Notes under the pieces: generated by a model | Databases searched by the model: none | What the model was told of the DNA's origin: nothing | Seen by the model: the letters and a program-made list of their open reading frames with translations, nothing else | Virus record (IMG/VR): IMGVR_UViG_3300043811_000176 | Span: 756-64,755 of that record | Length of the DNA stretch: 64,000 bases | DNA from: a virus | Taxonomy: Duplodnaviria; Caudoviricetes | Strand: one strand, 5' to 3' | Program-made: the position numbers and the translations under genes | Part shown: in pieces, positions 1 to 64,000 of the stretch | How the letters are laid out: every line of letters starts with the position of its first letter | Numbering within the stretch: position 1 is the first letter of the stretch

Positions 1-16
1 TGTGGAGTACGATCGA

Positions 17-382
17 ATGAGCGTATGCCCTTCGTGCGGCCAGACGCTACCCCGCGACTTTCTCTTCGTCGGAACGTCCGAGTGGTTTCGCGTCGAAGGC
101 AAGCAGCGCCTCGTGCTCCAGCGCGTGCTAAAAGCCGGCGTGCACGGAGTTCATGCCGAAGTGCTGTTCGAGCATATTTACGGAAATGACGTCGATGGCG
201 GCCCCGATTTCAAGTGCTTAGCGGTTGTGATTCGGCATTTGAATAAGAAACTCGCCCCTTTGGAAAAACGGGTGTGGGCCGGACGCAACAAGCGTTTTTA
301 CCGATTGGAGGATGTAGGCGCCGCACAGGAAATATATGAGAAGCGTAAAAAGAGGGTGACAAAGACCAATGACAAAAAATAA
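17..382 (+). CDS. winged-helix DNA-binding protein (OmpR/PhoB C-terminal-like) with N-terminal CxxC
   Basis: CPSCGQ, then 'LFEHIYGNDVDGGP..CLAVVIRHLNKKL..RFYRL' wHTH pattern; ATG at 17 assumed. Confidence 0.6.
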   Translation: MSVCPSCGQTLPRDFLFVGTSEWFRVEGKQRLVLQRVLKAGVHGVHAEVLFEHIYGNDVDGGPDFKCLAVVIRHLNKKLAPLEKRVWAGRNKRFYRLEDVGAAQEIYEKRKKRVTKTNDKK

Positions 383-956
383 AATCGATCCTTTACGCGA
401 CCCGTGCTGGATTTGTGAGCGCAGCAAATACGACAGCTTGCGAGCGCAAGCGCCATGCGTGCCGGGGAAATGCCCGCATGATGGGAACCCTAAATTCGGA
501 GGATATACTGTAAAAGAATCCATAGCAACGCGAGGTTGGCTCAACGCAAACGGGGCGATCCTGGCCTTTGTCGCCGCGCTGGTTCTGGTTCTGGGCGTCA
601 TGTTGGGGGCTATTCAGGAAGAACCTGAGATCAGTTTGTACCTCCCCACGGCTGTTGAAGAAAATGCGCAAACGTTCGACGGATTCTGTTGTTCGCTCAG
701 CGCTTCGCAAAGTGAACCATCCAATTACAGCCAAAGCATAGGTAAAAAAACCAATAGCGAGATCAGTAAGCTTCATTTCACCACAAAACAAAGTCGTTGG
801 CCAATATATTATTTTGGTATTTTTGGATGCGTCGTTTGGATTGTTGGTATTTATGTCTTTGGATTCAATGGTAGTGCTGGGCTTATGATTGTATTGTTCG
901 GGACGTGCATTCTTATTTTCTACGCCAGCGCCTTGCTCGGGAGGCATGTTCCGTGA
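369..956 (+). CDS. hypothetical membrane protein
   Basis: 195-aa ORF with about 3 hydrophobic segments; overlaps both neighbours; AT-rich 3' half. Confidence 0.5.
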   Translation: MTKNKIDPLRDPCWICERSKYDSLRAQAPCVPGKCPHDGNPKFGGYTVKESIATRGWLNANGAILAFVAALVLVLGVMLGAIQEEPEISLYLPTAVEENAQTFDGFCCSLSASQSEPSNYSQSIGKKTNSEISKLHFTTKQSRWPIYYFGIFGCVVWIVGIYVFGFNGSAGLMIVLFGTCILIFYASALLGRHVP

Positions 957-2842
957 GGGCAATTTGTATTGATTACGAAACGCATTTCAGCGATGAATAC
1001 AGTCTGTCGCGCATGTCGACAGAAAATTATGTGCGAGATCCGCGCTTCAAAGCGCACGGTGCTGCTATCCGTTGGAGTGCGACAACTGAGCCAGTTTGGT
1101 ATGATGAATCTCGCCTTCGTTATGTCCTCTCGCAAGAGGATTGGAGCGACACCTTAATCTTCGCGTGGCACTGTAATTTTGATGGTTTGATCCTCACGCA
1201 TCATTACGGTGTAAAGCCCAAGATGTGGGGCTGCCCGATGAGTATGGCGCGCCTTCTACATCCCATTCACCAATCCGTGGCACTCGATGCGATCCGCAAA
1301 CTATATGGAATGCCGGCAAAAATTACGCCATATTCAATCTTTAAGGGTAAGCAATGGGATGAGCTTACCAAACGCGAACAGGAGATGATCGGCGAGGGGG
1401 CGTGCGACGAGGTAAATAGTATTTGGACACTGTTTAAGAAGTTTGTGTCACAAGTGCCGATAGAAGAGCTAGACGTAATTGACTCTTTGGTGTCGATGTT
1501 CGTCGATCCCGTCCTCCAAGCCGACGTCCCGCTCCTCAAGGAACTATGGAAATCGGAAGAAATAGCGAAGCGCGAGCGATACGCGGCGCTCGATATCTCC
1601 GAAGACGATGTCCAATCGACCGCTAAATTCCAAGCGCTTCTCGAAGCCGAGGGCGTCGAGATCGAGTACAAGGACAGTCCTCCTCGCAAAGACGGGACGC
1701 GGGGGCTGATCCCCGCCTTCGCCAAGACCGACGATTTCATGCAAAATCTATTGGAGGACGAAGATGACCGGATCAGAGGGCTCGCCGAGGCAAGGATCGG
1801 CGCCAAGTCGACGCTTCTCCAGACGCGCGCCGCGACCCTCGGTGGAATGGCGAAAAGAGGATCTTTGCCGGTTTATTTGCGCTACTGCGGCGCTGCTACC
1901 CTCCGGCCTACGGGAGGCGATGGTGCAAACTGGCTCAACTTCAAGCGTGGTTCCGCTATCCGACGTTCGATTTTGGCGCCGGAAGGATATCTGCTAGGGC
2001 CGGTCGATGCTTCGCAGATTGAGTTTAGGGTATGTATGTATCTCGCCGGGCAAGACGACGTGCTCGACTTGATGCGCTCAGGCGGCGATCCCTACGTGAC
2101 TTTGGCCAGCGAGATTTACCGGGAGAAGGTATATAAACCGGCGAAGGATGATCCGCGCCGACTGGAGATGGAACAGAAGAGGGGGGCAGGTAAGCAAGGG
2201 CGACTCATGGTGATCTATGGTTGCGCTGCCGAGAAGTACCAGAAAACCGCCAAAGCGGGTCTGTATGGTCCTCCTGTCGAAATGGATTACGGCGAAGCCG
2301 CGCGGCATGTCATAGTTGCTCGCGACATGATGCCTGCTGTGACCGCCCCTAATACCGGCTACTGGGCGCAATGCAACCGCATAATATCGCGTTTAGCCGG
2401 CGGACCTCCGATGGAGTGGGGACCGTTCCTGGTAAAGGATCACCGCTTGATTCTGCCGAGCGGTCAGGCGATGATCTACGACACGCTGGAGTTCCATCGG
2501 CCGGACGTCGACGAGGACTGCCGCGACTTCGAGCGCAACGGTTACTGGCGGATGAGGGTCAAGCGCGGCTGGAAGAAGATGTGGGGGTCGAAATTGACCC
2601 AGAACATTTGCGAAATGGTCAGTCGCGTCATCGTCAGTCAAGCCATGATCCGCATCAAGCGGCAGTACGGAATCAGGAGCCTGAACTGGCCCTATGACGA
2701 ATTACTCCTCTTGCTCCCCGACAATTCGAAAGCCGAGGAAACGCTTGAACTGTGCCGGTTGGAGTTGTGTCGGACCCCGGAATGGCTTCCCGAGATTCCC
2801 TTAGACGCGGAAGCGAGCCTTGGGAAACGCTACAGTAAGTGA
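953..2842 (+). CDS. polA: family A DNA polymerase with 3'-5' exonuclease domain
   Basis: ExoI 'IDYET', motif A 'DASQIEFR', motif B 'RGAGKQGRLMVIYG', motif C 'PYDEL'; GTG at 953 after GGAGG. Confidence 0.92.
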   Translation: MRAICIDYETHFSDEYSLSRMSTENYVRDPRFKAHGAAIRWSATTEPVWYDESRLRYVLSQEDWSDTLIFAWHCNFDGLILTHHYGVKPKMWGCPMSMARLLHPIHQSVALDAIRKLYGMPAKITPYSIFKGKQWDELTKREQEMIGEGACDEVNSIWTLFKKFVSQVPIEELDVIDSLVSMFVDPVLQADVPLLKELWKSEEIAKRERYAALDISEDDVQSTAKFQALLEAEGVEIEYKDSPPRKDGTRGLIPAFAKTDDFMQNLLEDEDDRIRGLAEARIGAKSTLLQTRAATLGGMAKRGSLPVYLRYCGAATLRPTGGDGANWLNFKRGSAIRRSILAPEGYLLGPVDASQIEFRVCMYLAGQDDVLDLMRSGGDPYVTLASEIYREKVYKPAKDDPRRLEMEQKRGAGKQGRLMVIYGCAAEKYQKTAKAGLYGPPVEMDYGEAARHVIVARDMMPAVTAPNTGYWAQCNRIISRLAGGPPMEWGPFLVKDHRLILPSGQAMIYDTLEFHRPDVDEDCRDFERNGYWRMRVKRGWKKMWGSKLTQNICEMVSRVIVSQAMIRIKRQYGIRSLNWPYDELLLLLPDNSKAEETLELCRLELCRTPEWLPEIPLDAEASLGKRYSK

Positions 2843-2851
2843 GGATACAAT

Positions 2852-3148
2852 ATGGACACTTATGAATCCCTGCTTGGCCACGTCCGACACCACAACATCA
2901 GGCGGATGCTGCTGCGCGGTTGCGAATCTTCGTCTGGATTATTGATGATGAAGCGCAGTTTAATAGATGGCTGTATGGAAGAAGATGCGAGAACAATAGG
3001 AACGGCCATCAAGGACATGACGGACGAAGAATTCAACCGTCGAATCGCGCGGTTCCTAGATATCAGGGGGACGATTGTACTCATGCCGAGCGATCATCTC
3101 GACCGTCGCTTCGCCGGTATGCTTGCCCGCGGAATCCCGCACACTTGA
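2852..3148 (+). CDS. hypothetical protein
   Basis: GAGGA SD, ATG directly after polA. Confidence 0.6.
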   Translation: MDTYESLLGHVRHHNIRRMLLRGCESSSGLLMMKRSLIDGCMEEDARTIGTAIKDMTDEEFNRRIARFLDIRGTIVLMPSDHLDRRFAGMLARGIPHT

Positions 3149-3220
3149 CCTCGCTCGACGGTACGACCCAGTCCGCGCAATTACACTCCCGTCACTGAAA
3201 TTCATGAGGGAACAGCCGAA

Positions 3221-3496
3221 ATGAGCACTGAAAAAGACGACAGAGACGCTAAATTAGCGAAAATTGCGAAATCGCTTCCTTCCATGACGACTTCCGAACA
3301 GTGTGAATTTGCGTGCTATTTGCTGGTAGTTGCGGTCAGTATGGAGCGAGATACGGTTACCGAAGCGATGGACCTTTTACGTTTTGGGTATCCCAGGATC
3401 GAAAAGTTGCTACGAACGACTTTTGGTCAAGTCCAAGATGCTAAATTGCGAGTACGTAAAGCGTTGAAAGACACAGGAATCGATGAACGGCGATGA
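3221..3496 (+). CDS. hypothetical protein
   Basis: GAGGG SD; ATGA overlap with next gene. Confidence 0.6.
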   Translation: MSTEKDDRDAKLAKIAKSLPSMTTSEQCEFACYLLVVAVSMERDTVTEAMDLLRFGYPRIEKLLRTTFGQVQDAKLRVRKALKDTGIDERR

Positions 3497-4188
3497 ATTC
3501 CGACCCCGGCCCCATCCCGACCTTTCTCGATCGCACTCCGCTGATCCATTCGTTCAGCGCTCTGAGCTGCTACGAGAACGTATGCCCGCACCAGTATTAT
3601 CACACCTATATCGCTAAGACCGTTCCCTACGTCGAGACGCCCAAGCGCAAACGCGGCAACGACGTGCATGCGGCGCTCGACAAGCGCGTATCGCAAGGCG
3701 CTCCGCTCCCCCCCGACATGCTCCAGTGGGAGCCGTTCGCCGCTCCGTTCGATGGGAAGGGGGCGAAGACCGAGTTGAAGCTGGCGATCACCGCCCAAGG
3801 CGTCGCGACCGACTATTGGGGAAAGACCGGGACGTGGTTGCGCGGGCGAGTCGACGTGGCGCTCGTCAACGGCGAGAACGCTTATATTCTCGATTGGAAA
3901 ACCGGGGGCAGTAAGTACGAATCTCGTTTCGAGCTGGACGTCGGGGCGTTACTCCTGCACGCCGCGAATCCCCAACTGACTAAGATAAAAGGCGCTTATG
4001 CCTGGCTAAAGGAAAACCGGCTTGGAACGACGTACGATCTCTCGGATACGCGTCACGCGTGGACCAAGGTAACGGGGATCGTGACGCATATCGAGCGCGA
4101 CCGGAAAAGGGGCGAGTTCGACAAGCGGCCGGGGGCCTTATGCGGCTGGTGTTTCGTGGAATCGTGTGAGCACAGGAGGTCGCGATGA
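3493..4188 (+). CDS. Cas4/RecB-like PD-(D/E)XK exonuclease
   Basis: 'SFSALSCYENVCPHQYY', 'GRVDVAL..ILDWKTG', C-terminal 'CGWC..SC' Fe-S-type cysteines. Confidence 0.88.
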   Translation: MNSDPGPIPTFLDRTPLIHSFSALSCYENVCPHQYYHTYIAKTVPYVETPKRKRGNDVHAALDKRVSQGAPLPPDMLQWEPFAAPFDGKGAKTELKLAITAQGVATDYWGKTGTWLRGRVDVALVNGENAYILDWKTGGSKYESRFELDVGALLLHAANPQLTKIKGAYAWLKENRLGTTYDLSDTRHAWTKVTGIVTHIERDRKRGEFDKRPGALCGWCFVESCEHRRSR

Positions 4189-4391
4189 TCGCTTGGTTTT
4201 TGCGTAAATGGCGCCACTGGCGAGACCCTCACGGGGAGCGACAGATTCTAGCCAAATACTCGACTCCCGGTCTCAAGCGTTCCGAACTATCGCGCTACGG
4301 CAAGATGTGGCACTTGCGCGAATGTTATAGGATGACTCCCGAAGAACGCGAGAAGTTGCTTTCGGAGATGTATCCCGATGCGCGTCGTTGA
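4185..4391 (+). CDS. hypothetical protein
   Basis: AGGAGG SD, ATGA coupling. Confidence 0.6.
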   Translation: MIAWFLRKWRHWRDPHGERQILAKYSTPGLKRSELSRYGKMWHLRECYRMTPEEREKLLSEMYPDARR

Positions 4392-4611
4392 AAAATTTGT
4401 TAACTGGTTCAGGCGATTCTTTGCATCAAATGAAGCGACGCGGCAGGAATTCGTGTCCGAAGATGCCAAGCGCCCTGATTTATTGCGTTATGAAGCGCGG
4501 GCGCGCGGGTATGAGGGCAACGCTTGCGTGACATGCGGTAACTTCACGATGGTTCGCAACGGCACTTGCCTCCGTTGCGATTCGTGCGGCAGCACGACGG
4601 GATGCTCCTGA
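4378..4611 (+). CDS. small protein resembling the C-terminal Cys/Zn-ribbon tail of class II ribonucleotide reductase (NrdJ)
   Basis: Ends 'EARARGYEGNACVTCGNFTMVRNGTCLRCDSCGSTTGCS', matching my recollection of alphaproteobacterial NrdJ C-termini. Confidence 0.75.
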   Translation: MRVVEKFVNWFRRFFASNEATRQEFVSEDAKRPDLLRYEARARGYEGNACVTCGNFTMVRNGTCLRCDSCGSTTGCS

Positions 4612-4612
4612 T

Positions 4613-4891
4613 ATGCACACCCCTGAATGGTTTGAAAAACGGGACATAAAGAAGTACCTCGATGAGCGCAAGTGCTGGTACTTCTCGCCCCAGATGGCCG
4701 GCTACGGTAAGGCCGGCGTGCCCGACATCATCGCGTGCATCGACGGAAAGATGGTTGCGATCGAGGTCAAGCGGGCCGGTAAGCCCTTGACGCCCATACA
4801 GGCGCGGATGCTGGAAGAGATCGCAGCGGCCGGTGGGGTGTGTTTCTGGGGAATCGCAGAGACGGTGATCGCGTGTTTGAAGGATTTGTGA
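4613..4891 (+). CDS. VRR-NUC domain nuclease
   Basis: 'GVPDIIACIDG..IEVKR..LTPIQ'. Confidence 0.88.
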   Translation: MHTPEWFEKRDIKKYLDERKCWYFSPQMAGYGKAGVPDIIACIDGKMVAIEVKRAGKPLTPIQARMLEEIAAAGGVCFWGIAETVIACLKDL

Positions 4892-4892
4892 A

Positions 4893-5021
4893 ATGAGCGA
4901 GAACACAGAGGCGATGCTCATGCTGCTGGGGCTGGTCGTCTTCTTCCTGGTTCTGCCCGCCAGGTGGGACCCCGCGGTCCGTCTCAAGGAGTGGAACGAG
5001 ACCAGGGGGAGGCGACGATGA
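4893..5021 (+). CDS. 42-aa single-TM protein (below ORF-track cutoff)
   Basis: MSENTEAMLMLLGLVVFFLVLPARWDPAVRLKEWNETRGRRR; fills the gap, ATGA-coupled to next gene. Confidence 0.55.
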   Translation: MSENTEAMLMLLGLVVFFLVLPARWDPAVRLKEWNETRGRRR

Positions 5022-5461
5022 CCTGGTGGCACGACCTGGCCGCGAGTCGGCCTCCCGACTTCGTGGTTGGGGCCGACAAGGAGAATCCCTACCTCCGCCG
5101 CTGGTGGGTCGTCCCGCGCAACAACCTCGCGAACGCCTACCTGCACCAGTTCCTGCGCTCGGACGATGACCACGCGCTCCACGATCACATGTACGTGAAC
5201 CTCTCCTACCTGCTGGAGGGCACCTACGTGGAGCACACGATCGCCCAGGGCGGGGTACACCACTCGCGGCGGTACCGGGCCGGAGATCTCCGCCTGCGCT
5301 GGCCGACGACGGCGCACCGCATCGAGGTCGCCGAGCCGTGCTGGAGCCTCTTCCTGACCGGCCCGCGGGTCCGGCAGTGGGGCTTCCACTGCCCAGGGGG
5401 CTGGCGCCACTGGCGCGAGTTCACGAGCGAGCGCGACGCGACCGGGAAGGGGTGCGAGTGA
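5018..5461 (+). CDS. cupin-fold (cysteine-dioxygenase-like) phage protein
   Basis: 'YLHQFLRSDDDHALHDH..SYLLEGTYVEH..AHRIE..WSLFLTGPRVRQWGF'. Confidence 0.7.
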   Translation: MTWWHDLAASRPPDFVVGADKENPYLRRWWVVPRNNLANAYLHQFLRSDDDHALHDHMYVNLSYLLEGTYVEHTIAQGGVHHSRRYRAGDLRLRWPTTAHRIEVAEPCWSLFLTGPRVRQWGFHCPGGWRHWREFTSERDATGKGCE

Positions 5462-5501
5462 TGATTATCTCCCGCGACGCCATCTACGCCTCCCCCAGTT
5501 A

Positions 5502-7121
5502 ATGAACTTCTACCACGACCATAAGCGCAATTTGCTCGTTTACGAGACGCCGTCGCCTTTGCACGTGGCGCAGCTCACGCAGAGCATTCCGGCCGCGCGT
5601 CAGGTCAATGGCGCTCACGTAGCTGTTCCGATTACGCTCCAAAACTCCCAGATTCTCCGTTATCTCCAATACCCCGTGGCTCCAATCGTCACCGACGCCA
5701 ATTACGATTTTCCGATCGAACCCGGGCGCGTTCCTAAAGAGCACCAGAAGGCGATGTGCAATTTCTCGATTTTGCACCCCCGTAGCTTCAATCTCAGCGA
5801 TCCCGGCACGATGAAAACGCTTCCGGCGCTCTGGGCTGCGGATTGGCTCATGAGGCAAAATCCCGGCTGGCGAGCGCTTATTATCGCGCCCCTCAACGTC
5901 ATAGAGAACGTGTGGCCGCAGGCCGTTTTCAGCAACTTTTTGGAGCGGCGTTCTTTTGAAGTCCTGCATGGCGGCGCTGAAAAGCGGCGAGCGCTGTTGG
6001 CGAAAAAGCCTGATTTTTCGCTTATCAACGTAGACGGCATGTCGATCGGCGCTCACGTGCGGCGCAGCACTCGCCAGCGGCTCGAATTGGACGGGCTTTC
6101 GCGCGATCTCGCCGAGGATAAGGCGATCAAGATAATCATTGTGGACGAAGCGGATGCCTACTGCGATGCCCAGACCAAACGCCACTTGGCAACGCGCCTT
6201 GCGATCGGCGACAGGCCCTATTTATGGCTGTTGACCGGAACGCCCACAGGGCAAACTCCGACAGATGCCTACGGCTTGGGAAAACTGGTCAACAACGCGC
6301 ATGGTAAGAGCTTCAGGGATTTTCGCGCGGCGACCATGATTCAGGTGTCCAATTTCAAATGGATTCCGCGCAAGGACGGCAACGAAACAGCTTTTAGGCT
6401 TCTGACGCCCGCAATTCGCTACGATATAAAAGACGTTTGGAAAAACGCGCCGCCCTGCGTGACGAAACAGCTTGCAGTCCCATTGACCGCCGATCAGATA
6501 CGGCATTTGGGCGAACTCAAGCGTTCCTTGCAGATCACGATGCGCAGCGGCAAGACGATCACTGCTCAAAACGAAGCCGGCGCCCGTTTGAAATTGCTCC
6601 AGATCAGTCTGGGCATGATCTATGATTCTGTTCATAAAGCGCATGCGATCGATGCTGTGCCGCGGTACAAAGAAGTTGAAAAAATAATTAACTCGACTCA
6701 GAGAAAAGTGTTGATTTTCTCTCCATTAACCAGTATCGTTGATTTTCTCTTTACAACGCTGAGTAAAAAATGGAAATGCGGCGTCATCAACGGCGAGGTG
6801 TCTCTAAAGGACAGGAAAGCGGCCATAGACGCTTTTGTAACGAAGCCGGAATACAAGATCATGATCTTGGATCCTCAGTCTGTGAGTCACGGCATCAACG
6901 ATTTCGTGGTCGCTGACACTGTGATCTGGATAGCTCCAATCGACAAGACGCGACTTTATATCCAGGGAAACAAGCGTGTGCATCGACCAGGACAAGAGCA
7001 TCCTGTAACCATCTGGCAGGTCGTATCCAACAAGACCGAGATTGGCATGTTCGAGCGCTTGGAGAGCAATACGTCGATGCAAGGGCTTCTTCTGGACATG
7101 GTGCGGAGGGGAGAGATATGA
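5502..7121 (+). CDS. SNF2-family (SF2) DNA helicase
   Basis: motif I 'DPGTMKT', II 'IVDEAD', III 'LLTGTP', VI 'QGNKRVHRPGQ'. Confidence 0.9.
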   Translation: MNFYHDHKRNLLVYETPSPLHVAQLTQSIPAARQVNGAHVAVPITLQNSQILRYLQYPVAPIVTDANYDFPIEPGRVPKEHQKAMCNFSILHPRSFNLSDPGTMKTLPALWAADWLMRQNPGWRALIIAPLNVIENVWPQAVFSNFLERRSFEVLHGGAEKRRALLAKKPDFSLINVDGMSIGAHVRRSTRQRLELDGLSRDLAEDKAIKIIIVDEADAYCDAQTKRHLATRLAIGDRPYLWLLTGTPTGQTPTDAYGLGKLVNNAHGKSFRDFRAATMIQVSNFKWIPRKDGNETAFRLLTPAIRYDIKDVWKNAPPCVTKQLAVPLTADQIRHLGELKRSLQITMRSGKTITAQNEAGARLKLLQISLGMIYDSVHKAHAIDAVPRYKEVEKIINSTQRKVLIFSPLTSIVDFLFTTLSKKWKCGVINGEVSLKDRKAAIDAFVTKPEYKIMILDPQSVSHGINDFVVADTVIWIAPIDKTRLYIQGNKRVHRPGQEHPVTIWQVVSNKTEIGMFERLESNTSMQGLLLDMVRRGEI

Positions 7122-7363
7122 AAATTTTCTGTACGCGCTGGTGTTTGACGGCGGGGATCGAAGAGATGGAAGCCGAAAGCGTACCGCAAAACGGGATGGT
7201 CACTGTTAAACGCCCAAATGGAGGGTCGTTGTACATACACGGCGAAGGGCGGGATTGGCACCGAACGCGCGAGCAGGCGGTCGCACGGGCAAACGTCGTT
7301 CGCGTGAAAAAAATTGCGGCTGTGAAAAAGCAGCTTGCCAAGTTAGCGGTGCCATTCAAATGA
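7118..7363 (+). CDS. hypothetical protein
   Basis: ATGA-coupled on both sides. Confidence 0.6.
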   Translation: MKIFCTRWCLTAGIEEMEAESVPQNGMVTVKRPNGGSLYIHGEGRDWHRTREQAVARANVVRVKKIAAVKKQLAKLAVPFK

Positions 7364-7806
7364 GCGCCGAAGCCCTGATCCAAGAACACTTCGCGCTCCA
7401 AGACAAGATCAAGGCTGCCAACAAGCAGCTCGCCGACTTCATCGCGCCGTGGAAAAAGCGCTTGGAGGAGATCGATGGAGAACTCTTGCAAGCGCTCAAC
7501 GCGCTCGGGACCGGCGACAAGGCGTCGATCTCGACGGACGTGGGTACGGCGTATCTGAGTCATCTCTTGAATATCGGGATTGATCCCGAGGCGAGTCCTT
7601 ACGTGAACGAAGCCGGGCAAGAGCAGATGGGACGCATGGCGCTCCTGGACTTCGCATTAGAGGCGTGGGATGAAATTGGATCCGAGTTGCTTTTGATACA
7701 GCCTCAAAAGGACGCCGTAAAGCGGTGGATGGACGAGCATGAGGGTGTACCTCCGCCGGGTGTGAAGACTTCATGGTTTACACGGGTCAATGTGAGGCGA
7801 TCATGA
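7360..7806 (+). CDS. conserved replication-module coiled-coil protein
   Basis: N-terminal coiled coil, 'SISTDVGTAY', C-terminal 'PPPGV..VNVRRS'; lies upstream of the SSB-like gene. Confidence 0.6.
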   Translation: MSAEALIQEHFALQDKIKAANKQLADFIAPWKKRLEEIDGELLQALNALGTGDKASISTDVGTAYLSHLLNIGIDPEASPYVNEAGQEQMGRMALLDFALEAWDEIGSELLLIQPQKDAVKRWMDEHEGVPPPGVKTSWFTRVNVRRS

Positions 7807-7973
7807 TCGACCGTCAAAACGGAAACCTCGTATTCGAATGCGACCAGTGCGACGAGGTGCTGGAGTCCGGGACATCGGATTTCAATTCGGCCTGGAATCA
7901 GGCCAAGCGCGACGGATGGCGCGTAAGAAAGATCGACGAGGAGTGGTGCCACTCCTGTCCTAATTGTCACTAA
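7803..7973 (+). CDS. small Zn-finger protein
   Basis: CDQC..GW..CPNC. Confidence 0.65.
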   Translation: MIDRQNGNLVFECDQCDEVLESGTSDFNSAWNQAKRDGWRVRKIDEEWCHSCPNCH

Positions 7974-7988
7974 CCAGGAGAACAAACA

Positions 7989-8243
7989 ATGACTATTGGT
8001 GAAGATCGCGTCAGGATGAAATTCAACCCGAATGCGAATACCCTCGTCGACAAGATCGAGCAGAAGTCGGCCGAGCTGATCGACATCTGCGAGACTTTGA
8101 AAGCGAAGGATACACGCCTCGCGTCGCTCGCACAGACCCATTACGAAGCTGCCGCCATGTGGGCGGTCAAGGCCGTAACGGAATATCGAGCTGATCGAGC
8201 TGATCGACATCTGCCAGACTTTGAAGGATGCACGCTTGATTAA
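7989..8243 (+). CDS. putative Acb2/Tad1-hairpin-type nucleotide-signal sponge
   Basis: Helical hairpin with 'RLASLAQTHYEAAAMWAVKAVT'; AGGAG SD. Confidence 0.55.
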   Translation: MTIGEDRVRMKFNPNANTLVDKIEQKSAELIDICETLKAKDTRLASLAQTHYEAAAMWAVKAVTEYRADRADRHLPDFEGCTLD

Positions 8244-8307
8244 ATAACCCCGAGAAACAAAAATACTACCGAAGTCAATCGTATCGCGCTCACAAAAAGG
8301 TGCCAAA

Positions 8308-9306
8308 ATGACCACACCGATGCTGCCTGCCTACCTCCAAAATTCGAACCTTCCCGACTTCACCGATCGCCTCGGGCAGAATCTCGGGTCCGGCTCGCCT
8401 CCCTACGTCTCGATTATGGGCAATCGATTCACGCTCTTCGATTCGTCCGGGGATAGTGAGCCGGTCACGACCGTCGACCCTAAGACCGGAGTGCCCTATC
8501 TCGACTGCGTGATCATCGATTTCAACGAGCATCTGTCCAAGATTCACTATGGGCAGGCGTTCGATCCCAACGCCACGTCGTACTCTCCCCCGAAGTGTTG
8601 GTCTGACAACGGCATTGGTCCGAGCATCAACTGCAGCGAACCGCAAGCCAGGTCATGCACGCCGGATCCTGAAGGATTGCATGGCTGCAAGCTCGCCGTG
8701 TGGGGCTCGGTGGTGTCCAAGGTCTCGGGCAAGGGTATTCCCGCCTGCGGCGCATATCAGAAGTTGGCGCTTTTGATCCCCGGCGACGAGGTCGAGTTTC
8801 TGCTTCGCGTGCCGCCAAATTCACTCGATAATCTTCGCACGTATAATGCGAAGTTCAAGGGGCAACCGATCTCGATGCGCGACGTCGTCACGCGACTTTC
8901 GTTCGAACAGGGCGGAATTGGCACCCTGACTTTCGCCGGCCTCAATTACATCGACGAGGCGACTACAAAGCAGCGCAACGAGGCGCTCATGGCGAAGAAA
9001 ACCGATGCGCTGGTCGGGCGCGGCGACAAACCGAGACAGGCTGTCCTGGCAGCGCCGGCCGAAGCCCCTTTATCGTTAGGAGCACCCCCTGCTCATATTG
9101 CGTCATCACCCGTGTCTGCACCTGCGGCGCCTCCACAAGGAATTGAAACTTCTCCTGCGGCGACTCCAACTCGTCGTCGGCGTAAGTCGGCCGAAGCAGC
9201 TGTGCCGGAAACAGCGCCTCCTGCGAATCAAGGCAGCAACGGTATCGTGCAAGGCACTGCGCCGAACGCGGATCTCGAAGCTTCCCTGAAGTCTCTTTTT
9301 GGCTGA
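8308..9306 (+). CDS. putative ssDNA-binding/annealing protein
   Basis: 'PKCWSDNGIGP..C..C..C' core plus Ala/Pro-rich tail; position in PolA/helicase module. Confidence 0.6.
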   Translation: MTTPMLPAYLQNSNLPDFTDRLGQNLGSGSPPYVSIMGNRFTLFDSSGDSEPVTTVDPKTGVPYLDCVIIDFNEHLSKIHYGQAFDPNATSYSPPKCWSDNGIGPSINCSEPQARSCTPDPEGLHGCKLAVWGSVVSKVSGKGIPACGAYQKLALLIPGDEVEFLLRVPPNSLDNLRTYNAKFKGQPISMRDVVTRLSFEQGGIGTLTFAGLNYIDEATTKQRNEALMAKKTDALVGRGDKPRQAVLAAPAEAPLSLGAPPAHIASSPVSAPAAPPQGIETSPAATPTRRRRKSAEAAVPETAPPANQGSNGIVQGTAPNADLEASLKSLFG

Positions 9307-9396
9307 CGGTATCCCGGCGATTGAATCGAGATTGCTCTTGCTGGCACTTTATATGGGCGCCAGTGACGGCAATCCTGCCATATAAGGAGAATAACT

Positions 9397-9576
9397 ATGA
9401 CTGTCCTAGTCTTGATCGCTTATACGTACTACCAGACTGTTGCATCCGCAGCCAGTCTCCAGATTACTACGATCAACTTTTCAAGTTTGGATACCTGCAA
9501 CGCAGCTCTGGCCGCAATCAAGGCCGCTCCGGTGAAAGGCAGTCCTCTTGTGATCGGTACATGCAATCCCGTATGA
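9397..9576 (+). CDS. 59-aa protein with hydrophobic N-terminus and two Cys (missed by ORF track)
   Basis: TAAGGAG SD; MTVLVLIAYTYYQTVASAASLQITTINFSSLDTCNAALAAIKAAPVKGSPLVIGTCNPV. Confidence 0.65.
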   Translation: MTVLVLIAYTYYQTVASAASLQITTINFSSLDTCNAALAAIKAAPVKGSPLVIGTCNPV

Positions 9577-9610
9577 GTTGGCGAGGCAGGTAGTGATGGA
9601 GTTCAGGCCA

Positions 9611-10141
9611 CTAACTCGCGACCGTGAAATACGCCTCGTGCAGCTCATACATCGGCCAGAACCACCTCTGCAGCAGGTTGCACCATCTCTCGGTGTTGCG
9701 CCTGATGACGGCAGGCCCCCCGGCAATTCCCGTCGGGATCAACCACTCGACGCTGTAATGGCCCGTCGTTCCGACGTCGCCGTGTATGATGGAATCGATC
9801 GAGGAATATCCGAACTCGTGCCCCGAGGAGTCGATGATCTTGCGGTGGACGTATCCGGAGCATCCCCCGCCAAACGTCCCGGCACGCAGCACATGAACGG
9901 TCCACCGGACCTCCACGCGCTGTCCGGGGGCGGCGACGTCCGGCACCACGCTCATCACGGTCCTGACGGCGGGGCGGCGGTCCAGCAGCATCGCCGCCGG
10001 CAGGGCAAATATGCCTACCCCGACAGCCACGAGCATCATCAGCGCCCGGTCCCTGACCCACACCCACGGCAGAACCATGACGAGCAGCAGCACTACGAGG
10101 CCGCTGAGCCACTCCGCGAGGATGTATTTGGACTCGGTCAC
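9611..10141 (-). CDS. membrane protein (2 N-terminal TM plus beta-rich domain)
   Basis: GTGA overlap with upstream gene at 10138-10141. Confidence 0.6.
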   Translation of the reverse strand: MTESKYILAEWLSGLVVLLLVMVLPWVWVRDRALMMLVAVGVGIFALPAAMLLDRRPAVRTVMSVVPDVAAPGQRVEVRWTVHVLRAGTFGGGCSGYVHRKIIDSSGHEFGYSSIDSIIHGDVGTTGHYSVEWLIPTGIAGGPAVIRRNTERWCNLLQRWFWPMYELHEAYFTVAS

Positions 10142-10437
10142 TGGGATCGTATCCACTCTATTAATTTGAGTAACGCCTGCCACAGCGCAACGATGGCCGG
10201 ACCGCCCAGGAATACGGCTCCGATGCTCTTCCAGAACCACTGCCAACGCCTGCGTGCTTCCAACATCTCCTTGATCTGGGGGAGTATCTCCCTAATCTGC
10301 GCTATCTCGTAGGAGTTGAAATTTTCAGAAACGGTGCGCTGCTTCTGGCCGAGCTGCTCGACGACTCTCCTCAGGACTCTCAGCTCTTCGCTCGGAGTAT
10401 GGCCTCCAAGGGTGTCGTCTTCATCAGCCTGTTCCAC
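10138..10437 (-). CDS. coiled-coil protein with C-terminal TM (lysis region)
   Basis: 'RRRWQWFWKSIGAVFLGGPAIVALWQALL'. Confidence 0.55.
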   Translation of the reverse strand: MEQADEDDTLGGHTPSEELRVLRRVVEQLGQKQRTVSENFNSYEIAQIREILPQIKEMLEARRRWQWFWKSIGAVFLGGPAIVALWQALLKLIEWIRSQ

Positions 10438-10515
10438 TTCGCACTGCTCTCTTACCCCATCTTGTTGCCGGAGAGTGTGGGCTGGTTAACACACGGTAAA
10501 AAATAATTAGTGCCG

Positions 10516-10998
10516 CTAGCGATCGGTATCATCAGACGGCTTAGGTACGGCAACCAGAACCAAATCCTTCATGTTGGCAGATTGGTCCATCTCGTCTGCG
10601 ACGCGCTTCATCACCATCGGCAGCATGTGTGCGGCGTCGCGTTCGCTGTCGTCGATCTGGCCCCCAACGTCAGCCTCCCGTTCCTGCAGCAAAATGGTCA
10701 GTCTGGCTCGATCCTCCGCGGTAAGCACCATCGGCGGCCCGAGCTTCTTCAGGAGTTCATCCAGTTCCTTCGTGTGGAAATGCGTGAGCTGCTTGACCAG
10801 CATCGCCTGAAACGCGGCATTCATCTGCTGCACAGGTATCTGCAGAATTGCCATCTGTCGCTTGAGGTCGGCAATTTCATCGTTTCGTTTTTCGCCCTGC
10901 CGTTTGTTGTGCCAATACACGGCCGCTACGAAGGACAGAAGCGCCGTCAAAACCACAACTCCAACCGAGTTGAATATGACTTGTGTCTGCTCGCTCAT
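10516..10998 (-). CDS. N-terminal TM, coiled-coil protein (holin/antiholin-like)
   Basis: Single TM followed by a helical domain. Confidence 0.55.
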   Translation of the reverse strand: MSEQTQVIFNSVGVVVLTALLSFVAAVYWHNKRQGEKRNDEIADLKRQMAILQIPVQQMNAAFQAMLVKQLTHFHTKELDELLKKLGPPMVLTAEDRARLTILLQEREADVGGQIDDSERDAAHMLPMVMKRVADEMDQSANMKDLVLVAVPKPSDDTDR

Positions 10999-11261
10999 GG
11001 AAAGCACCACCACATCGGGACGGCCCAGGGCTGATGCGGATTATAGATCACCACGCCGTACCTACTGAAATAAACCTCAGTTGGAATGGCAGGACTCACC
11101 ACGCCCACCCCATGATCACACACGTCGCGTGGGCGGCATACCCCCCGGCCATGCCGAGAGTCAGGGCGCAGATGGCGCGGATCATCAAAACCGCCCGAGC
11201 AGTACCATCACGAGCACCACCACGAGCACAACGATAAACAGAACGATACCCATGTCACCCC

Positions 11262-11423
11262 CTACCGGATTGCAAACCCGTAAACGCCCCAACCGAGAAG
11301 GAAGATCAAAACCACTAGAACCCAATTGCCCCATCCCCACCAAGGCGCCTGATTGTAGGTTCCCCATCCTCCGAAGATCACCGAGATGATGAAAATCATC
11401 CAGAAAACCAAACCTTTGTCCAT
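11262..11423 (-). CDS. 53-aa two-TM Trp/Gly-rich protein (missed by ORF track)
   Basis: AAGGAG SD; MDKGLVFWMIFIISVIFGGWGTYNQAPWWGWGNWVLVVLIFLLGWGVYGFAIR. Confidence 0.65.
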   Translation of the reverse strand: MDKGLVFWMIFIISVIFGGWGTYNQAPWWGWGNWVLVVLIFLLGWGVYGFAIR

Positions 11424-11439
11424 TTTAATTCTCCTTTGG

Positions 11440-11545
11440 TCAAAGAAGGCTCCGGGCCGACTGGTTTACCGGAGCCTCCCATCCCGGACGGAGCACGGCG
11501 TGGGGGGCACTGGGGATGTTGTGCTCTTTCGTCCAGGATGTTCCT
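11440..11545 (-). ncRNA. candidate structured sRNA/terminator with C-rich loop
   Basis: Long imperfect stem 11480-11540 with loop CCCCAGTGCCCCCC; 9-bp stem 11447-11455/11469-11477 followed by TCTTT. Confidence 0.4.
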
Positions 11546-11587
11546 CAGTCACTTAGCACAAAAAAGTTCCGCTGCGAACCTGGACCT

Positions 11588-11776
11588 TCACGGTTCACCA
11601 GGCGCACCGGCCCCGGCCGCGAACGGCGGCGGTTGGGTGCCGTAGACTGCGATGATGCCGTAGTTGGCGGTAGGCGGGACCAGCGCTGCGGCAGATGCCT
11701 CGGCGACCGCGAGACTTGGTTGCGGACTGGCTACGCCGTACGCAACCAGCAGATAGTAAGATGGTTGAGTGGCCAT
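11588..11776 (-). CDS. hypothetical protein
   Basis: AAGGAG SD, 62 aa. Confidence 0.6.
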   Translation of the reverse strand: MATQPSYYLLVAYGVASPQPSLAVAEASAAALVPPTANYGIIAVYGTQPPPFAAGAGAPGEP

Positions 11777-11794
11777 TGATAGTCTCCTTCGGAT

Positions 11795-12160
11795 TTACGG
11801 GTTGACGACGGCCGTGAGGTTGGAAACGGCCGGGACAACCAGCGTGACGGGCGCGATCGTGACCGTCGCCGTGTTCGACATCGGTGAACAGTTCGCGGGG
11901 GTCATGTTGTCGCAAACCGTCACATTGAACGTGTGAGTCCCCGGCGGCAGGACAGTCGTGGTGAATGTATTGATGGCGCCGGACTGCGCAGCCTGGGCGC
12001 CGTCAATGAAGATGCTCACTTGCCCGACCGTGAGCGGCTGGCCGCTCTGGTAGGTCGGCGGATTTGTCCAGCTCAGCGTGACGCTGTCTGACGGCGGCGT
12101 CTGTGCGAAGGAGGGACCGGCGAAGAGAAGGGCGGCGGCGAGGATCATGGACTTTTTCAT
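11795..12160 (-). CDS. exported FN3/Ig-like protein
   Basis: Sec-type signal MKKSMILAAALLFAGPSFA|Q; 'SVTLSWT', 'LPPGTHTFNVTV', 'SPMSNTATVT'. Confidence 0.7.
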   Translation of the reverse strand: MKKSMILAAALLFAGPSFAQTPPSDSVTLSWTNPPTYQSGQPLTVGQVSIFIDGAQAAQSGAINTFTTTVLPPGTHTFNVTVCDNMTPANCSPMSNTATVTIAPVTLVVPAVSNLTAVVNP

Positions 12161-12348
12161 CGTGGGGGTGCTCCTGGATTGATTTTAGCGCTTAGGTTTG
12201 TGACCCGCGGAACATGATGTTGCACGGGCGGTGGACGGCACTGCTGGAGCCAAGGAAAGATCCAGCAATACCAGGGCTCGGCGTCTGCCGGAGCGACGAT
12301 CGAAAGAAACACCACGACGACCGTCAGCAACGGTAAAATCCTGGTCAT
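12157..12348 (-). CDS. small exported protein
   Basis: Signal peptide ending ADA|E; C-terminal 'VPRVTNLSAKINP'. Confidence 0.6.
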   Translation of the reverse strand: MTRILPLLTVVVVFLSIVAPADAEPWYCWIFPWLQQCRPPPVQHHVPRVTNLSAKINPGAPPR

Positions 12349-13385
12349 GATCTCAGCTGGCTGTGGGAGATCAGCGTCCCCTCGATCGTGTAGACGCGTT
12401 CATGCCGATCGTGCGGGACGGGCTCGATCGAGACGAGGTCGCCTTGAACGCGGATCAGCGACGGGCTCGGCACCGGCGGGACCGGCGTCGGCGGTGGAAC
12501 GGGCACGGGAGGAACGGGCGTCGGAGGCGTCGGGACCGGTGTGGGCGGCACGGGCGTCGGCGGCGGCGTCAGGTTCCCACCCATCGCGTTCCAGTCGGCG
12601 ATCATCTGCGCGAGGTCGAGGCCGTCCGGCGCGAGCCCGGTCGTCGCGTTCAAAGTGTCCTCATTGAACACGACGTAGAGTTCGCCACCGGCGGATTCCA
12701 CGCAATACTGCGCCAGGGCGGCCCAGGTCATCGTGCCAGTCATTCCCCAGGTCGAGATCACGATGCCCTGCGCGTTGTAGTCGATGCCGGGCGGGCAGTG
12801 CCCGTTGTCCGGGTCCGGCGCGCCCGCGACGTCCCACGTGAAGCCCGAAGCGGATGGAAACGGCGTAATCCACGCGTCCGGGAGGTCCAGGCCGGGTATG
12901 ACGTTCTGGAACAGCCAGATCGCCGTCATCACCTCGGTCTGGTTGGTCGGGTCGACCGCGAGCCACGCGATCGGTTTATGCGCGCTCCCGGCCGGGACGC
13001 CGTTCTGCTCCCACCAGGCCAGCGTGGTCTGGATATCGCAGCCCTGGTCCGTGCTCTCGTTGCCCGGCACGTAGCCGCAGGCGCCGGAGTAGATGGTCGT
13101 GATCTGCGGGTCGGTCAGCACCAGCGGGGACGCCGGCTCGTTGGCGGTCATGACGCCCTCGACATGCGCGATGCCCGCGATGACGCAGTCGCCCAGCGTG
13201 TCGTTCTCGTACATCTGCGAGAGCGGGGATGCCGCCAGCGCCGCGTAGTTGGTCGAGGCCGGAGGCGCGGGTAGGCCCGGCAGCAGGTAGTTTTTGAGGC
13301 TCAGGACGGGCCGGCGTGCCGCGGGGCGGCGACGCCCGAAGCGTGCGGTGCGCCCGTCTGGGCGGGTGATGGTTTTTACAGTCAT
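12345..13385 (-). CDS. papain-like cysteine peptidase with Pro-rich tail (putative lysin)
   Basis: 'NDTLGDCVIAGIAH' (Cys), 'NGHC' (His), 'STWG'; AGGAG SD. Confidence 0.7.
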   Translation of the reverse strand: MTVKTITRPDGRTARFGRRRPAARRPVLSLKNYLLPGLPAPPASTNYAALAASPLSQMYENDTLGDCVIAGIAHVEGVMTANEPASPLVLTDPQITTIYSGACGYVPGNESTDQGCDIQTTLAWWEQNGVPAGSAHKPIAWLAVDPTNQTEVMTAIWLFQNVIPGLDLPDAWITPFPSASGFTWDVAGAPDPDNGHCPPGIDYNAQGIVISTWGMTGTMTWAALAQYCVESAGGELYVVFNEDTLNATTGLAPDGLDLAQMIADWNAMGGNLTPPPTPVPPTPVPTPPTPVPPVPVPPPTPVPPVPSPSLIRVQGDLVSIEPVPHDRHERVYTIEGTLISHSQLRS

Positions 13386-13396
13386 GTATATTTCTC

Positions 13397-14635
13397 CTAT
13401 GCTTTGAGAGCCTGAAAGTGCATCGCGTCTCTGTAGGCCGGCGACCAGTCGCCGCCCCACGTCCAGCCCTCGCCCTTGAACGCCTGGACGATCAGGCTGT
13501 CTTCCTTAAACTTGGTTTGTGACGCCGTTGCGTGCTGCGGATTTGCCGCCGCGTTGAAGTCGAGCGCGCCGCCGTAGGCGTGCTCGCTCAGCGTCGAAGT
13601 GCCGGCGATCGGGCGATAGTTGTAGGAGCCGTCGAAGACATTGTATCCGAACGCATTGATTTGAGCCTGCGACTTTCCGCATTGCTCCCAGATATAGTCG
13701 AGCACGCGTCCGAGACTCAGTGCGCACTTTCGGTGAATCTTGATCCGGTCGGTCTTGGTTCCCTCGACGGTCAATTCCCACGGGCAGGTCACCTCGACGA
13801 GATTCGCCGCCTCCCATCCCGCCGAAGCTGGATTACCGAAGAAGGACATGGCTTGCGATTGAGATGGCCATATGTTCTTCTGGAGGACGGTCCCGCCGCT
13901 TAATGGTGCCGATGGCTGCGCTGGAGTTGGTGACGGCGGATTGCCTTTGTCGAGCACGGACACGAAGTCCCATGACGTGACGTCCGTGATGTCGTCGAGG
14001 TTGCCGGTCTTGCCGAGCGCGCTCCATGCTCCCGGTGTGAGATCGAGTCCGGCATGGTTGGTTCTCCTGCCAGTCGTGTCGGTTCCGGTCTCGGCCTGGG
14101 GACGGGCACCATGATCCCAATAGGGGTCGTGGGTATTCCAGGGGCCGACGTCGACGACGGGGCAGTCGACGGTGGCGCCACGGAAGAAGACCCGGATGAT
14201 GGGTGGGGTTCCAGGGAAATGATAGGGGAGCGCGGCCCCTGGTTTGTTGCTATCGATGAGCTTTCCGGTATAGGCGGAGAGCTTGGAGCTGACGCTGTCG
14301 CTGACCCCGGCGAAGCTGGTGGTGGTGATCCCTGTAAACCGGGGGATGCCGGGGGCGGGGGAAGGGACAGGGGCGGGGGAAGGGACAGGGCCAGGCTCGG
14401 GCGCGGTCGGGGCAGAGGGGTCGATGGTGGGTGGAACAGGAGCGACAGGGCCAGGGACAGCGGGCTGAGGAGGAGCAACCCCGCCAGTGGGAGGCTGTGG
14501 GATGGGGGCAGGCTGAGGGATGACGGGAGCATTTCCGCCTCGCGCAAGAAAGCTGAGCAAGCTGAGCAAGTACCACGCAAGGAGGCCGTCCCGCAGGACG
14601 ACTATCAGCAGAGCAAGCGTGGCGTCAATCATCAT
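13397..14635 (-). CDS. endolysin: N-terminal TM, Pro linker, RlpA/DPBB-like domain, M15 peptidase
   Basis: 'VVDVGPW..GLDLTPGAW'; 'YNYRPIAG..SEHAYGGALDFN..WGGDW..DAMHFQ'. Confidence 0.85.
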   Translation of the reverse strand: MMIDATLALLIVVLRDGLLAWYLLSLLSFLARGGNAPVIPQPAPIPQPPTGGVAPPQPAVPGPVAPVPPTIDPSAPTAPEPGPVPSPAPVPSPAPGIPRFTGITTTSFAGVSDSVSSKLSAYTGKLIDSNKPGAALPYHFPGTPPIIRVFFRGATVDCPVVDVGPWNTHDPYWDHGARPQAETGTDTTGRRTNHAGLDLTPGAWSALGKTGNLDDITDVTSWDFVSVLDKGNPPSPTPAQPSAPLSGGTVLQKNIWPSQSQAMSFFGNPASAGWEAANLVEVTCPWELTVEGTKTDRIKIHRKCALSLGRVLDYIWEQCGKSQAQINAFGYNVFDGSYNYRPIAGTSTLSEHAYGGALDFNAAANPQHATASQTKFKEDSLIVQAFKGEGWTWGGDWSPAYRDAMHFQALKA

Positions 14636-14940
14636 GAAGTGAACCCCCCGACTGCAGGCGGGTTCAAGATCGACCCTACCTTGACTGCGGGCGGTTTCAG
14701 GCTTGCCACCCAGGCATTGAAATCCGTTACCGGGTTGCCGGTCAGGTGAAGCATGGCCGCAGACGTGAGCAGCCCCGCAGCCTGCTGACTAGCTGTGGCC
14801 GTCGGAACGCCCGCAGCGACTTGCTGATTAAGAAGGCCCTCGACCGCCTTGACGACCGCCTGGAACTGCGGATCGTTGAGCAGCGCAAGAACTGCGGGGA
14901 TGAGCGAGGTCAGGGCCGTGATGATAGGTCCGAAGCTCAT
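14632..14940 (-). CDS. hypothetical protein (lysis module)
   Basis: Lies between holin-like gene and endolysin; ATGA coupling. Confidence 0.6.
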   Translation of the reverse strand: MSFGPIITALTSLIPAVLALLNDPQFQAVVKAVEGLLNQQVAAGVPTATASQQAAGLLTSAAMLHLTGNPVTDFNAWVASLKPPAVKVGSILNPPAVGGFTS

Positions 14941-14947
14941 GGCGGTT

Positions 14948-15274
14948 CTATCTCCTCTGCGATGTGGTTGGAGAAAGTGGGGCACTGCTGGCCGGAACAA
15001 CAGTCGGGATGCTGCTATCAGCCGCCATCGCCTGGATCGCCGGCGACGCGGCGGGCGTCACCTGGATGGGGGCGACACCGGGGACTTGGCTCGCCGTCTG
15101 GACGACCTTGCTGTCGCGGTGGATGAAGAGACCCCACACGAACGGCACGGCTATGCCGGCCGCGCTGACGATCGTCTGGGCGGTGTTTCCGTTGATGATT
15201 CCGTCGGTCGCCGCTGCGCTCGCGGCCGCACCGATGGTGCTGGTTACGAAGCTTATCCAGGTATTCGGGTTCAC
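14948..15274 (-). CDS. putative holin
   Basis: Two hydrophobic helices 'WISFVTSTIGAAASAAA..IVSAAGIAVPFVWGLF'; GTG after GGGAG; upstream of endolysin. Confidence 0.6.
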   Translation of the reverse strand: MNPNTWISFVTSTIGAAASAAATDGIINGNTAQTIVSAAGIAVPFVWGLFIHRDSKVVQTASQVPGVAPIQVTPAASPAIQAMAADSSIPTVVPASSAPLSPTTSQRR

Positions 15275-15470
15275 AGATAATCTCCCATGATGAGGATGAT
15301 CACGCATAAGAAAAACAGAAGTCCGAACAACATGCGGTCCTCCATAGCTCACGGCCGCCTATTTCTTTTCCCAAACAAAAACGTCAATATAATCAGGACT
15401 CCAGCAACAGCGTTTACCGTCGCCACGGCATGTTGAAAACGCACATAGGACACGATGGTCTCCGATATCA

Positions 15471-15668
15471 TCATTTGGGCTCCCCCGGTTTATCGGCTGC
15501 TTGCCGCTCCAATTCGCGGATGCGATTCTGTAAGGCTGCAAGTTGCATTGAGCAAGCCTTCTGCGCGATGCTGAGCTGCCATTCGGTCCATTGCAGCGCC
15601 GGATCGGGCGTAATGGTCTGTGCAATAGCAGATGTGCTCAGTAGAAGCAAAATAATAAAGCTGCGCAT
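15471..15668 (-). CDS. small exported coiled-coil protein (possible fibre chaperone)
   Basis: Signal MRSFIILLLLSTSAIA|Q; follows fibre gene. Confidence 0.6.
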   Translation of the reverse strand: MRSFIILLLLSTSAIAQTITPDPALQWTEWQLSIAQKACSMQLAALQNRIRELERQAADKPGEPK

Positions 15669-15677
15669 GCGAACTCC

Positions 15678-17045
15678 TTATGGCGCGTTGGTCGTCCACG
15701 CAGGCACCCAATACGCTGTAGTGCCTGCGTATATTTTTACCCAGGCCGCGCTGTTGGCGCTGTTGGCGCTCGACATTTTCACTGTGCCGGTTCCAGAGCT
15801 GATAGTGGTGCTGGAAACGCTGCTGAGCGTATTAGCTGACGCAGTTCCGCCCGGATCGGCGGTGGCCACAAGGCCGCCTCCCGTAATCGTGGACGACGCG
15901 GCGACGGCACCGGTAACATCAAGAGCTACACCAGGCGTTTTGTTGATGCCGACACGGTCGTTGGTGGTGTCCACGACAAGGATGGAAGTCGATAACGCCG
16001 CATTCTTGACTATGACTCCGGTTGTGCTGTCGACGACAGGGGCGATTACGTTGGAACTCAGAGCTACATAGCTAGCGGTGACGTTACTGCTGAATTGTCC
16101 GGCTCCCGTAACGTCGAGCGTAACCGCGGGATTCGTCTTGCCGATTCCCACTCTTCCGTTCGTCGTATCCACATTGACCACGACGGTGCTCGCGGCGGCG
16201 TTTGTAATTTGTATGGCTGTCGTGGAATCTGCGGACGGAAAAATGGTGCCGGTCGAAAGATCGAGCGCGGTCGCATTAATTTGCCCGGAAAAATTTCCTA
16301 GAACAGAGTAGATATTGGACCACCGGAGCGACGTGATGCCGAGGGACCAATAATTATTGGTGCTCGGCGTGAAATTACAGGACGTGCCAACACAGGTTTC
16401 GCTCAGAATGCGATTGGTCGCGGTGGCGCCTTCGTAAACCTCAAAATCGATCAGACCTTGCTCGGCGCCCGCTGTTGCTACTATGTAACCGCCGTTTATA
16501 TAAGCGCCAGTGTGGTTGACCGCGTTTGAATTGTTTACGTTGAATAGAAGGCCCCCACCAGCCCCGTTGGTCCCAGCGGTATTATTCAAAACCAACAATG
16601 GATTTCCGGCCCCGGAAATCTCGCTTATGGTCAACGTGTTGGTCGTGATCGCGGTAATCGCGCTCAGGCTTTCCACCCAAGCCGTAGTCGCTACATTCGT
16701 CGTTGAATCGCCGGCCGCTCGCGTCGGAGCAGTCGCACCCCCGTTTAAATTCTGGACTCCCGGCCAGTTGTTGGTCCCGGTCGCCGACAAGCCGCAATCG
16801 ATCAAGGACGGCGTCGAGCTGGTGGCATTGGCGCAGACGAAGTCGTTGATCGTGAAATTACCGTTTAGGGTCGCGCCGCCGCCGATCGCGCCGCCGTCGC
16901 CGATGACGCCGTTGGTCAACCACTCCGCTATGTGTCCAGGAGTCACGACTCCGGATTGCTGCACGGATTGAGCGTGCGCAGAAGACGCCAGCGCGAGGCC
17001 AAAAAGGGCTTGCGACAAAAACTTCATGGTCGAATCTGGAAGCAT
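15678..17045 (-). CDS. tail-fibre-like protein with signal peptide
   Basis: Fibre motifs 'APTRAAGDSTTNVATTAWV', two 'DTTNxRVGIxKT..LDVTG' repeats; leader MKFLSQALFGLALASSAHA|Q (start 17045 or 17027). Confidence 0.75.
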   Translation of the reverse strand: MLPDSTMKFLSQALFGLALASSAHAQSVQQSGVVTPGHIAEWLTNGVIGDGGAIGGGATLNGNFTINDFVCANATSSTPSLIDCGLSATGTNNWPGVQNLNGGATAPTRAAGDSTTNVATTAWVESLSAITAITTNTLTISEISGAGNPLLVLNNTAGTNGAGGGLLFNVNNSNAVNHTGAYINGGYIVATAGAEQGLIDFEVYEGATATNRILSETCVGTSCNFTPSTNNYWSLGITSLRWSNIYSVLGNFSGQINATALDLSTGTIFPSADSTTAIQITNAAASTVVVNVDTTNGRVGIGKTNPAVTLDVTGAGQFSSNVTASYVALSSNVIAPVVDSTTGVIVKNAALSTSILVVDTTNDRVGINKTPGVALDVTGAVAASSTITGGGLVATADPGGTASANTLSSVSSTTISSGTGTVKMSSANSANSAAWVKIYAGTTAYWVPAWTTNAP

Positions 17046-17053
17046 GTGATTCT

Positions 17054-17536
17054 CTAGCTGAGATTGTCCAGTACGAAGTAGATGTCCGCAGTCGCCGCTG
17101 CACCCTGCGGCGTGGTCAGGGAAAGCCAGATTGCAAGCAATCCTCCGATCGCCCCGAGGTTGGCCGACGAAAAGCGCGTGTTCGATCCGAATGACGCCAG
17201 TGTCGCCGTCAGCAAACCGGCTGATGTCGTGAGCGCTGAATACGCCTGCGAGTTCGCCACGATCGGCGTGCCGCCTTTCGAAGCGGCCGGATAGAAGCCG
17301 CCCTGTGCCGTCGTCAAGCTGATCGAAGCGTTGGTGATGATGATGTTGGCGAGCCGGAAGGCGGTGATGTATTGCGGGATCGCGATCGGCTGATCGTTGG
17401 TCGTGTTGAAATTGTACGAGCGACCCGAAACAATGAAGCGTCCTGTCGGCGCCGGCCCGCCGTCCTGGATGACGCCGGTAGATGCCCACGTCGCGATGTG
17501 ATTGGGGGTGACGAGTCCGCTCTGGGTGACGGTCAT
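17054..17536 (-). CDS. virion structural protein sharing an N-terminal motif with the fibre
   Basis: 'VTQSGLVTPNHIATWASTGVIQDGG'; beta-rich, no signal peptide. Confidence 0.6.
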   Translation of the reverse strand: MTVTQSGLVTPNHIATWASTGVIQDGGPAPTGRFIVSGRSYNFNTTNDQPIAIPQYITAFRLANIIITNASISLTTAQGGFYPAASKGGTPIVANSQAYSALTTSAGLLTATLASFGSNTRFSSANLGAIGGLLAIWLSLTTPQGAAATADIYFVLDNLS

Positions 17537-17775
17537 TTTGCGTCCTCGATCGCGCTGCGCAACGCGGCTTCGGCATCGGCGAGCTTCGCCTTGAGTCCTG
17601 CCGCCTCAGCCGCAAGCTGTCGCATCAGCGTCTGCGCCTGCTCGCTGTCGGAGAGGAAGATGGCCTTCTGCTGCTGGCAGACGCCGAGCTGGGTCGCGAG
17701 GTCGAGCGGCGGGAGCTGCTGAGCCGCGGCTGGAGCGGCTAGGAGCAGAAGAAGGATCTGCGCATGCGCCCTCAT
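17533..17775 (-). CDS. small exported coiled-coil protein
   Basis: Signal ending AAA|QQ; helical; coupled on both sides. Confidence 0.6.
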   Translation of the reverse strand: MRAHAQILLLLLAAPAAAQQLPPLDLATQLGVCQQQKAIFLSDSEQAQTLMRQLAAEAAGLKAKLADAEAALRSAIEDAK

Positions 17776-18392
17776 GGATTAATCTCAAAAGCCGTAAGGT
17801 TGAAGTTGGCTGACCCTGCGGTCAGATACACGCCATGGCCGAAGAATGAACCGCCGCCGAACGTCATGCCGATATTGCCGACGTTTTCGAGAGCGTCTTC
17901 GAAACCGGCGAGTTCCGCGGTTCCGAATTGACCGTCCATGTCTGACCATTCCTCAGGGGTAAGCGACACGAGCAGCGTCGTGGGTCCACCAAGCGCAAGC
18001 GGCACGGACAATGGATTGCTCCACCACCGATAGGCGGGCTGATTGAGGGCTGCATCATTGCGCCGTTCGATCAGAAAGCGAACAGTCGCCGGCGTCGAGC
18101 CGGTATTGTTTGGCGCCGTGTGAAAGTCGAAGACAGGGTTATCTCCGGTGACACCGAACGTCATCGAGATAGATGATCCGACGAGCGCCTTGGTATAAGG
18201 CGTCGTCACATAGTCGACGTGCGGGCAAGCAGAAATATTATAGTTCGGCGGCTGCGTCGCGGGTGCTGGGCATGCGCCAGCTGGCGCTACCGGAAAAGCG
18301 AACGTCCAGCCGCCGGCCATCGCCGCCGGATGCAGGGGCATCTTCGGGCTGTAACGGATGTTCCAAGCGTTTGCCGCTAGAGAGATCGTCAT
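17772..18392 (-). CDS. hypothetical beta-sandwich (carbohydrate-binding-like) protein
   Basis: TGATG coupling to spike gene; aromatic, beta-rich. Confidence 0.5.
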   Translation of the reverse strand: MTISLAANAWNIRYSPKMPLHPAAMAGGWTFAFPVAPAGACPAPATQPPNYNISACPHVDYVTTPYTKALVGSSISMTFGVTGDNPVFDFHTAPNNTGSTPATVRFLIERRNDAALNQPAYRWWSNPLSVPLALGGPTTLLVSLTPEEWSDMDGQFGTAELAGFEDALENVGNIGMTFGGGSFFGHGVYLTAGSANFNLTAFEINP

Positions 18393-20179
18393 CAAAAACT
18401 CCAAGCTGACGGATTTTGAATGTAGGTCTGAGCATTCGCTAGCGTCAGGGGCGGTGTGGGCCAGCGTGTCGGCGGTCCGGCCGCAACGGCGCGCGCATTC
18501 CAATCCCAATGAAACTGCGGACCGGCGCCGATGGCCGCGACCTGCGCGCCCGCACCCGTGCTGCCGAGCCGGAAGTCCCCGTTCGCCACGGTGCCCGAGA
18601 GCAATGCGACTAGGTCAGAAGCTCCAAGCGCGATCGAATGTGCGTCCTGACCCGTAGCCGCCTGCCATGCGGCAAGCGTGGTGTAGATAGTTCCGTTATA
18701 TTTCATGCTGAGCGTTCCGGCGGCACCGTTAGACAGGAAGACATTGAAATTTCCGACGTAGGGCACGCCTCCAGGAATTTCCAACATGAGTCCGCCGGCC
18801 GTATTAGCAAAAATGCTATTCATTATCGTCAATGAACCACTCGTCCAACCCCCGCCGTCCAGGAACGTCCTGCGAACCCCGGCATGGTAGAAAAAGCAAT
18901 TTAAAAACGCCAGAAATGTTCCGTTCAAAGTAGAATTTAAAGATAGGCCCGGATTGGGGGAACCGACATCATAGGATACCAAATTTGAGATAACGATCGG
19001 GCCTCCAGCAGACGCCTTGGACAGAAAAAAATCCTGATTGGTGCTGCCTGACACTGCGTCATTTATCTGCACGTAATTTATTGACCCGTTATCGGACTGT
19101 GCTGTCACTCCAAATTCAGAATTATTGGTTATGAAATAGCCGTTTATAGACAGGTTCTTTGCTATCGAGCCAAACCCATTGCAATTTCCTATCCATATCT
19201 GTTGCGCGTTGTAATTGGTCAGAAGAGTTGCTAGATCGTCATGATCAAAATACGCTGCTGAGTTTGCTACATAAGAAATGTCGGAGTACACGCCGACCCT
19301 GGTAAGATTGATGGTGTTGCCTGCGAGCGTCTCCGGCGAGTTTGCGTAGGAAATGATCGGATTATTGCTGGGTTCAACCGCGGTTGTCGCGTCCCAACGG
19401 CAACAAATGCTATCTACGACATTTGATCCGTTTCCAGTCCATAGGTTATGCTTGGTGCCATCCTGTGCCAGCACGTTTATTATCGTCTGGCCCAAGCCTA
19501 TGAGAATGCAGGAGCCATTGTTGATCAACTGGCGCTTGGTGTTGATTCCGATAACAACAGAATCATCGCCGCTGCACTGAATTCCGTACTCGCGGACGGA
19601 TACTTCGTAGGTGTTGCCATCGGTGTTGGGATTATTAGCGCCGCCAGGATTGATTTGCACCGTGACGGGGCTCGATAACGGTTCACCGGGGTCGACGAAC
19701 GATCCAGGGGTCGAGGCGCACGTAGACACGTTGGCGACTCGCAGCAGCAAAAGCCCATTTTGGTATGCAGTCAAGCGGCTGATGTTCACTACGTCGATCG
19801 TCACGCTCTGCTGCCACACCGTGGTCTGTCCGGCGGTCAACGTCCAGCCTGTGACGACATTGGCGCCATCGATGATTGGGGCTGCGCCGGAGCCGTAGGA
19901 AACGATCGAAGTCGCGGTGCTGATTTCTTCGCGAAACGAAGATCCGCACTTGAGGGCAACGCTGGTATGAGTTGGATTTGCCGCGATAGCCGTCTTCACG
20001 GCCGCCAACGTTTGAAATGGAAGGGCTTGAGACGTGCCCGGATTGGAATCACTGCCTGCAACGCTATCGGCATACCAAGTTACCGGCGTAGCGCCTCCAC
20101 CGCCTACTATTTGCGCAGCCGCGCGAAAAGGGCAAGTCAGCACCGCTGCCGAGATGAGTAGTCGACGACGAGATATCAT
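18392..20179 (-). CDS. right-handed beta-helix (tailspike/lyase-like) protein with Tat-type leader
   Basis: MISRRRLL..AAA|Q; 'YADSVAGSDSNPGTSQALPFQTL', 'SYGSGAAPIIDGA', 'TLAAWQAATGQDAHS'. Confidence 0.75.
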   Translation of the reverse strand: MISRRRLLISAAVLTCPFRAAAQIVGGGGATPVTWYADSVAGSDSNPGTSQALPFQTLAAVKTAIAANPTHTSVALKCGSSFREEISTATSIVSYGSGAAPIIDGANVVTGWTLTAGQTTVWQQSVTIDVVNISRLTAYQNGLLLLRVANVSTCASTPGSFVDPGEPLSSPVTVQINPGGANNPNTDGNTYEVSVREYGIQCSGDDSVVIGINTKRQLINNGSCILIGLGQTIINVLAQDGTKHNLWTGNGSNVVDSICCRWDATTAVEPSNNPIISYANSPETLAGNTINLTRVGVYSDISYVANSAAYFDHDDLATLLTNYNAQQIWIGNCNGFGSIAKNLSINGYFITNNSEFGVTAQSDNGSINYVQINDAVSGSTNQDFFLSKASAGGPIVISNLVSYDVGSPNPGLSLNSTLNGTFLAFLNCFFYHAGVRRTFLDGGGWTSGSLTIMNSIFANTAGGLMLEIPGGVPYVGNFNVFLSNGAAGTLSMKYNGTIYTTLAAWQAATGQDAHSIALGASDLVALLSGTVANGDFRLGSTGAGAQVAAIGAGPQFHWDWNARAVAAGPPTRWPTPPLTLANAQTYIQNPSAWSF

Positions 20180-20235
20180 CGCATTTCACCGCAACTTGAC
20201 GCCAGCAGAAATTCTCGTTTGGAAAACATTCTGCA

Positions 20236-20802
20236 TTAATACCCTGTACACAGGTACGAGATCACGTCGCCGGTCGTCGTGGTCGCCGTAAAACTTGCCG
20301 CCGTTGTAGAGACGGTGGCGGTCGGTACTAGAGTGTTCGTCGGTGTGGTGCGGTCCGTTAGAATACAATTCCAGCCAGTGCCTACATTTCCCGATGCAAA
20401 CGTCAGAGTAAGCGTCGTGCCGGAACAGGTCGGCGCCACAAAAGTTCCAGCCGCGGCACCTCCCGTGGTCGTCCCGCCTGAACATGCGCCGGCAGAAGCT
20501 GTCGGTTTCAGACCGGTGGAATAAAACCCTCCTCCTTGAATTATACCGCTCGCATTCAGTGCCGACAATCCGTTCCCTGCGGCTATCCTTCCTAAAGCTG
20601 TAACCTGCCCACCAGCACCTTGATAAGTGAATCCCGAATCGCACGCGACGTTCCCGCTCGACTGATACAGAATTCCCGTCGTCCCCGACGTGCATGTAAG
20701 AGGCGTCGCGCCGGAGACGATTGAAGATGAGCCGCTGCCCGATATCTGCTGTGCCCAAGCAGCGTGGGCAAGCAGTATGAATACGAGGATTCTCCAGATC
20801 AT
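20236..20802 (-). CDS. exported Thr/Gly-rich fibre-like protein
   Basis: Signal MIWRILVFILLAHAAWA|Q; C-terminal 'GDVISYLCTGY'. Confidence 0.65.
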   Translation of the reverse strand: MIWRILVFILLAHAAWAQQISGSGSSSIVSGATPLTCTSGTTGILYQSSGNVACDSGFTYQGAGGQVTALGRIAAGNGLSALNASGIIQGGGFYSTGLKPTASAGACSGGTTTGGAAAGTFVAPTCSGTTLTLTFASGNVGTGWNCILTDRTTPTNTLVPTATVSTTAASFTATTTTGDVISYLCTGY

Positions 20803-21251
20803 TGGTAGGTTCCTCGCACAAAACCAACCGTGGAAAGCGTCAGCGTGGCACACGCGGTCGAGCTGATGGCGACCACGATGCCGATCGAGTACCAGACCGG
20901 GTAATTCGGATAAGTCAGGGAGCGAGACGAACCTGCCGAGACGTCGACGCAATCGACGAGATTGCCCGAAGCACCGCTTCCGTCGCCCGCCGTCGTCGAT
21001 CCGTTGGCCGGCGCGGTCGTCGAGTTGAATATCATGATCCAACAGGCCGCCGTGCATTCGGCATAGACTCCCAGCAGAAATCCTTCGCTCGTTTTGAGCA
21101 CGCAACTCGATACGGCCGAGCCGCAAGTTTGGCTCTGGAGCCCAAGGTTTGGGGGCGCAAGACGCACATTGCTTTGCGCTCGAAGCGGGTTCGCTCCAGC
21201 GACCAGCAAGCATATTGTAGTGAATACGACTACAAGAGCGTTTCGCTTCAT
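20799..21251 (-). CDS. exported Cys-containing beta protein
   Basis: Signal ending LRA|Q; 'VWYSIGIVVAISST'. Confidence 0.65.
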   Translation of the reverse strand: MKRNALVVVFTTICLLVAGANPLRAQSNVRLAPPNLGLQSQTCGSAVSSCVLKTSEGFLLGVYAECTAACWIMIFNSTTAPANGSTTAGDGSGASGNLVDCVDVSAGSSRSLTYPNYPVWYSIGIVVAISSTACATLTLSTVGFVRGTYQ

Positions 21252-21553
21252 TTCCGCCTCACCAGCCAGTTGGCCGCGAGCACGAACGCGGCGAAGATCG
21301 ATAGAGACACGATCTGGGTCGGGTTGGGATCCGGGGTTTTATACCACAGCCACCACGTGCCTGTCATGGTCACCAGGGTAAAGAGATTGGCGATGGCAGA
21401 GAGCGTGCGCTGAGACAGCGTCTTCAAGCTCAGCAACAGGAGATCGAGCCCAGGAGGTGCGGCGTCTTGTCGCTCCTGAGCCCTTGTCGAAGGAGCATCC
21501 GTCTCTTCAGGCTCGTCCTGAATGACTTCCCACTTTCGTGTCGCGTCGCTCAT
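21248..21553 (-). CDS. two-TM membrane protein
   Basis: Two C-terminal hydrophobic helices. Confidence 0.65.
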   Translation of the reverse strand: MSDATRKWEVIQDEPEETDAPSTRAQERQDAAPPGLDLLLLSLKTLSQRTLSAIANLFTLVTMTGTWWLWYKTPDPNPTQIVSLSIFAAFVLAANWLVRRK

Positions 21554-21677
21554 CGCGTTTTTCCTTCTTCAGGCGGTCCAATAGCGGTTGCCAAATCTCC
21601 CACTGCCACGGTTCAAGCATGACAGGAGGCTGCTTCGGATCAGGACGCAACTCGTCGTATATTTCCGGGTCGACCAT
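21507..21677 (-). CDS. 56-aa hypothetical protein containing 'LEPWQ'
   Basis: CAGGAG SD before ATG at 21677. Confidence 0.5.
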   Translation of the reverse strand: MVDPEIYDELRPDPKQPPVMLEPWQWEIWQPLLDRLKKEKRDERRDTKVGSHSGRA

Positions 21678-21879
21678 CGCGGTTCTCCTGGTTGAATCGA
21701 TCAAAGTCGAACCCGCCTTCGGCGGGCAAATCATCCTTTACTTTAGATTTCAACAGCATCGTATAGTGCGGATTGAGGATTTTCAACGCCTCGCGGCGGT
21801 CCTCGGGGGTCGCGCTCGGATCCAGCGCATCTTCTGCGACGCGCAGCGCGAGTTCCTCGATCTTCTCCTTGGCGCTCAT
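21640..21879 (-). CDS. hypothetical protein
   Basis: ATGA-coupled to large ejection gene. Confidence 0.65.
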   Translation of the reverse strand: MSAKEKIEELALRVAEDALDPSATPEDRREALKILNPHYTMLLKSKVKDDLPAEGGFDFDRFNQENRDGRPGNIRRVAS

Positions 21880-24800
21880 TTGAATCGCACCGTGTGGTAA
21901 GGTGATTCTCCCGGTACCTGTATGGCACCTTCGATCTGCTCTGGCGACAGCCGCCCCTCTGGAACGCTGGACTGGTGAATGGAGACTTCTCCCCTTCTGG
22001 CCGCTTCCGCTATCGCCCGTTTCACGCTTTCCAAGGAAAGACCTGATTTTTTGGCGAGATCGGAAATGTACACGGAACTAATGCCCCCGTTATCCTGCAC
22101 TGCAGATTTGTAAGCCTGCCTCAAGTCTCCGAGGCCCGTGGCTTCTTTCCTCGTGCCGAGCGACGCGAAGCCAAGGCGGTCGCCGCCGACTTCCAAAGAC
22201 TGGTCAGGCGCAACAGGCTCCTTTGCTTTCGCTGCGAGCCGCTCTTTGAGCCGCGCCTGATATGCCTGGGAACGAGCCAGCGCTTCCTTCACTTCTTCAT
22301 CGGTCATTTTACTTATCGACTTAGTGCCGCCTTCTTCGCGCTGCGCTCCGGCCGATCGGAAGTTGACGCGATCAGCCCCGCCCAATTTTCCGCCCGCCAT
22401 CCCTGCCGCCCCACGTTGCGCCAGCGGCATCCCACTTGTGATGGCCATTCCGGCTACTGCTTTGCCGCGCCGGATAGCTTCCGGTGTCGGCATCCCCGTC
22501 TCAGGATCGGTCACCGGGAACGCGCCATGGAGCGCGTCGTACGGCGCCCCGACCGCGCTCGTCACCCGGTTGCCGAAATAATCCAGCACCTGCGGCAGCC
22601 CGCTCTCACGAGCGTTCGCCTTCGCATAGGGCGCTCGCGACCTCGCCGCGGCGACGTCGGCCGCCTGCTGCGCCGCGGCGGGATCGTCCAAGGGGACGAC
22701 AGCCTCCGGCCCGGCCTCGCCGATCATGGCGACCGTCGGCTGGGTGACGATCCCGCCTTCGGCGAATTGCGGTAGCTGGTTACCACCTACCGGATTTTCT
22801 TGGGACGGCGGGAGACCTTCCGAGCCAGCCTGATACTGGCTTTCGCCGACGGCCGCCCCAACCGCACCGCCGGCATTCATGGCGCGCTGCACGGCTTCCT
22901 TGACGACTTCTCGCGCTCGACTGTCGCCTTTGAGTCCCTTTTGGACCCACTTCATGAAGGCGACGTTGTTCGACAACTTGGTAACCATCTCGTAATATTT
23001 GCCCAACACAGAGCGCGCTACAGCATCACTGCCCGGCAACACCGAGAAAGGTTCCTTGATCGCTGTCCGAAGGATGCCTTTATTGGTTGCAAGCGTCCCC
23101 CACGGATGTTCGACTTTAGCAGTTGCCGACATCGAAAGGCCAGCACCGGGGTCAGCTCCCTTGGACGACATCAGGAAGTCCATTTCCTTTGCGAGAGTCT
23201 GCATCTCTTTGATAGTCGTGCCGGGAAACATGATATTCTGCACTTCGGGAGAAACAGTCTTTAACCGTTCACTGGGTTTAAGAGTATCTCGCAGAAAGCG
23301 TTGCAACCACACTTGCCGAAGCATGTTGAACTCGGGCGACTTCGGATCGAACCGGCCAGCGGCGGCAATCAGAAGATCCTCATTATCCAATATCTTGTCG
23401 GCAGCCTTCGCGGCACCGAAGGTCGGATCATACAGAAACCCAAGAGGATCATTCTTGCGCTCAGCTCGTGCCTTGCCTGCTACTTGCGCGTGCTCGCGCT
23501 GCATACGCTTTATCTCGGTGTTCAGCGTGCGCAACGGGTCCGTTTTAGCCGCGACTCTGGCTGCTTCAGCAGTCGCGTGCGCCTGCGCGATGGCATCCGC
23601 CATGCGGTCGCCGGGACGGAGCGTCAGCGGAATTCGACCATCGAGCGCCGCCACGTCCTGTGCCTGCCGAAGTAGTCGCTGACTTACATTACGACCGTGC
23701 ACGGCGTCGAGGATGCCTGATCTGTGCCGATCCAGGACTTGGCGCGTGAACGCGCCGCCATCGATTTCGCCCTCAACCAAACCGCGACTCGAATTCAATA
23801 TCTGCCGGAGATCGGCGGCTTGCACGCCGGCCCATAAATTGGGGCCGACCATCTCGCGAATCCGGTTGGTCAGGTCAGTATGCCCTTCCTTGACCACGGT
23901 ATCGAACAGCCGCTGCGGATCGGCAGGTTCGCCGGATTCGAGTCCGCGCATGACTGCCTTGATCTGGTTGGCTTCGAAGATCGGCATGTTCTCACGGTAG
24001 AAGGCATCGGCACGATCGAGTTGACGCGCGGCCTCCTGCAATTCCGGGACAGCGTGAGGATCGTGAAGCGCCTCGTCGACGCGTCGCGCGAAAAACTTGT
24101 AAGTGCCGTTCTTGATGTCGGAATTAAGCCGGTAAAAGTCAGCGTTTGAGCGTATCTGCGAGCGTAAATTATGTAGTTGCCCAAATGTTGGAGCCGACGA
24201 CGGTTCGCGAATAACCGCGCCCGTCTGGGGGTCGTGTTCACCGGCCATGGCACGCAGCTGCCGCACCAACGCAGGTTGGTTACGCTCGAACTCTTCGGGC
24301 AATTGCGAGGCGAATTGTTCGGCTAACTCCGGCAAGCCTTGCACATTCGGCAAATGCTCGCCGGCAAGCTCGTCGGCCTGATTATACATGTCCGTGGCGC
24401 GTTCTTGCAGGCCACGCTTCACAGCTTGTAGACGCTCACCGACCGTTGCCCACAGGTCGCCGCCATTGTGCCCGGCACCGGACACGCGAGCCGCTTCGTG
24501 CATAGTCTGCTGAATGTGCTGGTAGCCCTGATCGATAAGCCGCTGAGCTTCGCGACGACTGCTCTCAGCCGCACGGTTGATCGCCGCTTGCTGTTCCTGC
24601 GCCGCAGGCAACCCCGCCTGCAACCCCGCGCGTCGTTCGTCCAGAACTCGACGCAATTCGTCATCGGCCGCTCTTGACTGCGCAAGCACCTTGGCTTGCA
24701 ACGCCTCTCCAGCCTGGCGGGAAGAAACTGCCGCCGTCGGTTTAACCAGAGAACCAGCATCTGAGACGCCAACTTGGTCCAAAAGACTTGCACCGCTTTT

Positions 24801-25805
24801 TTCATAATGAGCGGTTGCTGACTTCAACAACGGTTTGCTTGTATCGAACGCCGGATGAAACACTTCCGCCATGTTTTGGATGTGCGGCGCGCCTTTAGCC
24901 CACATGGAGGGCGGAACCAGAGCCCCTTTTTCGCGAAGGCCGATTGCAGACTCCAAACCTTCGGGATCGGCCCCCAGGAACTTGGCGGCAACGCCAGATC
25001 CTGCGCCGCTCTTGATAGCTTGTTTTAAACCTCCCGCGGCCCCGATTGTAGCACCCATCGAACGACCAACACCAGCGCCTGCTGCCGCGAAACCGCTGGC
25101 TTGAGCAAGATTGAGCGCTTCTTCGCCTCCAGATCGGTCGTAGACGCCCGCGAGTTGCAAAATGATGTCGTTGAAGCCCTGGCCAAGCGCCCCGCCCAAC
25201 CCCGCGCCAGCTACCGCTCCAACAGGTCCGCCGACAACAGCTCCACCGACTTCCCCCAGGGCGCTGCCCGCCATTGGACCACCTGCCCCGCCAACAGTAG
25301 AGATAATACCCGTCGGGCTTTCTAGGATGTTCTTGGGGCGCAACCGCTTCCCGTCATCGTCGACGTAGAATCGCCCCTGCGTGTCCTGCTGCACTTTGCC
25401 TGGATAAGATCGTTCCAGCGCTTTGCGGCGCTCCTTATCGTTGACGGCCATGTGATAGAGCGTAGACGCGGTTAGGTCGACGTCCTGATAAGCGGGCTTG
25501 GTGCGGCGGATGCCTTCGGGATCGACGTATTCTTTTCCCTCCGGAACGAGATCGTAACTTTCCTCGTCGGTAACAGTCCACGATTTAATACGGGTAACAC
25601 CGTCCGGATCAATAAAGCGCATGCCGGGATTGAGCGCGTTATAACCTTCTTCATCCGTGATCTTGATCGGAGGCGCAATCTTCTCTTCCAGCGGCGCTTT
25701 AGCGCTTGCAGGCAACGCGCGGCGCATGACGGTGCGCAGGCCGCTGCCTGCCAAGGCGTCGGCTTGTTGCTCGGGCGTCTGTTCCGGAGCCTGATCCAGT
25801 TCCAT
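21876..25805 (-). CDS. large internal virion / DNA ejection protein
   Basis: 1309 aa, helical, Gly/Ala hydrophobic stretch near N-terminus; third of three such genes. Confidence 0.7.
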   Translation of the reverse strand: MELDQAPEQTPEQQADALAGSGLRTVMRRALPASAKAPLEEKIAPPIKITDEEGYNALNPGMRFIDPDGVTRIKSWTVTDEESYDLVPEGKEYVDPEGIRRTKPAYQDVDLTASTLYHMAVNDKERRKALERSYPGKVQQDTQGRFYVDDDGKRLRPKNILESPTGIISTVGGAGGPMAGSALGEVGGAVVGGPVGAVAGAGLGGALGQGFNDIILQLAGVYDRSGGEEALNLAQASGFAAAGAGVGRSMGATIGAAGGLKQAIKSGAGSGVAAKFLGADPEGLESAIGLREKGALVPPSMWAKGAPHIQNMAEVFHPAFDTSKPLLKSATAHYEKSGASLLDQVGVSDAGSLVKPTAAVSSRQAGEALQAKVLAQSRAADDELRRVLDERRAGLQAGLPAAQEQQAAINRAAESSRREAQRLIDQGYQHIQQTMHEAARVSGAGHNGGDLWATVGERLQAVKRGLQERATDMYNQADELAGEHLPNVQGLPELAEQFASQLPEEFERNQPALVRQLRAMAGEHDPQTGAVIREPSSAPTFGQLHNLRSQIRSNADFYRLNSDIKNGTYKFFARRVDEALHDPHAVPELQEAARQLDRADAFYRENMPIFEANQIKAVMRGLESGEPADPQRLFDTVVKEGHTDLTNRIREMVGPNLWAGVQAADLRQILNSSRGLVEGEIDGGAFTRQVLDRHRSGILDAVHGRNVSQRLLRQAQDVAALDGRIPLTLRPGDRMADAIAQAHATAEAARVAAKTDPLRTLNTEIKRMQREHAQVAGKARAERKNDPLGFLYDPTFGAAKAADKILDNEDLLIAAAGRFDPKSPEFNMLRQVWLQRFLRDTLKPSERLKTVSPEVQNIMFPGTTIKEMQTLAKEMDFLMSSKGADPGAGLSMSATAKVEHPWGTLATNKGILRTAIKEPFSVLPGSDAVARSVLGKYYEMVTKLSNNVAFMKWVQKGLKGDSRAREVVKEAVQRAMNAGGAVGAAVGESQYQAGSEGLPPSQENPVGGNQLPQFAEGGIVTQPTVAMIGEAGPEAVVPLDDPAAAQQAADVAAARSRAPYAKANARESGLPQVLDYFGNRVTSAVGAPYDALHGAFPVTDPETGMPTPEAIRRGKAVAGMAITSGMPLAQRGAAGMAGGKLGGADRVNFRSAGAQREEGGTKSISKMTDEEVKEALARSQAYQARLKERLAAKAKEPVAPDQSLEVGGDRLGFASLGTRKEATGLGDLRQAYKSAVQDNGGISSVYISDLAKKSGLSLESVKRAIAEAARRGEVSIHQSSVPEGRLSPEQIEGAIQVPGESPYHTVRFK

Positions 25806-25822
25806 TTTAGAATGCCTAGTCT

Positions 25823-26020
25823 TTAACGCCGCTTACGCCACTTATCGGCGATTTCGCGCGCGCGCTCGTGTTGCTTCTTCTGTTCCTCGGGCAGCAAAAT
25901 ACGCATATTCTGCGCAGCAATATTGCCGCGCACGAATCGGCCGATCGTGCGTTTCAAGACGAGGTTCCAAGCCTTCGCCACGTCGAAACGAGGCGGCAGG
26001 CTCGCAAAGTGAGTCCCCAT
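25823..26020 (-). CDS. small basic hypothetical protein
   Basis: ORF between ejection genes; start uncertain. Confidence 0.4.
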   Translation of the reverse strand: MGTHFASLPPRFDVAKAWNLVLKRTIGRFVRGNIAAQNMRILLPEEQKKQHERAREIADKWRKRR

Positions 26021-26055
26021 GCTTATCACCGCCTTTCTCTCCTCCCTTGGTTCCA

Positions 26056-27657
26056 TCAGGGGCTCGGTGCGTCGTTGGCCCACGGCTTTTTACCGGAAGT
26101 GGGCGGCGGAGCAGGTGCAGCACTCGGCGCAGCGGTCACCGGCCGCCCCAACTCCTGCTCGGTCTCGCTTCGCATCGTCGCATAAAGCTTTTTCAGTTCT
26201 CGCAACGAGCGCAGCGTGTTGGCGGTGGTATCGCCAGCTGAAAGTCCGGCAATGATGCTGTCAATCCGGTCACCGGTCGACTTCAACCGGTCGTTCTTGC
26301 TCGTGAGAAGTTCCTTACCCCACAGTTGGAGAAAATTGACGTCGCGCATCATCTGCACGCGGTCGCTGTCCTTTATGGCGCCAGCCGAGACCATGTTAGA
26401 AAGGCGTTCTTCCAGTCGTAGGGCTTTGCCCGGAATACCGGCCGACATGGCGTGTGCCTGCAATTCGTGCTCCACGCGGTCGATGATTTCTTCCGAATGC
26501 GTGAATTTGTAGGCGCGCTCTTGGAGTTCCACCTGCTTGTTGCCTGACAGGTTGGTCACGGCTTGAGAGATGATCTTATTGGTTTCCGCGGCATTCGGTT
26601 CGCGCCCATCGTGCGCAGCTCTGAATTCGGCCTTGGCTTTCTCGATAGCATCCACCCTTTCAGCGGCTAAAGTTCGCGCGCCCCCCGCGCTCGTCGCGCG
26701 AAGCTGCTCCGGGGTCAGATCGCCTTGCGAAGCGCGCAGGGCGTCACTCCACGCCTTGGCCTTAAACGCCACGTATTCCGGCGTCTTGTTCTCGTCGTTC
26801 ACCCCCGGATGGGCGTCTTGATACTCTTTGATCGAATCCGCGTACTGCTGCCGGAAGAAATCCTGCTTCTCGAACTCGAACTTCGACTTGCGCATCTCCT
26901 CCGACGCCTTGAACTGCGCGGCCTGCACGTCCAGCACCTCCTTGTCCATGCCGTTTTCCAGCATGATCCGCATTTTCTGGTTGTCGAACTGCGCCGCAAG
27001 CATCAAACTTTTCTGCTTCCAGAGACCCATGTCGGTCGTCAGCAGCTTGTTGGCGTCCTCGTAGAGGTTGCGCTCCATGTCGAAGCGTTTGAGTGCCAGG
27101 TCGGAGTTGCTTTTCCAAGCGTCGAAATACTGCTTGTACGCCTTCTCGTCGGACTGCGCAGTCGCCTGCATGGCAGCGGCACCCGCATTCAAGGCGCTGA
27201 TCATGGGCGTGCGGGTGAACGCGGAGGCGGCCATAGCGAAGATCATGCCGACCGAGCCGAAGTTCTCCATGGGGCCGCGGATGTATTTGGCTTTCTCCTG
27301 CTCGGCGTTCCACGGCCGGAGGGCAGGATCGCGCGCATCGGCCGACTCCAGGGCATAGGATTGCGCCATCTTCTGGCGATCCTGTCTCATCTGGTCTTCC
27401 GCCCGCCGATCGACGTAAGTCTGAGCCTCGCCCTTTGCCGCGGCCTCATCGGCGAGGCGGCTTGACACGTAGTCGGAGGAACCCGGCGCCAGACCGGTTA
27501 TGTTGGAGCCCCCGTAGGGCGCGTAGTCGGGAAGGGCGGAACCGGGCGGAGGGGCGGCTTGCGGCAAGGCCGACTGTCCGACGGGCGGCTCGCCCGGTTT
27601 CCAGGTTAGGGCTGGACCAGAAAGCGCCGGAGGATCGTTGACAAAAACGTCGGACAC
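26056..27657 (-). CDS. internal virion / ejection protein
   Basis: 533 aa, helical, position in module. Confidence 0.65.
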   Translation of the reverse strand: MSDVFVNDPPALSGPALTWKPGEPPVGQSALPQAAPPPGSALPDYAPYGGSNITGLAPGSSDYVSSRLADEAAAKGEAQTYVDRRAEDQMRQDRQKMAQSYALESADARDPALRPWNAEQEKAKYIRGPMENFGSVGMIFAMAASAFTRTPMISALNAGAAAMQATAQSDEKAYKQYFDAWKSNSDLALKRFDMERNLYEDANKLLTTDMGLWKQKSLMLAAQFDNQKMRIMLENGMDKEVLDVQAAQFKASEEMRKSKFEFEKQDFFRQQYADSIKEYQDAHPGVNDENKTPEYVAFKAKAWSDALRASQGDLTPEQLRATSAGGARTLAAERVDAIEKAKAEFRAAHDGREPNAAETNKIISQAVTNLSGNKQVELQERAYKFTHSEEIIDRVEHELQAHAMSAGIPGKALRLEERLSNMVSAGAIKDSDRVQMMRDVNFLQLWGKELLTSKNDRLKSTGDRIDSIIAGLSAGDTTANTLRSLRELKKLYATMRSETEQELGRPVTAAPSAAPAPPPTSGKKPWANDAPSP

Positions 27658-27694
27658 GTCACTGGTCTCTGGCTCGTTCTAATTCGGTCATGTT

Positions 27695-28831
27695 TTACCC
27701 CAAACTCAACTTAACATTCTGCCCGCCACCCATCCCGCCCCCCAGCGCCGCAGCGAACGACGAGATCGCCGACATCAGGTCCTTGTTCTGCTGGAGGTCA
27801 AGCTGGGTCAGCATCTGATAGAGCTGCGACGACAGCCCCGTTTCTTTCAAGCCGGTATTCATCATCTCGACCTGGACGTTCGCCATCGCCGCGATCGCAT
27901 TAGTCTGCACGTTGTTCAGATCTTGTGCGAGCGCGGAATTCTGGTTGGGATCGGTTGGCATGCCCTTGGCTGCGTAGCCCGAAACGATACGCGCCTTCTC
28001 GGCGGCGACCGCCTGGTCGAGCTGTGTCTGGAGAGCGGGGGGCAGCTTGCCGGTCTTGAGGTAGGACTCCAGCACCTGTCCGGACTGCCCGAGTTGGGCG
28101 GCCTGCTGTGCCAGTACGGCTTGATTAGGGTCCATCTGGTTGCGATTGAGGAGGTCCATGCCGAGCCCGGTGCCGGCCGCGGCGACGCCCGCCACCTTGC
28201 CAAGGCCGCCAAGGGTCCATTTGGACGGGTTCGTCAAAGTGTTCCAGAAGCCCCCTTCCCCGGCGGGAGATGCGGCAGGGGTCGCGCCGGCTGCGGGCGC
28301 CGCGTCGCCCGTGCCGGTAATTCCGCCAGAAAGTTCGGCGTCGGTCGGGGCGAAACCGCCTGCCGGCGCGCCAGCAGAGGGAACGCCCGTCGCGCCGCCA
28401 AACAGCTCGGCATCGGTCGACGCAAATCCGGCCGGCGACGCTCCTCCACCATAACCGAGCGCACTTTGGATTGCTCCACCGGCAGGCGTACTGCCAAAAG
28501 TAGAAGCAGCATCGGTCGGCGCAACAAGAGAAAGCGGATCGGCAGCCGTAATTGCCGCGTCAGTGCTCGCCCCAGCAGTATTGCCAAAGATGCTGCTGAA
28601 CATCCCGCCAATATCCACCCCTGCGCCCGCATCGGCCGCCGCGCCTGCCCCTGCACCCGCACCAAAGAGCCCGCCGGCTCCCCCCAACAGCGCGCCGCCT
28701 GTCAGAAGCCCGCCGGCAACCAAACCAGCACCTTCCAATGTTTGTCCGATCTCGTTCGGCCGGAACATGCCGGTGATGTCGTTGCCAAGATTACTATCGT
28801 GCCCCTCGACAAGATCCGTTAGGAACGACAT
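27695..28831 (-). CDS. Gly/Ala-rich DNA pilot/ejection protein
   Basis: Gly/Ala hydrophobic N-half, Gln-rich helical C-half; GAGG SD. Confidence 0.65.
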   Translation of the reverse strand: MSFLTDLVEGHDSNLGNDITGMFRPNEIGQTLEGAGLVAGGLLTGGALLGGAGGLFGAGAGAGAAADAGAGVDIGGMFSSIFGNTAGASTDAAITAADPLSLVAPTDAASTFGSTPAGGAIQSALGYGGGASPAGFASTDAELFGGATGVPSAGAPAGGFAPTDAELSGGITGTGDAAPAAGATPAASPAGEGGFWNTLTNPSKWTLGGLGKVAGVAAAGTGLGMDLLNRNQMDPNQAVLAQQAAQLGQSGQVLESYLKTGKLPPALQTQLDQAVAAEKARIVSGYAAKGMPTDPNQNSALAQDLNNVQTNAIAAMANVQVEMMNTGLKETGLSSQLYQMLTQLDLQQNKDLMSAISSFAAALGGGMGGGQNVKLSLG

Positions 28832-28856
28832 CGGCCCACCTCTTCCTCCTGCCTTG

Positions 28857-29045
28857 CTAGTCCCTGATCGAATGAAAGTACGCCAGCCAATCTTCTCGCG
28901 GTAGTCGGCCGATGATTTCGACGCACTTCCCACAATGCTCTCGCGGCGGTTTGCGCCCGGAGATGTAATCTCGCGCCAAGCCGAAACCAAAGCACGCTGT
29001 CAGCTCGGCACCGCAGCGCAAACAAGCTCTGAGCGTGCAAATCAT
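28857..29045 (-). CDS. small Zn-finger protein
   Basis: CLRC..CGKC. Confidence 0.45.
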   Translation of the reverse strand: MICTLRACLRCGAELTACFGFGLARDYISGRKPPREHCGKCVEIIGRLPREDWLAYFHSIRD

Positions 29046-29051
29046 GACGAA

Positions 29052-29525
29052 TCAAGCCTTTACATAGCGTTGCGCCGTATCGTAGATGCGCCCGACTTGC
29101 GCCTTGATCATCTCGGAAGGGACGTCGGTGCTGTTCTCGACATGGATGTTTTTTGCCCCCAGTCCCTTGGCCCACTTCACGATGCGCGGGTAGAAGAACG
29201 CCGCCGCCGCCTGCTGCTTGGCGTCGGACGGGGTCTCGACCCACACGAACCGCTCCCACACGATCGGATCAGGCTCCAGACCGCCGGATCCAACCAACTG
29301 CGCGAGCGCTACGGCTTTGTCCTGAAACAGGAACTGGAACTCGTTGGAATAGATGATCCCGCGCAGGAAACCGATCGCCGAGCGCTCGTTGAGGTGCGGG
29401 TATTTCTGCAAGAATCTCGGCATGAACCACGTCGCATGGCGGTCCATGTCGGGGAGTTCGAACCGGCGCACGTCGGCGGGCGCGAGGACAGGCGGCGAGA
29501 CGGTTTTTAAGGCTTCAGCGGGCAT
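29052..29525 (-). CDS. GNAT-fold-like virion assembly protein
   Basis: 'VRRFELPDM..IVKWAKGLGAKNI'; lies between nozzle and ejection genes. Confidence 0.5.
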   Translation of the reverse strand: MPAEALKTVSPPVLAPADVRRFELPDMDRHATWFMPRFLQKYPHLNERSAIGFLRGIIYSNEFQFLFQDKAVALAQLVGSGGLEPDPIVWERFVWVETPSDAKQQAAAAFFYPRIVKWAKGLGAKNIHVENSTDVPSEMIKAQVGRIYDTAQRYVKA

Positions 29526-29527
29526 TG

Positions 29528-29860
29528 TTACAACCCCAAGATGTTACCGAGCCTATTGTGCTCGTCGTTGTGCAAGGCGATCCATTGTCGCATGTAATCA
29601 GTGTCTTGCCAATTGACCCAGGTGAGGTCGTAGCCGGCGCCGCCGACCGCGGCCCAGGCTTGGTTGTGCATGACCTGGTGCTGCCACGCCCAGTTTCCGA
29701 GATTCTCGGGGTCGAAGGGATCGAGCAGGTACTCGACGACCTGGACGCCCATCGTCTGAAAAATGACGCGATTGATATCGCGATGCGAGGTCATGTTCGA
29801 GAACGACCAGCTCATCAGATCGTCGGAACTTTGCGGCAGAAATGCAAGATCGTCAGCCAT
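29528..29860 (-). CDS. hypothetical His/Trp-rich structural-module protein
   Basis: Repeated 'W..H..xH' pattern. Confidence 0.6.
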   Translation of the reverse strand: MADDLAFLPQSSDDLMSWSFSNMTSHRDINRVIFQTMGVQVVEYLLDPFDPENLGNWAWQHQVMHNQAWAAVGGAGYDLTWVNWQDTDYMRQWIALHNDEHNRLGNILGL

Positions 29861-30453
29861 CAGATCAGGCCCCAGGCCACGAAACGCTCCTGTTCGAACA
29901 GCACTAGCGGCTGCGCCTCCGCCAATTCATGCAAGTACCTGACGACACCGGGCCAGCCGATATCATAGTCATCCCACAAAATTACACCGTCCGGACGCAC
30001 GAGCTTGAAAGCGCGATCGCTATCGGATTTTACCGTCTCATAATCGTGCCCGCCGTCTATAAAAACCAGACCGGCAGAATGAGGCGCAACAGGAATATCG
30101 ACGGTCGCGGAATCTCCCACAATCAAAATAGGCTTGTTGGGAATGTCCAAATCGATGAAATCGGAGCCCGGAACATAAGCCGGGTACTCGTAATCATCTC
30201 CCGAGTGTCCCAGATCGATCGTGTACACCTGCTGCTCGGAATTAAGCGCCATGTTGCATGCGCCGCGCCCCGTGAAAGTTCCGAATTCTACGATAGGACC
30301 TTTAGATCGCCGAGCCAGAAGACTGAGAAACACGTAGTTGGCTTGGTGCGTCATATGCCCGAATTGCAAATCGCTAGTGAGCAAGGACACAGGAAAATCA
30401 AACCACGACTTAAAGGTATGATACGTGCTCGGAACTACTAACACGCCCGTCAT
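29860..30453 (-). CDS. class I SAM-dependent methyltransferase (Methyltransf_24-like)
   Basis: 'IVEFGTFTG', 'VFIDGGHDYE', 'GVILWDDY'. Confidence 0.85.
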   Translation of the reverse strand: MTGVLVVPSTYHTFKSWFDFPVSLLTSDLQFGHMTHQANYVFLSLLARRSKGPIVEFGTFTGRGACNMALNSEQQVYTIDLGHSGDDYEYPAYVPGSDFIDLDIPNKPILIVGDSATVDIPVAPHSAGLVFIDGGHDYETVKSDSDRAFKLVRPDGVILWDDYDIGWPGVVRYLHELAEAQPLVLFEQERFVAWGLI

Positions 30454-30454
30454 T

Positions 30455-32710
30455 TCAACCTCTATACGACACCGGCTTGTCGTCCATCATGACGGACACG
30501 ATGGCCATGTCGGCGCAGTTCGTGCGCAGCGTGAAGCCGGTCAAGATGCCCTGCTGCCCGATCGCCAGCGGAGGGATCACATAATGCCCTGTCGCAGCCG
30601 GCCCCGCAATCGTGTACTGAGCCGAGTTGTAGGAAATCGTGCCGGAGCCGGGATCAGTGTAGACGGCATCGGCGAACAGCGTGATCGACGGCTGTGAGAT
30701 CGAATAGTAATCCAGCGTGCCCCAGAAGCGCCCAGGCGCCTTGGTCAGCATGTAGCCGCCGGGATCGCCCCAGAGCTTCGACTGAATCTGCTTGGTAAAG
30801 TTGGATGGTGTGTTGAACAGCGGCGCCACGATCGTTCCATCAGTGCCGTAAGCCGTGAAGACGGAATTGATTTCCAGACTGTCGATGAAAACTATACTCA
30901 TCGTCTGCGGCGACGAGAACCAGTGTTTGCCGTCCCACATCGTCGGCTGCGTAACGGTCGCATTCGTGATCGGATTTACGAAGGTGGACAGCATCATCCA
31001 CACCTCGCGATTGAATATGGTCTGATGCGCCGCGGATACAGCAAGCCCGCTCATAGGCGCATTCCAGATGCCGTCGAGCATGCCGCTGACCTTGATCGGC
31101 TGAGCGCCCGATATGATGTAGGTGCCTATCGAGTTCGAGAACAGGATGTCCTGCCCATGCAGGATCACGCTCCACGGGAAAGGCGTTCCGATCGTCGGCG
31201 CCGCGTTCTGCTTGGTGAAGGTCGTGACCGGAGGCGTGCCGGCAGTCTGCACGCCCGAAATGTAATCGATCGAGGAATCCGCGATCAGGTAGAGGAAGCC
31301 ATTGGACTGGATCAGGCGCGTGTACCCGATCTTGAGATAGGAATCGGCCGATTGCGCCGAGCCGCCTCCGTCGCTTGTTGCGAAATCGTTGACGGAACCA
31401 GGAGCTGACCACGAATAATTGTTCTGACTTGCAACCCACACATGACCGGAATAGGTCTCGACCGCGTTGCCGCTGACGCCGTATGGCATGAGGGTGACGG
31501 TGCCCGCGGCCGTGGAGGCTGTATCGGTTATGACGACGGTAGGCGCGACATTGGCAGTCATCTGCCCGCCGGAAACGATGCTGACGGAAGTAATCGAAGA
31601 TCCAGCCCCGGAAACGCTGGCAGTCAACACGGGCGACGACGTGATGGTGTTCGCAGAAGACGAGACGGTAAAAGTCAAAACAGGAAAATTGCTGTAATTC
31701 TGGCCTCCGGCTACGATCGTGTCGCTGCTTATGAAATAATAACCTGTATCTGTAATACTGGCAGTAGGGACAACAGAGTTTTGATACCCACCGCCCGTAT
31801 AGGTTATGCTGGTAAGCGCTCCAGCCGATTCATAGGCTTTTATCTTCAAACCCGCGCTGGGAAATGGATCGCCGCCCGTGACATTCACTTTGACATTCGG
31901 TCCATAACCGGAACCATCTGCCGTCAGCGTAGGATAGGCAGTGTAACCGCTGTTGGGGTTGCCGACCAGGGTTATGACGATCGCGCCCCCTGATCCGCCG
32001 GCATGATGAGACAATCCCACGGTTATGGTCGCCAATGATCCAGACTGATTGCCGCCCGAGAAAGTCAAGGTAGGAGTATCGCCGACCAAATACCCGGTGC
32101 CGGGATTGGAAATTTGAACCGATACGACCGAACCGTTGTTTATGGACGACGTGAACACAGCGCCGGAGCCGCCGCCGCCTACAAGACCGATAATGGGTTG
32201 CGACACATACCCCGAACCGTTGTGAGTTAGAGTAACTATAGGCCCTATAGTACCGGCGGCGTATGTGATCAAGCCGTCCCACAACCAATAGCCGTTCGTC
32301 TGGTTGGCGACAATGATGGCATATTGCTGCCCCCACTGGGACAAACCGATCTGCAATTGGTTTACGGTCGATATCGATCCGGCCGGTAGAATCGCTATGA
32401 CCGCTGCGGTGTTGACATTGACCGCGACAACCGACCCGTCCGACTGGAACAGGATCATGTAAGGAACGGTCGAGATATTAACGAAGCCGAAAAAGACGAT
32501 CGTGATCCCGCCCGGAGCCGTGTAGAGCGTCGCGCCCACATCGTAAAGAGTACGGCAATTGTTCTTGTCGAGCGGCATGAAGCCGTCGAACCAATAGACT
32601 TGGTTGTCGGGAACGCCTGCGCGCGTGGTCGAGGTATTGCAGCCCTCGAACTGATCCATGATGAGCGGACCAGGAGGGGCGGGGATGTAGGGGTTTTGTT
32701 GGATGGGCAT
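30455..32710 (-). CDS. tail nozzle/stabilisation protein (P22 gp10-like position) with inserted beta repeats
   Basis: Follows adaptors; central 'GSGY..P.I..GGGSGA' repeats; 'WSAPGSVNDF'. Confidence 0.65.
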   Translation of the reverse strand: MPIQQNPYIPAPPGPLIMDQFEGCNTSTTRAGVPDNQVYWFDGFMPLDKNNCRTLYDVGATLYTAPGGITIVFFGFVNISTVPYMILFQSDGSVVAVNVNTAAVIAILPAGSISTVNQLQIGLSQWGQQYAIIVANQTNGYWLWDGLITYAAGTIGPIVTLTHNGSGYVSQPIIGLVGGGGSGAVFTSSINNGSVVSVQISNPGTGYLVGDTPTLTFSGGNQSGSLATITVGLSHHAGGSGGAIVITLVGNPNSGYTAYPTLTADGSGYGPNVKVNVTGGDPFPSAGLKIKAYESAGALTSITYTGGGYQNSVVPTASITDTGYYFISSDTIVAGGQNYSNFPVLTFTVSSSANTITSSPVLTASVSGAGSSITSVSIVSGGQMTANVAPTVVITDTASTAAGTVTLMPYGVSGNAVETYSGHVWVASQNNYSWSAPGSVNDFATSDGGGSAQSADSYLKIGYTRLIQSNGFLYLIADSSIDYISGVQTAGTPPVTTFTKQNAAPTIGTPFPWSVILHGQDILFSNSIGTYIISGAQPIKVSGMLDGIWNAPMSGLAVSAAHQTIFNREVWMMLSTFVNPITNATVTQPTMWDGKHWFSSPQTMSIVFIDSLEINSVFTAYGTDGTIVAPLFNTPSNFTKQIQSKLWGDPGGYMLTKAPGRFWGTLDYYSISQPSITLFADAVYTDPGSGTISYNSAQYTIAGPAATGHYVIPPLAIGQQGILTGFTLRTNCADMAIVSVMMDDKPVSYRG

Positions 32711-33657
32711 CAAGCCCCGCCAGAGTAGCGGCCGTAAGGATTTGTCCTCCTGGATACACGTGCCGCATTGCTATATCCCAAACAACGGCGATTAAACTGG
32801 TCTTCATAAAAGCGTGCAGCGTTCAGATTCTGTAAAGACATATAGCATAAAGAAGCCGCCCAGTACGCAACCGCATCAGTCCACGGGTCTGGGATCACCT
32901 CCACACTTAAATCAGTAATCAAATCCTGCGGTAGGCAAAAACAATCCCATTCCATTTGATAGGCTTGGCTGGGAATAGGGTACATATAAAAAGAACCGTT
33001 GCTACCCTGACCATACTGGGCGCAAACGGCCGGCACATACTGCCATTGCTGAGCCCATATACGAATTAGCGCCTGATAAGTGCTGAAATCGTAGCAGAGC
33101 AGACTGTAGCGAAAACCGCTATACAGAAGACTTACTGACTGAATCGCATAAATCGACTGCACTCCAGGGAACGGGCTTAAATTCACCTGTGAAAAAGGAT
33201 AGACCTCCTGACCTTGGCTTACTTGGTTGACGTAGGACAGAGTGGGCGTGATCGACGCTCCCGTTCCCGTCGCATCCGTAATCGAGAACGCAGGCTGCCA
33301 ATAGCCCGCACCACCATAGCCCACATTGACGCCCGTGATCGAACCTCCAGAGACAACCGCCGTAATCGTGCCGCCTTGGCTTCCATTCGGGAATGGCGCT
33401 GTGCCAGAAGGAAAATCCGGAGCCGTGAGCGTGATCGTCGGCGACGACGAATATCCCGAACCGCCTGCAACAACCGATCCTCCTATGACTGCCCCGGTAA
33501 TGGGCGTGAGCACGCGCACACATTGCGTCCGGATCGCAATTTCCCGGCGCGCCCGGTTGATGTACTTGATGATGTCCTCGGGATCGAGCAAGTCCTGCTT
33601 GACGTCCCGGAGGAAGGCTTGCGTGTCCTGCATATACCCGTTTAGCGACATGGGCAC
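32710..33657 (-). CDS. head-tail adaptor, paralog 2 (with inserted GGSGY module)
   Basis: 'YINRARREIAIRTQC'..'IPDPWTDAVAYWAA'; GTG after GGAGG. Confidence 0.7.
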   Translation of the reverse strand: MPMSLNGYMQDTQAFLRDVKQDLLDPEDIIKYINRARREIAIRTQCVRVLTPITGAVIGGSVVAGGSGYSSSPTITLTAPDFPSGTAPFPNGSQGGTITAVVSGGSITGVNVGYGGAGYWQPAFSITDATGTGASITPTLSYVNQVSQGQEVYPFSQVNLSPFPGVQSIYAIQSVSLLYSGFRYSLLCYDFSTYQALIRIWAQQWQYVPAVCAQYGQGSNGSFYMYPIPSQAYQMEWDCFCLPQDLITDLSVEVIPDPWTDAVAYWAASLCYMSLQNLNAARFYEDQFNRRCLGYSNAARVSRRTNPYGRYSGGA

Positions 33658-33668
33658 GGGACGCCTCC

Positions 33669-33697
33669 CTTGCCAAACGTAGTGCATTTCACTACAA
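33669..33697 (+). promoter_or_regulatory. promoter with overlapping palindromic operator upstream of HNH gene
   Basis: CTTGCC-N17-CTACAA; CGTAGT-N7-ACTACA at 33678-33696. Confidence 0.55.
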
Positions 33698-33704
33698 AGA
33701 GAGG

Positions 33705-34244
33705 ATGACAAAAAGCAGAGTACACAGACGTACCATAAGCGACGGACTGACGCGAAAATTTCTCAATGAAATTCTGCGCTATGATCCATCGACAGGAACG
33801 CTTTACAATCGATATCGCCCAGAAAAAAGCAGTTACTGGAACAAACGATTCTCCAACAAAAAAACGGGAGGCTTGCACTCCTACGGAGGCATCGGAGTGT
33901 GGGTCGATGGAGTCCTGTATCAAGCTCACTGCCTCATATGGATCATGATGACAGGCGAACATCCATCGCCGGAAATAGATCACATCGATGGTGATCGCGC
34001 GAACAATAGATGGAAAAACCTGCGAATAGTTATGCACGCAGAAAACATGAAAAACCAAAAACCAAGAAACGGAAGCCCGCATAAAGGGGCAAAGTGGAAC
34101 AAGCGTATGGGTCGCTGGCAAGCAGCCATAACGGTAAATTACAAACGTCTGCATCTCGGTACCTTTGACACCGCAGAAGAAGCTCATGGCGTATATTGCA
34201 AAGCTGCCAAGAAGCTTCACGGTAAATTTGCACGCCTGGAATAG
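33705..34244 (+). CDS. HNH-AP2 homing endonuclease
   Basis: 'LRYDPSTG', 'IDHIDGDRANNRWKNLR', 'HLGTFDTAEEAH'; inserted antisense between the adaptor genes. Confidence 0.92.
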   Translation: MTKSRVHRRTISDGLTRKFLNEILRYDPSTGTLYNRYRPEKSSYWNKRFSNKKTGGLHSYGGIGVWVDGVLYQAHCLIWIMMTGEHPSPEIDHIDGDRANNRWKNLRIVMHAENMKNQKPRNGSPHKGAKWNKRMGRWQAAITVNYKRLHLGTFDTAEEAHGVYCKAAKKLHGKFARLE

Positions 34245-34246
34245 GC

Positions 34247-35026
34247 TCACTGCCCGGCTCCAGTATTTTGTTGAATTGATAATTTGTTGATGGTCGTCGG
34301 ATCAGACTGCCGCTCATATAGATATCGATTGACGCTGGGCGCCGAAGCCTGATTAGCCCTATCAACAAACATCTTGTAGAGATCAAACATCTTCTGCGCA
34401 TCCTCGATCCGCGCCGAGGACTGAGCCGACATCAACGCCAGGTAAGCCGCATAGTACGGCACCGCATCCGTGAACAGATAGGGGATCGCCTCGACGTCGG
34501 TGTCCAGCGCCAAGGCGTTCGGGTAGCAGGAACAATCGATCAGGAGCGAATAGACGAGATCGGGCGGCGGATCGAGATAAAAGCTGCCAGAGTTCATCGA
34601 CCCCGAGCCTATCCCGGTGATCGAGCCTTGCCCCGACCCGCCTTGAGCAAATTGCGACCAGCGCTGCGGCGGCCCCGCCACAGGCACCGGGTTGTTCATG
34701 TAGTAGAGCCAGAAATAGGCCCAGGCGCGCGGCCGGAACCACTGATAGCCCGACGCGACCGCGTAAAGCATCTGCCGGACGTTGATGACCCCAGCGAGGC
34801 CCGTCGTAGCGCTCACACCGATATTGATCGACGAGAAGTTGTAGTTGCGCTGGGCGAGCACGGTCGAGAGCGTGCCCAGATAACGGCAACACTCTGTTTC
34901 GGCAGACAACTGCCCGCGCGCCTGATTAATCCAAGCGGTGATGTCGGGGGTCGCGTAGAGCTGGTTCGCTGCCGCGGCGGGGTACTGCAAGAGCTGTTGG
35001 GTGCGCGTCTGGTAGGTCGTGAGCAA
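34247..35026 (-). CDS. head-tail adaptor, paralog 1
   Basis: 'WINQARGQLSAETEC'..'IPYLFTDAVPYYAA'; TTG after AGGAGG. Confidence 0.7.
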   Translation of the reverse strand: MLTTYQTRTQQLLQYPAAAANQLYATPDITAWINQARGQLSAETECCRYLGTLSTVLAQRNYNFSSINIGVSATTGLAGVINVRQMLYAVASGYQWFRPRAWAYFWLYYMNNPVPVAGPPQRWSQFAQGGSGQGSITGIGSGSMNSGSFYLDPPPDLVYSLLIDCSCYPNALALDTDVEAIPYLFTDAVPYYAAYLALMSAQSSARIEDAQKMFDLYKMFVDRANQASAPSVNRYLYERQSDPTTINKLSIQQNTGAGQ

Positions 35027-35050
35027 GGCTCGCCTCCTTGCCCCTATATA

Positions 35051-35302
35051 TCACACAGGCAGCAGGAAAATCAGCCCTTTTGCAGGATTGCTGCGCTCTG
35101 CATCGATCGTCGCTTTACGCACAACCCCACCGATCTGAAAGTTGATCTGCTCGTTCCGCGACATCCGCTGCCCCTGCATTCCGGGGGTGATGTTGGTGTC
35201 GTCGATTTGCGCCGAAGCCATCAAAGCGTCGTTTGCCGAGAACCCGCAGTTGCTGCTGCCGATACCGGCGACGAACGTGATGCTGAAAGTCGGTCCTGCC
35301 AT
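35051..35302 (-). CDS. hypothetical protein
   Basis: Tightly packed in head operon. Confidence 0.6.
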   Translation of the reverse strand: MAGPTFSITFVAGIGSSNCGFSANDALMASAQIDDTNITPGMQGQRMSRNEQINFQIGGVVRKATIDAERSNPAKGLIFLLPV

Positions 35303-35303
35303 G

Positions 35304-36566
35304 CTACGTCTTCAAGGGCTGCATGACCACGAAGTCAGGACGCGATCCCATCGTCAAGGTGATCGTGCTGGTGCCGATAACCGACCCCGTCCCAGCCAGC
35401 AATATCCCAGCGCCCGCTGCCATGACCGGGGTCGGGACGCCGTAGAACAGGCCGCCGTCATAAATGATCCCGGTTTGCGCCGCGACCGTGCCAGTGGCGC
35501 CAACCGCAAGCACGGCTTGCAGCGGCCGGGGCCGTGCAAACAGGCCGTAGTTCGCACTGCCGGCGCTCACCGCGCCGCTGACGAGATAAACCGGGGCGTT
35601 GGTGATTGTGCCGGTGATCGGCGTCGCCGGCCCTGCGGCCTGCGGATAGCCGCCAACGCTGGTCAGAAGCGCCGACACGGTGCCGCTCGTAAGCGTCGAA
35701 CCGCCGATCACACTGGTGTTGACGACCGTCTGGCACATAATCGCAGAAATCGTGCCTTGTGTGCCAGCGCCGGAGAGAGTGAGCGTGATGTTGTTTGGAG
35801 TCGAGAGCGGAGCGCCAGGATTGGCGCAGAGCACGCCACAGATCGAACCGGATCCGGTCGTCGAGAACGTGATCGTCGCAAGCGTGATGCCGGTCGCGAT
35901 ATTCGGATCGGTCGGATTCGGAAGACAAGTAACGGTGAAGGTCGTGCTGCCCTGATAACCGGCACCCGGATTGGTGAACGTGAAGCCGGAAACCGTGCCC
36001 GAAGCAATCGTGCAGTAACCGGTCGCCTGGATGCCGCCGACACCGTTCGCGTTGTTGGAAGGACCGGGGGGAGAGGGGAGAATGGCGATCGGAGCCACAC
36101 CGTACCCGGCCCCAGCGTTGGCCGTAACGATCGTCGTCGTCGAAACAAGAAGCTGCCCGCCGATGATCGGCGTCCACAACGAGCCGCCGCCGCCGGTCAC
36201 CGCAATCGAAGTCGTCGCCTGCACGTAGCCGCCAGCCCCGTAATTATTCACAAGGCCGCCGACCGGGCATCCAGTCAAGTTGGCGATGCGATAGCTGAAG
36301 CCGTCGCTCTGGAGATAGATCAACCCGCTGTCCCAAGCCGCGGTGGAGACAATCGTCCATGTCCCATTGACGGGATCGAGCATCTGAAGGACGCAGTACG
36401 AGCCGAGCCCGATCAGCCAGTCGCCGCGAGGGATCGGCAACTGATCGCCAGCCGCGAGTCCGACTTGGTTGTTGTTGAAATCGTAGGGCGCGTTAAACAG
36501 CTCGCTAGGATACAAATTTTGAGGTAATTGAAGGCCTACAGAAGGACCTGAAAGCGGGCCAGGCAT
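35304..36566 (-). CDS. Thr/Gly-rich capsid decoration/head-fibre protein
   Basis: Directly after MCP; GAGY repeats; GAGGAG SD. Confidence 0.65.
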   Translation of the reverse strand: MPGPLSGPSVGLQLPQNLYPSELFNAPYDFNNNQVGLAAGDQLPIPRGDWLIGLGSYCVLQMLDPVNGTWTIVSTAAWDSGLIYLQSDGFSYRIANLTGCPVGGLVNNYGAGGYVQATTSIAVTGGGGSLWTPIIGGQLLVSTTTIVTANAGAGYGVAPIAILPSPPGPSNNANGVGGIQATGYCTIASGTVSGFTFTNPGAGYQGSTTFTVTCLPNPTDPNIATGITLATITFSTTGSGSICGVLCANPGAPLSTPNNITLTLSGAGTQGTISAIMCQTVVNTSVIGGSTLTSGTVSALLTSVGGYPQAAGPATPITGTITNAPVYLVSGAVSAGSANYGLFARPRPLQAVLAVGATGTVAAQTGIIYDGGLFYGVPTPVMAAGAGILLAGTGSVIGTSTITLTMGSRPDFVVMQPLKT

Positions 36567-36579
36567 TTATCAGCTCCTC

Positions 36580-37626
36580 TTAGAAGGCGTTTCCGCCAAA
36601 ATTGACTGCAATCGCACCCGAAGACGACTTCGCGCTCACAACGTTGTAGCCAACGACCACGACGCCTTGCTGCCCGATCTGCCCCAAGGGCACGAGCGAG
36701 TAGAACCCGCTGAAATCGAACGCAGCGTCTTCGGATAGATACATCGCCGTGTACTTGACGTTGGGAAAGACGGCCGTTCCCTGCGGAACGAAGTGATCGG
36801 CAAAAATCGGGATGCCCGAAACATTCAGGTTCGGGAACGAAGTGCGTCGGCTGGTGTCGATCGAGTAATTTCCGCCCGGATCCACAAACGCCGTTTCGTT
36901 CGACACAAAGTCCTTGTTCAGGGTCGCGAAGTCGCCAGGGTTGAGAACCCCGTAAGTCGGCGCCTCGCCGCCAGCCGAATCGGTGATATTCGCCAGCATC
37001 GTGGCCATCGTCGCGCGGGTAAAGCCCGAGATCGACACCGACGTATAAGAAGTGTTCGTAGCCGTATTGATGTACTGGCCTTTGAAAGCCGAGTTGCCCG
37101 CTGCGTTGCGCGAGATACCGCCATAGCTTGGAAAATTCGTGCCGCTGTCGAAAGCGTCGAGGAAGCTGTTGGGGAAGAGCGAATTCGACGAGTTGTTGGT
37201 GTAAAGCAGTCGCGCCATGTTCTGGCGCGTCACCGCAAACACATCATTCATGCGCGCCTTGAGCAGGCTGATCTCGCGATCGGTCGCCTGGAGCACGGCT
37301 TCGCCGAAGGGAAGCGGAACGGGGACAACCCAGTAAGCCAGGTTCCACTGTCCGTTCTGCACGCCGGGGGTCACGTTGGGAGAGTTGAACCCGCCGCCGT
37401 AACCGGTGAATTGGCCTTGGACCATCGACTGTCCCTGCATTGGGATAGTGATCTGGTTCAAGCCGCCGGCTGCGCGTTGCGCATTCCCGGTAAGGTAGAA
37501 CAAAGAGGGACTGCCGAAATAAATCTGGACAAAGAGGCGGGGAACGAATGCCCTTCTCGTGGCGGCTGTCAGTTCAGTATAAAGGCTGCCGGCCGGGGGC
37601 GCGACACCGATTCCGGGGAGTGGGAT
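36580..37626 (-). CDS. major capsid protein (348 aa, ATC start)
   Basis: Follows scaffold; 'LNVSGIPIFADHFVP' HK97-like C-terminal motif; AGGAGG at 37637-37632, ATC at 37626, in-frame TAG at 37638-37636. Confidence 0.85.
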   Translation of the reverse strand: MPLPGIGVAPPAGSLYTELTAATRRAFVPRLFVQIYFGSPSLFYLTGNAQRAAGGLNQITIPMQGQSMVQGQFTGYGGGFNSPNVTPGVQNGQWNLAYWVVPVPLPFGEAVLQATDREISLLKARMNDVFAVTRQNMARLLYTNNSSNSLFPNSFLDAFDSGTNFPSYGGISRNAAGNSAFKGQYINTATNTSYTSVSISGFTRATMATMLANITDSAGGEAPTYGVLNPGDFATLNKDFVSNETAFVDPGGNYSIDTSRRTSFPNLNVSGIPIFADHFVPQGTAVFPNVKYTAMYLSEDAAFDFSGFYSLVPLGQIGQQGVVVVGYNVVSAKSSSGAIAVNFGGNAF

Positions 37627-37696
37627 GGCAGCCTCCTATTTAATTAACTGGTTGTGGGCGGACGATCGCCACCCTCCGATGCCCGGAAGTGGCATG

Positions 37697-38296
37697 TTAC
37701 CTTACTCCTCGCGAACTGCCTCGGACTTCGTTGATCGCCTCGCCGGCCATCTTGCGAAGCAAGGGTTCGTTCTCGCCTTTGGTATCGATCAGCTTCTTCC
37801 AATCGGCGTCCGTCTCATTGGCGAGCGCCTCGGAGAAATTCCAGCCGCCGGACCCGGTCGGCATCGCCGGCTCGATCGGCGGCATCTGGCTCTCGATCCA
37901 TTTGGCGGCGATTGCGACGTCGAGGATTCCCTTTTCCTCCATGACCGCCTTGACCTTGGCGATCCCGTCATCAGTCCACCGCTCGCGGCGAAGCTGGGCA
38001 AAACCTGCATCCTGCTCCGACCGGATGCGATCGAGCTTCACGTTCTTCTCGCGATCCGCATTCTCGGCCGCGCGCGCCGCGCGCTCATCGGCGAGGTCTT
38101 TTTCGAGCTTGGAAAAGCGATCCTCGGTCGGATCCGGTTTCTCCAGCTCTTTGACGGCAGGATCTTCCGGACGGACATCCTTGAGCGCTTCAAGCAGCTT
38201 GCGCTTCGCGCCCGGCGACCGCGTCATCGCAGTGACGGTCTCGCCCAGCCGGCGAAGCCGAAGCAATTCCTGCTCGTCGATCTCGACTTGCGGCAT
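37697..38296 (-). CDS. capsid scaffolding protein
   Basis: Charged coiled coil immediately upstream of MCP. Confidence 0.7.
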   Translation of the reverse strand: MPQVEIDEQELLRLRRLGETVTAMTRSPGAKRKLLEALKDVRPEDPAVKELEKPDPTEDRFSKLEKDLADERAARAAENADREKNVKLDRIRSEQDAGFAQLRRERWTDDGIAKVKAVMEEKGILDVAIAAKWIESQMPPIEPAMPTGSGGWNFSEALANETDADWKKLIDTKGENEPLLRKMAGEAINEVRGSSRGVR

Positions 38297-38475
38297 CACT
38301 TCGTCCCGATGCTGGTGCCGCCATTGGGCACATGACTGATCGTCAAGACGCCGGACTTCTGCTGCGCCGGCAGCGCGCTCTTGCGTCCCTGAAGCTCGAT
38401 CTCTTCCATTCCGACGCGCACGATCTGCTCGTCGGAAGTCGGAACGGATTTCGCCGGGTTGTGGAAGAGGTCCAT
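38296..38475 (-). CDS. 59-aa hypothetical protein (missed by ORF track)
   Basis: AAAGGA SD; MDLFHNPAKS..GTSIGTK; TGATG coupling to scaffold. Confidence 0.65.
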   Translation of the reverse strand: MDLFHNPAKSVPTSDEQIVRVGMEEIELQGRKSALPAQQKSGVLTISHVPNGGTSIGTK

Positions 38476-38487
38476 GAATCGAATCCT

Positions 38488-39048
38488 TTACATCGGGGTC
38501 GGCGGCTTTTGCGACGCGGGCGGGGCAGGCGGCGTTTCAGTCTTCGGGTAAAACGGTTTATCGACTGCTGCCTTGTCGGCTGCTGCCTTGTCGGCTGCTG
38601 CCTTGTCGGCTGCTGCCTTGTCGGCTGCTGCCTTGTCGGCTGCTGCCTTGTCGGCTGCTGCCTTGTCGGCTGCCGCCGAAACCGGCTCGATCGGCTTCGG
38701 AACCTTGTAAGGAGCCGCTCCAACCGCGCCCTCGCAAGCGCGGACTCGCCCTTCCAGTTCGACCAACTTCTCGGCATGCTCGTGCGGCAACTTGGTCGCA
38801 TCGTTGACCGACCGGCGAAACTCGACGCCGTCAGTCGTCAGCGCCGCAACATTACCCTCGACAGTCGTGAGCCGGTCGGCATTAATTCGCGCCTGCGAAA
38901 GCGCCTTGAGATGCGAATACTCCGCATGACTCATTCGATTGCGAAGATCTTCAAGCCCGGCAGCCAGGACGCGCGAATCCAGCTCGTGCACATCAACGCC
39001 AGGATCTTTCAATTTCGCAATCAAGGTATCGAGATCGGTGACGGGCAT
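38488..39048 (-). CDS. coiled-coil protein with ADKAA repeats
   Basis: GAGGAG SD; 186 aa. Confidence 0.7.
   Translation of the reverse strand: MPVTDLDTLIAKLKDPGVDVHELDSRVLAAGLEDLRNRMSHAEYSHLKALSQARINADRLTTVEGNVAALTTDGVEFRRSVNDATKLPHEHAEKLVELEGRVRACEGAVGAAPYKVPKPIEPVSAAADKAAADKAAADKAAADKAAADKAAADKAAADKAAVDKPFYPKTETPPAPPASQKPPTPM
38566..38670. repeat. perfect 15-bp tandem repeat x7
   Basis: (TGCTGCCTTGTCGGC)7, encodes ADKAA on the - strand. Confidence 0.95.
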
Positions 39049-39060
39049 GAGCCAGGCTCC

Positions 39061-39273
39061 TCAATAACCGTGCCCGCGACGCGGGCGAATGACGTTGACG
39101 ACGCTCTGAGCATCATTGGCTCGATCGGCGTAGCGCTCCTGCAGCGTCTGCGAGACGCGCACCGGGCCTTCATTACGAGGCGCTGGCATCGGACCCAGAA
39201 ACACTGTGTTGTCGGACGCGCGCTTGACATGCGCGTTGTCCGGCATCGGCGTCTTGTTTTCAAAAAGATTCAT
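39061..39273 (-). CDS. hypothetical protein
   Basis: ATGA-coupled in head operon. Confidence 0.6.
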   Translation of the reverse strand: MNLFENKTPMPDNAHVKRASDNTVFLGPMPAPRNEGPVRVSQTLQERYADRANDAQSVVNVIRPRRGHGY

Positions 39274-39656
39274 GCAGCCATTCCCGGCATCTGCGGCTGG
39301 CCCTGCTGCCCTTGAGGTTTCATGAGCTGCTGATTGGTCTGCGACGCCTGCATGTTCTTCATAGCCATCTGATCGATCGCATTGCGCTCGGACGCCTGCG
39401 TGTTCGACCCCGCCGGAACGTGCTTCAGTCCCATTTCAATCATTTTGTTGATGGTCTTGCCGAGGTCGGTCGCGCCGGCCATCGGCAAGAGATCCATCAG
39501 GTTTTTGATCACCAGCCCCAGGCGCTGCATCGCAGCCGCTTCATACCCCTTGTTGGGAGTCGGACCCGTCGCCGAGCTTACTCCCATCGGAGGGGATTGC
39601 GTCTGCTGCGGTCGGGGAAGCCCCGAGCCTGCAGGCATGGGCATGGCGTCAGGCAT
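39270..39656 (-). CDS. Met/Pro/Gln-rich head-module protein
   Basis: 128 aa, near the start of the head operon. Confidence 0.65.
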   Translation of the reverse strand: MPDAMPMPAGSGLPRPQQTQSPPMGVSSATGPTPNKGYEAAAMQRLGLVIKNLMDLLPMAGATDLGKTINKMIEMGLKHVPAGSNTQASERNAIDQMAMKNMQASQTNQQLMKPQGQQGQPQMPGMAA

Positions 39657-39657
39657 G

Positions 39658-39696
39658 TTACCGGCGGCCCTTGCGCCCCTTGCGTCGATTACGCAT
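39658..39696 (-). CDS. 12-aa Arg/Lys micropeptide MRNRRKGRKGRR
   Basis: CAGGAG SD, ATG at 39696, TAA 1 nt before next ATG. Confidence 0.55.
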   Translation of the reverse strand: MRNRRKGRKGRR

Positions 39697-39827
39697 CGGA
39701 AGTCTCCTGGTTAGGGGGTTGGTCCAAAACACGCGAATTATCCGACACTTGGCGAGAGTGGCCCACGTGGTTTGATAAGACCGAGGCGGGTTGCAACAGA
39801 TCAAAAAAGCGGCTAGGTTGCGACAAC

Positions 39828-40043
39828 ATGGTCGACGGAACGGCAACGCGCTGGCTCACGCCCAAGCAAATCTGCGCCGACATGGGCGTGCATTACGACG
39901 CCTTCAGGCGCATCCTGCGCCGCGGCGACGGCCCTAAATTCAAGCGCTATGGAGCGCGCTACCTGATCCGGAAGGACTGGTACGAAGAGTGGATCGAGAC
40001 GAATGATGTTAGACCGCAAAACACTAGAGCAGCAGCTGGCTGA
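39828..40043 (+). CDS. excisionase/AlpA-like HTH DNA-binding protein
   Basis: 'WLTPKQICADMGVHYDAFRRILRRGDGPKFKRYGARYLI'. Confidence 0.75.
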   Translation: MVDGTATRWLTPKQICADMGVHYDAFRRILRRGDGPKFKRYGARYLIRKDWYEEWIETNDVRPQNTRAAAG

Positions 40044-40236
40044 ATACGTTAAATTGACGCCAGCACCTGCCCCGGCACCGCCAGTTATCGTAAGTCCAAT
40101 GACGCGCGCCGAAGCAATCGAATGGATCAAGAGTATAGCGGCTGCGTTCAAGTCGGAATTTTGTTGCACCGACAAGCATCACCAAGAAGTAAACTTGGAA
40201 CTAGTCGAAGTTCTCAAATGGATCAAAGAGGAATAA
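40003..40236 (+). CDS. hypothetical protein
   Basis: In + strand cassette. Confidence 0.5.
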   Translation: MMLDRKTLEQQLAEYVKLTPAPAPAPPVIVSPMTRAEAIEWIKSIAAAFKSEFCCTDKHHQEVNLELVEVLKWIKEE

Positions 40237-40239
40237 AAG

Positions 40240-40638
40240 ATGTTCAGCCTGACAATCGTTTTCGGACCCGGCCCGATGGTGTGGACGTTGATGTTCAAGA
40301 CAGAAGAAAAACTAAAATTCGCCCTTGAAGAACTCGCCTTTCGATCTACAGACGGGCACGCTGGCCACAAAGAAGCATTTTGCGTTACGGACGATTTCGG
40401 ACAGAATTGCGCGATCCGAGATGCTCAAGTTCACGGCTTCATGTCCGAAAATCTCGACGAATCCAAGCATGCCCACATCGAGCGCGCACTTCACCAAGCC
40501 CGCACCAAGATCACCGCCGACAAGCTGGCCGAAGTCGATCCCGTCATCAAGGAAGCCGCTCGGCGCCAGCAAGGCGGGATGCCGATGATCCAGCCGATGC
40601 ACGCAATGCCGGGGCCGAACGGACGCTTTCCATCGTGA
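40240..40638 (+). CDS. hypothetical protein
   Basis: GAGG SD, 132 aa. Confidence 0.65.
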   Translation: MFSLTIVFGPGPMVWTLMFKTEEKLKFALEELAFRSTDGHAGHKEAFCVTDDFGQNCAIRDAQVHGFMSENLDESKHAHIERALHQARTKITADKLAEVDPVIKEAARRQQGGMPMIQPMHAMPGPNGRFPS

Positions 40639-40997
40639 ACCGGCGCGAATTCATTAAGGGAGCGCTTGCCGCGTGGGCAGCGCTCCCGATTGCCAAGATC
40701 ACGCCCTCTATCGCGATGATAAGTCCCAACTATCTGGTCGAGCTGACAGCAATAACCCGAAAGGCATTTTTGCCGAGGCTATCGCAATACTGCACGCACA
40801 CCATCCTTTACCACACAGAAGACGTGCCGCTGGAATTCAACGGATTCCAAATGCTTCTACCGACCTCCACATCCGACATCAACGGCGCCCGCCTCCCAAC
40901 TGCTTCGCCAGAACCTTCTCGGCCGCCTCCGGATTCTCCGACATCAGCTGCCGAATCATCGCCTGCTTCTCCTTCGCCGCTTCGCGGTTCTGATTGA
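40635..40997 (+). CDS. twin-arginine-leader protein containing two MCP-like segments
   Basis: GTGA coupling; 'MNRREFIKGALAAW', 'ELTAITRKAFLPRL', 'TILYHTEDVPLEFNGFQMLLP'. Confidence 0.7.
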   Translation: MNRREFIKGALAAWAALPIAKITPSIAMISPNYLVELTAITRKAFLPRLSQYCTHTILYHTEDVPLEFNGFQMLLPTSTSDINGARLPTASPEPSRPPPDSPTSAAESSPASPSPLRGSD

Positions 40998-42624
40998 GCG
41001 CATCCTGCACATTCGGAAACGGCATGTTATTGAGAACGTACTCAGCTTGCACCAAACCTTTGGAATGCGCCGCCATGATCAATTGCGCGTTCTCGTCCGA
41101 GAAGATCGGCGATGAAGAATGCGAATCCACGGTGACACGCCAATCCTCGGGCATGTCGGTCAGCTTGAATTCCGTCTCGCGTACATCCTGAATCGTATCG
41201 GCCTTGGTCCAGTAGACCGAATCGTCTTTGGCTTCTTTGATTTCCAACGCGAGATCGCCCGCAACTGCGCAATTGCGCTCGGCGATCAATGCGCGATCGC
41301 GCAGCGTCGGCGACCCTGTCTTCATGAGAGTTCCGGCATGCGCTCCCGCTCGCACCCCCTGCTCGCCTTGTCCCTGCATGATCGGCGGAAAGCCCGCGTT
41401 GATATCCATCTGCTCGATCACGAACTTGATTACCGGCAACAATTCCGGCGGGAAACTAGGCGTCATGTCCTCGATCTTGGAATTAGAATCGAGGTTGCCG
41501 AACCCGGCCATTCGCATCTGGCCGTACAGTTCATCGGTGATACGATTCTCGCCGACAAAGAAAAGGATCTTGTCGACCTGGACCCCGATCAAACGGCGCA
41601 TGTCGTCCAGCAAACCAGCCAGGAGCGACTGCGGCTCAGCCATGTTGACGAGTTCAGACTTGCCCCAGAACCATCCAGAAGTCTCGTTGACCTGTATCGA
41701 CCGATACGGTTGGCAATGCGACATAAGCCCAAGAAGATTGGAATGCTTGAGCACCTTCCCGCCCATGGCGGGAGGCGAAATCAAAATATCCGGCTCGATC
41801 AACTGAATCGTGACGTAATCATCCTGCCCCTGCACCCACAACTCGTGCATAGTCACCGTCTCGGCAGCGACTTGCGGCCCCATGATCTGGAACGAACCCC
41901 CGCTCGACACGTTAACCATCCCTCCCGGAAGCGTCCCCGAGAATCCGTTGGGATTATTAGTCTGGAGCTGACTGGTCGAAAGCACCTGGTGAAAGAACGA
42001 CTGGTTCGCATCCTGCGTCTGCCCCGGTGCAGCGTGCGCGCGGATGCGCTCGAACAGCTTGACGGCGTTATCCTGATGCCAAATGCGGCGCCAAACTTCA
42101 GGAAGCGTCAACGATGTCGTCTCGCAGAGCGCTTCCTGGAGCGAAATGTCGGACTCGGATTCCTTGTAGACTCCAAAATTCCACGGCATGACCAACTTGG
42201 CGTATTGCTTGGAAACTTCACCTTTGCCCTCGGATTGCGCCCACTGCTTGAGTCCGCACCAGCCGTATTTGAGGGCCTCGAACACGCCGCGACCAAAGAG
42301 GATATCGGTCGACGATCGGTCCCACTGACGTGTCAACTGCAAAGCAGCGACACGAGCCTGATCCAAGTTCTTCTTGGGATACATCCGATCGAAATCGACC
42401 GAGAATTTGAGTTCGACCGGCGAGAAAATGTGCGCCGCCGCGCGCGCTAAGTGCGGATCGATCTTGTTGATCAATGCCTTCTGACCGTCATAACGACCAG
42501 TTTCGGCGATCTGGTTGAGGCTCATATAATAAGCCGAACGCGATGCTGCCGACACCCGGCACTGCTCCACCATCTGCCGAGCGAAGGTGCGAAGCGCGTT
42601 GAGTTCGGTCGGGACTTCGATCAT
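40879..42624 (-). CDS. portal protein
   Basis: 581 aa between terminase and scaffold/MCP; 'WFWGKSEL', 'MQGQGEQGVRAG'. Confidence 0.8.
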   Translation of the reverse strand: MIEVPTELNALRTFARQMVEQCRVSAASRSAYYMSLNQIAETGRYDGQKALINKIDPHLARAAAHIFSPVELKFSVDFDRMYPKKNLDQARVAALQLTRQWDRSSTDILFGRGVFEALKYGWCGLKQWAQSEGKGEVSKQYAKLVMPWNFGVYKESESDISLQEALCETTSLTLPEVWRRIWHQDNAVKLFERIRAHAAPGQTQDANQSFFHQVLSTSQLQTNNPNGFSGTLPGGMVNVSSGGSFQIMGPQVAAETVTMHELWVQGQDDYVTIQLIEPDILISPPAMGGKVLKHSNLLGLMSHCQPYRSIQVNETSGWFWGKSELVNMAEPQSLLAGLLDDMRRLIGVQVDKILFFVGENRITDELYGQMRMAGFGNLDSNSKIEDMTPSFPPELLPVIKFVIEQMDINAGFPPIMQGQGEQGVRAGAHAGTLMKTGSPTLRDRALIAERNCAVAGDLALEIKEAKDDSVYWTKADTIQDVRETEFKLTDMPEDWRVTVDSHSSSPIFSDENAQLIMAAHSKGLVQAEYVLNNMPFPNVQDALNQNREAAKEKQAMIRQLMSENPEAAEKVLAKQLGGGRR

Positions 42625-42625
42625 T

Positions 42626-43225
42626 TTATACTCGGGGCCTGTAATTCGCGGCAAACATCTCATTCGCCGGTCGACTGACGGTCGCGTCAGGCCCCATGCG
42701 CTCACCGTGCGCCTGATTGAGCGTGCGTTGCATCTTGGCGCCCACATTAGGCATAATTGAGCCTTTAACCCCCTCTGCAATGTGCCCGCTCGCTACGCCG
42801 GCTCCAAAATGCAGCCCCGCTTCGCCTCCACCTGCACCAAAACCGAACATGGAATTGGGATTCACCGCGGCGATGGCATCCATCTGCCGGGTCACGTCGT
42901 TATCGACCGGTATCGCGGCAATGTCCCCCTGCTTCATATTGTCGCGGAGGTTGGTGATTTTCAAGCCCGACATCTCGGACGGCGAGCAGCCCGCCTGCTC
43001 GGCGGCAGCATACATCCGGTCTTCGGACGACTTTTCCATCGCCCTGTAGACGCCGTCGCTACAACGTGTTGAAAAGCTTAGAATATTCGGTACGACGACA
43101 TCGGCGTCATCGCGATCGTGGCCAACATAGGCGCCGCACTCGGGGCAATCCCTGGGGTAGGGCTCCGAGACCGCGAGCCAGCGAAACTTGGTCTTGCACA
43201 TAGGGCAGCGGATGACGACGGCCAT
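42626..43225 (-). CDS. Zn-ribbon-containing hypothetical protein
   Basis: CPMC..CPEC. Confidence 0.65.
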   Translation of the reverse strand: MAVVIRCPMCKTKFRWLAVSEPYPRDCPECGAYVGHDRDDADVVVPNILSFSTRCSDGVYRAMEKSSEDRMYAAAEQAGCSPSEMSGLKITNLRDNMKQGDIAAIPVDNDVTRQMDAIAAVNPNSMFGFGAGGGEAGLHFGAGVASGHIAEGVKGSIMPNVGAKMQRTLNQAHGERMGPDATVSRPANEMFAANYRPRV

Positions 43226-43437
43226 CAATACCTCCGAATCAACACTTCCTCGATTGCTGCCCGACGCTTCACAAGCATGATTTTCAGCTCCTCATCTACA
43301 CTTGGCGGCACCTTCGTATCCCCCGAAAGCCAACGTCGCACCGTACGATCGCTGACCGATAGCGCCTTCGCCAACTCAGTCTGCCAACGAACCCCAAATA
43401 GCAACTCTCCGAATTTGCGCAGACGATTCGACACCAT
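43225..43437 (-). CDS. HTH transcriptional regulator
   Basis: 'WQTELAKALSVSDRTVRRWLSG'. Confidence 0.8.
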   Translation of the reverse strand: MVSNRLRKFGELLFGVRWQTELAKALSVSDRTVRRWLSGDTKVPPSVDEELKIMLVKRRAAIEEVLIRRY

Positions 43438-43453
43438 CGACGCCTCCGACTTG

Positions 43454-43687
43454 TTACAGGCCGCCGAAGCCAGTAAATTGACCCTGCACCATCAGTGAGT
43501 TTACCACAACTTTATCCATATGAGTCTGGCGTGGAGACCCGTTCCACAGTTCTTCCCGAGTTTGCACCAAAGTGCCGACTTTAGCACCGCCAATTTCTTG
43601 CGACACCCATGGCGGATTCTTAACAACCTCTTGCACCGCTACCGGCACCGCAGTAAGCCAACCGAACAACGTTCTACGATTCAACAC
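43454..43687 (-). CDS. twin-arginine-leader protein ending in an MCP-like segment
   Basis: 'MLNRRTLFGWLTAVPVAV'..'MVQGQFTGFGGL'; GGAGG SD. Confidence 0.7.
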   Translation of the reverse strand: MLNRRTLFGWLTAVPVAVQEVVKNPPWVSQEIGGAKVGTLVQTREELWNGSPRQTHMDKVVVNSLMVQGQFTGFGGL

Positions 43688-43688
43688 C

Positions 43689-45620
43689 TCAATACCTCCG
43701 ACCTTGTCCGTAACGCCATGCTTGCCGATTCATCGCCACGGCCTCCTGCCGGCGCGCAGCGCCCTTGGCCGCGAAGAAATTGTCAAGGTTATTCTGATTG
43801 AAAAGCGCCACCTGGTCAAGAATCGACAGACGCTGTCGGGCTTCCTCCGCGGCGCGCGTGCGGCGCTGCCCGACGAGCCCTTGCCGGATCTTGGTCGCCC
43901 AGTAGTAATTGGCGAGCGCCATCGCCACCGCGCGATCGTCACGAAGCGAGGTCGGAGCGCCAATCGAATCTCCATCGCGCGAGATCGATCGCAATTCCTC
44001 GATCAGGTCGAGCGAGCGGATACGAAGCTTGCCGGCCGAGGCGATATCCCGGAGCTGCTCCATGATCGTGATCTTCAAACGCGTATTCGTGAGCCAGTGA
44101 TAATTGTATCCGGCGCCCATCGAATCCGGACGCGTGTATATGTAAGTCCGTACATTCCTGAAAATGTTTGCGAGTCCCTGCTCCTCTACGGATTTGCGAG
44201 CGCTCGGCGAGTTCTCGATATAGAACTTCAAAGCTTTGATCTCGTTGAAGACGGCGGTTCCAGGACCGTTGAGTTCGAGGATGTATCGGCACTCGGCCCG
44301 AGGACTGGCGCCGTACCAACCCATGAGTGCGGCCAAGGTCCATGCGAGGTGTCTTGTAGTTTGAAGGGGCCAGGCGTACTCGGCGACTTGATCAACTCCA
44401 TCGGCATAACATCGGAGCACCTCGATAGCCGAGTTGCAGTTATTCTCGTTTTCTCCGTAGGCGGGATCGAGTGCAAAGACATATACTCCCTCCGAATTAG
44501 GCTCCTCCCACACCTTCAACTCCGTCGAAGGGAGGTTGTTGGCGCGATAAACCTTCATGTCGACGAATTCCTCGCCGGCCACGAAAAGATAAGGCTGGAA
44601 CTTCTTGTTGACGTACTTGTTGGTGATGTCGGTCAGGTTGTTGGAAGCGAAGAAAACCGAGCCGGTTTGCTGGAAGCTCTCTTCCTCCGTCCAGGGCTGC
44701 TCCTGAATTCGCAGCGCATTACCTTCAAAATTAAAATCGCTGCCCTCCTGATCCGCCTGCCCGAGGCTGGGATTCATCTTGCGGCGATACCAGGCAAGCT
44801 GCTCGATATCGACATCAACGTCGTACCGTTCCTTCACCTCCTTGATCTTGGCTGCTTCCTTGGCGGTCGGAGGATCCTTGGCGTAAAGATGATAATCGAT
44901 ATCGGCAGGCGTGATGCGCTGCGTACCCTTGCTCCACCAACCGAGGAAAATGCACTTACAGTGCATGGGATCGCTGCGCGCATCCTTCCAAAGCGTCCAC
45001 CAGCGATTAAAACCGCGTGCCGTCGATTCGTAGATGTAAAGCCGGTCAGGGTTGATGTCGGAGAGCGAGTTCTCGAAGGCTTCGAGACCTTCGTCGTTAT
45101 CCCAGGAACAAAGCTCGGACAAGTGCGCCACGGACAGACCGACCGATCGCCCGAGCGTTCCCGACGTCTTGGACTTCTTGACGCCGGCCGACATGAACAG
45201 AACCTTGGAATCGTTGGCAAGCGCCAAGCCGGTGCGGTTGTTCGAAGTGATGGCAGGAAAGCGAAGCGCGGGCGGAAGGTCGTTGATCATTACCTCCAGC
45301 TCGGCGCGGGACTCGGACTTATTCGAATCCGTGTCGAAGACGATCGCACCCTTTAGCCCCTTGTGCACGCCAAGGAAAAATATGATCAGAGCGCGGATGA
45401 TCGTCGAGATGCCGAGCTGACGGGACTTGAGAATATAAATCTTGTGAATGCCGGCTTCGAGAGCGTCAAAAATCTGGGTGATGACATCGATCTGTCCCTG
45501 GTACAGGTTGTCGCCAAGGCAAATCTGCCCCGCGTCCTTCGAATTAACGAAGCAGCTGCGAAGGTAAATGTAGAACGCAGTCTCGACGCGGTCTCGTTTA
45601 AGTGCTGACCAGCCTGCCAT
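43689..45620 (-). CDS. terL: terminase large subunit
   Basis: Walker A 'LKSRQLGIST', Walker B 'HLSEL', 'ESTARG', nuclease 'ALDPAYG'..'DDRAVA'. Confidence 0.92.
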   Translation of the reverse strand: MAGWSALKRDRVETAFYIYLRSCFVNSKDAGQICLGDNLYQGQIDVITQIFDALEAGIHKIYILKSRQLGISTIIRALIIFFLGVHKGLKGAIVFDTDSNKSESRAELEVMINDLPPALRFPAITSNNRTGLALANDSKVLFMSAGVKKSKTSGTLGRSVGLSVAHLSELCSWDNDEGLEAFENSLSDINPDRLYIYESTARGFNRWWTLWKDARSDPMHCKCIFLGWWSKGTQRITPADIDYHLYAKDPPTAKEAAKIKEVKERYDVDVDIEQLAWYRRKMNPSLGQADQEGSDFNFEGNALRIQEQPWTEEESFQQTGSVFFASNNLTDITNKYVNKKFQPYLFVAGEEFVDMKVYRANNLPSTELKVWEEPNSEGVYVFALDPAYGENENNCNSAIEVLRCYADGVDQVAEYAWPLQTTRHLAWTLAALMGWYGASPRAECRYILELNGPGTAVFNEIKALKFYIENSPSARKSVEEQGLANIFRNVRTYIYTRPDSMGAGYNYHWLTNTRLKITIMEQLRDIASAGKLRIRSLDLIEELRSISRDGDSIGAPTSLRDDRAVAMALANYYWATKIRQGLVGQRRTRAAEEARQRLSILDQVALFNQNNLDNFFAAKGAARRQEAVAMNRQAWRYGQGRRY

Positions 45621-45637
45621 TCCGGCAGGTTAGCAGG

Positions 45638-45904
45638 TCAACGGAACCCCTGCAACCGACGCTGCTGGTCCTTGAGTTCCTCCAATTGAAGCTGGAGCTT
45701 CGTCTGGATCGTCGAATAGAACTGGGCGAGATCGCCCTTGGGGTCCACGACCAGGAACTCGATCGGATCGACACTACCGGGAGGTACGATCACGCACGCG
45801 CCGCCGAATTCCGCGGGATTGCGCTCGATGCGGTCGGCCATGGCGCGGAACCGATCCGCCAGCTTTCGGTCGAGGGCCTCGATGAGGGGTTGGCCGTCGT
45901 TCAT
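45638..45904 (-). CDS. hypothetical protein
   Basis: Directly upstream of terL. Confidence 0.6.
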   Translation of the reverse strand: MNDGQPLIEALDRKLADRFRAMADRIERNPAEFGGACVIVPPGSVDPIEFLVVDPKGDLAQFYSTIQTKLQLQLEELKDQQRRLQGFR

Positions 45905-46206
45905 GTCAACCTCTCTTTGTGCTTCTCGACGACCTTCGCGAGCTTCTTCTGAACTTGCTCGTCGAGCTTCGCGCCTTCAATATCGAAGCATCGAGCCAAG
46001 AGTTCCAGGTACACGCGAATATCGGCAAGCTCGTCCCTGATTTCTTCCGTGAGATCGGCGCCGTCCCGCCACCGCTTCTTAATCATGTTAGCGAGTTCGC
46101 CGGCCTCTCCGCACAAGGCCAGTGCTAGAAATCGTTCGTCCTCGGAGGCATATGAAGGAAACAGGTGTTTAGTCATGCGCTCGTGCAACGAGTAGATATC
46201 GATCAT
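45901..46206 (-). CDS. MazG-like NTP pyrophosphohydrolase
   Basis: 'LCGEAGELANMIKK..DELADIRVY'; may start further up at 46308. Confidence 0.85.
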   Translation of the reverse strand: MIDIYSLHERMTKHLFPSYASEDERFLALALCGEAGELANMIKKRWRDGADLTEEIRDELADIRVYLELLARCFDIEGAKLDEQVQKKLAKVVEKHKERLT

Positions 46207-46304
46207 GCCGTATCCTTTCCAGCCTCTACCGCCAGACGCAACTCGCGCCCGTATTAATTCGTACGCGATCGACGCTTTTTCGAAGATCATCGCTTGCGTC
46301 GTAA

Positions 46305-46520
46305 TCACCGATAGCTGTGTCCATAATATGGTTTTATCTCGCTATTGAGCATTGCCCCAACCGAAGGCGCATTGGCAACGCGGAGCGCCACATCCTCGGG
46401 CACACCCTCGTAAGCGGAGACCTTGCCCGATTTAGACCAAGTTATGAGCAGCTCGCCTGTGTCAGAATCAAATCCGACCTCGCTGACGACGGACGAATAA
46501 ACGGATTGGGACCAGCTCAT
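46305..46520 (-). CDS. KTSC domain protein
   Basis: 'SSVVSEVGFD..YEGVPEDV..APSVGAMLNSEIK'. Confidence 0.85.
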   Translation of the reverse strand: MSWSQSVYSSVVSEVGFDSDTGELLITWSKSGKVSAYEGVPEDVALRVANAPSVGAMLNSEIKPYYGHSYR

Positions 46521-46582
46521 GTCACCTCCTCGAACTTGTCGAGAATGACCTTGGATTTCCCCGTACCCATGTGATCACTCAT
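46517..46582 (-). CDS. 21-aa micropeptide with Walker-A-like motif
   Basis: MSDHMGTGKSKVILDKFEEVT; ATGA overlaps at both ends. Confidence 0.5.
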   Translation of the reverse strand: MSDHMGTGKSKVILDKFEEVT

Positions 46583-46764
46583 GGAGTGGCTTCCCAAATC
46601 GCGACAAAGATGAGCGTGCAAACAAGCGCCGTAGCAAGAATAGCAATGATGATGCCTGGGGCGTGCGAAGGTTCCTCAATCTTGTGGCTTATTTCAGCAA
46701 TAACTTCCGGTGATATTCCTCGGAACCGCAATTCATCTTCGATAGTTTTTTTCGTCTTTGCCAT
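46579..46764 (-). CDS. small protein with C-terminal TM
   Basis: GAGGAG SD. Confidence 0.6.
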   Translation of the reverse strand: MAKTKKTIEDELRFRGISPEVIAEISHKIEEPSHAPGIIIAILATALVCTLIFVAIWEATP

Positions 46765-46974
46765 CCAATTCTCCTCATAGCCGTTGGCCTCCCCGATCGC
46801 GCGAAGCCTTCCCGAGCGTCCGCCGGCAAAGTTACCACCACCACACGCCGCACCGCCACCCATTTTGCATAACTCCTGTTTTGGCTACACCACTACAGCT
46901 CCACAAACCGCGTCGTCTGCGGCTTGGCCAAATACAATTTTTCCCTGGCCCGCGACATTAACGCCTCCTAAAGG

Positions 46975-47160
46975 TGCCGTCTCTCCGGCTGTCACGACTA
47001 CGGCGCGCTGCAGACCTTCCTCTCAGTCGAACCGCCTTCGCGTCTGTTACCCTGCCAACCTAGTTGGTCGTCGTTCACCGCGGCCATATCGTGGGCAGTT
47101 CACGTCCCGTCGCTAGCGGTTCCTCACGACGGGCTTGCCGGATTCGAAACCCCGCGGCAG
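46975..47160 (-). ncRNA. candidate multi-stem structured RNA
   Basis: Five consecutive hairpins in a non-coding gap (see findings). Confidence 0.45.
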
Positions 47161-47162
47161 TA

Positions 47163-47489
47163 TCACTTTAATTTCTCTCTCTTCAAGGCGTCGGCCATGA
47201 TGTCGCGTACTATCGGGAAAAGTATATCGTCAGTATCCTCAATCGTCTCGTCCGAAAACGCAAGAAACGGAATCTTCATGATCTTGCGATCCGGCAGCGG
47301 CTCCATCATCGCGTTGACCCGGCACAGCACGATCCGACGCCGATTTCGCGCGTGCTCACCCAAAGTCCAGAACTCGCCCTCGCATTCGTTGTTATAGGCG
47401 TTACGAATATGAAAGAACCTGTCGGGATGGTGCTTGAAGTAGACGCCGTCCGCGCGTTCCCACAGCTTCGCAAGGGCTCTGTCGTTCAC
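47163..47489 (-). CDS. hypothetical protein
   Basis: GTGA coupling. Confidence 0.65.
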   Translation of the reverse strand: MNDRALAKLWERADGVYFKHHPDRFFHIRNAYNNECEGEFWTLGEHARNRRRIVLCRVNAMMEPLPDRKIMKIPFLAFSDETIEDTDDILFPIVRDIMADALKREKLK

Positions 47490-48517
47490 GGCGGAATATC
47501 CTCCCACGCACCATGCACCTTCATCTCGGTCGAAAAGAGGATGTGCATGTTCTCCGGGCCGCTCAAACAGTGCCCGCGATCGATGAACGACGGTCGGCTG
47601 CCGTCATCGTGCAGCATGAATGCCGAGTAGCCCTTGCTCGCCATGTAATCGCGCAATTCCAACTGAGACGATCCGAATTCACGAAGGGTGCGATCATTAC
47701 ACTCACAGGTGATGAAGTCGATTCCCTTGATCAGAATATCCTGCGCGCCGACTAGAGCGTGTTCCTCGGCGCCCTCGATATCGAGCTTCAGCAAGCGACA
47801 AGGATTCTCGTACATCGAACACCAGCGATCCAGCGTGAGCCCGTTGCAAGGAATCTTGCTGATCTCGCCTTCGACCGGCATGAGGCTGCATAATCCGGTA
47901 TCCGGATGTACGTGCAGGACAACTTCCGAATTCTCGCTCCACAGGGGACGATTTACCGCGTTCACGTTCTCCATGCGGTTAAGGGCGATGTTGGCGCGAA
48001 GCTTGTTGAAGTTGGTCCACTGGGGCTCGAACGCCTCGACATGACCGCGCTCGCCGACGAGACGCGCCATCAGAAGAGTAAAGAACCCGATATTAGCGCC
48101 GCCATCGATCGCGAAATCGCCTTGCCTCAGCACGCGACGCATGAGATGCACGACCTCGGGCTCGCAGGCGCCGTTGTGGCGAAGAAACGCCGCAGTGTTG
48201 GCATCCGAATGGAACTCGGGATCCCACGTCATGTCGAACGTGACGCGCTTCCCGTTAATCGTCATGTCGACGTGCATCGGGGGGTGCACAATCGAGCGTT
48301 TGGCAGCAAGCGCGTTCGCGAATGCTTGATCGCGCTCCTGCGTCTCGCGCTTGTAAGCCTCGCGACCTTCGATCGTGATGCAGTAATTGTGCTCGCTGTG
48401 CTTGTACATCAGGCCGCGCGCAGTCAAGGATTCGACAGGCGCTTGCCAGCGGCCGATCGGCGCCATCGCCATGCCTTCAGAAGCGATCATCAAGACAGCG
48501 AGTTCGTCGTCGGTCAT
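47486..48517 (-). CDS. FkbM-family methyltransferase with N-terminal extension
   Basis: 'IDGGANIGFFT', 'AFEP', 'LLKLDIEGAE'. Confidence 0.9.
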   Translation of the reverse strand: MTDDELAVLMIASEGMAMAPIGRWQAPVESLTARGLMYKHSEHNYCITIEGREAYKRETQERDQAFANALAAKRSIVHPPMHVDMTINGKRVTFDMTWDPEFHSDANTAAFLRHNGACEPEVVHLMRRVLRQGDFAIDGGANIGFFTLLMARLVGERGHVEAFEPQWTNFNKLRANIALNRMENVNAVNRPLWSENSEVVLHVHPDTGLCSLMPVEGEISKIPCNGLTLDRWCSMYENPCRLLKLDIEGAEEHALVGAQDILIKGIDFITCECNDRTLREFGSSQLELRDYMASKGYSAFMLHDDGSRPSFIDRGHCLSGPENMHILFSTEMKVHGAWEDIPP

Positions 48518-48699
48518 GTGTTTTCTCGCACGCTGAGAACTTCCCAATCGGGGGTATCGAGAATCTGTCCTTCCTCCCCCTCCAAATTAATAGCCTTCAA
48601 TTTAGCCTCATCCACAGTACGCGCTTCGACATAAAATTCCTTAATATGAGTGACCCTCATCCTGACAATATAATTATTGTCCTTATTTTTCGACTTCAT
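48514..48699 (-). CDS. small hypothetical protein
   Basis: 'FYVEARTVDEAKLKA'; AT-rich. Confidence 0.55.
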   Translation of the reverse strand: MKSKNKDNNYIVRMRVTHIKEFYVEARTVDEAKLKAINLEGEEGQILDTPDWEVLSVRENT

Positions 48700-48700
48700 A

Positions 48701-50080
48701 TCACTTCCCCTTCAAACGCTCCCGCAAAGCAAGCGCAATCTCATCGAACACCGGCCCCCAGCGCATGTCCTCCCCTTGCTTGAACACGCGATGCTTCGAC
48801 CAGACCTGGTCCTTGCCGTCGATCCCGAGCCGGTAATCCAGCCCGAGGCGCGAGTACGGAATCCAGCACTCAGTCCCCGCCAGAGCGGCAATGTGCGCCA
48901 GAGCGGACTCGCAGGATATCACGAGATCAAGCTTCTTGAGAATCGATATCGTGTCGACGACGTCGCGAACGTAAGGAGAGAGGTCGCGGACGAAGGGCGT
49001 CCCATGGACATCATAGAGCTGTTGCCCATGCTGGCCCACCTGAAGCCCGTACAGCTGGATACCCGGCACCTGCACGAGTTCGAAGAACTGTTCGACGGGG
49101 ATGCTGCGATGCACATTGATGTCGTTGAGCGGAGAGCCGGCCCACGCGATCCCGATATGAAGCTTGCGGTCCGGCACCTTCCAATTCATCGGAAGAGGGA
49201 CAACGGGGTAGCTTATGTGCGGTGCTTGTCGGATTTCTTGCGTCGTGAGACCGAGCGCAGTCGGGAGGCTGACGAAGGTCGTCCACGCGTCCGCTTCGGG
49301 GAAGGGAGCGGGCTTGGGGATGATGTTAAAGTTGGGAATTCCAACGAAAGCGTGCATGAACAAACGGACAAGCTCGGGTTGAACCATAAGATGTAAGTAG
49401 CGTGCCTTTTTTGCAGCTGCCGGGATAAAGCGCGCAAAGCTGATGGTGTCGCCGAGACCCTGATCAGCATCGACGTAGACTGTTTTGTCACTCTCGCCCT
49501 CCCATTGCGGATAAGGAAACGCCAAGTAAGACCGAAGCTTGTAGCGGAATCTGACCTCGAACCGCTTGAGCCCTTCGGACAGCCTGCGCGACTGCAGGAG
49601 CGCGAACGCATAGGCAAGCTCCACAATCGAGTCATTGGGCATCAAGTCCCACGCGCGCTCGGCGGCCGGCAACGCCAAGTCCATGCGATTTAACTGCATA
49701 TGGATATGCGACAGATTCACCCATCCGTACTGCAAGTTTGGATCGATCGCCAGCCCTTCCTCGGTGATCTTGAGCGCTTCGTGCAAGCGCCCGAGCCCCC
49801 AAAGACGGTAGCCGATGTTCACCATGCACTTGGCCTTGATGCCGATATCCAGATTGTCGCATTCCAGGGCGCGATACCAACAGGCGAGCGCTGCAGGGAT
49901 CACGCCGAGATCGGAGTGGTTGCAGCCGGCCTGATAGAACGCCTGTCCCCACGTCGGGTCGGTTTGGCAAGCGGAAGCAAACAAATGGAGCGCATGCTCC
50001 AAGTGCTTCGGATTGTCCTTGTCAGCAACGGACGCCTCCGCTTGATTGTAGAAAACGAGCGCTTGCTGGCGGTCGCCCAT
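48701..50080 (-). CDS. TPR-containing glycosyltransferase (GT9-like C-terminal domain)
   Basis: TPRs, 'DQGLGDTISFARF', 'IGIAWAG', 'LDLVISCESALAHIA'. Confidence 0.85.
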   Translation of the reverse strand: MGDRQQALVFYNQAEASVADKDNPKHLEHALHLFASACQTDPTWGQAFYQAGCNHSDLGVIPAALACWYRALECDNLDIGIKAKCMVNIGYRLWGLGRLHEALKITEEGLAIDPNLQYGWVNLSHIHMQLNRMDLALPAAERAWDLMPNDSIVELAYAFALLQSRRLSEGLKRFEVRFRYKLRSYLAFPYPQWEGESDKTVYVDADQGLGDTISFARFIPAAAKKARYLHLMVQPELVRLFMHAFVGIPNFNIIPKPAPFPEADAWTTFVSLPTALGLTTQEIRQAPHISYPVVPLPMNWKVPDRKLHIGIAWAGSPLNDINVHRSIPVEQFFELVQVPGIQLYGLQVGQHGQQLYDVHGTPFVRDLSPYVRDVVDTISILKKLDLVISCESALAHIAALAGTECWIPYSRLGLDYRLGIDGKDQVWSKHRVFKQGEDMRWGPVFDEIALALRERLKGK

Positions 50081-50304
50081 CAATACTCTCCCCACACTTC
50101 AATTTCTCCGACTTGTTCGATCTTATCCGCGACCTCCGCAAAAAACGGATCTCGCGCAGCGACAGCCATTGCGCGCAAAACAACGATATGCCGCTCCGAG
50201 ATATTACTGCCGCACGCCTCTAACAACGCATTCAAGGAATCTGATCGTCCCGATTCGAAATGTTTGGTCCCTTTAGTAGGTCGCCAGCAAATCGTAACGC
50301 TCAT
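50080..50304 (-). CDS. hypothetical protein
   Basis: Coupled to both neighbours. Confidence 0.6.
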   Translation of the reverse strand: MSVTICWRPTKGTKHFESGRSDSLNALLEACGSNISERHIVVLRAMAVAARDPFFAEVADKIEQVGEIEVWGEY

Positions 50305-51071
50305 GTCGCCGCCTCGAACACATTCTCCATCTCCCCGCGATCCGGGTTGCCGGGCACGTTCGCCCGCTTGGCCGCTTCGCCATGCAGCATGCGCCACACG
50401 GTCATGCGGTTGTACGGCTTGCCGTCGCGCCCCAGTATCCCCTCCCCCGCCAGCCGCGCCGCTATCCGTGCACAGGTGGGATTGTCTTCCGAAGCGTGAT
50501 AGCGCATTCGCCGAAGGTGCTCCACCTCGGCTTCGTCGCGCACGAGAATGGACTTTGGGCCTGTCCCGATTTTTCGGTAGCCGATCGGCGTCGGGCCGCC
50601 AATGTGCCCGCCGCGGGCCTTCTTGCCGAGCTTGCCGACCGTGATGCGCTCGTGGATGCGCTCGCGCTCGAACTGGGCGAAGGCAGCGAAGACGCTGAAG
50701 ATGACGGTGGCGACCGGGCTCTCGGCCACCGGCTCGATCCCGAGGTCGCACAGGATTAAACCGATCTTTTCCTTCTTGAAGCGCTCGATCGTCGCCAAGG
50801 CGTCGGCGCCGGAACGGAAGATGCGATCCATCTTGGCTGCGACGATGCAATCCCCCTTCTTGGCCGCGTCGAGAAGCTCCTTGCCGCCGGGACGCTTATG
50901 AAGAGGAATCGACCCAGAGACGCCTTTGTCGGTGAAGGCTTGGTAATCGTACTTGCCGGTAGAGGATCGAATCTGAGCGATAGCCTTGCACTTGTCGAGC
51001 TGCTCGCCGATGCTGGTCTTGTTGGGACCGGCTTGGTCGAGGGTCGAAGTTCGGGCGTAGGCGATGAGCAT
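50301..51071 (-). CDS. serine recombinase (resolvase/invertase catalytic domain plus C-terminal DNA-binding domain)
   Basis: 'IAYARTST', 'DKGVSG', 'KMDRIFRS', 'FAQFERERIHER', 'PIGY'. Confidence 0.92.
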   Translation of the reverse strand: MLIAYARTSTLDQAGPNKTSIGEQLDKCKAIAQIRSSTGKYDYQAFTDKGVSGSIPLHKRPGGKELLDAAKKGDCIVAAKMDRIFRSGADALATIERFKKEKIGLILCDLGIEPVAESPVATVIFSVFAAFAQFERERIHERITVGKLGKKARGGHIGGPTPIGYRKIGTGPKSILVRDEAEVEHLRRMRYHASEDNPTCARIAARLAGEGILGRDGKPYNRMTVWRMLHGEAAKRANVPGNPDRGEMENVFEAAT

Positions 51072-51082
51072 GAATCCCTCCA

Positions 51083-51101
51083 TGTAGTCACCGTCACTAC
51101 A
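51083..51101. promoter_or_regulatory. palindromic operator TGTAGT-N7-ACTACA upstream of recombinase
   Basis: Perfect arms; CTTGAC -35 on - strand at 51123-51118. Confidence 0.6.
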
Positions 51102-52070
51102 CTACTTCCCGCGCTTCGTCAAGCGCATCGCAACCCGGTCGATCCCTTCTTCGAGCGCGATCCGGGGCTTGTACAGCCGGTGCATCTTATAGATGTCGGC
51201 TACGCGCCAAAAGACGCCTTCGGGTTTGGACATATCGAAACTAAATATCGGAGCGGATTCAGTATTATAATGTTGCTTACAAGCTATCGCTGTCAATTCT
51301 GTAAACGAAGTCGGAATCCCGCTCCCGATATTGAGAGAATCGCCGGCTGGAAGCGTCTCCATCGTCTGCAGGACGCATTCGACGATATCGTCGATGTGGA
51401 TGAAGTCGCGAACCTGATCGCCGGAGCCCCAAATCTTTATAGGGTTCTCACCGGCCACAACGCGCCTGATGATCGAAGGGAAGGGATAATCGAGACTCTG
51501 ATCCTCGCCATATCCAGAGAACGGACGGTAAATCTTTACATCGGCACCGTAGTCGTGCACGGCCTTCTGCGCAAGGAACTCGCCGGATAACTTGGACCAC
51601 CCATAAGTCTGGTCGGGCATGCCGATCCGATTACCGTCAAGATTAACGTAGCATTCGGCAAGCGCAACATGCTTCTCGCGCGCCTGAAGTTCAATCGGAT
51701 AGACGGCAGAAGACGAGAAATACACGACGAGCGGCTTGCGCTTCGCCTTGACGATCCAAGAGAAAAAGTCGCTGTCGATCGCGAGATCGGTTGCGACCGC
51801 CAAGGGATCGCCATCGATCTTGAGGCGCCCGCCGACGACCGCGGCGCAGTGAATGATCAGGTCGTATTTATCGGGAATTCGCGCAACGAGCCAATCGCGC
51901 AAATTGCTTTTGGAGAACTCCCAATTTCGAGGAAGCGCGGCAGCGCTCCAATCGCCGCGAGTCGAGAGGTTATCGACGAGAGTCAGCACCCAACCGTCGT
52001 TGGACAGGCGCTGGGCGAAGTGTCTTCCGACAAAACCATGGCTGCCGAAAATCGCCGCTCGCTTCGTCAT
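51102..52070 (-). CDS. NAD-dependent nucleotide-sugar epimerase/dehydratase
   Basis: 'GSHGFVG', 'SSSAVY', 'YGWSK', 'RDFIHIDD'. Confidence 0.92.
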   Translation of the reverse strand: MTKRAAIFGSHGFVGRHFAQRLSNDGWVLTLVDNLSTRGDWSAAALPRNWEFSKSNLRDWLVARIPDKYDLIIHCAAVVGGRLKIDGDPLAVATDLAIDSDFFSWIVKAKRKPLVVYFSSSAVYPIELQAREKHVALAECYVNLDGNRIGMPDQTYGWSKLSGEFLAQKAVHDYGADVKIYRPFSGYGEDQSLDYPFPSIIRRVVAGENPIKIWGSGDQVRDFIHIDDIVECVLQTMETLPAGDSLNIGSGIPTSFTELTAIACKQHYNTESAPIFSFDMSKPEGVFWRVADIYKMHRLYKPRIALEEGIDRVAMRLTKRGK

Positions 52071-53299
52071 GCGACCGGCCAAAGTTTGGAATGATCGAAC
52101 TCGTAGGGGACCAAAGGCTGCGGTTCCTGACACGACAGGCCGTAAAGGCAAGCGGAACCAGCCAGCACCGTCAACTTTAGCGGACGCCAAGACACCTGTG
52201 TCGGGCACACCACCTGGGTAATCTGGTTCGACGCCTCAGGGAGAAGCGTGGGACGAACGGTGTAGTTGGACTTCGCATCGGATATCTCGATCTGACCGCC
52301 CTTCTCGCCGCCCATCGCCATGAAGCGACACGCGCCGGAAACGAAACACGAGAAAGAAGCGCCGGGGAATCCTCTCGCAGCAAAGCCGCCGAGGCCGGGA
52401 GACCATTTGAGATGCCAGTCGCCGATCCAATCGGAACCTCGAAGGCCGTCGAGCTGGTGCGCGAAGACGATCTCGACGCCGTCGTCGCCTCGGAAGCGCG
52501 TGCGCGGGCCGCCGATATCGAGCTTGCCTTTCCGAATCAAAGCCGTGCCGTCCACGTAAGTCTTAAACGCTACGTCGTTGCGCCGATCCTCGACGGGGGC
52601 ATCGGCGATCTTGAGACCCTGCTCGGAGAGCGAAGGCTTCTGACCGATCATCTCGACGGGAGATGGAACCAAAGCGAGAGAGGCGAGACCGCGCGACGCA
52701 AGCATCGCATCGTTCGACCAGTCGGGCGTGATCCAGTGCTCATTCGTCTTGAACGCCCAATACGTCCCGATGTCTATCCCGCAAAGGCGAGCGAAGACAC
52801 GGCGATTCTCGGTCGTCCAGGCGGTGCGGAAATTACGAAGGGTCAGCTCGGCGGCTTCTCTGGTCAGGATTTGCATGCCCCAGCCGATATTATGCATAAG
52901 AGCATACCCATCTCGTTGCACAAGAATACGATCGGTATATGCCCTCGCGGAAACCGCTCCCACAGAAAGACCGTCGGCTTCGCCGCGCTTGAACAGGGCC
53001 ATTGCCGGTCCGAACCAATCGGGATGTAGAAGGACGTCATTTTCGACGAGGCCAATGAATTCATAACCTTGCTCCAGTAAAGTTGTTAAGGCGTAAACTA
53101 CCGCGGGATCAGCGCCACCGCACACATTCAGTCTCACCTGTGAAAATTGGTAACGCTCGTGAAGCTTATGACCCTTTGGCGTATCGCTGCCATCGAACCA
53201 CCAAAGGTCAAAATCTTTTGAGCCAAGCAGCGGCTTAACCGAACATTCGGTCAGTTCACACCGATCTTTTGTCAAAAAAGCAATAGCTGTTTTTTTCAC
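52067..53299 (-). CDS. GT-A fold glycosyltransferase
   Basis: 'FLTKDR', 'FDGSD', 'LVENDVLL'. Confidence 0.65.
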   Translation of the reverse strand: MKKTAIAFLTKDRCELTECSVKPLLGSKDFDLWWFDGSDTPKGHKLHERYQFSQVRLNVCGGADPAVVYALTTLLEQGYEFIGLVENDVLLHPDWFGPAMALFKRGEADGLSVGAVSARAYTDRILVQRDGYALMHNIGWGMQILTREAAELTLRNFRTAWTTENRRVFARLCGIDIGTYWAFKTNEHWITPDWSNDAMLASRGLASLALVPSPVEMIGQKPSLSEQGLKIADAPVEDRRNDVAFKTYVDGTALIRKGKLDIGGPRTRFRGDDGVEIVFAHQLDGLRGSDWIGDWHLKWSPGLGGFAARGFPGASFSCFVSGACRFMAMGGEKGGQIEISDAKSNYTVRPTLLPEASNQITQVVCPTQVSWRPLKLTVLAGSACLYGLSCQEPQPLVPYEFDHSKLWPVA

Positions 53300-53826
53300 G
53301 CCGCGAACTCCCCATAAATCTCTCGCATAGCTTTTTCTCGGGCCGCATTTGCCTCTTCGGGGCTATCAAAAATACCGATGTATCTCGTCCCCTTACCACC
53401 GGCTTGCGCGACCCACTTATTCTTATTTTTGTGCTTGTGAACGCCGTAAAAACCGCTCGGCGGTAACGCACGTTCGCGATTAGCGCCATTCTGCGCTGGT
53501 GTCGCTGCACGCAGATTACTCCAACGATTGTTTCCTTTATCGCGATCCGAATGATCTATAATCCGCGGCGGTTCCTCACCAGTTATCATTTTCCAAATGA
53601 CACGATGCGCCGCACAGTACATATTGTCCAGATGCCCCGCTCGGTAACCCTTGGAGCTAACGCTGAAAGCCTCACACCCGGCAAACCGAGTGTTCCACAT
53701 CTGCGCTACTTCGCTGCTTGGAAAATGTTCCGCCGGCCGATATTTCCAATATAGCTTTCCTGTCTCTCGCTCGTACAAGAAGCATTCCATTAGATAGTGA
53801 AGTGATGGAAGCTTTCGCAACTTCAT
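53296..53826 (-). CDS. HNH-AP2 homing endonuclease
   Basis: 'YERETGKLYW', 'IDHSDRDKGNNRWSNLR', 'IGIFDSPEEA'. Confidence 0.92.
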   Translation of the reverse strand: MKLRKLPSLHYLMECFLYERETGKLYWKYRPAEHFPSSEVAQMWNTRFAGCEAFSVSSKGYRAGHLDNMYCAAHRVIWKMITGEEPPRIIDHSDRDKGNNRWSNLRAATPAQNGANRERALPPSGFYGVHKHKNKNKWVAQAGGKGTRYIGIFDSPEEANAAREKAMREIYGEFAA

Positions 53827-54833
53827 TTCATCACCTCGTCGCAGTCATCGCACCATGCGAGGCCCAACTCCTGCAACTTGCCGCGCTCGGGCATCCAGTC
53901 GGGGAGGTTGGTGAACATGACGCGCAGCATGCCAATGGCGGACTGGGACTTCGTAAACGTAAATCCGTCCAACCACGCAGCGAACTCCAAAATATGTTCA
54001 GAAGCCCATTGCTCATCAGCAAGGTCTTTCAACAAATTATGAGGATTCCGCTGCTGTAGAACGAACGGCTGCCCGAAATGGACGTGATAGCCGAACTCTC
54101 GCATAACCCGTTGCGCAACAAGTCCCGCGTATATGTCATCTCCGCGCTTATACGCGGGCACCATCAAGAAACAAGGGGCAAGTTCGCGGACGAAAGCAAT
54201 GTTCTGAGAGTTGAGAGGTGCATAGGTCTCCTTCGGATCAGCGACGATGCCGGCGCGCAGAAGCTCGCTGACCTGATGCACCTCGGGGCGCTGCGAGATG
54301 CGGTCGACCGCGGAAGTGTCGGGATCCCCGAGGATCGTGCCTTGGGCGACGCCGATCCGGGCGCCGGTCACCGCATAAAAACTCGCGAGACCTTCACCAA
54401 ACTCGTGCTGCGGAAAACCGCGCTGAACGACACGGGGGAAACAAAGCGACGCCGGATCGAACCAATCGCCTAGCGATTGGGCCTTAATCCCATAAAACGT
54501 ACCATCGAATGCCGAGGTAAAATCCTCGAAATAGCGAGTATTCAAAGGAATATTATCGTCATCGATCGAGACGATGAGTTCCGCGCCCCATTTGAGGGCT
54601 TCGAGAAGAGCAATGTTGCGGCGGGCGATCGTGTTCCAACCAATCAATTTGTCGCACGCATGCGACGTCTCTCCGATCCGCATGCAATTCGGAAGGTTCT
54701 CGCAAAAATCCCACGCTTCCTTCGGAGTCTTATCGTCCATCGCGACGAAGAACCGCACATCCGAATCATGCGCGCGATAAAGTGCGAGCACTCGCGGAAC
54801 GTTGATGGTCGTGGTGATTAATCCAACTTTCAT
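53823..54833 (-). CDS. STELLO/RGP(GT75)-like glycosyltransferase or sugar mutase
   Basis: 'ITTTIN', 'DDKTP', 'SIDDDN', 'RGFP', 'GDPD', 'NSQN', 'RGDDI'. Confidence 0.75.
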   Translation of the reverse strand: MKVGLITTTINVPRVLALYRAHDSDVRFFVAMDDKTPKEAWDFCENLPNCMRIGETSHACDKLIGWNTIARRNIALLEALKWGAELIVSIDDDNIPLNTRYFEDFTSAFDGTFYGIKAQSLGDWFDPASLCFPRVVQRGFPQHEFGEGLASFYAVTGARIGVAQGTILGDPDTSAVDRISQRPEVHQVSELLRAGIVADPKETYAPLNSQNIAFVRELAPCFLMVPAYKRGDDIYAGLVAQRVMREFGYHVHFGQPFVLQQRNPHNLLKDLADEQWASEHILEFAAWLDGFTFTKSQSAIGMLRVMFTNLPDWMPERGKLQELGLAWCDDCDEVMK

Positions 54834-55015
54834 TTTATATGCTCTTCCGGTAGAGGCGACGCAACTTCTTTCTTCTCCTTGATCTCCAACCACTGCTTGA
54901 GGATCATCTGGATCAGCCCAGTGAGCGAATAGCGCTCGCGATCGGCGAATTTGCGCAGACGCTTCTTGTCGTGCTCGGTCAGTCGGATCGATGTCGGGTA
55001 TTCGCGACGGGACAA
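54830..55015 (-). CDS. ribbon-helix-helix regulator
   Basis: 'PTSIRLTEHDKKRLRKFADRERYSLTGLIQMILKQWL'; TTG after GGGAG. Confidence 0.75.
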   Translation of the reverse strand: MSRREYPTSIRLTEHDKKRLRKFADRERYSLTGLIQMILKQWLEIKEKKEVASPLPEEHIK

Positions 55016-55025
55016 GGCGGCTCCC

Positions 55026-55080
55026 AAGAAAAAAGGCGGCCGGACTGCGGTGGGGGACACGGAGGTTGGCCCGGCCGCCT
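55026..55080 (-). terminator. intrinsic terminator/attenuator or sRNA 3' end
   Basis: GGCGGCCGG..CCGGCCGCC followed by TTTTTT. Confidence 0.6.
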
Positions 55081-55128
55081 TGGGACAGAACCCTCTCGGT
55101 CGAGGCCGAGCCGGAGGGCCGAGGGAAA

Positions 55129-55157
55129 TGTAGTGCCGGCGACTACAAGATGTCAAG
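55129..55157 (-). promoter_or_regulatory. promoter with TGTAGT-N7-ACTACA operator
   Basis: TTGACA-N17-CTACAT; palindrome at 55129-55147. Confidence 0.6.
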
Positions 55158-55501
55158 GGTTGATCTTATGAACTCGGCTGCGACTTGCGGGACGATCGCG
55201 TTGCCGTAGGCGCGCAACTTAGATGCTCTCTTGAGTACCCCATGAGCCAGCGGGAATGATCCGGGCTCAACTGGCCGCGCTTTTCCGTCGGTGCAGGGGA
55301 GCCAGTCGCAGGGGGACCAGAAGGACTCTCGTGACTCCCATGCGCGTCCGGGAATCCGCGCTTGTTCGCTCTCGGCGTGCTCCACGCCGCCTTCGCCGCA
55401 TCCGCGCTCAACGCGCCGTTCGCTTGGTTCGGGCCGCCCTTGCTGCCGTCCGTCGCGCGGGGGGTGTTCCAAGTTGCCAACGCCACCGTCTTGCGGGAGT
55501 T
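55143..55501 (-). pseudogene. 3' remnant of a phage C5-cytosine methyltransferase with its overlapping alternative frame
   Basis: 'DGKARPVEPGSFPLAHG..LRAYGNAIVPQVAAEFI'; overlapping 'WNTP..WSTP..HSRWLMGY'; no motif I/IV upstream. Confidence 0.75.
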
Positions 55502-55732
55502 CGCTAAGCCATTGAAATGACGAAGCGTTTTGATAATTTGACAATGTTCTCAAGGAGTTATATATAGGATGGGCGTTGGGGGTCGTCACCGCGCCAACGG
55601 CGACGCCCCTTCGGCGCAGACTTCTATGGCATGTACCACCTCGGTTCTGGGCTCCATTGCCCGCTGACGTGTCACTGCTTGCTGACTTCCTAGGTTGGCT
55701 AGACCTAGGTATTTCGATTCACCAAAGGGCTT

Positions 55733-55999
55733 TCACCCTTCGGTGGTGGCTTTTGAAACGCCTTCCGAGGGAAACCCGGAGGGCGTTTCATCTTTGCGGA
55801 CAAGGCGGATTTTTCCTTTGCCCGCTTTTTTCACTTTTCCACCTTTCACAAGGCGGCGAACCATCGTGTAGTAGTAGGCACCATTATTCTTATCGAGCAT
55901 TGCCTGGAACTTGGGGACAGCACGAAGCGCCTTCTGCAGCTCATGGTGCCGAACAGCCCCATGAAAACCGCCGAGAATGCGGATTGATGCGTCCCCCAT
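55733..55999 (-). CDS. basic, possibly winged-helix protein
   Basis: 'YYTMVRRLVKGGKVKKAGKG'; start uncertain. Confidence 0.45.
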   Translation of the reverse strand: MGDASIRILGGFHGAVRHHELQKALRAVPKFQAMLDKNNGAYYYTMVRRLVKGGKVKKAGKGKIRLVRKDETPSGFPSEGVSKATTEG

Positions 56000-56261
56000 G
56001 CTTTCACCGAGCGTATGGAAAGGGCCGGGCTTGGCATCCCGGCCCTTCAACCCTTGGCCCACCACAGGCAAGAGGAGGTTCGGACGATGACGGCCAAAGC
56101 CTAGTCAGGGGCTCTTAAAGCCCCTCGCAGGGCCTTTTTGAGCACCATTCCGGGTCCGGCCGAACTCCGGCCCGGGATGGCCCCTTGTAGCATATTAATT
56201 TGGGGTCAGCAAATGAACGACCAGCGGGCCGCCCGGCCCGTATGACGCCGCGATAGACGCA

Positions 56262-56459
56262 TCATCGGGTAAGAGTGAACGAGCCATAAATTTGAGGCAT
56301 CGCGATCGGAGGCGCCGTATCGGGTGCCGGGTTCCGTACCACTGTATTCGATGGGGATGCGTCTATGCTGTGGACCATGCCAACCGCTGCGGCGGGAGCG
56401 CCGGCTAAGTTATCGTGTGGCACATCACTGCGCACGTCGTCTCTCGGATTCGTTGCCAT
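56262..56459 (-). CDS. hypothetical protein
   Basis: GAGAGGG SD, 65 aa. Confidence 0.5.
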   Translation of the reverse strand: MATNPRDDVRSDVPHDNLAGAPAAAVGMVHSIDASPSNTVVRNPAPDTAPPIAMPQIYGSFTLTR

Positions 56460-56537
56460 GACATGCCCTCTCGTAGCTCTCTGGTCTGCTGCTCTTAAAA
56501 AGCGGCTAATTCGAGGCAAACGTTTATCCTTTCAAGT

Positions 56538-56801
56538 TCAACAGTTTGCCGGTCTTTTTCGTAGGTGCCCTAGCGGGTCAGCAAGGTCGCCATCGAGCGC
56601 TCCCATCCTGATTTTTGCAGCCATCATCAGCATCCAGGCTGCATCGTCTCGTTCGCCGCGCGCTTCGGCGCGCGATGCGCAAGTGATCAAGAGTTCGACG
56701 CGTTCGTCGTTAGACAGCGCATTCCATTTACCGACGCTATATCTCAACGCGCGCTCCGCTTTCCGCATTACGACAGAAATTGTGTAGGTTGAAGATAGCA
56801 T
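56538..56801 (-). CDS. hypothetical protein
   Basis: Helical ORF, AAGGT SD. Confidence 0.5.
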   Translation of the reverse strand: MLSSTYTISVVMRKAERALRYSVGKWNALSNDERVELLITCASRAEARGERDDAAWMLMMAAKIRMGALDGDLADPLGHLRKRPANC

Positions 56802-57145
56802 GAAACGGACACCTTTACAAAAACCTTTTTGGGGGGACATGAGAGGGTGCCACCGAATCCGTTTTGAGCGTGGGCCGACGGCCTGGCGATACTGACCGGT
56901 AAGTTTTGCACTACCGCGAGTGCTCGTACGATCCTACACGCAACAGTAAACTACCCTGGTACAGATCACTAAGTCGTGATCAACCCCTCTTTCACCTGCG
57001 CTCGATTGTCGCACCGCAGTATTTAGATACCGGTGATTATTCATCTATATGAATGAAAACGCAAATTGGTTAATTATATCAATGAGGGTTGTAACAGTCT
57101 TTTAAGAGGGTTACAGATGGGATCTGGGTTGCATACAACCGGTTG

Positions 57146-57637
57146 ATGGTGAAGGTGAAAGGCATGCTGCAAGTAGACCAGGTCGAGCGGGCGACGGTCG
57201 AACGACGGCCGCGTTGGTGGCGAATAAAAGGCGCTGAAGCCAAACGTGAATTTTTGCTCGCCGTGCAAGCGAGCGACTATCAAAAGCACCCGGAATCACT
57301 CGCCGCGAGCACCAAAAACACCGCAATCGAGCGCGCGTCGCATAGGTTAAAACTCGGCTGGATTACTTGGCGATGGCCGGCATTTGTTAACTGGCGCCGA
57401 GGCCTCTCGAACCCCCCGCAATGGGTTGCCAAAGTGATCGCAGACCAGCTCCGCGCCAATGCTGCGGCCGATCTAGCGCTAGCGGACGCGGTGGAAAAAG
57501 CAGCCAGCTCCGGACCCGGACAAGGGCGCGCGGGCGCAGTCACGTTGCGAAAATGGCACGCCCGACAAAAAATGGAGCGCGAAAAAGAAAAAGCGGCCGA
57601 AGCCGCTCTAAGAGCAAAAATTGAAAGTGAAGGTTAA
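57146..57637 (+). CDS. hypothetical basic protein, possible HTH
   Basis: 'FVNWRRGLSNPPQWV'. Confidence 0.5.
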   Translation: MVKVKGMLQVDQVERATVERRPRWWRIKGAEAKREFLLAVQASDYQKHPESLAASTKNTAIERASHRLKLGWITWRWPAFVNWRRGLSNPPQWVAKVIADQLRANAAADLALADAVEKAASSGPGQGRAGAVTLRKWHARQKMEREKEKAAEAALRAKIESEG

Positions 57638-57646
57638 TGGCAGTGA

Positions 57647-58000
57647 TTAACGCGACTTGCGCAATCGCACCAGCTGACTCCAATCCGAACCATAGCGCCC
57701 GTGATAAGTCGCGCCATTATTACCGCTAACCGTGACACAAGTAATTCGAGCGCCAAAATTATTGCGGTGTACGCTTGATGCTTTAATCTCGCCAAGCTCG
57801 GCACCCAACCAAGTCGCAACCTTGGTGCCTGTCACATAAGCACAATGCAGTTCCGGCTTCGTGCTCCACAAAGCCAATTCTTGTGCTTCCAACGCCTCGT
57901 TATGCGCTTGAACGTCGACCGGACCATCAACGCGGCCATCAGGCGCGAATCGCTCGCCGACATGTTCGAAAATATAACCCGCCGAAACCAGTGTGTTCAT
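57647..58000 (-). CDS. hypothetical phage protein
   Basis: AAGGGA SD; 'VATWLGAELG..YHGRYG'. Confidence 0.6.
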   Translation of the reverse strand: MNTLVSAGYIFEHVGERFAPDGRVDGPVDVQAHNEALEAQELALWSTKPELHCAYVTGTKVATWLGAELGEIKASSVHRNNFGARITCVTVSGNNGATYHGRYGSDWSQLVRLRKSR

Positions 58001-58043
58001 TTCCCTTACTCCCCATTGCGACGGGACCGCCCCGCGCCATGAC

Positions 58044-58097
58044 AACAGTTAAACCACTAAAAATTTCGTGCGTCAAGCCCCTTGCTAACAGTTAAAC
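58044..58097. promoter_or_regulatory. divergent promoter region with 11-bp direct repeat
   Basis: AACAGTTAAAC at 58044-58054 and 58087-58097; CTTGAC (-) and CTTGCT (+) -35 boxes back to back. Confidence 0.55.
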
Positions 58098-58159
58098 ATT
58101 GTGCTAGGGTCTTGCTTGCGAGCGAGCGAGAGACGCCGCGAATCAGAAGGAATCGGGAA

Positions 58160-58387
58160 ATGAATCGAGTTTGCATCTATGATCGTAACGGCTGGCGCCT
58201 GACTAGCTACGGCAACGGTTGGGCGTATTTGCTTGAGGATACTGAGGCTGATTCGCATAAGTCGGCTTGGTTCCAAGACGACGATGCGACGGAATTTGCG
58301 TCGCAAGTGATGAGCGAAGACGGTTTCATGGTTGACAATTGCGAAGAGCGTTTTGCCGACTATTCCGAGGTTATGACGAACGCCTAA
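58160..58387 (+). CDS. hypothetical protein
   Basis: 75 aa, acidic. Confidence 0.6.
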   Translation: MNRVCIYDRNGWRLTSYGNGWAYLLEDTEADSHKSAWFQDDDATEFASQVMSEDGFMVDNCEERFADYSEVMTNA

Positions 58388-58424
58388 AGGGCCGGCGATG
58401 CCTTACCCGAGAGTGGAGAGACAA

Positions 58425-58988
58425 ATGACCAAATGCACAATCAAATGGATCGATAAGCAAGGTAACCCCACGCCCGACAACAATGACGCGATAATGCTGG
58501 TGCGCACTAAACATAGATTTGAGCAACACCATGGGCTCGCGCTGGAATTTGGGAGAGCAAACGGCTGGAATGCACAGAAGCGTGATTGCTCTTGCTGCGC
58601 ATCTTCGCAGTGCGCAGTGACGGCAATCAAGCCGGGTGGAGAGACAAAAATGACTGATATCATGCACCGATATAGCAATCCCCGCATGGAAGCGACAATC
58701 GATAATTGGCCCCATGGGTCCAAACGCGTAACCGCTAAATTCCATATAGAAATCGACACCAAGCGCGGGCAGCGCGCCGTCCGGATTACCACGGGCGCGC
58801 CGAAGAAACTCACGTTCGCTAAGCAAATGCGAATTGTTGATGGCGCCGATGGCCGCACCTATATCGCTGCGCTAACAGAATACGGACATATAACTATATG
58901 GCGCGGCGATATGAAGTACCACGAAGAAACCTTCTTTGAGCGCGATTACCATTTCACGGCATTGCGCGATCTGCTGTTTGGAGTGTAG
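58425..58988 (+). CDS. hypothetical protein(s); second in-frame start at 58650
   Basis: GTGGAGAGACAAA precedes both ATG 58425 and ATG 58650. Confidence 0.55.
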   Translation: MTKCTIKWIDKQGNPTPDNNDAIMLVRTKHRFEQHHGLALEFGRANGWNAQKRDCSCCASSQCAVTAIKPGGETKMTDIMHRYSNPRMEATIDNWPHGSKRVTAKFHIEIDTKRGQRAVRITTGAPKKLTFAKQMRIVDGADGRTYIAALTEYGHITIWRGDMKYHEETFFERDYHFTALRDLLFGV

Positions 58989-59069
58989 TGACTTGACCAT
59001 CTACATCATATCCACAATCGCAATCTGGCTGTTCCTGGTCGGGTTCGCGGCAATCATGCAGGTGAAGCG

Positions 59070-59273
59070 ATGACTAATACCTTCTGCGCCATCAAGCTCG
59101 ACACAATCCCCGGAACCACGATCCTGCGTCTCACGAGAGACTGGCATTACGATGCCGGCGTTCTCCCTCGCGGCACTGAGGTCCAGCCATTCGCTGCCGG
59201 ACAAAACAATCTGACCAATCGCCACGAGCGCACCGTGATCTGCGATGGCGAGAAATGCACTGGACCATATTGA
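59070..59273 (+). CDS. hypothetical protein
   Basis: 67 aa ORF. Confidence 0.45.
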   Translation: MTNTFCAIKLDTIPGTTILRLTRDWHYDAGVLPRGTEVQPFAAGQNNLTNRHERTVICDGEKCTGPY

Positions 59274-59455
59274 TGACTCCCGCGCAATACCGCGATGCCA
59301 TCACCCGCCTCGGGGCGTGCAGGCCAACTGAGCAGCCCCGTCCCCTTCGATAAACGGGGCGTAGACGCGTTTTTCAACCTGCCCCGCTACCACCCTAGCC
59401 GCCGACACCAAAAACGTGCCAGCGGCCTTCTAAACCGCAAACAGGAGGTACTGCA

Positions 59456-60124
59456 ATGACACGTGACGAAATCTTGTTAGCTATTAAAAACGGCAATTCT
59501 CTCGCCCGCGCCAATCTCGCCGGCGCCAATCTCGCCCGCGCCGATCTCACCGGCGCCAATCTCGCCGGCGCCTATCTCGCCCGCGCCAATCTCGCCCGCG
59601 CCGATCTCACCGGCGCCAATCTCGCCGGCGCCAATCTCGCCCGCGCCGATCTCGCCGGCGCCGATCTCGCCGGCGCCGATCTCGCCGGCGCCGATCTCGC
59701 CCACGCCGATCTCGCCGGCGCCGATCTCGGCAGCGCCTATCTCGCCCGCGCCAATCTCGCCTTCGCCAATCTCGCCCACGCCGATCTCGCCGGCGCCAAT
59801 CTCGCCCACGCCGATCTCGCCGGCGCCGATCTCGACGGCGCCGATCTCGCCGGCGCCAATCTCGCCGGCGCCAATCTCGCCTGCGCCAATCTTGGCGAGC
59901 AATGGATCATACAAGGCGCAACCCGATCGGACGGTTACCAATTCCTGTTGCAAAAACTCACAGCGAACACAGAACCGATGATAAATGCGGGGTGCCGTTG
60001 CTTCACGCTGCCAAGAGCGCGCGAGCACTGGCAAGAAACACGCGCGGGAACGCCGCTGGGCGACGAAACCTTTGCAATCATTGATTGCATGGTCGCCTTG
60101 GCGAAGGCGCGCGGGTTGATCTGA
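59456..60124 (+). CDS. pentapeptide repeat protein
   Basis: About 26 A(D/N)LxX units encoded by 15-bp repeats; AGGAGG SD; C-terminal 'INAGCRCFT' domain. Confidence 0.92.
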
Positions 60125-60127
60125 CGC

Positions 60128-60555
60128 ACTGTAGGGGGTTTGTAGGGCCAATGTTGGGGTGGCCCTACAAAAAAATTTATATGTATCAACTCTGTAGTTG
60201 GTGTAGGGGGTGTAGTCCCAATAGTAGTAGTACATATTTATATACCAATTGGTTAATAGCCATACCGTTATACCGTTCCCTATTTACCCCACGTTTTATA
60301 CGCCTCTAGGGAGCCCCCCCAACTACCCCCTACGGCCCCTACACCATTGAAATTAAAGCAAAAAATTTTTTCGGTGTAGGGGCATCGAATTCTGGTTTTC
60401 TGTATCATCTGTTAACATACTCCACATGGTAAGATGAAAATCCTTAGCTTTTTCAATAACTTCTTTTACTTTTCAAACAGATAACCAATAACATCGGTGG
60501 CGGCATTTCCGAGCGTTGTTGCCGATACAATTGGTAATATAGCAACTACGCTTTT
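60128..60555. other. candidate replication origin
   Basis: AT-rich gap downstream of primase; multiple TGTAGGG/CCCTAC repeats; 12-bp inverted repeat 60139-60150/60160-60171. Confidence 0.5.
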
Positions 60556-62751
60556 CTAAATAGTAACATTTCGTGTATAACCTTGACTTACTTTTTGGCC
60601 GATCCTGACCGGTTTGGGACCATCCCAACCGTTTTTTCGCATGACATGCGCGACTCTTTTGTATAACCATTGAGACTGTTGGTGCGTCGGAATCTGAAGA
60701 TGGATTTCAATGACGTCGTATGACGAAATTTGCGTGCCCGTCAGGTGCGCAAGTCTGTCTTCCCATGGATCCCGTTCGCGCCGGCTTTCCTGGCGCTCCG
60801 CGGCGTCGCCCCACAATCTGGAGTGCAATGATAGCGACGCTCCGCGCTCTTGCAGCAGGGCTTCGGCCCATAACTGGTCTCGATCTCTTCGCAACGCGTC
60901 CAGGTCTATCCTGCCGGTTGTAATTGGCCAAAATCTTCTATTTCCAGTTGGTGAAGTGAGGTATAGATGGGGATTGGTGGTGGCGAACAGCACGCATGTC
61001 CTCGGTTTATCGACGCGGAAATGCCCGTAGGCGGGCCTGGCGCGGTCCGTGGTGCGACTTGCGAAAGCTTTAACCTTCTCTACCTCCGCTCTCGAATGTC
61101 CCTGCAGGTCGGCTATTTCGTACAGCCAGACCCCCTGCAAAAGCTCTTGTTGCCGCGTCTCGTTGGCGTCGAGAATCGATTGGTCCGAAAAATTCTCTCG
61201 CCCCGCCATGATTTCGATCGCCGTGCTCTTTCCCGTACCTTCCTTTGCGTCGAACGTAATGATCTGGTCGAACTTGCACCCAGGCTGGAGTATCCGCCGC
61301 ACGCCTGCGAGCAGGCAGAGCCGACTGACTTCCCGATTGAAAGAATCATCGGTCGCGCCCATGTAGCGAATCAGCCACGTGTCGATTCTGGGCGTTCCGT
61401 CCCACTGGAGCGAGTCGAAATAATCCTTGATCGGGTGATATGAACGGCTCAAGCATTCTTGTTCGAGCGCATCTCGCATGTGAAGTTTCCCCGGGTCGAA
61501 ACCATGGCAATCCCGGATCAGCACGCGCATGCGCTGTACCATGGGATCGCTCAGCTCACCCGCCCAGGACTCCATCAGATGCCCGGCGACGTGGAAGCGC
61601 TCGTGGAATTGATCGAATTTACAACTGACGCCTAATTGCCGAATCGCTTCTACCGCGTTGGCGCAGGTCGCCTTGATCTTTCCGCCTTCCGTCATATCCG
61701 GCCAGCGAATCGATCCCTGGGTCGCCCGGATCGCCTCGGGCAGTGCGGGGGCATGGCCGTTCAATGCGCTCGCGGCCCCCCCGGCGGCTCCTTGCGCCGG
61801 GGGCCGGCTCTCATCGGCGGGGATAAGTCGAACCTCGACCGGCATCATTTCCTTTCTGGCGTAACCGTACTTCCGGGCGGCGGCGAACAACGATCCTATT
61901 CCCACTCCGCCCCCCGGCTTGAACGTCGACCACCGGTAGCTCGTCTCGGATTCTCCTTGGTACTTCTCTCGCCCGCTCGCCGACCATCGATCCCACAACA
62001 ACCCCGCTTTGGGGTGTCCGGTCGAATGGAGCGCCATACCCACGCGTATCCATTCATCCATTCCGCAATCGGCGGGGATGCACGCGATGGCGCGGGCGAC
62101 CTCGTGCCAGTCGTCCGGGGCCTCTAACGCCCGCGCCATCCTCTCGGTAAAGCCGTCGGCGGGCATTGCCCCGAAGTCGCCGATGGCGGCCGGCATGGCG
62201 CCGATGGCGCTAGTGCGCTTCTTTTTCTCCAATGACCATGCAATCAGCGTCGCAGGCGCATCCGCAATTCCCCCCTCCGGCGGCGCTTCCCAAGCGTAGA
62301 CGAATCCGCTGGCGTGCGGGCTGGGCGCCAGCACGACGAATCCTCCTGTGCCTCTGGTATCGAGTTGGTTGTCGCCGTCGCTGCGGGTGCCGCCCTCTCC
62401 CCGGAAGAACACGTGCACGCCGCGGCGCGTGCGCGCTCGCGCGGTCGGCGGGGGCCTCCCTACGATCCGGCCCAGCGCCATGACGCCGCGCGGCCCGTCT
62501 GCATCGGCTACCAGCAATCTGGAGGGACCGGTCGCGCACCCTATCCCGGCGTGCGGCCACTTGGTCCAGTAGCCCCGCACCGTCTGAATGTCGCAACTCG
62601 CACCCGCTTTCCATTTGATTCGCGGATGCTTGCCTACTGAGCGGCAATCCGGATTTCCGCACCCGCAGGCGCGATCGAACCGAATCGAGTGCAGCGGAAA
62701 GACGAACCAGCCTAGTGCAGCGTAGCGGAGCGCAGATTCGAGCATGGACAT
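60556..62751 (-). CDS. primase-polymerase + PriCT-2 + VirE/VapE-type helicase
   Basis: 'GWFVFPL..KHP..VADAD..GVHVFF..GFVVLAPS', 'EWIRVGMALH', Walker A 'GTGKST', 'GNRRFWP'. Confidence 0.92.
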   Translation of the reverse strand: MSMLESALRYAALGWFVFPLHSIRFDRACGCGNPDCRSVGKHPRIKWKAGASCDIQTVRGYWTKWPHAGIGCATGPSRLLVADADGPRGVMALGRIVGRPPPTARARTRRGVHVFFRGEGGTRSDGDNQLDTRGTGGFVVLAPSPHASGFVYAWEAPPEGGIADAPATLIAWSLEKKKRTSAIGAMPAAIGDFGAMPADGFTERMARALEAPDDWHEVARAIACIPADCGMDEWIRVGMALHSTGHPKAGLLWDRWSASGREKYQGESETSYRWSTFKPGGGVGIGSLFAAARKYGYARKEMMPVEVRLIPADESRPPAQGAAGGAASALNGHAPALPEAIRATQGSIRWPDMTEGGKIKATCANAVEAIRQLGVSCKFDQFHERFHVAGHLMESWAGELSDPMVQRMRVLIRDCHGFDPGKLHMRDALEQECLSRSYHPIKDYFDSLQWDGTPRIDTWLIRYMGATDDSFNREVSRLCLLAGVRRILQPGCKFDQIITFDAKEGTGKSTAIEIMAGRENFSDQSILDANETRQQELLQGVWLYEIADLQGHSRAEVEKVKAFASRTTDRARPAYGHFRVDKPRTCVLFATTNPHLYLTSPTGNRRFWPITTGRIDLDALRRDRDQLWAEALLQERGASLSLHSRLWGDAAERQESRRERDPWEDRLAHLTGTQISSYDVIEIHLQIPTHQQSQWLYKRVAHVMRKNGWDGPKPVRIGQKVSQGYTRNVTI

Positions 62752-62796
62752 TAATTATACCCCTTGCGCAATAATCCGAGACACGCTACAAAGGGC

Positions 62797-62870
62797 CTGT
62801 CTCTCTTGCTGACGATTCCTCCCATGACCCACTTGGCCCTGCCAACCCATTGGCGGGGCTTTCTTTTTTG
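62797..62870 (+). ncRNA. candidate SuhB/MmgR-like sRNA with terminator
   Basis: CTTGCG-N17-CTACAA promoter (62763-62791), TTCCTCCC at 62816-62823, 10-bp hairpin 62836-62859 plus U-tract. Confidence 0.5.
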
Positions 62871-63038
62871 GGAGAATCCCCTCCCGAGGGGAACCATCAG
62901 TGTGCGCCCTCGGGCTTTATTGCGTCAACTCTCTTGGTGGTACTGACCGGTAAGGGTACGAAATTAATCTTTACAAGTACCGTGATTCGTGTTTATCTGT
63001 TTGCCTTAACTCAGGGAACACGGAAAGGACAAACGAAG

Positions 63039-63302
63039 ATGACGCGGATACATTGGATCGAGTGTTTTGCTTCCAATATGAAGACCGGCCAAGCGTTCGT
63101 GGCGATTAGCGATGGCACGACGACATTTTGTGCAGTCGGTGGAGACCTCGATGTCATGATCGCCGATTACGCCAGCAATTACGGTTTTAATTCGCCGGGC
63201 GATGTGAGTTGCGTCGCTAGTCTCTACGCAGGCGACGAAGAAGCGTCGATATCTGACACACGTCATTTTACGATCCACCCCACTTTGGAGGATGCCCAAT
63301 GA
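63039..63302 (+). CDS. hypothetical protein
   Basis: AAAGGA SD; ATGA-coupled to next gene. Confidence 0.6.
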   Translation: MTRIHWIECFASNMKTGQAFVAISDGTTTFCAVGGDLDVMIADYASNYGFNSPGDVSCVASLYAGDEEASISDTRHFTIHPTLEDAQ

Positions 63303-64000
63303 CTATGCTCGCCTTCACCGACACTGTGGACACCAAAGATCAGATACTCTCGCAACTCCGCGCGCACTTCGAGGCTGACGAAATTGTAAAAGGCTATTAT
63401 TGGGAAAATGGAAAGGGGTGCGCTGTCGGTTGCACGATTCATTCCGACGACCACGTCGAGTATGAAGCGCGGTTCGGCATTCCGCAGATGCTCGCATGTT
63501 TGGAAGACTGCATTTTTGAAGGACTTCCTGACGGGCGGGCTAAAGCATGGCCGTTGGATTTCATGTCTGCCGTGGCGCCTGGCGCCGACTTATCATGCGT
63601 CGGCTGGCATTTTCTGCATTGGCTGCTTACGGATCAGACTATTAATCCCGGCATCGATCATCCTCTCGTCAAAGATGCGGTCAAGTCCTGTGCTGACGTG
63701 TTGGCGTGGAGCGCGGCGAAGAGCGCGGCGGATAGCGCGGATAGCGCGGATAGCGCGGATAGCGCGGATAGCGCGGATAGCGCGGATAGCGCGGATAGCG
63801 CGGATAGCGCGGAGATCGCGGCGTGGATCGCGAGGAGTGTGGCGGAGAACGCAGCGTGGAGCGCGGCGGAGAGCGCGAGGAGTGTGGCGGAGAACGCAGC
63901 GTGGAGCGCGGCGGAGAGCGCGAGGAGTGTGGCGGAGAACGCAGCGAGGAGTGTGGCGGAGAACGTAGCGTGGAGCGCGGCGGAGAGCGCGATGTGGAGC
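63299..64000 (+). CDS. phage protein with Ser/Ala-rich repeat tail (runs off window)
   Basis: GGAGG SD; MTMLAFTD..'YWENGKGCAVGCTIH'..(ADS)n, 'WSAAESA'; absent from ORF track because no stop in window. Confidence 0.75.
   Translation, partial: MTMLAFTDTVDTKDQILSQLRAHFEADEIVKGYYWENGKGCAVGCTIHSDDHVEYEARFGIPQMLACLEDCIFEGLPDGRAKAWPLDFMSAVAPGADLSCVGWHFLHWLLTDQTINPGIDHPLVKDAVKSCADVLAWSAAKSAADSADSADSADSADSADSADSADSADSAEIAAWIARSVAENAAWSAAESARSVAENAAWSAAESARSVAENAARSVAENVAWSAAESAMWS
63728..63808. repeat. 9-bp tandem repeat x9, followed by ~45-bp degenerate repeats
   Basis: (GCGGATAGC)9. Confidence 0.95.

Follow-up and report, generated by a model that had tools for sequence, protein, structure and literature searches.

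Small phage proteins with a leader and apparent copies of capsid segments, from undescribed families, and a free-standing NrdJ tail gene in a soil phage genome

Six small ORFs in a soil phage genome

The window analyzed here (64,000 nucleotides) is nearly the whole of a complete 64,755-bp soil phage genome with many relatives in IMG/VR. An initial annotation had singled out six small ORFs, designated here by their first coordinate (4378, 21507, 40635, 43454, 46517 and 55143), as a single repertoire of proteins that mimic isolated motifs of larger proteins. All six are present in the sequence, and all lie in lineage-variable stretches flanked by conserved genes. However, they have no design, position or origin in common and therefore cannot be treated as one repertoire. 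The six ORFs are probably three different things, namely capsid-copy genes (40635 and 43454), an NrdJ tail (4378), and debris or chance (55143, 21507 and 46517). The proposal that each is a small gene made out of part of a larger protein applies to 40635, 43454 and 4378, which have relatives elsewhere, and fails for the other three; conversely, the alternative of neutral debris, raised in the same annotation, fits 55143, 21507 and 46517 but not the first three. Ribosome-binding sites or translational coupling, as read from the sequence, were seen for 43454, 21507 (at an internal Met), 40635 and 4378, with none seen for 46517 and 55143.

A gene remnant, an insertion artefact and a chance ORF

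ORF 55143 (55143 to 55589, minus strand) is a deletion remnant, the 3' end of a C5 cytosine methyltransferase locus of which only positions 55143 to approximately 55486 resemble the gene of relatives. Its identity as a methylase C-terminus was correctly recognized: the ORF matches positions 218-314 of the 327 in phrog_363 (E=5e-12), and motif X (GNxxxP) is found in YGNAIVPQVAAEF at its end. Motifs I-VIII are missing from the locus, where neither motif I (FxGxG) nor motif IV (PCQ) was found, and PF00145 has no match in the whole genome. The C5-methylase gene is whole in relatives, with motifs I and IV present in L092, L101 and L102.

ORF 21507 (21507 to 21734, minus strand; 75 aa, or 56 aa if started at the internal Met, 21677) is an insertion artefact. 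After crossing a 124-nt insertion (21541 to 21664, minus strand), it enters the following gene in the wrong reading frame. The insertion is present in the window and in L090 and absent from L104 (alignment columns 237-360). On either side of it lies a copy of the beginning of gene 21248-21553, ATGGTCGACCCGG and ATGAGCGACGCGA, giving a duplicated gene start at 21553/21677. AGGAG followed by 7 nt precedes the internal Met. The ORF does contain the LEPWQ that had been called terminase-like, but neither the phage's own TerL, which is itself without L.PWQ, nor any other terminase is detectably related to it. The ORF gave no Pfam or PHROG terminase match, no tblastn match at E<=1 against 50,697 phage records, and no longer homologue among 31 candidates, the only match being the 56-aa gene call of the window itself (P0277).

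ORF 46517 (46517 to 46621, minus strand), a 34-aa ORF with a TTG start, is due to chance and was judged not to be a gene. The supposed SF2 helicase Walker A reads DHMGTGKS, which departs from [AG]xxxxGK[ST]; a Walker A identity was rejected, as the ORF is absent from the proteome pattern list and has nothing beyond the five residues GTGKS in common with the Walker A of the primase-helicase. Because half of the proposed repertoire is thus ordinary recombination debris, we would like to emphasize that motif-only ORFs should not be accepted without comparison to relatives.

A stand-alone NrdJ tail

ORF 4378 (4378 to 4611, plus strand; 77 aa) lies between genes 4185-4391 and 4613-4891, both conserved in relatives, overlapping the upstream gene by 14 nt and with GGAG 10 nt upstream. 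Judged by phrog_84, phmmer and its cysteine array, it appears to be a free-standing gene for the cysteine-rich tail (CRD) of NrdJ, similar to NrdJb. In agreement with the earlier assignment, residues 33-77 align with phage class II RNRs at their C-terminal ends (7 phage records, the best at 60% identity with E=3e-10), the ORF aligns with profile positions 922-975 of 975 in phrog_84, and phmmer returned 1966 matches at E<=1e-3. The N-terminal half is W/F/R-rich and unrelated to NrdJ. Six cysteines, at residues 50, 53, 64, 67, 70 and 76 of 77, form a C-terminal array that is invariant in the alignment of 4378 with P0005, P0153, P0154 and P0004. Orthologues of 81 aa (63-66% identity) were found on two phage-sized contigs, and the gene is missing at this locus in all 103 relatives examined.

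The cysteine spacing resembles that of the CRD described in PMC5704485, where the S. nassauensis cysteines are C920, 923, 933, 936, 939 and 945. Like the NrdJb of the split class II RNR of Pseudomonas aeruginosa (NrdJa+b) described in the same paper, 4378 is a separate polypeptide with a six-Cys CRD. The phage, however, has neither nrdJa nor any RNR catalytic gene: PF02867 has no match in the 64,755-bp genome, whereas the control was detected in 12 of 14 genomes. ORF 4378 probably acts on the class II reductase of the host, and it would provide a simple test of a CRD acting in trans on a host enzyme. According to PMC5704485, a separately expressed CRD restored no activity to a CRD-less NrdJd in vitro.

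A family of small proteins with a leader and a capsid N-arm copy

The major capsid protein, of HK97 fold, is encoded at 36580 to 37626 (minus strand), with an ATC start at 37626 downstream of AGGAGG; its start is duplicated (MPLPGIG twice, 63 nt apart). ORF 40635 (40635 to 40997, plus strand) encodes 120 aa, in which a Tat-like leader, NRREFIKGALAAWAALPIA, is followed by a segment resembling the capsid N-arm (40683 to 40781, plus strand), LPIAKIT...ELTAITRKAFLPRL. Its start overlaps the upstream stop as GTGA, no ribosome-binding site was seen in the sequence, and its last ~40 codons, which are unconserved, run antisense into the 3' end of the portal gene. The predicted structure model has low confidence (pLDDT 66).

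The claim that 40635 carries a capsid segment is borne out, and it is the family that bears it out. The two matches to the phage's own capsid protein (28.9 and 25.4 bits) fall inside the top-5 range of 10 shuffled proteomes, 25.8-37.7 bits. A capsid HMM aligned to the ORF over positions 13-32 and 290-312 with E=0.024 among 1658 six-frame ORFs, the second, C-terminal segment not being significant alone (domain i-E 4.3). In a 14-codon core, 27 of 42 nucleotides are identical to the capsid gene; the copy has thus diverged at the DNA level, and the similarity is therefore kept at the protein level.

A profile of seven ORFs with leader plus N-arm copy matched 121 proteins of 52-159 aa at E<=0.01 among 1112 candidates, none with a Pfam domain. 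In their consensus, the twin-arginine leader RRxFITGLxxLxAAPAIVRA precedes SLMPVK, and after a variable linker comes a copy of capsid residues ~1-45. Among the 120 members listed, RR lies within the first 25 residues in 115, AAPA[IVL][IVL] is found in 105 and [TV]R[KRQ][AE]F[VLI]P in 93. The copy, LYxELxAxTR(R/K/Q)AFVPRLFVQxY, is homologous to residues ~12-45, in the N-arm, of the HK97-fold capsid protein, and it is the N-arm alone that these small proteins keep. The full-length capsid body, ~350 aa in this phage family, is lacking in 40635 and 43454, to which the capsid HMM aligns over short segments only. When ~39,400 six-frame ORFs were searched with the family HMM, 87 of the 98 matches were to capsid proteins (E 1e-12 to 1e-6) and the other 11 to small ORFs, and the reverse search with the capsid HMM among 37,710 ORFs recovered small ORFs in L102 (3.6e-6), L092 (6.7e-5) and L064 (1.7e-3).

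The sequence comparisons indicate that 40635 is a true member of this large family, which has at least 120 small proteins. By BLASTP (E<1e-3), 82 of the 120 members match it, and P0223 is an allele of it (78% identity over 87 aa). An HMM of 32 members, built after the 88 matching either window ORF had been removed, placed 40635 second among 1658 ORFs (E=0.0013), after the capsid protein, with an alignment extending from the leader to AFLPRL. The order of leader, SLMPVK-like block and TRxAFxPRL within one protein of 75-100 aa is likewise found in 40635, where the AAPAIV and SLMPV blocks are degenerate (AALPIAKITPS). Copies of the family occur at four different junctions, and the full gene is carried by only 3 of 15 near-complete relatives.

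ORF 43454 and its cassette

ORF 43454 (43454 to 43687, minus strand; 77 aa) directly follows terL, begins with an RR leader, VLNRRTLFGWLTAVPVAV, and ends with MVQGQFTGFGGL; its start is GGAGG, 7 nt, GTG. It shares a two-gene cassette of 464 nt (43225 to 43688, minus strand) with a 70-aa helix-turn-helix protein (43225 to 43437, minus strand), which has a GGAGG ribosome-binding site and matches YdaS_toxin (7e-5), HTH_3 (3.4e-4) and Aca2_YdiL (7.8e-4), all under Pfam cut-offs. The bounds of the cassette are two copies of a 13-nt repeat, TCGGAGGTATTGA, at 43689-43701 (the terL end) and 43225-43237, and this repeat re-creates the stop of the upstream gene and the ribosome-binding site of the downstream gene. 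The cassette is absent from near-identical phage contigs, one each in soil runs X4 and X5, in which 43224 is joined to 43689, 464 nt being skipped and 13 letters fitting both sides. Since phage contigs without it exist in nature, the cassette is dispensable. Its identity to L081/L084 is 95-99%, against 76% for terL, and at the terL junction 31 of 62 loci have gaps, 23-602 nt long, which in some cases hold HNH endonuclease-like ORFs.

The capsid segment ascribed to 43454 is present, MVQGQFTGFGG agreeing with the capsid's MVQGQFTGYGG at 10 of 11 residues, a match that is statistically marginal. It scores 26.6 bits against the capsid protein, the capsid HMM aligns positions 66-78 with E=0.099, and in an all-against-all comparison the 11-mer lies inside the chance range. 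It is kept in four of the eight members of the 43454 subfamily despite differing flanks, with a synonymous bias of 6:1 that is partly an ascertainment effect. Over the first 45 codons, comparison with L082 and L001 gave synonymous to non-synonymous codon changes of 5:19 and 4:20, whereas the neighboring terL gave 36:21 and 40:20; the N-terminus therefore bears no sign of purifying selection. The three blocks of the main family are not found in 43454, which shares only an MLNRRxLxxG start with it and takes its capsid-like piece from a different segment. An HMM without its subgroup gives no match to it at E<=10, and ~10 leader residues are therefore all that links it to the main family. ORF 43454 appears to be part of a smaller sister group in which a similar leader is combined with exchangeable tails, and the 11-residue capsid segment is copied in one type of tail. 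Both 40635 and 43454 would thus belong to small phage protein families, so far undescribed, that combine a leader with a copied piece of the capsid.

All of these ORFs, including 40635, 43454 and 4378, might instead be neutral debris at recombination hot spots, open by chance and without a functional product. Their position in lineage-variable stretches is consistent with this, as are the duplicated starts at the capsid gene and at 21553/21677, the gaps and endonuclease-like ORFs at the terL junction, the N-terminus of 43454 evolving without synonymous bias, and the contigs of two other runs that lack the cassette. We nevertheless consider it unlikely for the set as a whole: at least 120 family members at 30-50% identity keep two near-invariant blocks, the codons of the capsid copy have changed but its protein sequence is conserved, 4378 keeps its six cysteines in orthologues, and 43454 has a canonical ribosome-binding site.

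The leader and possible functions

Both capsid-copy ORFs have near the N-terminus a twin-arginine motif resembling S/T-R-R-x-F-L-K, NRREFIKG in 40635 and NRRTLFG in 43454. Against PF10518/TIGR01409, the 40635 leader scored 16.1 bits (E=0.011), below the Pfam cut-off of 22.7, and the 43454 leader gave no Tat-signal HMM match. In a family sample (n=70), PF10518 matched 18 members at E<=0.1 (best 4.3e-4) and TIGR01409 matched nine; no families other than these Tat models recurred among the members. In common with Tat signals, the leader has F/L after RR, then a Gly/Ala-rich stretch of weak hydrophobicity, and ends in an AxA-like VRA. Its scores, however, are mostly under curated cut-offs, leader and SLMPVK are much better conserved than usual signal peptides, and the passenger is a 30-45-residue copy of the N-terminus of a cytoplasmic capsid protein.

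The resemblance to Tat signals predicts a membrane or periplasmic location, and the product would therefore be away from CapRel, Lit and Avs, which are cytoplasmic sensors; such sensors are activated by ligand binding. It is thus very improbable that the six ORFs jointly act as cytoplasmic epitope decoys saturating sensors for capsid, terminase, helicase, RNR and methylase motifs. Two of them do copy capsid segments, and the small helix-turn-helix gene after 43454, with its weak Aca2-like match, gives a layout reminiscent of anti-defence operons. However, three of the six are remnants or have no real motif relationship, a ligand binding to a sensor would in general be likelier to set it off than to saturate it without harm, and full-text literature searches returned no account of capsid-fragment decoys.

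The internal proteins of T4 have a capsid targeting sequence (CTS), diverse passengers and hypervariable loci. Likewise, the leader studied here heads other passengers at hypervariable loci in relatives (a 398-aa beta-helix-like ORF and ORFs of 288, 116 and 76 aa), and its positions R4, R5, G10, A16-R22, M27 and P28 are each conserved at 90% or more. The leader might accordingly be a virion-targeting tag rather than an export signal, with the N-arm copy docking the protein on the inner capsid surface to be packaged and ejected into the next host. This too seems quite unlikely, since the leader is hydrophobic with Tat-like features at both ends and beta-helix proteins are improbable head contents. 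The T4 CTS is short, whereas the leader of the 40635 family looks export-like and is without a known protease site.

ORFs 40635 and 43454 are probably accessory genes of small size, each carried by a short insertion cassette at a junction between genes where related phages differ. As a possible mechanism, the leader would take the peptide to or through the inner membrane, where the capsid copy could compete for the normal binder of the capsid N-arm, in conflict with related phages or with host sensing. Taken jointly, these steps are possible rather than probable. A broader proposal, in which soil phages export a capsid N-arm copy (in some alleles, other capsid segments) via the host Tat system, the mimic acts outside the cytoplasm or at the membrane, and 4378 is a phage NrdJb re-wiring the host class II reductase, is doubtful. 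If there is an exported mimic, it may act by excluding related phages, by blinding a host system that senses capsids or as a released signal of infection, and capsid fragments would have given rise to a family of mobile, exchangeable effector genes. If made and exported, these proteins would be, to our knowledge, the first case in which part of a phage's own capsid protein is reused as a mobile accessory protein in its own right, and they would offer a direct handle on recognition of the capsid N-arm by scaffold, neighboring subunits, host sensors or rival phages.

The 43454 cassette also resembles morons, hot-spot cassettes and two-gene acr-aca units in that it is short, has been exchanged recently and is present in some phages but not in others. 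As in acr-aca-type units, a small ORF at a gene junction is paired with a helix-turn-helix gene, here one with matches under cut-offs. The cassette differs from such units in having the 13-nt repeat at both of its bounds.

Relatives of the phage and the comparisons they allow

The initial annotation read six small ORFs, named here by coordinate (4378, 21507, 40635, 43454, 46517 and 55143), as a possible repertoire of epitope decoys, each largely an isolated motif of a larger protein, with neutral gene debris as the alternative. The single-repertoire reading is not supported, as the ORFs differ in origin: a capsid-related family, an NrdJ tail, a gene remnant, an insertion and a coincidence. The component motifs themselves were borne out for the capsid copies (for 40635, by family evidence), the NrdJ tail and the methylase C-terminus, and were lost for 21507 and 46517.

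The 64,755-bp record, of which the window comprises bases 756-64755, is rated 100% complete by CheckV and encodes a family A DNA polymerase, an SNF2 helicase, a primase-VapE protein, a serine recombinase, a sugar-modification cluster, a tape measure protein, a large terminase (terL, 43689-45620; weak phrog_675 match), a scaffold protein (37697-38299) and a capsid protein (36580-37626, minus strand). Relatives of the capsid protein in IMG/VR (160 stretches matched, 157 confirmed and 80 kept), many of them on 60-68-kb contigs, made each of the six ORFs testable by comparison. Near-identical DNA is present in soil metagenomes of several studies, and known phages show no DNA similarity to window 40001-48000. 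Eleven capsid relatives occur in metagenome-assembled bins as whole phage-sized contigs; since these bins are spread over several phyla and no integrated prophage is evident among the eleven, they do not identify the host.

Split genes, introns and stop-codon recoding were considered as sources of the fragment ORFs and rejected, as the window yielded no tRNA genes and no match to an Rfam family. Among the relatives, insertions or deletions are seen instead of interrupted genes.

Several other features of the genome were recorded. The ORFs at 33705-34244 (+) and 53296-53826 (-) are paralogous (36% identity over 166 aa, E=4e-28), and an H-N-H-like motif, read by eye with no library scan, suggests that they may be homing-endonuclease-like genes; one of the two lies on the opposite strand within the structural operon. 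ORF 59477-59953 contains a 60-nt-periodic array (59500-59892), two copies of a perfect 49-nt repeat lie 60 nt apart at 38565/38625 (38565-38673), and GC-rich short repeats are found at both record ends (window 63704-63992 and genome bases 1-300). A 77-aa ORF at 40003-40236 is not conserved: contigs of runs X3 and X5 carry 11 letters in its place (39997-40233), and it has no relatives among the loci examined. A VRR-NUC/Hjc-like nuclease is encoded at 4613-4891 (+; E=1.2e-4).

A family of small proteins joining a leader to a capsid segment

The valuable part of the observation is a family of small proteins in which a Tat-like leader precedes a copy of the capsid N-arm. Two collinear stretches of ORF 40635 resemble the capsid protein: residues 15-49 match the N-arm (16/35) and residues 55-76 the C-terminus (9/22). 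In the all-against-all self-comparison these pieces scored 28.9 and 25.4 bits, no more than shuffled proteomes yield (top-five scores of ten shuffles, 25.8-37.7 bits), so the match is weak taken alone, and the homology is carried by family HMMs. With a capsid HMM built from 71 distinct proteins, 40635 ranked first after the capsid itself among 1658 six-frame ORFs (E=0.024). The same model, run on 37,710 ORFs of the relatives' loci, found small ORFs in L102 (3.6e-6), L092 (6.7e-5) and L064 (1.7e-3), each of which starts with an MLNRRSLITGL-like leader and contains SLYGDLTALTRQAFVPRLFV.

A profile from seven such ORFs recovered 121 proteins of 52-159 aa at E<=0.01, all of them unnamed and none with a Pfam domain. 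Their consensus reads RRxFITGLxSLxAAPAIVRAxSLMPVKA, a variable linker, and LYxxLxxxTRxAFVPRLFVQxY. The homology is reciprocal, as the family HMM matched all 87 capsid proteins examined (E 1e-12 to 1e-6). By BLASTP, 40635 was matched by 82 of the 120 listed members, and an HMM of the 32 members matching neither window ORF aligned it from NRREFIKG to AFLPRL (E=0.0013). This evidence upholds the earlier assignment of 40635 as a capsid segment. A recent DNA duplication of capsid segments was rejected as its source, and equally as that of 43454, because self-blastn shows no repeat joining the capsid gene to either ORF.

P0223, a protein of 93 aa from another sample, is 78% identical to 40635 over 87 residues and has a different end, and a contig of run X2 carries a 15-letter insertion within the ORF at 40876-40878; the last ~40 codons, which are antisense to the portal gene, thus lie outside the conserved protein. 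40635 occupies the junction of two convergent genes, 40240-40638 and the portal gene, whose spacing across 51 loci ranges between -67 and +349 nt. AlphaFold2 on the family (70 sequences) gave helices only, at pLDDT 66 and pTM 0.28, a confidence too low to support searching by fold.

No family other than the Tat-signal models matches the members repeatedly (PF10518 in 18/70, TIGR01409 in 9/70), with scores mostly under the cut-offs (for 40635, 16.1 bits vs 22.7). In an atlas search the nearest clusters were unnamed and viral, Tat-signal clusters appearing only at scores below 0.9, which we regard as leads only. Of 15 near-complete relatives searched with the family profile, three carry the complete leader-plus-N-arm gene; in six others the leader heads different ORFs, and the last six gave the capsid match only. 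Other passengers of the leader include ORFs of 398 aa (beta-helix-like repeats), 288 aa (rich in Gly, Ser and Thr), 116 aa and 76 aa. The attachment of one N-terminal module to unrelated passengers is consistent with a targeting signal, and the proteins bearing it would then be exported. A limited literature search found no description of the family, nor, in the same non-exhaustive search, any report of capsid-fragment decoys or Tat-exported phage exclusion proteins.

The tail-fibre region (11795-21251, minus strand) encodes six predicted proteins with Sec-like signal peptides ending AxAQ, among them proteins of 455 and 595 aa, the latter with SRRRLL. In L064, a leader-plus-N-arm gene takes the position of the MazG-like pyrophosphohydrolase gene (window 45901-46308, minus strand; E=2.8e-6).

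The capsid gene itself starts with ATC at 37626 behind AGGAGG (37624-37695, minus strand); relatives use ATG, GTG or TTG, and three loci (L077, L025 and L088) ATT or ATC. The start is duplicated, with a second copy (ATG, MPLPGIG, a 19-aa ORF to TAG) 63 nt further upstream, and a contig of run X2 carries 859 other letters at window 37641-37731.

ORF 43454 and the cassette at the terminase junction

ORF 43454 starts 2 nt past the terL stop with GGAGG ahead, and belongs to a 464-nt cassette of two genes, the other encoding a 70-aa HTH protein (43225-43437; weak YdaS, HTH_3 and Aca2-like matches). The cassette is bounded by a 13-nt repeat, TCGGAGGTATTGA, which closes both terL and the HTH gene and in each case provides the following gene with its ribosome-binding site. 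A direct 43224-43689 joint in one contig each of soil runs X4 and X5 (one study) shows that near-identical phage DNA without the cassette exists. Identity to L081 and L084 is 95-99% in the cassette vs 76% in the adjoining terL, which points to a recent exchange. This junction next to terL is a hot spot. Of 62 loci, 31 have the two flanking genes abutting or overlapping, and the other 31 have gaps of 23-602 nt that contain ORFs of HNH-like, small hydrophobic or 43454-like type.

The C-terminal end of 43454, MVQGQFTGFGGL, has as its capsid counterpart MVQGQFTGYGG (residues 68-78), so the capsid segment noted earlier is present, as an 11-mer whose match is statistically marginal. At the DNA level 7 of 33 positions differ; six of the codon changes are synonymous and one is not, a bias owed in part to the choice of the match by amino-acid identity. 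The 43454 subgroup (the window ORF, P0182, P0173, P0184, P0170, P0167, P0172 and L082) has ~45 N-terminal residues in common and interchangeable tails; the 11-mer is found in four of the eight, in one case set between different flanks. In comparison with L082, synonymous and non-synonymous codon changes number 5 and 19 in the shared N-terminus and 36 and 21 in the neighbouring terL, which counts against function. An HMM built without the subgroup did not detect 43454, and its middle (GGAKVGTLVQTRE), which an alignment had suggested as kin of the N-arm, found no support from the HMM. The link to the main family is thus suggestive only, and we treat 43454 as a putative fast-evolving or weakly constrained cassette gene.

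A conserved stretch of ~100 nt, one frame of which reads ...RPHNEGRSGGPTTEGG..., lies just upstream of the homologue of 42626-43228 in L001, L002, L011, L081 and L085, and recurs at the terL junction of the closest relatives regardless of the cassette. An Rfam scan of the window gave no match.

A free-standing NrdJ tail

The identification of 4378 as an NrdJ tail holds: its last 45 residues match the C-termini of phage and cellular class II RNRs, with all six cysteines present (spacing 3-11-3-3-6). As described by Loderer et al. (PMC5704485), the six C-terminal cysteines of NrdJ coordinate zinc and relay electrons, and in the split P. aeruginosa enzyme the cysteine domain is a separate gene, nrdJb. 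The RNR catalytic domain is absent from the phage genome. None of the 103 relatives' loci contains 4378, which occupies the exact junction of two genes that are direct neighbours in L092 and L100. Three database proteins of 81 aa each (P0005, P0153 and P0154, on contigs of 63,723, 61,487 and 3,280 bp) are 63-66% identical to it and have the W/F/R-rich N-terminal half in common. Other short matches lie mostly on contigs of ~2 kb or less, and these probably represent truncated NrdJ genes. With 4378 and P0005 as queries, viral contigs yielded no relatives; a metagenome scan gave 16 loci, each of them either the tail of a long NrdJ ORF or an ORF truncated at a contig edge.

An insertion, a coincidence and a remnant

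The terminase-like reading of 21507 fails, no terminase or longer homologue having been found; apart from the window's own 56-aa gene call, the database held no match to it. A 124-nt stretch (21541-21664), in the window and L090 and missing from L104, is flanked by two copies of the next gene's start, and 21507 runs from the first copy across the insert and then on out of frame. The SF2 helicase Walker A proposed for 46517 reduces to five residues that happen to coincide with the Walker A of the primase, in an ORF that starts with TTG and has no relatives among the loci examined; the flanking gene (46305-46520) is complete and conserved.

ORF 55143 is, as annotated, a methylase C-terminus. Relatives L092, L101 and L102 encode the complete C5 methyltransferase, in which motifs I, IV and VIII are present and the GNAIVPQVAAEF end is shared with 55143 (phrog_363 positions 10-314 of 327, E=1.4e-80; PF00145 match). 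In the window, DNA similarity to this locus is kept only at 55166-55310, and PF00145 has no match anywhere in the genome; 55143 is therefore a 3' remnant.

The methylase locus of the relatives (L092:642-1628, minus strand; L101:3502-4900 and L102:3721-4629, plus strand), whose remnant spans window 55143-55549, holds two ORFs that cover nearly the same stretch in different frames. For frame a (325 aa) the match is to phrog_363, along the full length (E=1.4e-80); frame b (283-388 aa) has W-x-T-P repeats and SRWLMG and hits phrog_1008 at positions 12-286 of 329 (E=5e-27). The two families bear the same label, DNA methyltransferase. Where L092 and L101 differ mid-gene, the changes lean to the third codon position of frame b, and the locus could be a dual-coding or frame-switching gene.

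What the first reader, a model, noticed from the sequence alone, without database searches (positions are those of the whole stretch)
40635..40997. Twin-arginine mini-protein stitched from two distant segments of the major capsid protein
Seen: leader MNRREFIKGALAAWAALP, then ELTAITRKAFLPRL versus MCP 18-31 ELTAATRRAFVPRL (11/14 identical; 8 of those 11 codons differ synonymously), then after 5 residues TILYHTEDVPLEFNGFQMLLP versus MCP ~293-313 TAMYLSEDAAFDFSGFYSLVP (9/21). About 260 intervening MCP residues are absent. This is protein-level, not recent DNA-level, similarity. Inference: a capsid-epitope mimic, acting as decoy for capsid-sensing immunity, dominant-negative inhibitor of related phages, or membrane tether for procapsid assembly. 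Capture from a diverged relative's MCP would also explain the synonymous differences.
Basis: partly seen in the sequence, partly recalled or inferred. Interest (0 to 1): 0.85.

Follow-up and report, generated by a model that had tools for sequence, protein, structure and literature searches.

The report
Exported mini-protein copying capsid contact segments
A small phage gene joins a bacterial export signal to two short copies of the phage's own capsid protein; it belongs to an undescribed family of such genes that probably mimic capsid contact sites, though their role is untested.

Summary
ORF 40635-40997 (+) starts with a twin-arginine-type leader. It then matches the major capsid protein (MCP, 36580-37626, -) twice, in the same order as in MCP: mini 24-49 to MCP 4-31, and mini 53-76 to MCP 290-313. 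None of 3000 shuffles reached the observed score.

It is not a one-off. A profile search found 35 unnamed small proteins built as a Tat-like leader plus an MCP N-terminal module. A profile made only from such proteins matches the MCP family (hhalign probability 98.2%) and found the MCP N-terminus in 26 of 27 related phage records.

By analogy with solved HK97-fold capsids, the copied pieces (N-arm, P-domain hairpin) are contact elements between subunits and with the scaffold.

Only codons 1-81 are the gene proper. Other soil strains carry a native tail and stop after codon 81. In the window these are deleted, so the frame runs 39 codons antisense into the portal gene.

The gene is accessory and fast-evolving: it is absent from the closest relatives, and shows 11 non-synonymous to 2 synonymous changes against 3 to 8 in its flanks.

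Best reading, with function inferred: an exported mimic of capsid contact sites. The design has no described counterpart.

The parts
40635..40703 (+). Twin-arginine-type leader, residues 1-23 (MNRREFIKGALAAWAALPIAKIT). The GTG start overlaps the stop of ORF132 (GTGA).
   Evidence: Sequence. PF10518 TAT_signal scores 16.8 bits against a cut-off of 22.7. TIGR01409 scores 13.9 against 16.7. The same MNRREFIK start occurs on two cellular enzymes of 403 and 445 aa in metagenome contigs.
40704..40781 (+). N-arm-like module, residues 24-49, matching MCP 4-31. The core is ELTAITRKAFLPRL at 40740-40781.
   Evidence: BLASTP 11 of 14, E 6e-5. Gapped alignment 50% over 28 columns. Family module TR[KR]AF[IVL]PRL. 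hhalign of the mini family against the MCP family gives probability 98.2%.
40782..40790 (+). Three-residue joint (SQY) where about 258 MCP residues are missing.
40791..40862 (+). P-domain-like module, residues 53-76 (CTHTILYHTEDVPLEFNGFQMLLP), matching MCP 290-313.
   Evidence: BLASTP 9 of 24, E 1e-4. The same module is kept in P0001, P0122, P0125 and P0132.
40863..40877 (+). Residues 77-81 (TSTSD), the last residues shared with homologues P0122 and P0001.
40878..40997 (+). Read-through tail, residues 82-120 plus stop. It is antisense to the portal gene's 3' end and is not part of the ancestral gene.
   Evidence: The portal stop lies at 40879-40881. GC by codon position is 0.67/0.79/0.41, unlike the pattern of the genes compared. 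Other strains carry FMQDQLVLP... after 40876; X5 has about 193 nt more there and X2 has 15 nt.
36580..37626 (-). Major capsid protein gene, 348 aa, with an ATC start 5 nt after AGGAGG.
   Evidence: HK97 fold by Foldseek. NF033394 E 4e-14. 157 related viral loci and 1252 protein clusters.
37534..37617 (-). MCP residues 4-31 (N-arm), the source-like segment 1.
   Evidence: E18, L19, R24, R25, A26, V28 and L31 are invariant in 34 MCPs. Model pLDDT is below 50 over 1-37.
36688..36759 (-). MCP residues 290-313 (strand 293-298 and the following loop, read as the P-domain hairpin), the source-like segment 2.
   Evidence: Y292, Y296, S298-A301 and D304-V312 are invariant. Secondary structure and pLDDT.
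40240..40638 (+). ORF132, the upstream gene of the same + strand operon, coupled to the mini. It is conserved in relatives that lack the mini.
   Evidence: 4 synonymous and 0 non-synonymous differences against strain X2.
39837..40043 (+). Excisionase-family HTH gene, the first gene of the + strand operon.
   Evidence: TIGR01764 E 1.9e-5, 24.9 bits against a cut-off of 28.8.
40879..42780 (-). Large ORF read as the portal gene, from its place and size only (no family match). It is convergent with the mini and overlapped by the mini's tail for 119 nt.
43454..43687 (-). Second RR-leader mini-protein of the genome. Its C-terminal MVQGQFTGFGG matches MCP 68-78 (the E-loop region of the model).
   Evidence: 10 of 11 identical. 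Homologues in L003 and L013 lack this fragment.

Best explanation
Codons 1-81 of ORF 40635-40997 are a real, accessory, fast-evolving phage gene. It belongs to a so far unnamed family of small proteins of uncultured soil podophages. The family design is a Tat-type (twin-arginine) signal peptide followed by one or more short modules copied from the phage's HK97-fold major capsid protein.

The common form carries MCP residues 1 to about 45 (the N-arm). This gene carries the N-arm as far as residue 31, then a P-domain hairpin piece (MCP 290-313).

Shown: the architecture, its homology to MCP, the family, its patchy distribution, and the deletion that created the antisense tail.

Inferred mechanism: the modules keep the residues that MCP uses to dock to the scaffolding protein and to lie under a neighbouring subunit's E-loop. 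The peptide would therefore bind what those MCP segments bind. In that way it would cap or compete at capsid-lattice or scaffold contact sites, most plausibly those of co-infecting relatives, whose N-arm is nearly invariant. The leader would take the peptide to the Tat translocon and the periplasm. That would localise it or clear it from the cytoplasm before the phage's own late genes are on.

Inferred origin: recombination that captured the 5' end of an MCP gene behind a signal-peptide cassette that these phages also use on large exported proteins.

Confidence split: real gene of such a family about 0.85; truly exported about 0.55; contact-site mimic as its mode of action about 0.35.
For: (1) The two same-order MCP matches are beyond chance.

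(2) GC by codon position in codons 1-81 is 0.52/0.44/0.65, the same pattern as in MCP, portal and terL. The other two frames of the region and the tail do not show it. The start is coupled to ORF132 by a GTGA overlap.

(3) Homologues keep the design: P0001 (93 aa, 84% identical), P0122, P0125 (105 aa) and P0126, and P0132 (87 aa).

(4) A profile search found 35 small proteins of 51-159 aa (31 newly fetched ones are 77-159 aa), none given a functional name. Of the 34 analysed, 33 have RR, 25 have an AAPAIV-like motif, 22 have [LIV]M[PLR][VI] after it, and 29 have TR[KR] in the N-arm module.

(5) In the 31-sequence alignment the MCP-like module is among the few conserved parts, while the linkers cannot be aligned.

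(6) hhalign of the mini family against the MCP family gives probability 98.2%, E 4e-14, over MCP 13-49. The mini-only profile hit the MCP N-terminus in 26 of 27 phage records.

(7) Some alignments reach MCP residue 1 (MPIRGI and MPVKQI against MPLPGI). Cleavage after the (I/V)x(H/R/K)A site, present in 15 of 34, would therefore free a peptide starting 2-3 residues before an MCP-like N-terminus.

(8) All 9 family proteins scanned (8 homologues and the mini) gave sub-threshold TAT_signal matches of 14.4-19.1 bits. The same leader type sits on 288-, 398- and 595-aa proteins of these phages.

(9) In SPP1, the N-terminal helix binds the scaffold in the procapsid. The N-arm later runs under the neighbour's E-loop, which covers the N-arm and the P domain (passages). 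The two MCP-like minis of this genome together carry N-arm, P-domain and E-loop pieces.

(10) A recombination scar that duplicates the first 7 MCP codons lies just upstream of the MCP start. It shows how 5' MCP stubs arise.
Against: No binding, export or expression was shown.

All Tat HMM scores are below the curated cut-offs. This leader lacks the family's AAPAIV..LMPV motif and has no clear AxA cleavage site.

Against three near-identical soil strains, codons 1-81 show 11 non-synonymous and 2 synonymous changed codons. The flanks show 3 and 8 (Fisher p 0.011). pN/pS is 0.77 against X2 and 2.3 against X5, while ORF132 and the portal end give 0 against X2. This fits neutral decay as well as diversifying selection.

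The closest allele (P0001, X5) has lost 3 residues of the N-arm module. It has also changed the family's nearly invariant Ala (A44E).

The window allele has lost its native tail and stop.

The gene is absent from all 80 related loci, and its slot is empty or holds an unrelated ORF in the closest relatives. Nothing essential depends on it.

An exported peptide cannot meet cytoplasmic capsid partners after export, so the mechanism needs action before or during targeting.

The module is hydrophobic, and exposed hydrophobic stretches abort Tat transport (passage).

No covariation between minis and their own MCP could be seen in 6 pairs, because the MCP N-arm hardly varies.
Confidence: 0.4

Rival explanations
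1. It is an exported envelope-acting peptide whose likeness to MCP is only ancestry. The gene arose from an MCP 5' stub fused to a signal peptide. It now acts in the periplasm or membrane, for example in superinfection exclusion or lysis timing, as other small signal-bearing phage proteins do. It has no capsid partner.
For: The leader is Tat-like with an n-h-c layout. The protein is small. Its position is accessory and moron-like, and family members sit in different slots in different genomes. It evolves fast. T4 RI is a small periplasmic phage protein with a cleavable signal (abstract start in the listing). Small unfolded Tat substrates can be transported (passage).
Against: This does not explain why the MCP-like module, with the same residues that are invariant in MCP (T, R, A, F, P, L), is among the best conserved parts across 31 very diverse family members. 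It also does not explain why other minis carry other MCP pieces such as the E-loop and the P-domain.
Confidence: 0.2
2. It is a decaying relic. A once functional leader-plus-N-arm mini gene, or simply a recombination scar, is drifting neutrally in this lineage and has no present function.
For: pN/pS is about 1 and the substitution density is about the flanks' synonymous rate. The N-arm module is eroded in the sister allele, with a 9-nt deletion and A44E. The native tail and stop are deleted in the window and partly in X2. The gene is absent from close relatives. A clear non-functional MCP stub exists upstream of the MCP start.
Against: The frame is open in all four strains, and all indels seen are in frame: 9 nt, and 15 nt in X2. 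The coding GC pattern is kept. Distant homologues at 33-39% identity (P0125, P0132) still have leader, both modules and similar length, which a neutral relic would not keep.
Confidence: 0.2
3. It is a counter-defence decoy or evictor. The peptide shows conserved capsid motifs to a host factor that senses the capsid protein. It either titrates that factor or drags it to or through the Tat translocon as a hitchhiker, before MCP is made.
For: MCP is a known trigger of bacterial immunity (CapRel, abstract start in the listing; Avs7 and Dsr1, passages). Tat can carry bound partners that have no signal of their own (PaoABC, abstract start in the listing). The gene sits in a + strand operon antisense to the late operon, which suggests earlier expression (inferred). 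It is accessory, variable and fast-evolving.
Against: No sensor is known for this phage group, and the host is unknown. Characterised MCP sensors read extended folded surfaces, not 14-30-residue peptides. A decoy that binds a sensor might switch it on. No neighbouring gene supports the idea.
Confidence: 0.1
4. It is a structural helper of head assembly. In this reading it is a membrane tether, or a surrogate for the missing penton contacts at the portal vertex.
For: The gene lies next to the portal gene. The second mini lies next to terL, and another family member lies just upstream of terL. The modules are lattice contact elements.
Against: It is absent from all 80 related loci, including phages with 92-93% identical MCP. 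It lies on the opposite strand to the structural genes. It evolves fast. With the positive N-terminus inside, the payload would face the periplasm.
Confidence: 0.05

Closest known systems
Tat (twin-arginine) signal peptides and Tat hitchhiker export (PF10518, TIGR01409; PaoABC)
   Same: An N-terminal RR-x-F-(I/L)-K motif, a short moderately hydrophobic h-region, a helix-breaking Pro and, in 15 of 34 family members, a small-x-small site. The same leader type is found on large proteins of these phages.
   Different: HMM scores are below the curated cut-offs. The cargo is a 55-60-residue viral peptide with no fold of its own (AF2 pLDDT 52), not a cofactor enzyme. Export is untested.
SaPIbov5 Ccm, a capsid-protein homologue used by a satellite to redirect helper capsid assembly (PMC8569155; abstract start seen in the listing)
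   Same: A mobile-element gene derived from a capsid protein that acts, or here is proposed to act, through capsid-lattice contacts.
   Different: Ccm is described there as a homolog of the phi12 capsid protein and acts in the cytoplasm. This protein keeps about 50 residues in two pieces, has a signal peptide, and is encoded by the phage itself.
T4 Gol peptide of the capsid protein gp23, trigger of the Lit protease (recalled; only search listings seen)
   Same: A short internal piece of a major capsid protein that has biological activity on its own.
   Different: Gol is part of the full-length MCP, not a separate gene. It has no leader and is a target of defence rather than a phage tool.
T4 antiholin RI (PMC8385771; abstract start seen in the listing)
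   Same: A small phage-encoded protein with a cleavable N-terminal signal that acts in the periplasm.
   Different: RI binds the holin and has no likeness to capsid protein. Its export is not described as Tat-dependent in what I saw.
HK97-fold major capsid proteins (NF033394 capsid_maj_Podo; PF20911 GP7)
   Same: Clear sequence homology to two MCP segments. Relatives P0132, P0140, P0149 and P0125 give weak GP7 matches (E 3.9e-6 to 0.089).
   Different: It has no A domain, spine helix or E-loop, so it cannot form the fold.

Membership tests
Tat signal peptide (PF10518 / TIGR01409) | Twin-arginine consensus (S/T)-R-R-x-F-L-K near the N-terminus (consensus recalled) | tested here: met
   N-R-R-E-F-I-K at residues 2-8.
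Tat signal peptide (PF10518 / TIGR01409) | Score at or above the curated HMM cut-off | tested here: not met
   PF10518 16.8 bits against 22.7. TIGR01409 13.9 against 16.7. All 9 family proteins scanned (8 homologues and the mini) are also below cut-off, at 14.4-19.1 bits.
Tat signal peptide (PF10518 / TIGR01409) | Hydrophobic h-region followed by a c-region with a small-x-small cleavage site | tested here: inconclusive
   The h-region GALAAWAALPIA has a best 11-residue Kyte-Doolittle mean of 1.85. Only S-I-A at residues 26-28 could serve as a site. 15 of 34 relatives have (I/V)x(H/R/K)A.
Tat signal peptide (PF10518 / TIGR01409) | Tat-dependent export | not testable with these tools
   Needs a reporter fusion in tat+ and tat- hosts.
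Leader-plus-MCP-N-arm mini-proteins (family defined here, alignment A3) | RR leader at the N-terminus of a protein under about 160 aa | tested here: met
Leader-plus-MCP-N-arm mini-proteins (family defined here, alignment A3) | AAPAIV-like motif and [LIV]M[PLR][VI] motif after the h-region | tested here: not met
   The window has AALPIAKITPS. The motifs are present in 25 and 22 of 34 relatives.
Leader-plus-MCP-N-arm mini-proteins (family defined here, alignment A3) | Module [ED]L.A[IV]TR[KR]AF[IVL]PRL homologous to MCP 16-31 | tested here: met
   ELTAITRKAFLPRL. hhalign family against MCP, probability 98.2%.
Leader-plus-MCP-N-arm mini-proteins (family defined here, alignment A3) | Module continues as [YF]VQ[LI]Y...P.L (MCP 32-45) and then ends the protein | tested here: not met
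   After PRL the window protein switches to the MCP 290-313-like piece. P0001, P0125 and P0132 share this variant.
HK97-fold major capsid protein | Complete fold with N-arm, E-loop, spine helix, P and A domains | tested here: not met
   About 258 MCP residues are missing between the two matches. The AF2 model of the mini shows helices only, pLDDT 52.
Capsid-redirecting capsid homologues (Ccm type) | Full-length capsid-protein homologue that co-assembles into shells | tested here: not met
   Only two short segments are homologous.

The most novel reading that the evidence does not exclude
These phages run a peptide-mimic system. Interchangeable Tat leaders carry short copies of the most conserved contact motifs of virion proteins: the capsid N-arm, E-loop and P-domain, and a tail-protein repeat. 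Before or during export, each peptide would seize a cytoplasmic protein that recognises that motif, such as a rival phage's scaffold or capsid subunit, or a host capsid sensor. It would then hold that protein at, or drag it through, the Tat translocon as a hitchhiker. That would be inter-phage warfare or counter-defence by eviction. A variant reading: the N-arm/P-domain mini (40635) and the E-loop mini (43454) re-create the capsid's subunit contact with each other outside the capsid.
Probability: 0.1. Interest if true: 0.9.

Novelty: categorically new. Interest (0 to 1): 0.72.

Why it matters
If these peptides work as they look, they are a new class of phage accessory gene: short, exported copies of capsid contact motifs. 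That would give a natural set of peptide inhibitors or probes of HK97-fold capsid assembly. It would also be a first use of the host Tat pathway by phage mini-proteins, and a new player in phage-phage or phage-host conflict in soil.

There is value even without the function. The family shows how recombination at the 5' end of a capsid gene creates new genes. It also labels dozens of 'hypothetical' small ORFs. The claim is directly testable with simple expression, export and co-assembly assays.

Tried and rejected
Complex prediction of two MCP copies with mini 24-81 gave 'no answer', so it is not used either way.

AF2 of the mini alone had pLDDT 51.9, with helices at 3-21 and 31-58. It was too weak to say whether the two modules pack together.

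The AF2 MCP model has pLDDT below 50 in exactly the segments of interest (1-37, 65-89, 300-321), and no coordinates are available to me. The adjacency of the two segments therefore rests on analogy with SPP1, not on this protein.

Expression: no RNA holder was listed for 39700-41000. This says nothing about expression.

The promoter and terminator scan of 39300-41300 found 0 promoter-like and 3 terminator-like sites, no more than in shuffles.

Pfam, PHROGs and NCBIfam gave no family for the mini apart from sub-threshold Tat matches. A TIGR04309 hit at E 0.0038 on the Pro/Ser-rich tail is noise.

Searches for the mini itself found nothing in IMG/VR.

P0125 and P0132 in IMG/VR gave leader-only matches. 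PF20911 was searched in 5 records with no match anywhere, controls included, so that search is uninformative. I therefore could not test whether minis with GP7-like pieces sit in phages that have a GP7-type MCP.

The genome-contig scan with A4 gave 4 loci, all in MAGs. Three are alphaproteobacterial by title and one is Saccharibacteria. This is only a weak host hint.

The GenBank phage collection has only 2 uncultured records with a 34-35% identical MCP.

I first read the payload of the G014 mini as a terminase fragment. Direct comparison favours MCP 299-317 (E 4.9e-5) over terL (E 0.004), and the other MCP-like pieces there are weak.

Covariation of mini and cognate MCP: 6 pairs were looked at with no signal and no power.

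Literature: three searches found no paper describing signal-peptide-plus-capsid-fragment proteins. Only those terms were searched, so absence from print is not proven. No supplementary files were consulted. The supplementary tables of the Avs preprint might list small triggers or decoys.

An earlier-findings search by sequence found nothing.
Full report
**What the window is.** The window is nearly a whole IMG/VR virus record of 64,755 bp, rated 100% complete. Large ORFs on the - strand run in this order: terL (43689-45620; PHROG 675, E 4e-5), a 200-aa zinc-ribbon-like protein, and a 633-aa protein read as portal from its place only (40879-42780). Further on come genes of 128, 186 and 200 aa, the last scaffold-like by place only, and then the capsid gene. 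A short + strand operon breaks this row between the portal gene and the 128-aa gene. It holds an excisionase-family HTH (39837-40043), ORF77, ORF132 and the ORF in question.

**Observation.** The ORF starts at GTG 40635, inside a GTGA that also holds the ORF132 stop. BLASTP against the 348-aa capsid protein gives two matches in the same order as in MCP. Residues 36-49 match MCP 18-31 at 11 of 14 (E 6e-5), and residues 53-76 match MCP 290-313 at 9 of 24 (E 1e-4). With one gap, the first match extends to MCP 4-31. None of 3000 shuffles reached the observed single score (56) or pair score (110; shuffled mean 44.5, sd 4.8, max 67). Among all 1397 stop-to-stop frames of the window, the three best matches to MCP outside its own gene lie in this ORF (two) and in the other small RR-leader ORF, 43454-43687.

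**The partner is a capsid protein.** Pfam and PHROGs give no match. The AF2 model (pLDDT 63.7, pTM 0.65) matches HK97-fold shell proteins, mostly phage capsids, with Foldseek probability 1.00 (7f38, SU10, HK97). NCBIfam capsid_maj_Podo gives E 4e-14, below its cut-off. The family is large: 157 viral loci and 1252 protein clusters, none with a functional name among the 120 listed. The gene appears to start at ATC after AGGAGG. The matched segments are among the most conserved of the protein.

**Only codons 1-81 are the gene.** GC by codon position is 0.52/0.44/0.65 for codons 1-81, the same pattern as MCP, portal and terL. For codons 82-120 it is 0.67/0.79/0.41. The portal stop lies at 40879-40881, exactly where likeness to P0122 and P0001 ends. 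Contigs from other soil metagenomes settle the point. After 40876, X3 reads on with letters that translate to FMQDQLVLP, the tail of P0001 and P0122. X5 has about 193 nt more there. X2 keeps 15 nt of it, and the window keeps none. The window allele has therefore lost its native tail and stop by deletion, and its frame now runs 39 codons antisense into the portal gene.

**A family, not a curiosity.** An exhaustive phmmer search found P0125 (105 aa) and P0126 (85 aa), both with RR leaders. A profile of six such proteins then found 35 proteins of 51-159 aa, none given a functional name. The common design has three parts. First comes the leader, M..RR[GS]F[LF].GL...AAPAIV[RHK]A..LMPV[RK]. Then comes a linker that cannot be aligned. 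Last comes [ED]L.A[IV]TR[KR]AF[IV]PRL[YF]VQ[LI]Y...P.L, which corresponds to MCP 14-45. Of the 34 analysed, 33 have RR, 25 the AAPAIV-like motif, 22 the LMPV-like motif, 23 TRK and 6 TRR.

Several alignments reach MCP residue 1, so the mature part looks like MCP 1 to about 45. hhalign of the 31-member alignment against the MCP alignment gives probability 98.2%, E 4e-14. The mini-only profile hits the MCP N-terminus in 26 of 27 related records. P0125 and P0132 share the window's variant, an N-arm-like piece followed by the P-domain-like piece. P0132, P0140, P0149 and P0125 give weak matches to Pfam GP7, another capsid family (E 3.9e-6 to 0.089).

I compared 47 payloads with the window's proteome. 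Of these, 36 hit MCP at E below 0.05, 2 hit only another ORF of the - strand row (32710-33711; function untested), and 9 hit nothing. This count is partly circular, because 34 of the 47 were found with a profile that contains the N-arm module. Among 9 minis found by leader alone, 2 carry an MCP piece and 2 carry a GxGY repeat like that of the 333-aa protein.

**The leader.** NRREFIK, a 12-residue h-region and a Pro fit a Tat signal, but all HMM scores stay below cut-off. MNRREFIK also begins two cellular enzymes in metagenome contigs. The same leader type heads 288-, 398- and 595-aa proteins of these phages. A Tat review notes that small unfolded substrates can be carried, but that exposed hydrophobic stretches abort transport (passages).

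**What the copied segments do in capsids.** In SPP1, the N-terminal helix binds the scaffolding protein in the procapsid. [quoted passage not shown] Both N-arm and E-loop make inter-capsomer contacts (passages). In the model here, residues 1-37 (N-arm), 65-89 (E-loop tip) and 300-321 are the low-confidence but invariant parts. That is what one expects of contact elements. The two MCP-like minis of this genome carry just these three elements. This is analogy, not a test on this protein.

**Distribution.** The mini is absent from all 80 related loci. Its slot holds an unrelated 68-aa ORF in L003 and nothing in L013. Full leader-plus-N-arm minis occur in 4 of 25 records that are at least 90% complete, plus one fragment record. 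Leader-only matches occur in 7 records. Positions differ between genomes: upstream of terL (L084, L085), downstream of terL (L066 and the window's second mini), and an early-region slot in G001. No tyrosine integrase was found.

**Selection.** Against strains X2, X3 and X5, codons 1-81 show 11 non-synonymous and 2 synonymous changed codons. ORF132 plus the portal end show 3 and 8 (Fisher p 0.011). Against X2, pN/pS is 0.77 for the mini and 0 for both flanks. X5 also has an in-frame 9-nt deletion inside the N-arm module, and A44E. The gene is therefore drifting or diversifying, not strongly constrained, in this lineage. Yet the frame stays open, indels are in frame, and homologues at 33-39% identity keep the design.

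**Origin.** Just upstream of the MCP start lies a 19-codon ORF (37636-37695, -) that begins MPLPGIG. Its codons are those of the MCP start in relative L004, and an in-frame TAG and a fresh AGGAGG follow it. This is a recombination scar that left a 5' MCP stub. The same kind of event behind a signal-peptide cassette would create the family.

**Reading.** I commit to an accessory, exported mimic of capsid contact sites (0.4 overall; the split is given under best explanation). The rivals are an envelope-acting peptide with capsid ancestry only (0.2), a relic (0.2), a counter-defence decoy or evictor (0.1) and an assembly helper (0.05). No family library and none of three literature searches describes such a design.

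Noticed in passing
window 37636-37695 (-): A 19-codon ORF (MPLPGIGGWRSSAHNQLIK) lies between the scaffold stop and the MCP start. It repeats the first 7 MCP codons with the codon choices of relative L004. It is in frame with MCP and separated from it by a TAG and a new AGGAGG. It looks like a recombination scar at the scaffold-MCP module boundary.
   Followed up: partly
window 37624-37626 (-); loci L003-L066 at 10001: MCP start codons differ among 11 relatives looked at: ATG 5, TTG 3, GTG 2, ATC 1 (L025). The window also uses ATC.
   Followed up: partly
window 43454-43687 (-): A second RR-leader mini-protein sits directly after terL. Its C-terminal MVQGQFTGFGG matches MCP 68-78 at 10 of 11. 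Its homologues in L003 and L013 share the leader and middle part but lack this fragment.
   Followed up: partly
window 18392-20179 (-); L123; L124: Large proteins of 595, 398 and 288 aa in this phage group start with the same kind of RR leader, for example MISRRRLLISAAVLTCPFRAAAQ. That is odd if they are virion fibres or spikes.
   Followed up: no
L083 2952-3408 (+); L122 (G014 60058-60165): Two RR-leader minis lie side by side in L083. One carries the MCP N-arm. The other, and a mini in G014, carry a G.GY repeat unit like the repeats of the window's 333-aa protein (32710-33711).
   Followed up: partly
L098 (G014 57959-58081); P0136: These minis seem to hold several MCP-like pieces out of order: in L098, 299-317 and then 264-294; in P0136, 150-171 and then 16-49. 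Each match is weak (E 0.002-0.005), so this is unconfirmed.
   Followed up: partly
window 30455-36566 (-): The 420-, 752- and 333-aa proteins share repeated G.GY-containing units with one another (BLASTP E 1.5e-8 between the 420- and 752-aa proteins).
   Followed up: no
window 38488-39048 (-): The 186-aa protein contains eight tandem AAADK repeats.
   Followed up: no
window 40876-40881: Three structural alleles exist at the junction of the mini and the portal end in soil metagenomes: about 193 nt extra (X5, and X3 by loose end), 15 nt extra (X2), and none (the window).
   Followed up: yes

What the first reader, a model, noticed from the sequence alone, without database searches (positions are those of the whole stretch)
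43454..43687. Second twin-arginine mini-protein ending in a different MCP segment
Seen: MLNRRTLFGWLTAVPVAV leader; C-terminus MVQGQFTGFGG versus MCP 68-78 MVQGQFTGYGG (10/11 aa; 6 synonymous and 1 non-synonymous codon differences against 37393-37425). It sits right after terL. Two independent genes with the same leader-plus-MCP-fragment design, covering non-overlapping MCP parts, make chance unlikely.
Basis: partly seen in the sequence, partly recalled or inferred. Interest (0 to 1): 0.78.

Follow-up and report, generated by a model that had tools for sequence, protein, structure and literature searches.

The report
Leader-tagged capsid-fragment mini-protein in phage
A small gene placed right after the terminase gene of an uncultured soil phage ends in an 11-residue copy of a loop of the phage's capsid protein, and it is one case of a widespread, apparently undescribed habit of phages to fuse a signal-like leader to a piece of their own capsid protein.

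Summary
ORF 43454-43687(-) has 77 codons and starts 1 nt after the terL stop. It ends in MVQGQFTGFGG, against MCP 68-78 MVQGQFTGYGG; 0 of 300 shuffled MCPs scored as high.

The 6 synonymous differences are not evidence of selection here. The 33 nt are 32/33 identical to the MCP genes of two related phages, so the end is a short DNA patch from another family member's MCP.

The ORF lies with a small HTH gene on a ~480-bp cassette. The cassette is 96-100% identical to one relative while its flanks are ~75% identical, and it sits at a hot spot for insertions.

The 'leader plus MCP fragment' design is real and recurs:
- One small-protein family (1264 hits) joins a conserved RR-leader to a copy of the MCP N-arm (hhalign E 1e-13).
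- Leader proteins in phages with four other MCP families (PHROG 'major head protein') carry a piece of their own MCP.

Membership of mini2 in that family was not shown (E 0.12), and curated Tat models do not recognise its leader. The function is unknown.

My best reading is a young accessory gene of this design class. The main rival is a functionless recombination mosaic.

The parts
43454..43687 (-). mini2 ORF: 77 codons plus stop, GTG start 1 nt after the terL stop, GGAGG 7 nt upstream
   Evidence: Homologs P0001-P0004, L003, L014, L085
43631..43687 (-). RR-leader, codons 1-19: MLNRRTLFGWLTAVPVAVQ
   Evidence: Not recognised by TAT HMMs. Aligns to the canonical leader only at E 0.12
43460..43492 (-). 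33-nt patch coding MVQGQFTGFGG. It is 32/33 identical to the MCP genes of L050/L056 and 26/33 to the window's own MCP
   Evidence: An MCP-type contig with 32/33 identity was also laid from run X7
43516..43554 (.). Second short patch inside mini2 (codons 45-57). It is shared at 34-35/39 with contigs of unrelated flanks in four soil runs
   Evidence: records 2, 4, 8, 12. Not found in 24 relatives' genomes
43225..43437 (-). 70-aa HTH gene (hth70), the second gene of the cassette
   Evidence: phrog_12690 5e-15 and phrog_3626 2e-13. Pfam HTH_3, YdaS and Aca2 hits are below their cut-offs. Polymorphism 6 synonymous: 2 non-synonymous
43228..43706 (-). Mobile accessory cassette (mini2 + hth70). It is 96-100% identical to L002 while the flanks are about 75% identical
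43689..43700 (-). Left copy of the 12-nt direct repeat CGGAGGTATTGA (end of terL, codes RRY*)
43225..43236 (-). Right copy of the 12-nt direct repeat CGGAGGTATTGA (end of hth70, codes RRY*, SD of the next gene)
43689..45620 (-). Large terminase
   Evidence: phrog_675 4e-5. Conserved at 45-69% identity in relatives
36580..37626 (-). Major capsid protein, HK97 fold. Start codon ATC at 37626
37393..37425 (-). MCP residues 68-78 (MVQGQFTGYGG), the putative E-loop tip
37534..37575 (-). MCP residues 18-31 (ELTAATRRAFVPRL), the N-arm. This is the segment copied in mini1 and in the canonical family
40635..40997 (+). mini1: an RR-leader ORF with an MCP N-arm-like segment. Its 3' end runs into the antisense of the portal gene

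Best explanation
SHOWN. The ORF is the first gene of a ~480-bp accessory cassette (mini2 plus a 70-aa HTH gene). The cassette sits at the terL/next-gene junction of a ~65-kb uncultured soil phage, and this junction is a hot spot for small inserts in the phage family. The last 11 residues are encoded by a 33-nt patch of MCP-coding DNA. The patch came from the MCP gene of a different member of the family, not from the window's own MCP.

SHOWN. The architecture 'RR-leader followed by a fragment of the phage's own capsid protein' is a recurrent natural design. It is found in a large unnamed family and with at least five MCP families that do not resemble one another in sequence.

INFERRED. mini2 is a young, fast-evolving gene of this design class, and it carries the E-loop tip instead of the usual N-arm.

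INFERRED MECHANISM, not tested. The hydrophobic RR-leader takes the protein to the inner membrane or an export machine. The copied piece is an element by which capsid subunits touch each other (the N-arm and E-loop roles are established for HK97-fold capsids). It lets the mini-protein occupy the site that this element normally binds, on a capsid or scaffold protein or on a host protein that recognises the capsid protein. It would thereby compete with the real capsid protein.
For: ORF, start and SD.

Cassette and hot spot:
- The cassette is 96-100% identical to L002, against about 75% for the flanks, and is bounded by the 12-nt direct repeat CGGAGGTATTGA.
- In 31 of 53 loci that hold both genes, terL lies within 50 nt of the next core gene. 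The other 22 hold assorted inserts.

The patch:
- 32/33 nt identical to the L050/L056 MCP genes, blastn-short E 2e-10, never extending beyond 33 nt in 81 MCP genes.

Not chance: 0 of 300 shuffles reach the score; hhalign E 9.3e-7.

The frame is kept:
- 7 distinct variants are all open, with in-frame indels.
- Frame 0 has the best codon score of the six frames.
- In three further soil haplotypes, codons 44-77 show 3 synonymous and 0 non-synonymous changes.
- P0003 keeps the motif although both its flanks differ.

Recurrence of the design:
- mini1.
- L063 79-aa ORF.
- G021 83-aa and G002 89-aa ORFs.
- A family with 1264 proteins at E <= 0.01 among 1690 candidates, whose residues 48-86 align to MCP 13-48 with probability 98%, E 1e-13.
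- Leader proteins that match their own genome's major head protein in phrog_283 (E 2e-15), phrog_334 (1.5e-6), phrog_212 (1e-11 to 3e-15) and phrog_9953 (5e-13) phages.

Synteny hint: the HTH gene after the G021 family member is homologous to hth70 (28% identity over 60 aa, E 4e-4).
Against: - Homology of the mini2 leader to the canonical leader is not shown. hhalign gives E 0.12 and probability 0.5%. A leader-only HMM scores mini2 at E 8.5. There is no DNA similarity beyond 10 nt.
- Codons 1-43 evolve without purifying selection. Three soil haplotypes show 9 non-synonymous and 1 synonymous change. The window against L003 shows 20 non-synonymous and 4 synonymous changes, with differences by codon position 15/7/11.
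- 3 of the 7 distinct variants (P0004/L003, L014, L085) lack the MCP-like end. Their tails are read-through into whatever lies downstream.
- A second patch of 39 nt inside the ORF is shared with an unrelated gene of other soil contigs. By my hand reading of the loose ends, that gene appears to read it in another frame. This is what a random patchwork would give.
- The family is tiny. Only 3 true clusters were found among 1.84 billion representatives.
- Topology problem: an N-terminal RR-leader would put the tail outside the cytoplasm, away from capsid assembly.
- In an unselected sample of 10 near-complete genomes with a leader protein, only 2 tails matched a large protein of the same genome by BLASTP (1 MCP, 1 connector).
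Confidence: 0.45

Rival explanations
1. Recombination mosaic without capsid-related function. The ORF is a chance-open patchwork created when the cassette was assembled at a hot spot. HNH endonuclease genes occupy this junction and the one upstream of the MCP gene in some relatives, so breaks there are plausible. On this reading the MCP patch is filler DNA, captured from a co-infecting relative, that happened to land in frame. The protein, if made, is a neutral or generic small membrane peptide.
For: - The 33-nt patch has sharp borders and is 32/33 identical to another phage's MCP gene.
- A second 39-nt patch is shared with an unrelated gene.
- The cassette is bounded by direct repeats, and the junction sequence with its SD occurs three times.
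- HNH endonuclease genes sit at the terL junction in L073 and before the MCP in L002/L004. Inserts of 490-840 nt lie before the MCP in 14 of 80 loci.
- In L085 the tail of the homolog includes a duplicated terL 3' end read in another frame.
- There is no purifying selection on codons 1-43.
- 3 of 7 variants lack the motif.
Against: - The same design recurs many times with strong statistics and with co-variation across MCP families. An MCP piece behind an RR-leader is therefore not a one-off accident.
- The motif is kept in P0003 although both flanks changed.
- Codons 44-77 show only synonymous polymorphisms, 3 to 0. The numbers are small.
- For mini1 and the L063 ORF, the MCP-like segment differs from all sampled MCP genes mostly at synonymous sites. 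This argues for protein-level constraint in the design class.
Confidence: 0.35
2. Anti-defence cassette of the acr-aca type. A small, fast-evolving effector (mini2) sits upstream of a conserved HTH regulator (hth70). The MCP-like end would serve as a decoy or antagonist for a host immune sensor that recognises the capsid protein. This overlaps with the best explanation and specifies the partner.
For: - Arrangement and evolutionary rates fit. hth70 shows 6 synonymous and 2 non-synonymous changes; mini2 shows 4 synonymous and 9 non-synonymous.
- hth70 gives weak hits to Aca2/YdiL, YdaS and HTH_3.
- The cassette is mobile between phages.
- Bacterial sensors that bind phage MCPs exist, for example Avs7 and Dsr1 (PMC13581612; I read the abstract and passages).
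Against: - The Aca2 hit is below Pfam's cut-off (20 against 23.8 bits).
- PADLOC gives nothing useful.
- No promoter of its own or terminator was found.
- A hydrophobic leader is unusual for known Acr proteins (from my own knowledge).
- An hth70-type gene lies within 3 kb of the leader gene in only 4 of 80 loci.
Confidence: 0.1
3. Not a gene. The stretch would be an untranslated spacer of the cassette, and the open frame would be incidental in GC-rich DNA.
For: - dN/dS is about 1 or higher in the N-terminal half.
- GC3 is 0.53 against about 0.70-0.76 in core genes, and the codon score is -0.06.
- Long spurious ORFs abound on both strands here.
Against: - A GGAGG lies 7 nt before a GTG placed 1 nt after the terL stop.
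- The frame is open in all 7 variants despite 20-40% divergence and indels, which are in frame.
- It is the best of the six frames by codon score.
- Gene callers of the source databases predicted the protein independently.
Confidence: 0.08

Closest known systems
Morons (accessory genes inserted between core genes of phage late operons)
   Same: Present in a few relatives and absent from most, at a junction where 31 of 53 loci have no insert. Composition differs from the core genes (GC3 0.53 against 0.70). It is exchanged horizontally.
   Different: No promoter of its own or terminator was found; it looks translationally coupled to terL. Classical morons are not built from pieces of the phage's own capsid gene.
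acr-aca operons (small anti-defence gene followed by an HTH regulator)
   Same: A small, fast-evolving ORFan sits directly upstream of a small conserved HTH gene, on a mobile cassette inside the structural module.
   Different: The HTH does not reach the Aca2 cut-off. The effector has a hydrophobic RR-leader. No defence target is known.
Twin-arginine (Tat) signal peptides and 'hitch-hiker' export
   Same: RR followed by a hydrophobic stretch. The canonical family has RRxhh, an Ala-rich core and V-R-A before a conserved SLMPVK.
   Different: Curated models rarely reach significance: PF10518 hits 9 of 44 members at E <= 0.1, TIGR01409 hits 4 of 70 at E <= 0.05, and neither hits mini2. The canonical leader is far more conserved than signal peptides usually are (from my own knowledge).
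Capsid-targeting tags: T4 internal-protein targeting sequences and encapsulin cargo-loading peptides (recalled from my own knowledge)
   Same: A short peptide confers affinity for an HK97-fold shell or its scaffold, and is attached to variable cargo.
   Different: Here the short peptide is a copy of the shell protein itself. The conserved part is a hydrophobic leader. Nothing shows that the protein is packaged.
Capsid-derived peptides that trigger immunity: T4 Gol peptide with Lit, and MCP sensors such as Avs7 and Dsr1
   Same: A short stretch of the MCP is the biologically recognised unit.
   Different: Those peptides are part of the MCP and are sensed by the host. Here a separate phage gene encodes the stretch. 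Gol/Lit is recalled from my own knowledge; for Avs7/Dsr1 I read passages of PMC13581612.

Membership tests
Tat (twin-arginine) signal peptide | Recognised by the curated models Pfam PF10518 and TIGR01409 | tested here: not met
   mini2 gets no hit even at E <= 10. mini1 is sub-threshold: 16.8 against 22.7 bits, and 14.7 against 16.7 bits.
Tat (twin-arginine) signal peptide | S/T-R-R-x-F-L-K motif, h-region, and an A-x-A cleavage site | tested here: inconclusive
   The sequence reads N-R-R-T-L-F-G, followed by a 13-residue hydrophobic stretch. It then has V-A-V-Q instead of A-x-A.
Tat (twin-arginine) signal peptide | Tat-dependent export | not testable with these tools
   Needs reporter fusions in wild-type and tatC-deleted hosts.
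Canonical 'RR-leader + MCP N-arm' small-protein family (unnamed; alignment A9) | Leader xRRxLITGLxSLVAAPAIVRAxSLMPVK | tested here: not met
   hhalign of A2 against A9 aligns only residues 1-20, with E 0.12 and probability 0.5%. The leader HMM gives E 8.5.
Canonical 'RR-leader + MCP N-arm' small-protein family (unnamed; alignment A9) | C-terminal part homologous to a segment of the cognate MCP | tested here: met
   mini2 family against MCP: E 9.3e-7. The segment is MCP 66-78, not the N-arm (13-48) that the family carries.
Canonical 'RR-leader + MCP N-arm' small-protein family (unnamed; alignment A9) | Size of 70-130 aa, accessory and sporadic distribution | tested here: met
   mini2 has 77 aa. 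It is present in 4 of the 53 loci that hold the junction, plus L085.
acr-aca operon | The downstream HTH belongs to a known Aca family | tested here: not met
   Aca2_YdiL scores 20 bits against a cut-off of 23.8.
Moron | Inserted between core genes and absent from close relatives | tested here: met
Moron | Own promoter and terminator | tested here: not met
   There is one promoter-like site, inside terL, and no terminator-like site in 43000-44000.
HK97-fold major capsid protein (for 36580-37626) | Fold similarity to solved capsid proteins | tested here: met
   Foldseek gives 86 matches at E <= 0.001, best 7f38_A at 5e-7. The model is of low confidence, mean pLDDT 56.9.

The most novel reading that the evidence does not exclude
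Tailed phages of soil bacteria carry a widespread, so far unnamed class of accessory proteins. In these, a strongly conserved RR-leader is fused to a copy of a contact element of the phage's own head protein: the MCP N-arm, a C-terminal part of the MCP, the E-loop tip in mini2, or the N-terminus of a connector protein. The fragment tracks the MCP family of the carrier phage. This points to a mimicry device. It could capture, mislocalise or block whatever binds that element, such as capsid or scaffold subunits of competing phages, or host sensors of the capsid protein. On this reading mini2 is a newly minted member, made by pasting 33 nt of a relative's MCP gene behind such a leader.
Probability: 0.35. 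Interest if true: 0.9.

Novelty: categorically new. Interest (0 to 1): 0.78.

Why it matters
If the design is functional, it is a new way for phages to use their own capsid sequence. A short 'self' peptide on a targeting leader could act in competition between phages, in control of assembly, or as a decoy for immune sensors that recognise capsid proteins.

It also gives a handle on more than a thousand small 'hypothetical' proteins. It offers a directly testable pair, the mini-protein and its cognate MCP, in several unrelated capsid families.

For annotation, it warns that a synonymous-rich match between two genes of one phage can come from patch transfer out of a related phage rather than from selection.

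Tried and rejected
- Binding. Complex prediction of the MCP (alignment A3) with mini2 residues 19-77 gave no verdict: score 0.00, controls not run. This says nothing either way.
- Expression. The look-up of sequencing runs listed no RNA holder. All four laid runs were DNA contigs.
- Annotation of mini2. Pfam, PHROGs, NCBIfam and PADLOC gave nothing. ESM Atlas gave only sub-threshold viral 'hypothetical' clusters, best 0.86.
- RNA elements. Rfam found no family in 36000-46000 at E <= 0.1.
- CRISPR-spacer idea for the 33-nt patch. Rejected: the flanks are not repeats.
- Translational bypass at the duplicated MCP start. Considered and dropped: no stop follows the take-off site, and a remnant of an endonuclease insert is the simpler reading.
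- The contig bearing P0003. I could not obtain it. The DNA of the most divergent motif-bearing homolog therefore remains unseen.
- Source of the 39-nt patch. Not found in 24 relatives' genomes.
- mini1 in IMG/VR. No relative found.
- Cultured relatives. The INPHARED phage collection has no relative of the canonical family member P0042.
- PHROG scan of 70 leader proteins. Only 4 hits, of which 3 were to 'major head protein' families. Short fragments are mostly below HMM sensitivity.
- G036 (L148 group). The contig is a fragment, and no MCP was found on it.
- Host. MAG labels of the 10 genome-contig hits are mixed: Acidobacteriota, Alphaproteobacteria, Patescibacteria and a deltaproteobacterium. 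I draw no host from them.
- Literature. Four searches found no paper on leader-plus-capsid-fragment proteins. Supplementary files were not consulted.

Full report
1. THE OBSERVATION

ORF 43454..43687(-) exists as described. It has 77 codons and a GTG start 1 nt after the terL stop, with GGAGG 7 nt upstream. The N-terminus reads MLNRRTLFGWLTAVPVAV and the C-terminus reads MVQGQFTGFGGL.

The presumed MCP (36580..) has a conserved N-terminus that reaches beyond the first ATG/GTG/TTG. All 81 family members start at M/V/L/I-PLPGIG, and in the window that start is an ATC at 37626. This makes MVQGQFTGYGG residues 68-78, at 37393-37425. The codon comparison gives 6 synonymous and 1 non-synonymous difference.

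The match is not chance. Of 300 shuffled MCPs, 0 reach the 35.4 bits of this hit and 1 reaches the 34.6 bits of the 40635 ORF. No shuffle gives a second hit above 26.9 bits. The profile-profile E-value is 9.3e-7.

2. CONTEXT

The window is nearly the whole of a 64,755-nt virus record. Pfam and PHROGs recognise almost nothing in the head module.

IMG/VR holds at least 117 relatives of the MCP, and I fetched 80 loci at 70-93% identity. The core order in these loci is: terL, a zinc-ribbon protein, portal, p132 on the other strand, p128, scaffold-like proteins, MCP.

The MCP assignment is now supported by fold. The AF2 model has mean pLDDT 56.9 and gives 86 Foldseek matches at E <= 0.001 to capsid and capsid-like shell proteins.

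Residues 68-78 lie between strands 58-64 and 89-103, ahead of the long helix 116-140. In the HK97 fold this is the E-loop. This placement is an inference, because pLDDT there is below 50.

3. A MOBILE CASSETTE AT A HOT SPOT

In 31 of 53 loci that hold both genes, terL lies within 50 nt of the zinc-ribbon gene. The other 22 carry assorted small inserts, including small membrane peptides and, in L073, an HNH endonuclease.

mini2 and the 70-aa HTH gene behind it form a ~480-bp block (43228-43706). The block is 96-100% identical to L002, while the flanking terL and zinc-ribbon genes are about 75% identical. The block is bounded by the 12-nt direct repeat CGGAGGTATTGA, so both terL and the HTH gene end in RRY*. 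The SD-containing junction occurs three times.

Two further junctions are also variable: portal/p132, where mini1 sits, and p200b/MCP. At the p200b/MCP junction, 14 of 80 loci carry a 490-840-nt insert. In L002 that insert encodes a 255-aa HNH endonuclease.

4. WHERE THE MCP-LIKE END COMES FROM

The 33 nt at 43460-43492 are 32/33 identical to the MCP genes of L050 and L056, and 31/33 identical to five others. They are only 26/33 identical to the window's own MCP. The match never extends beyond the 33 nt in any of 81 MCP genes. A contig with the same 32/33 match in MCP context was also laid from soil run X7.

They say nothing about selection on the mini-protein.

A second short patch, 43516-43554, is shared at 34-35/39 with contigs of unrelated flanks in all four soil runs laid. 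It is absent from 24 relatives' genomes. From my hand reading of the loose ends, the source gene seems to use another frame. The 3' half of the ORF is thus a patchwork.

5. IS IT A GENE?

Evidence for:
- There is a strong SD and a coupled start.
- All 7 distinct variants are open, with in-frame indels.
- It has the best codon score of the six frames.
- In three further haplotypes, codons 44-77 show 3 synonymous and 0 non-synonymous changes. The neighbouring HTH gene shows 6 synonymous and 2 non-synonymous.

Evidence against:
- Codons 1-43 show 9 non-synonymous and 1 synonymous change. Against L003 they show 20 non-synonymous and 4 synonymous.
- GC3 is low.
- The family is tiny. Four hits came back from 1.84 billion representatives, and one of them was spurious.

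Of the 7 variants, 4 end in the MCP motif (window, P0001, P0002, P0003). Three do not (P0004/L003, L014, L085). In L085 the tail runs through a duplicated terL end.

6. THE DESIGN RECURS

This is the main result.

- mini1 (40635+) has homologs P0006 and P0007. It aligns colinearly with MCP 17-73 (E 2e-4).
- Scanning relatives' loci for small ORFs with the MCP N-arm motif turned up a 79-aa ORF in L063, with an RR-leader.
- Scanning 30 relatives' genomes with a degenerate DNA pattern turned up an 83-aa ORF in G021 and an 89-aa ORF in G002. Each has an RR-leader followed by the N-arm motif. The G002 ORF matches MCP residues 14-36 at 17 of 23 positions.
- A search with the G021 and G002 ORFs found 1264 proteins at E <= 0.01 among 1690 candidates. 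All are 'hypothetical' and none has a Pfam domain.
- The consensus of this family is xSRRSLITGLISLVAAPAIVRAxSLMPVK ... LYGDLxxVTRKAFVPRLFVQxY.
- The C-terminal half of the family is homologous to MCP 13-48, with probability 98% and E 1e-13.

An IMG/VR scan found 216 relatives, and I fetched 80 loci. Sixty-eight of them have a leader ORF. The C-terminal parts are very diverse, and some loci carry 2-3 paralogs.

In phages with other capsid families, the tail of the leader protein matches the major head protein of the same genome:
- phrog_283 type: the N-terminus, E about 2e-15, in 4 genomes. In two of them the small gene sits directly upstream of the MCP gene.
- phrog_334 type: the N-terminus, E 1.5e-6.
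- phrog_212 type: residues about 259-340, E 1e-11 to 3e-15, in 3 genomes.
- phrog_9953 type: the N-terminus, E 5e-13.

One tail matches the N-terminus of a connector protein, phrog_332, at E 1.6e-4.

In an unselected sample of 10 near-complete genomes, 2 tails matched a large protein of the same genome by BLASTP and 8 did not. The design therefore characterises a subset of the leader superfamily, or else the rest is beyond BLASTP sensitivity.

For mini1 and the L063 ORF, the MCP-like segment differs from every sampled MCP gene mainly at synonymous sites: 13-15 of 42 nt with 3 amino-acid changes, and 3-5 of 24 nt with none. This argues for protein-level constraint in the class.

7. IS MINI2 A MEMBER?

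This is not shown. Its leader aligns with the canonical one over residues 1-20 at 45% identity, but the E-value is 0.12. The leader HMM gives E 8.5. DNA similarity is limited to 10 nt.

One positional hint exists. The HTH gene that follows the G021 family member is homologous to hth70 (E 4e-4). However, an hth70-type gene is near the leader gene in only 4 of 80 loci.

The window lacks a canonical member at the site where G002 has one. By family HMM, mini1 is the window's only member (E 1.6e-4).

mini2 and mini1 are not a fixed pair, since L002 has only mini2.

8. TAT OR NOT

mini2 is not recognised by PF10518 or TIGR01409. mini1 is sub-threshold. Of the canonical family, 9 of 44 members (Pfam, E <= 0.1) and 4 of 70 (TIGR, E <= 0.05) give weak hits.

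The features are signal-like: RR, an Ala-rich core, and V-R-A. The very high conservation of AAPAIVRA-xSLMPVK suggests a specific partner rather than a generic signal. That last point is an inference.

9. MECHANISM

Shown:
- mini2 sits on a mobile accessory cassette.
- Its MCP-like end is a transferred patch.
- The design recurs and co-varies with the carrier's MCP family.

Inferred:
- The copied pieces (N-arm, E-loop) are the extended elements through which HK97-fold subunits contact neighbours and scaffold. This is established knowledge of the fold.
- A mini-protein carrying one of them could therefore occupy its binding site.
- The leader would tether or export it.

Candidate roles are interference with the capsid assembly of competing relatives, control of the phage's own assembly, or a decoy or antagonist for host sensors of the MCP. 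Such sensors exist (PMC13581612, abstract and passages read).

The topology expected of an N-terminal RR-leader puts the tail outside the cytoplasm. That is an unsolved difficulty for all cytoplasmic roles.

The main rival is that mini2 in particular is a neutral mosaic.

10. WHAT IS KNOWN

No Pfam, PHROG, NCBIfam or PADLOC family covers mini2 or the canonical family. No cultured phage in INPHARED has a relative of the canonical family member P0042. Four full-text searches found no description of the design.

The closest concepts are morons, acr-aca cassettes, Tat signals, capsid-targeting tags and capsid-derived immune triggers. None has a leader fused to a copy of the phage's own capsid segment.

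11. LIMITS

- There are no expression data.
- There is no binding verdict.
- The host is unknown.
- The most informative homolog, P0003, is known only as protein.
- Polymorphism counts are small.
- The frame of the second patch rests on a hand reading.
- Supplementary files of papers were not consulted.

Noticed in passing
window 37624-37695 (-): The MCP gene starts with ATC (37626-37624) behind an AGGAGG. About 69 nt upstream, overlapping the p200b stop, an ATG (37695) opens a 19-codon ORF. Its first 7 codons (MPLPGIG) duplicate the MCP start. This looks like the remnant of the insert that in L002/L004 carries a 255-aa HNH endonuclease between p200b and the MCP.
   Followed up: partly
L100-L179 (IMG/VR loci); proteins P0008-P0127: There is a large unnamed superfamily of 70-185-aa phage proteins. 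They share the leader xRRxFLTGLxSLxAAPAIVRAxSLMPVK and have very diverse C-terminal parts. Some genomes carry 2-3 paralogs (L115, L118, L129, L140, L145, L151).
   Followed up: partly
L217:11559-11831(-) and L217:3394-5127(-) (genome G047): The tail of a leader protein resembles residues 16-52 of a 578-aa connector protein (phrog_332, 2e-102) of the same genome. Fragments of head proteins other than the MCP may therefore be used too.
   Followed up: partly
window 43516-43554: A 39-nt stretch inside the ORF recurs at 34-35/39 in contigs with unrelated flanks in four soil metagenome runs, at higher depth than the phage. The source gene is not identified.
   Followed up: partly
L032 and L038, 3818-4854: The terL match is split in two (query 1-509 and 511-639) by about 1 kb. 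This could be an intein, an intron or an endonuclease insert inside the terminase gene of these relatives.
   Followed up: no
L073:5082-5597(+): A 171-aa HNH-type endonuclease gene sits in the terL/zinc-ribbon junction, the same site that holds the mini2 cassette in the window.
   Followed up: no
L085:1839-2126(+): This mini2-family variant has a tail that contains a GSGYTS-type motif, as found in fibre-like proteins of relatives (E 4e-4 to L040). The tail then runs through a duplicated copy of the terL 3' end read in another frame.
   Followed up: partly
window 38558-38740 (-): The scaffold-like 186-aa protein (38488-39048) contains a run of AADK repeats. The opposite strand shows matching simple repeats.
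   Followed up: no
window 55007-55152 compared with L100:3001-3879: The close relative G002 has a canonical leader gene and a GcrA-like regulator after a C5-methyltransferase-like gene. The window has only about 145 nt at that place.
   Followed up: partly
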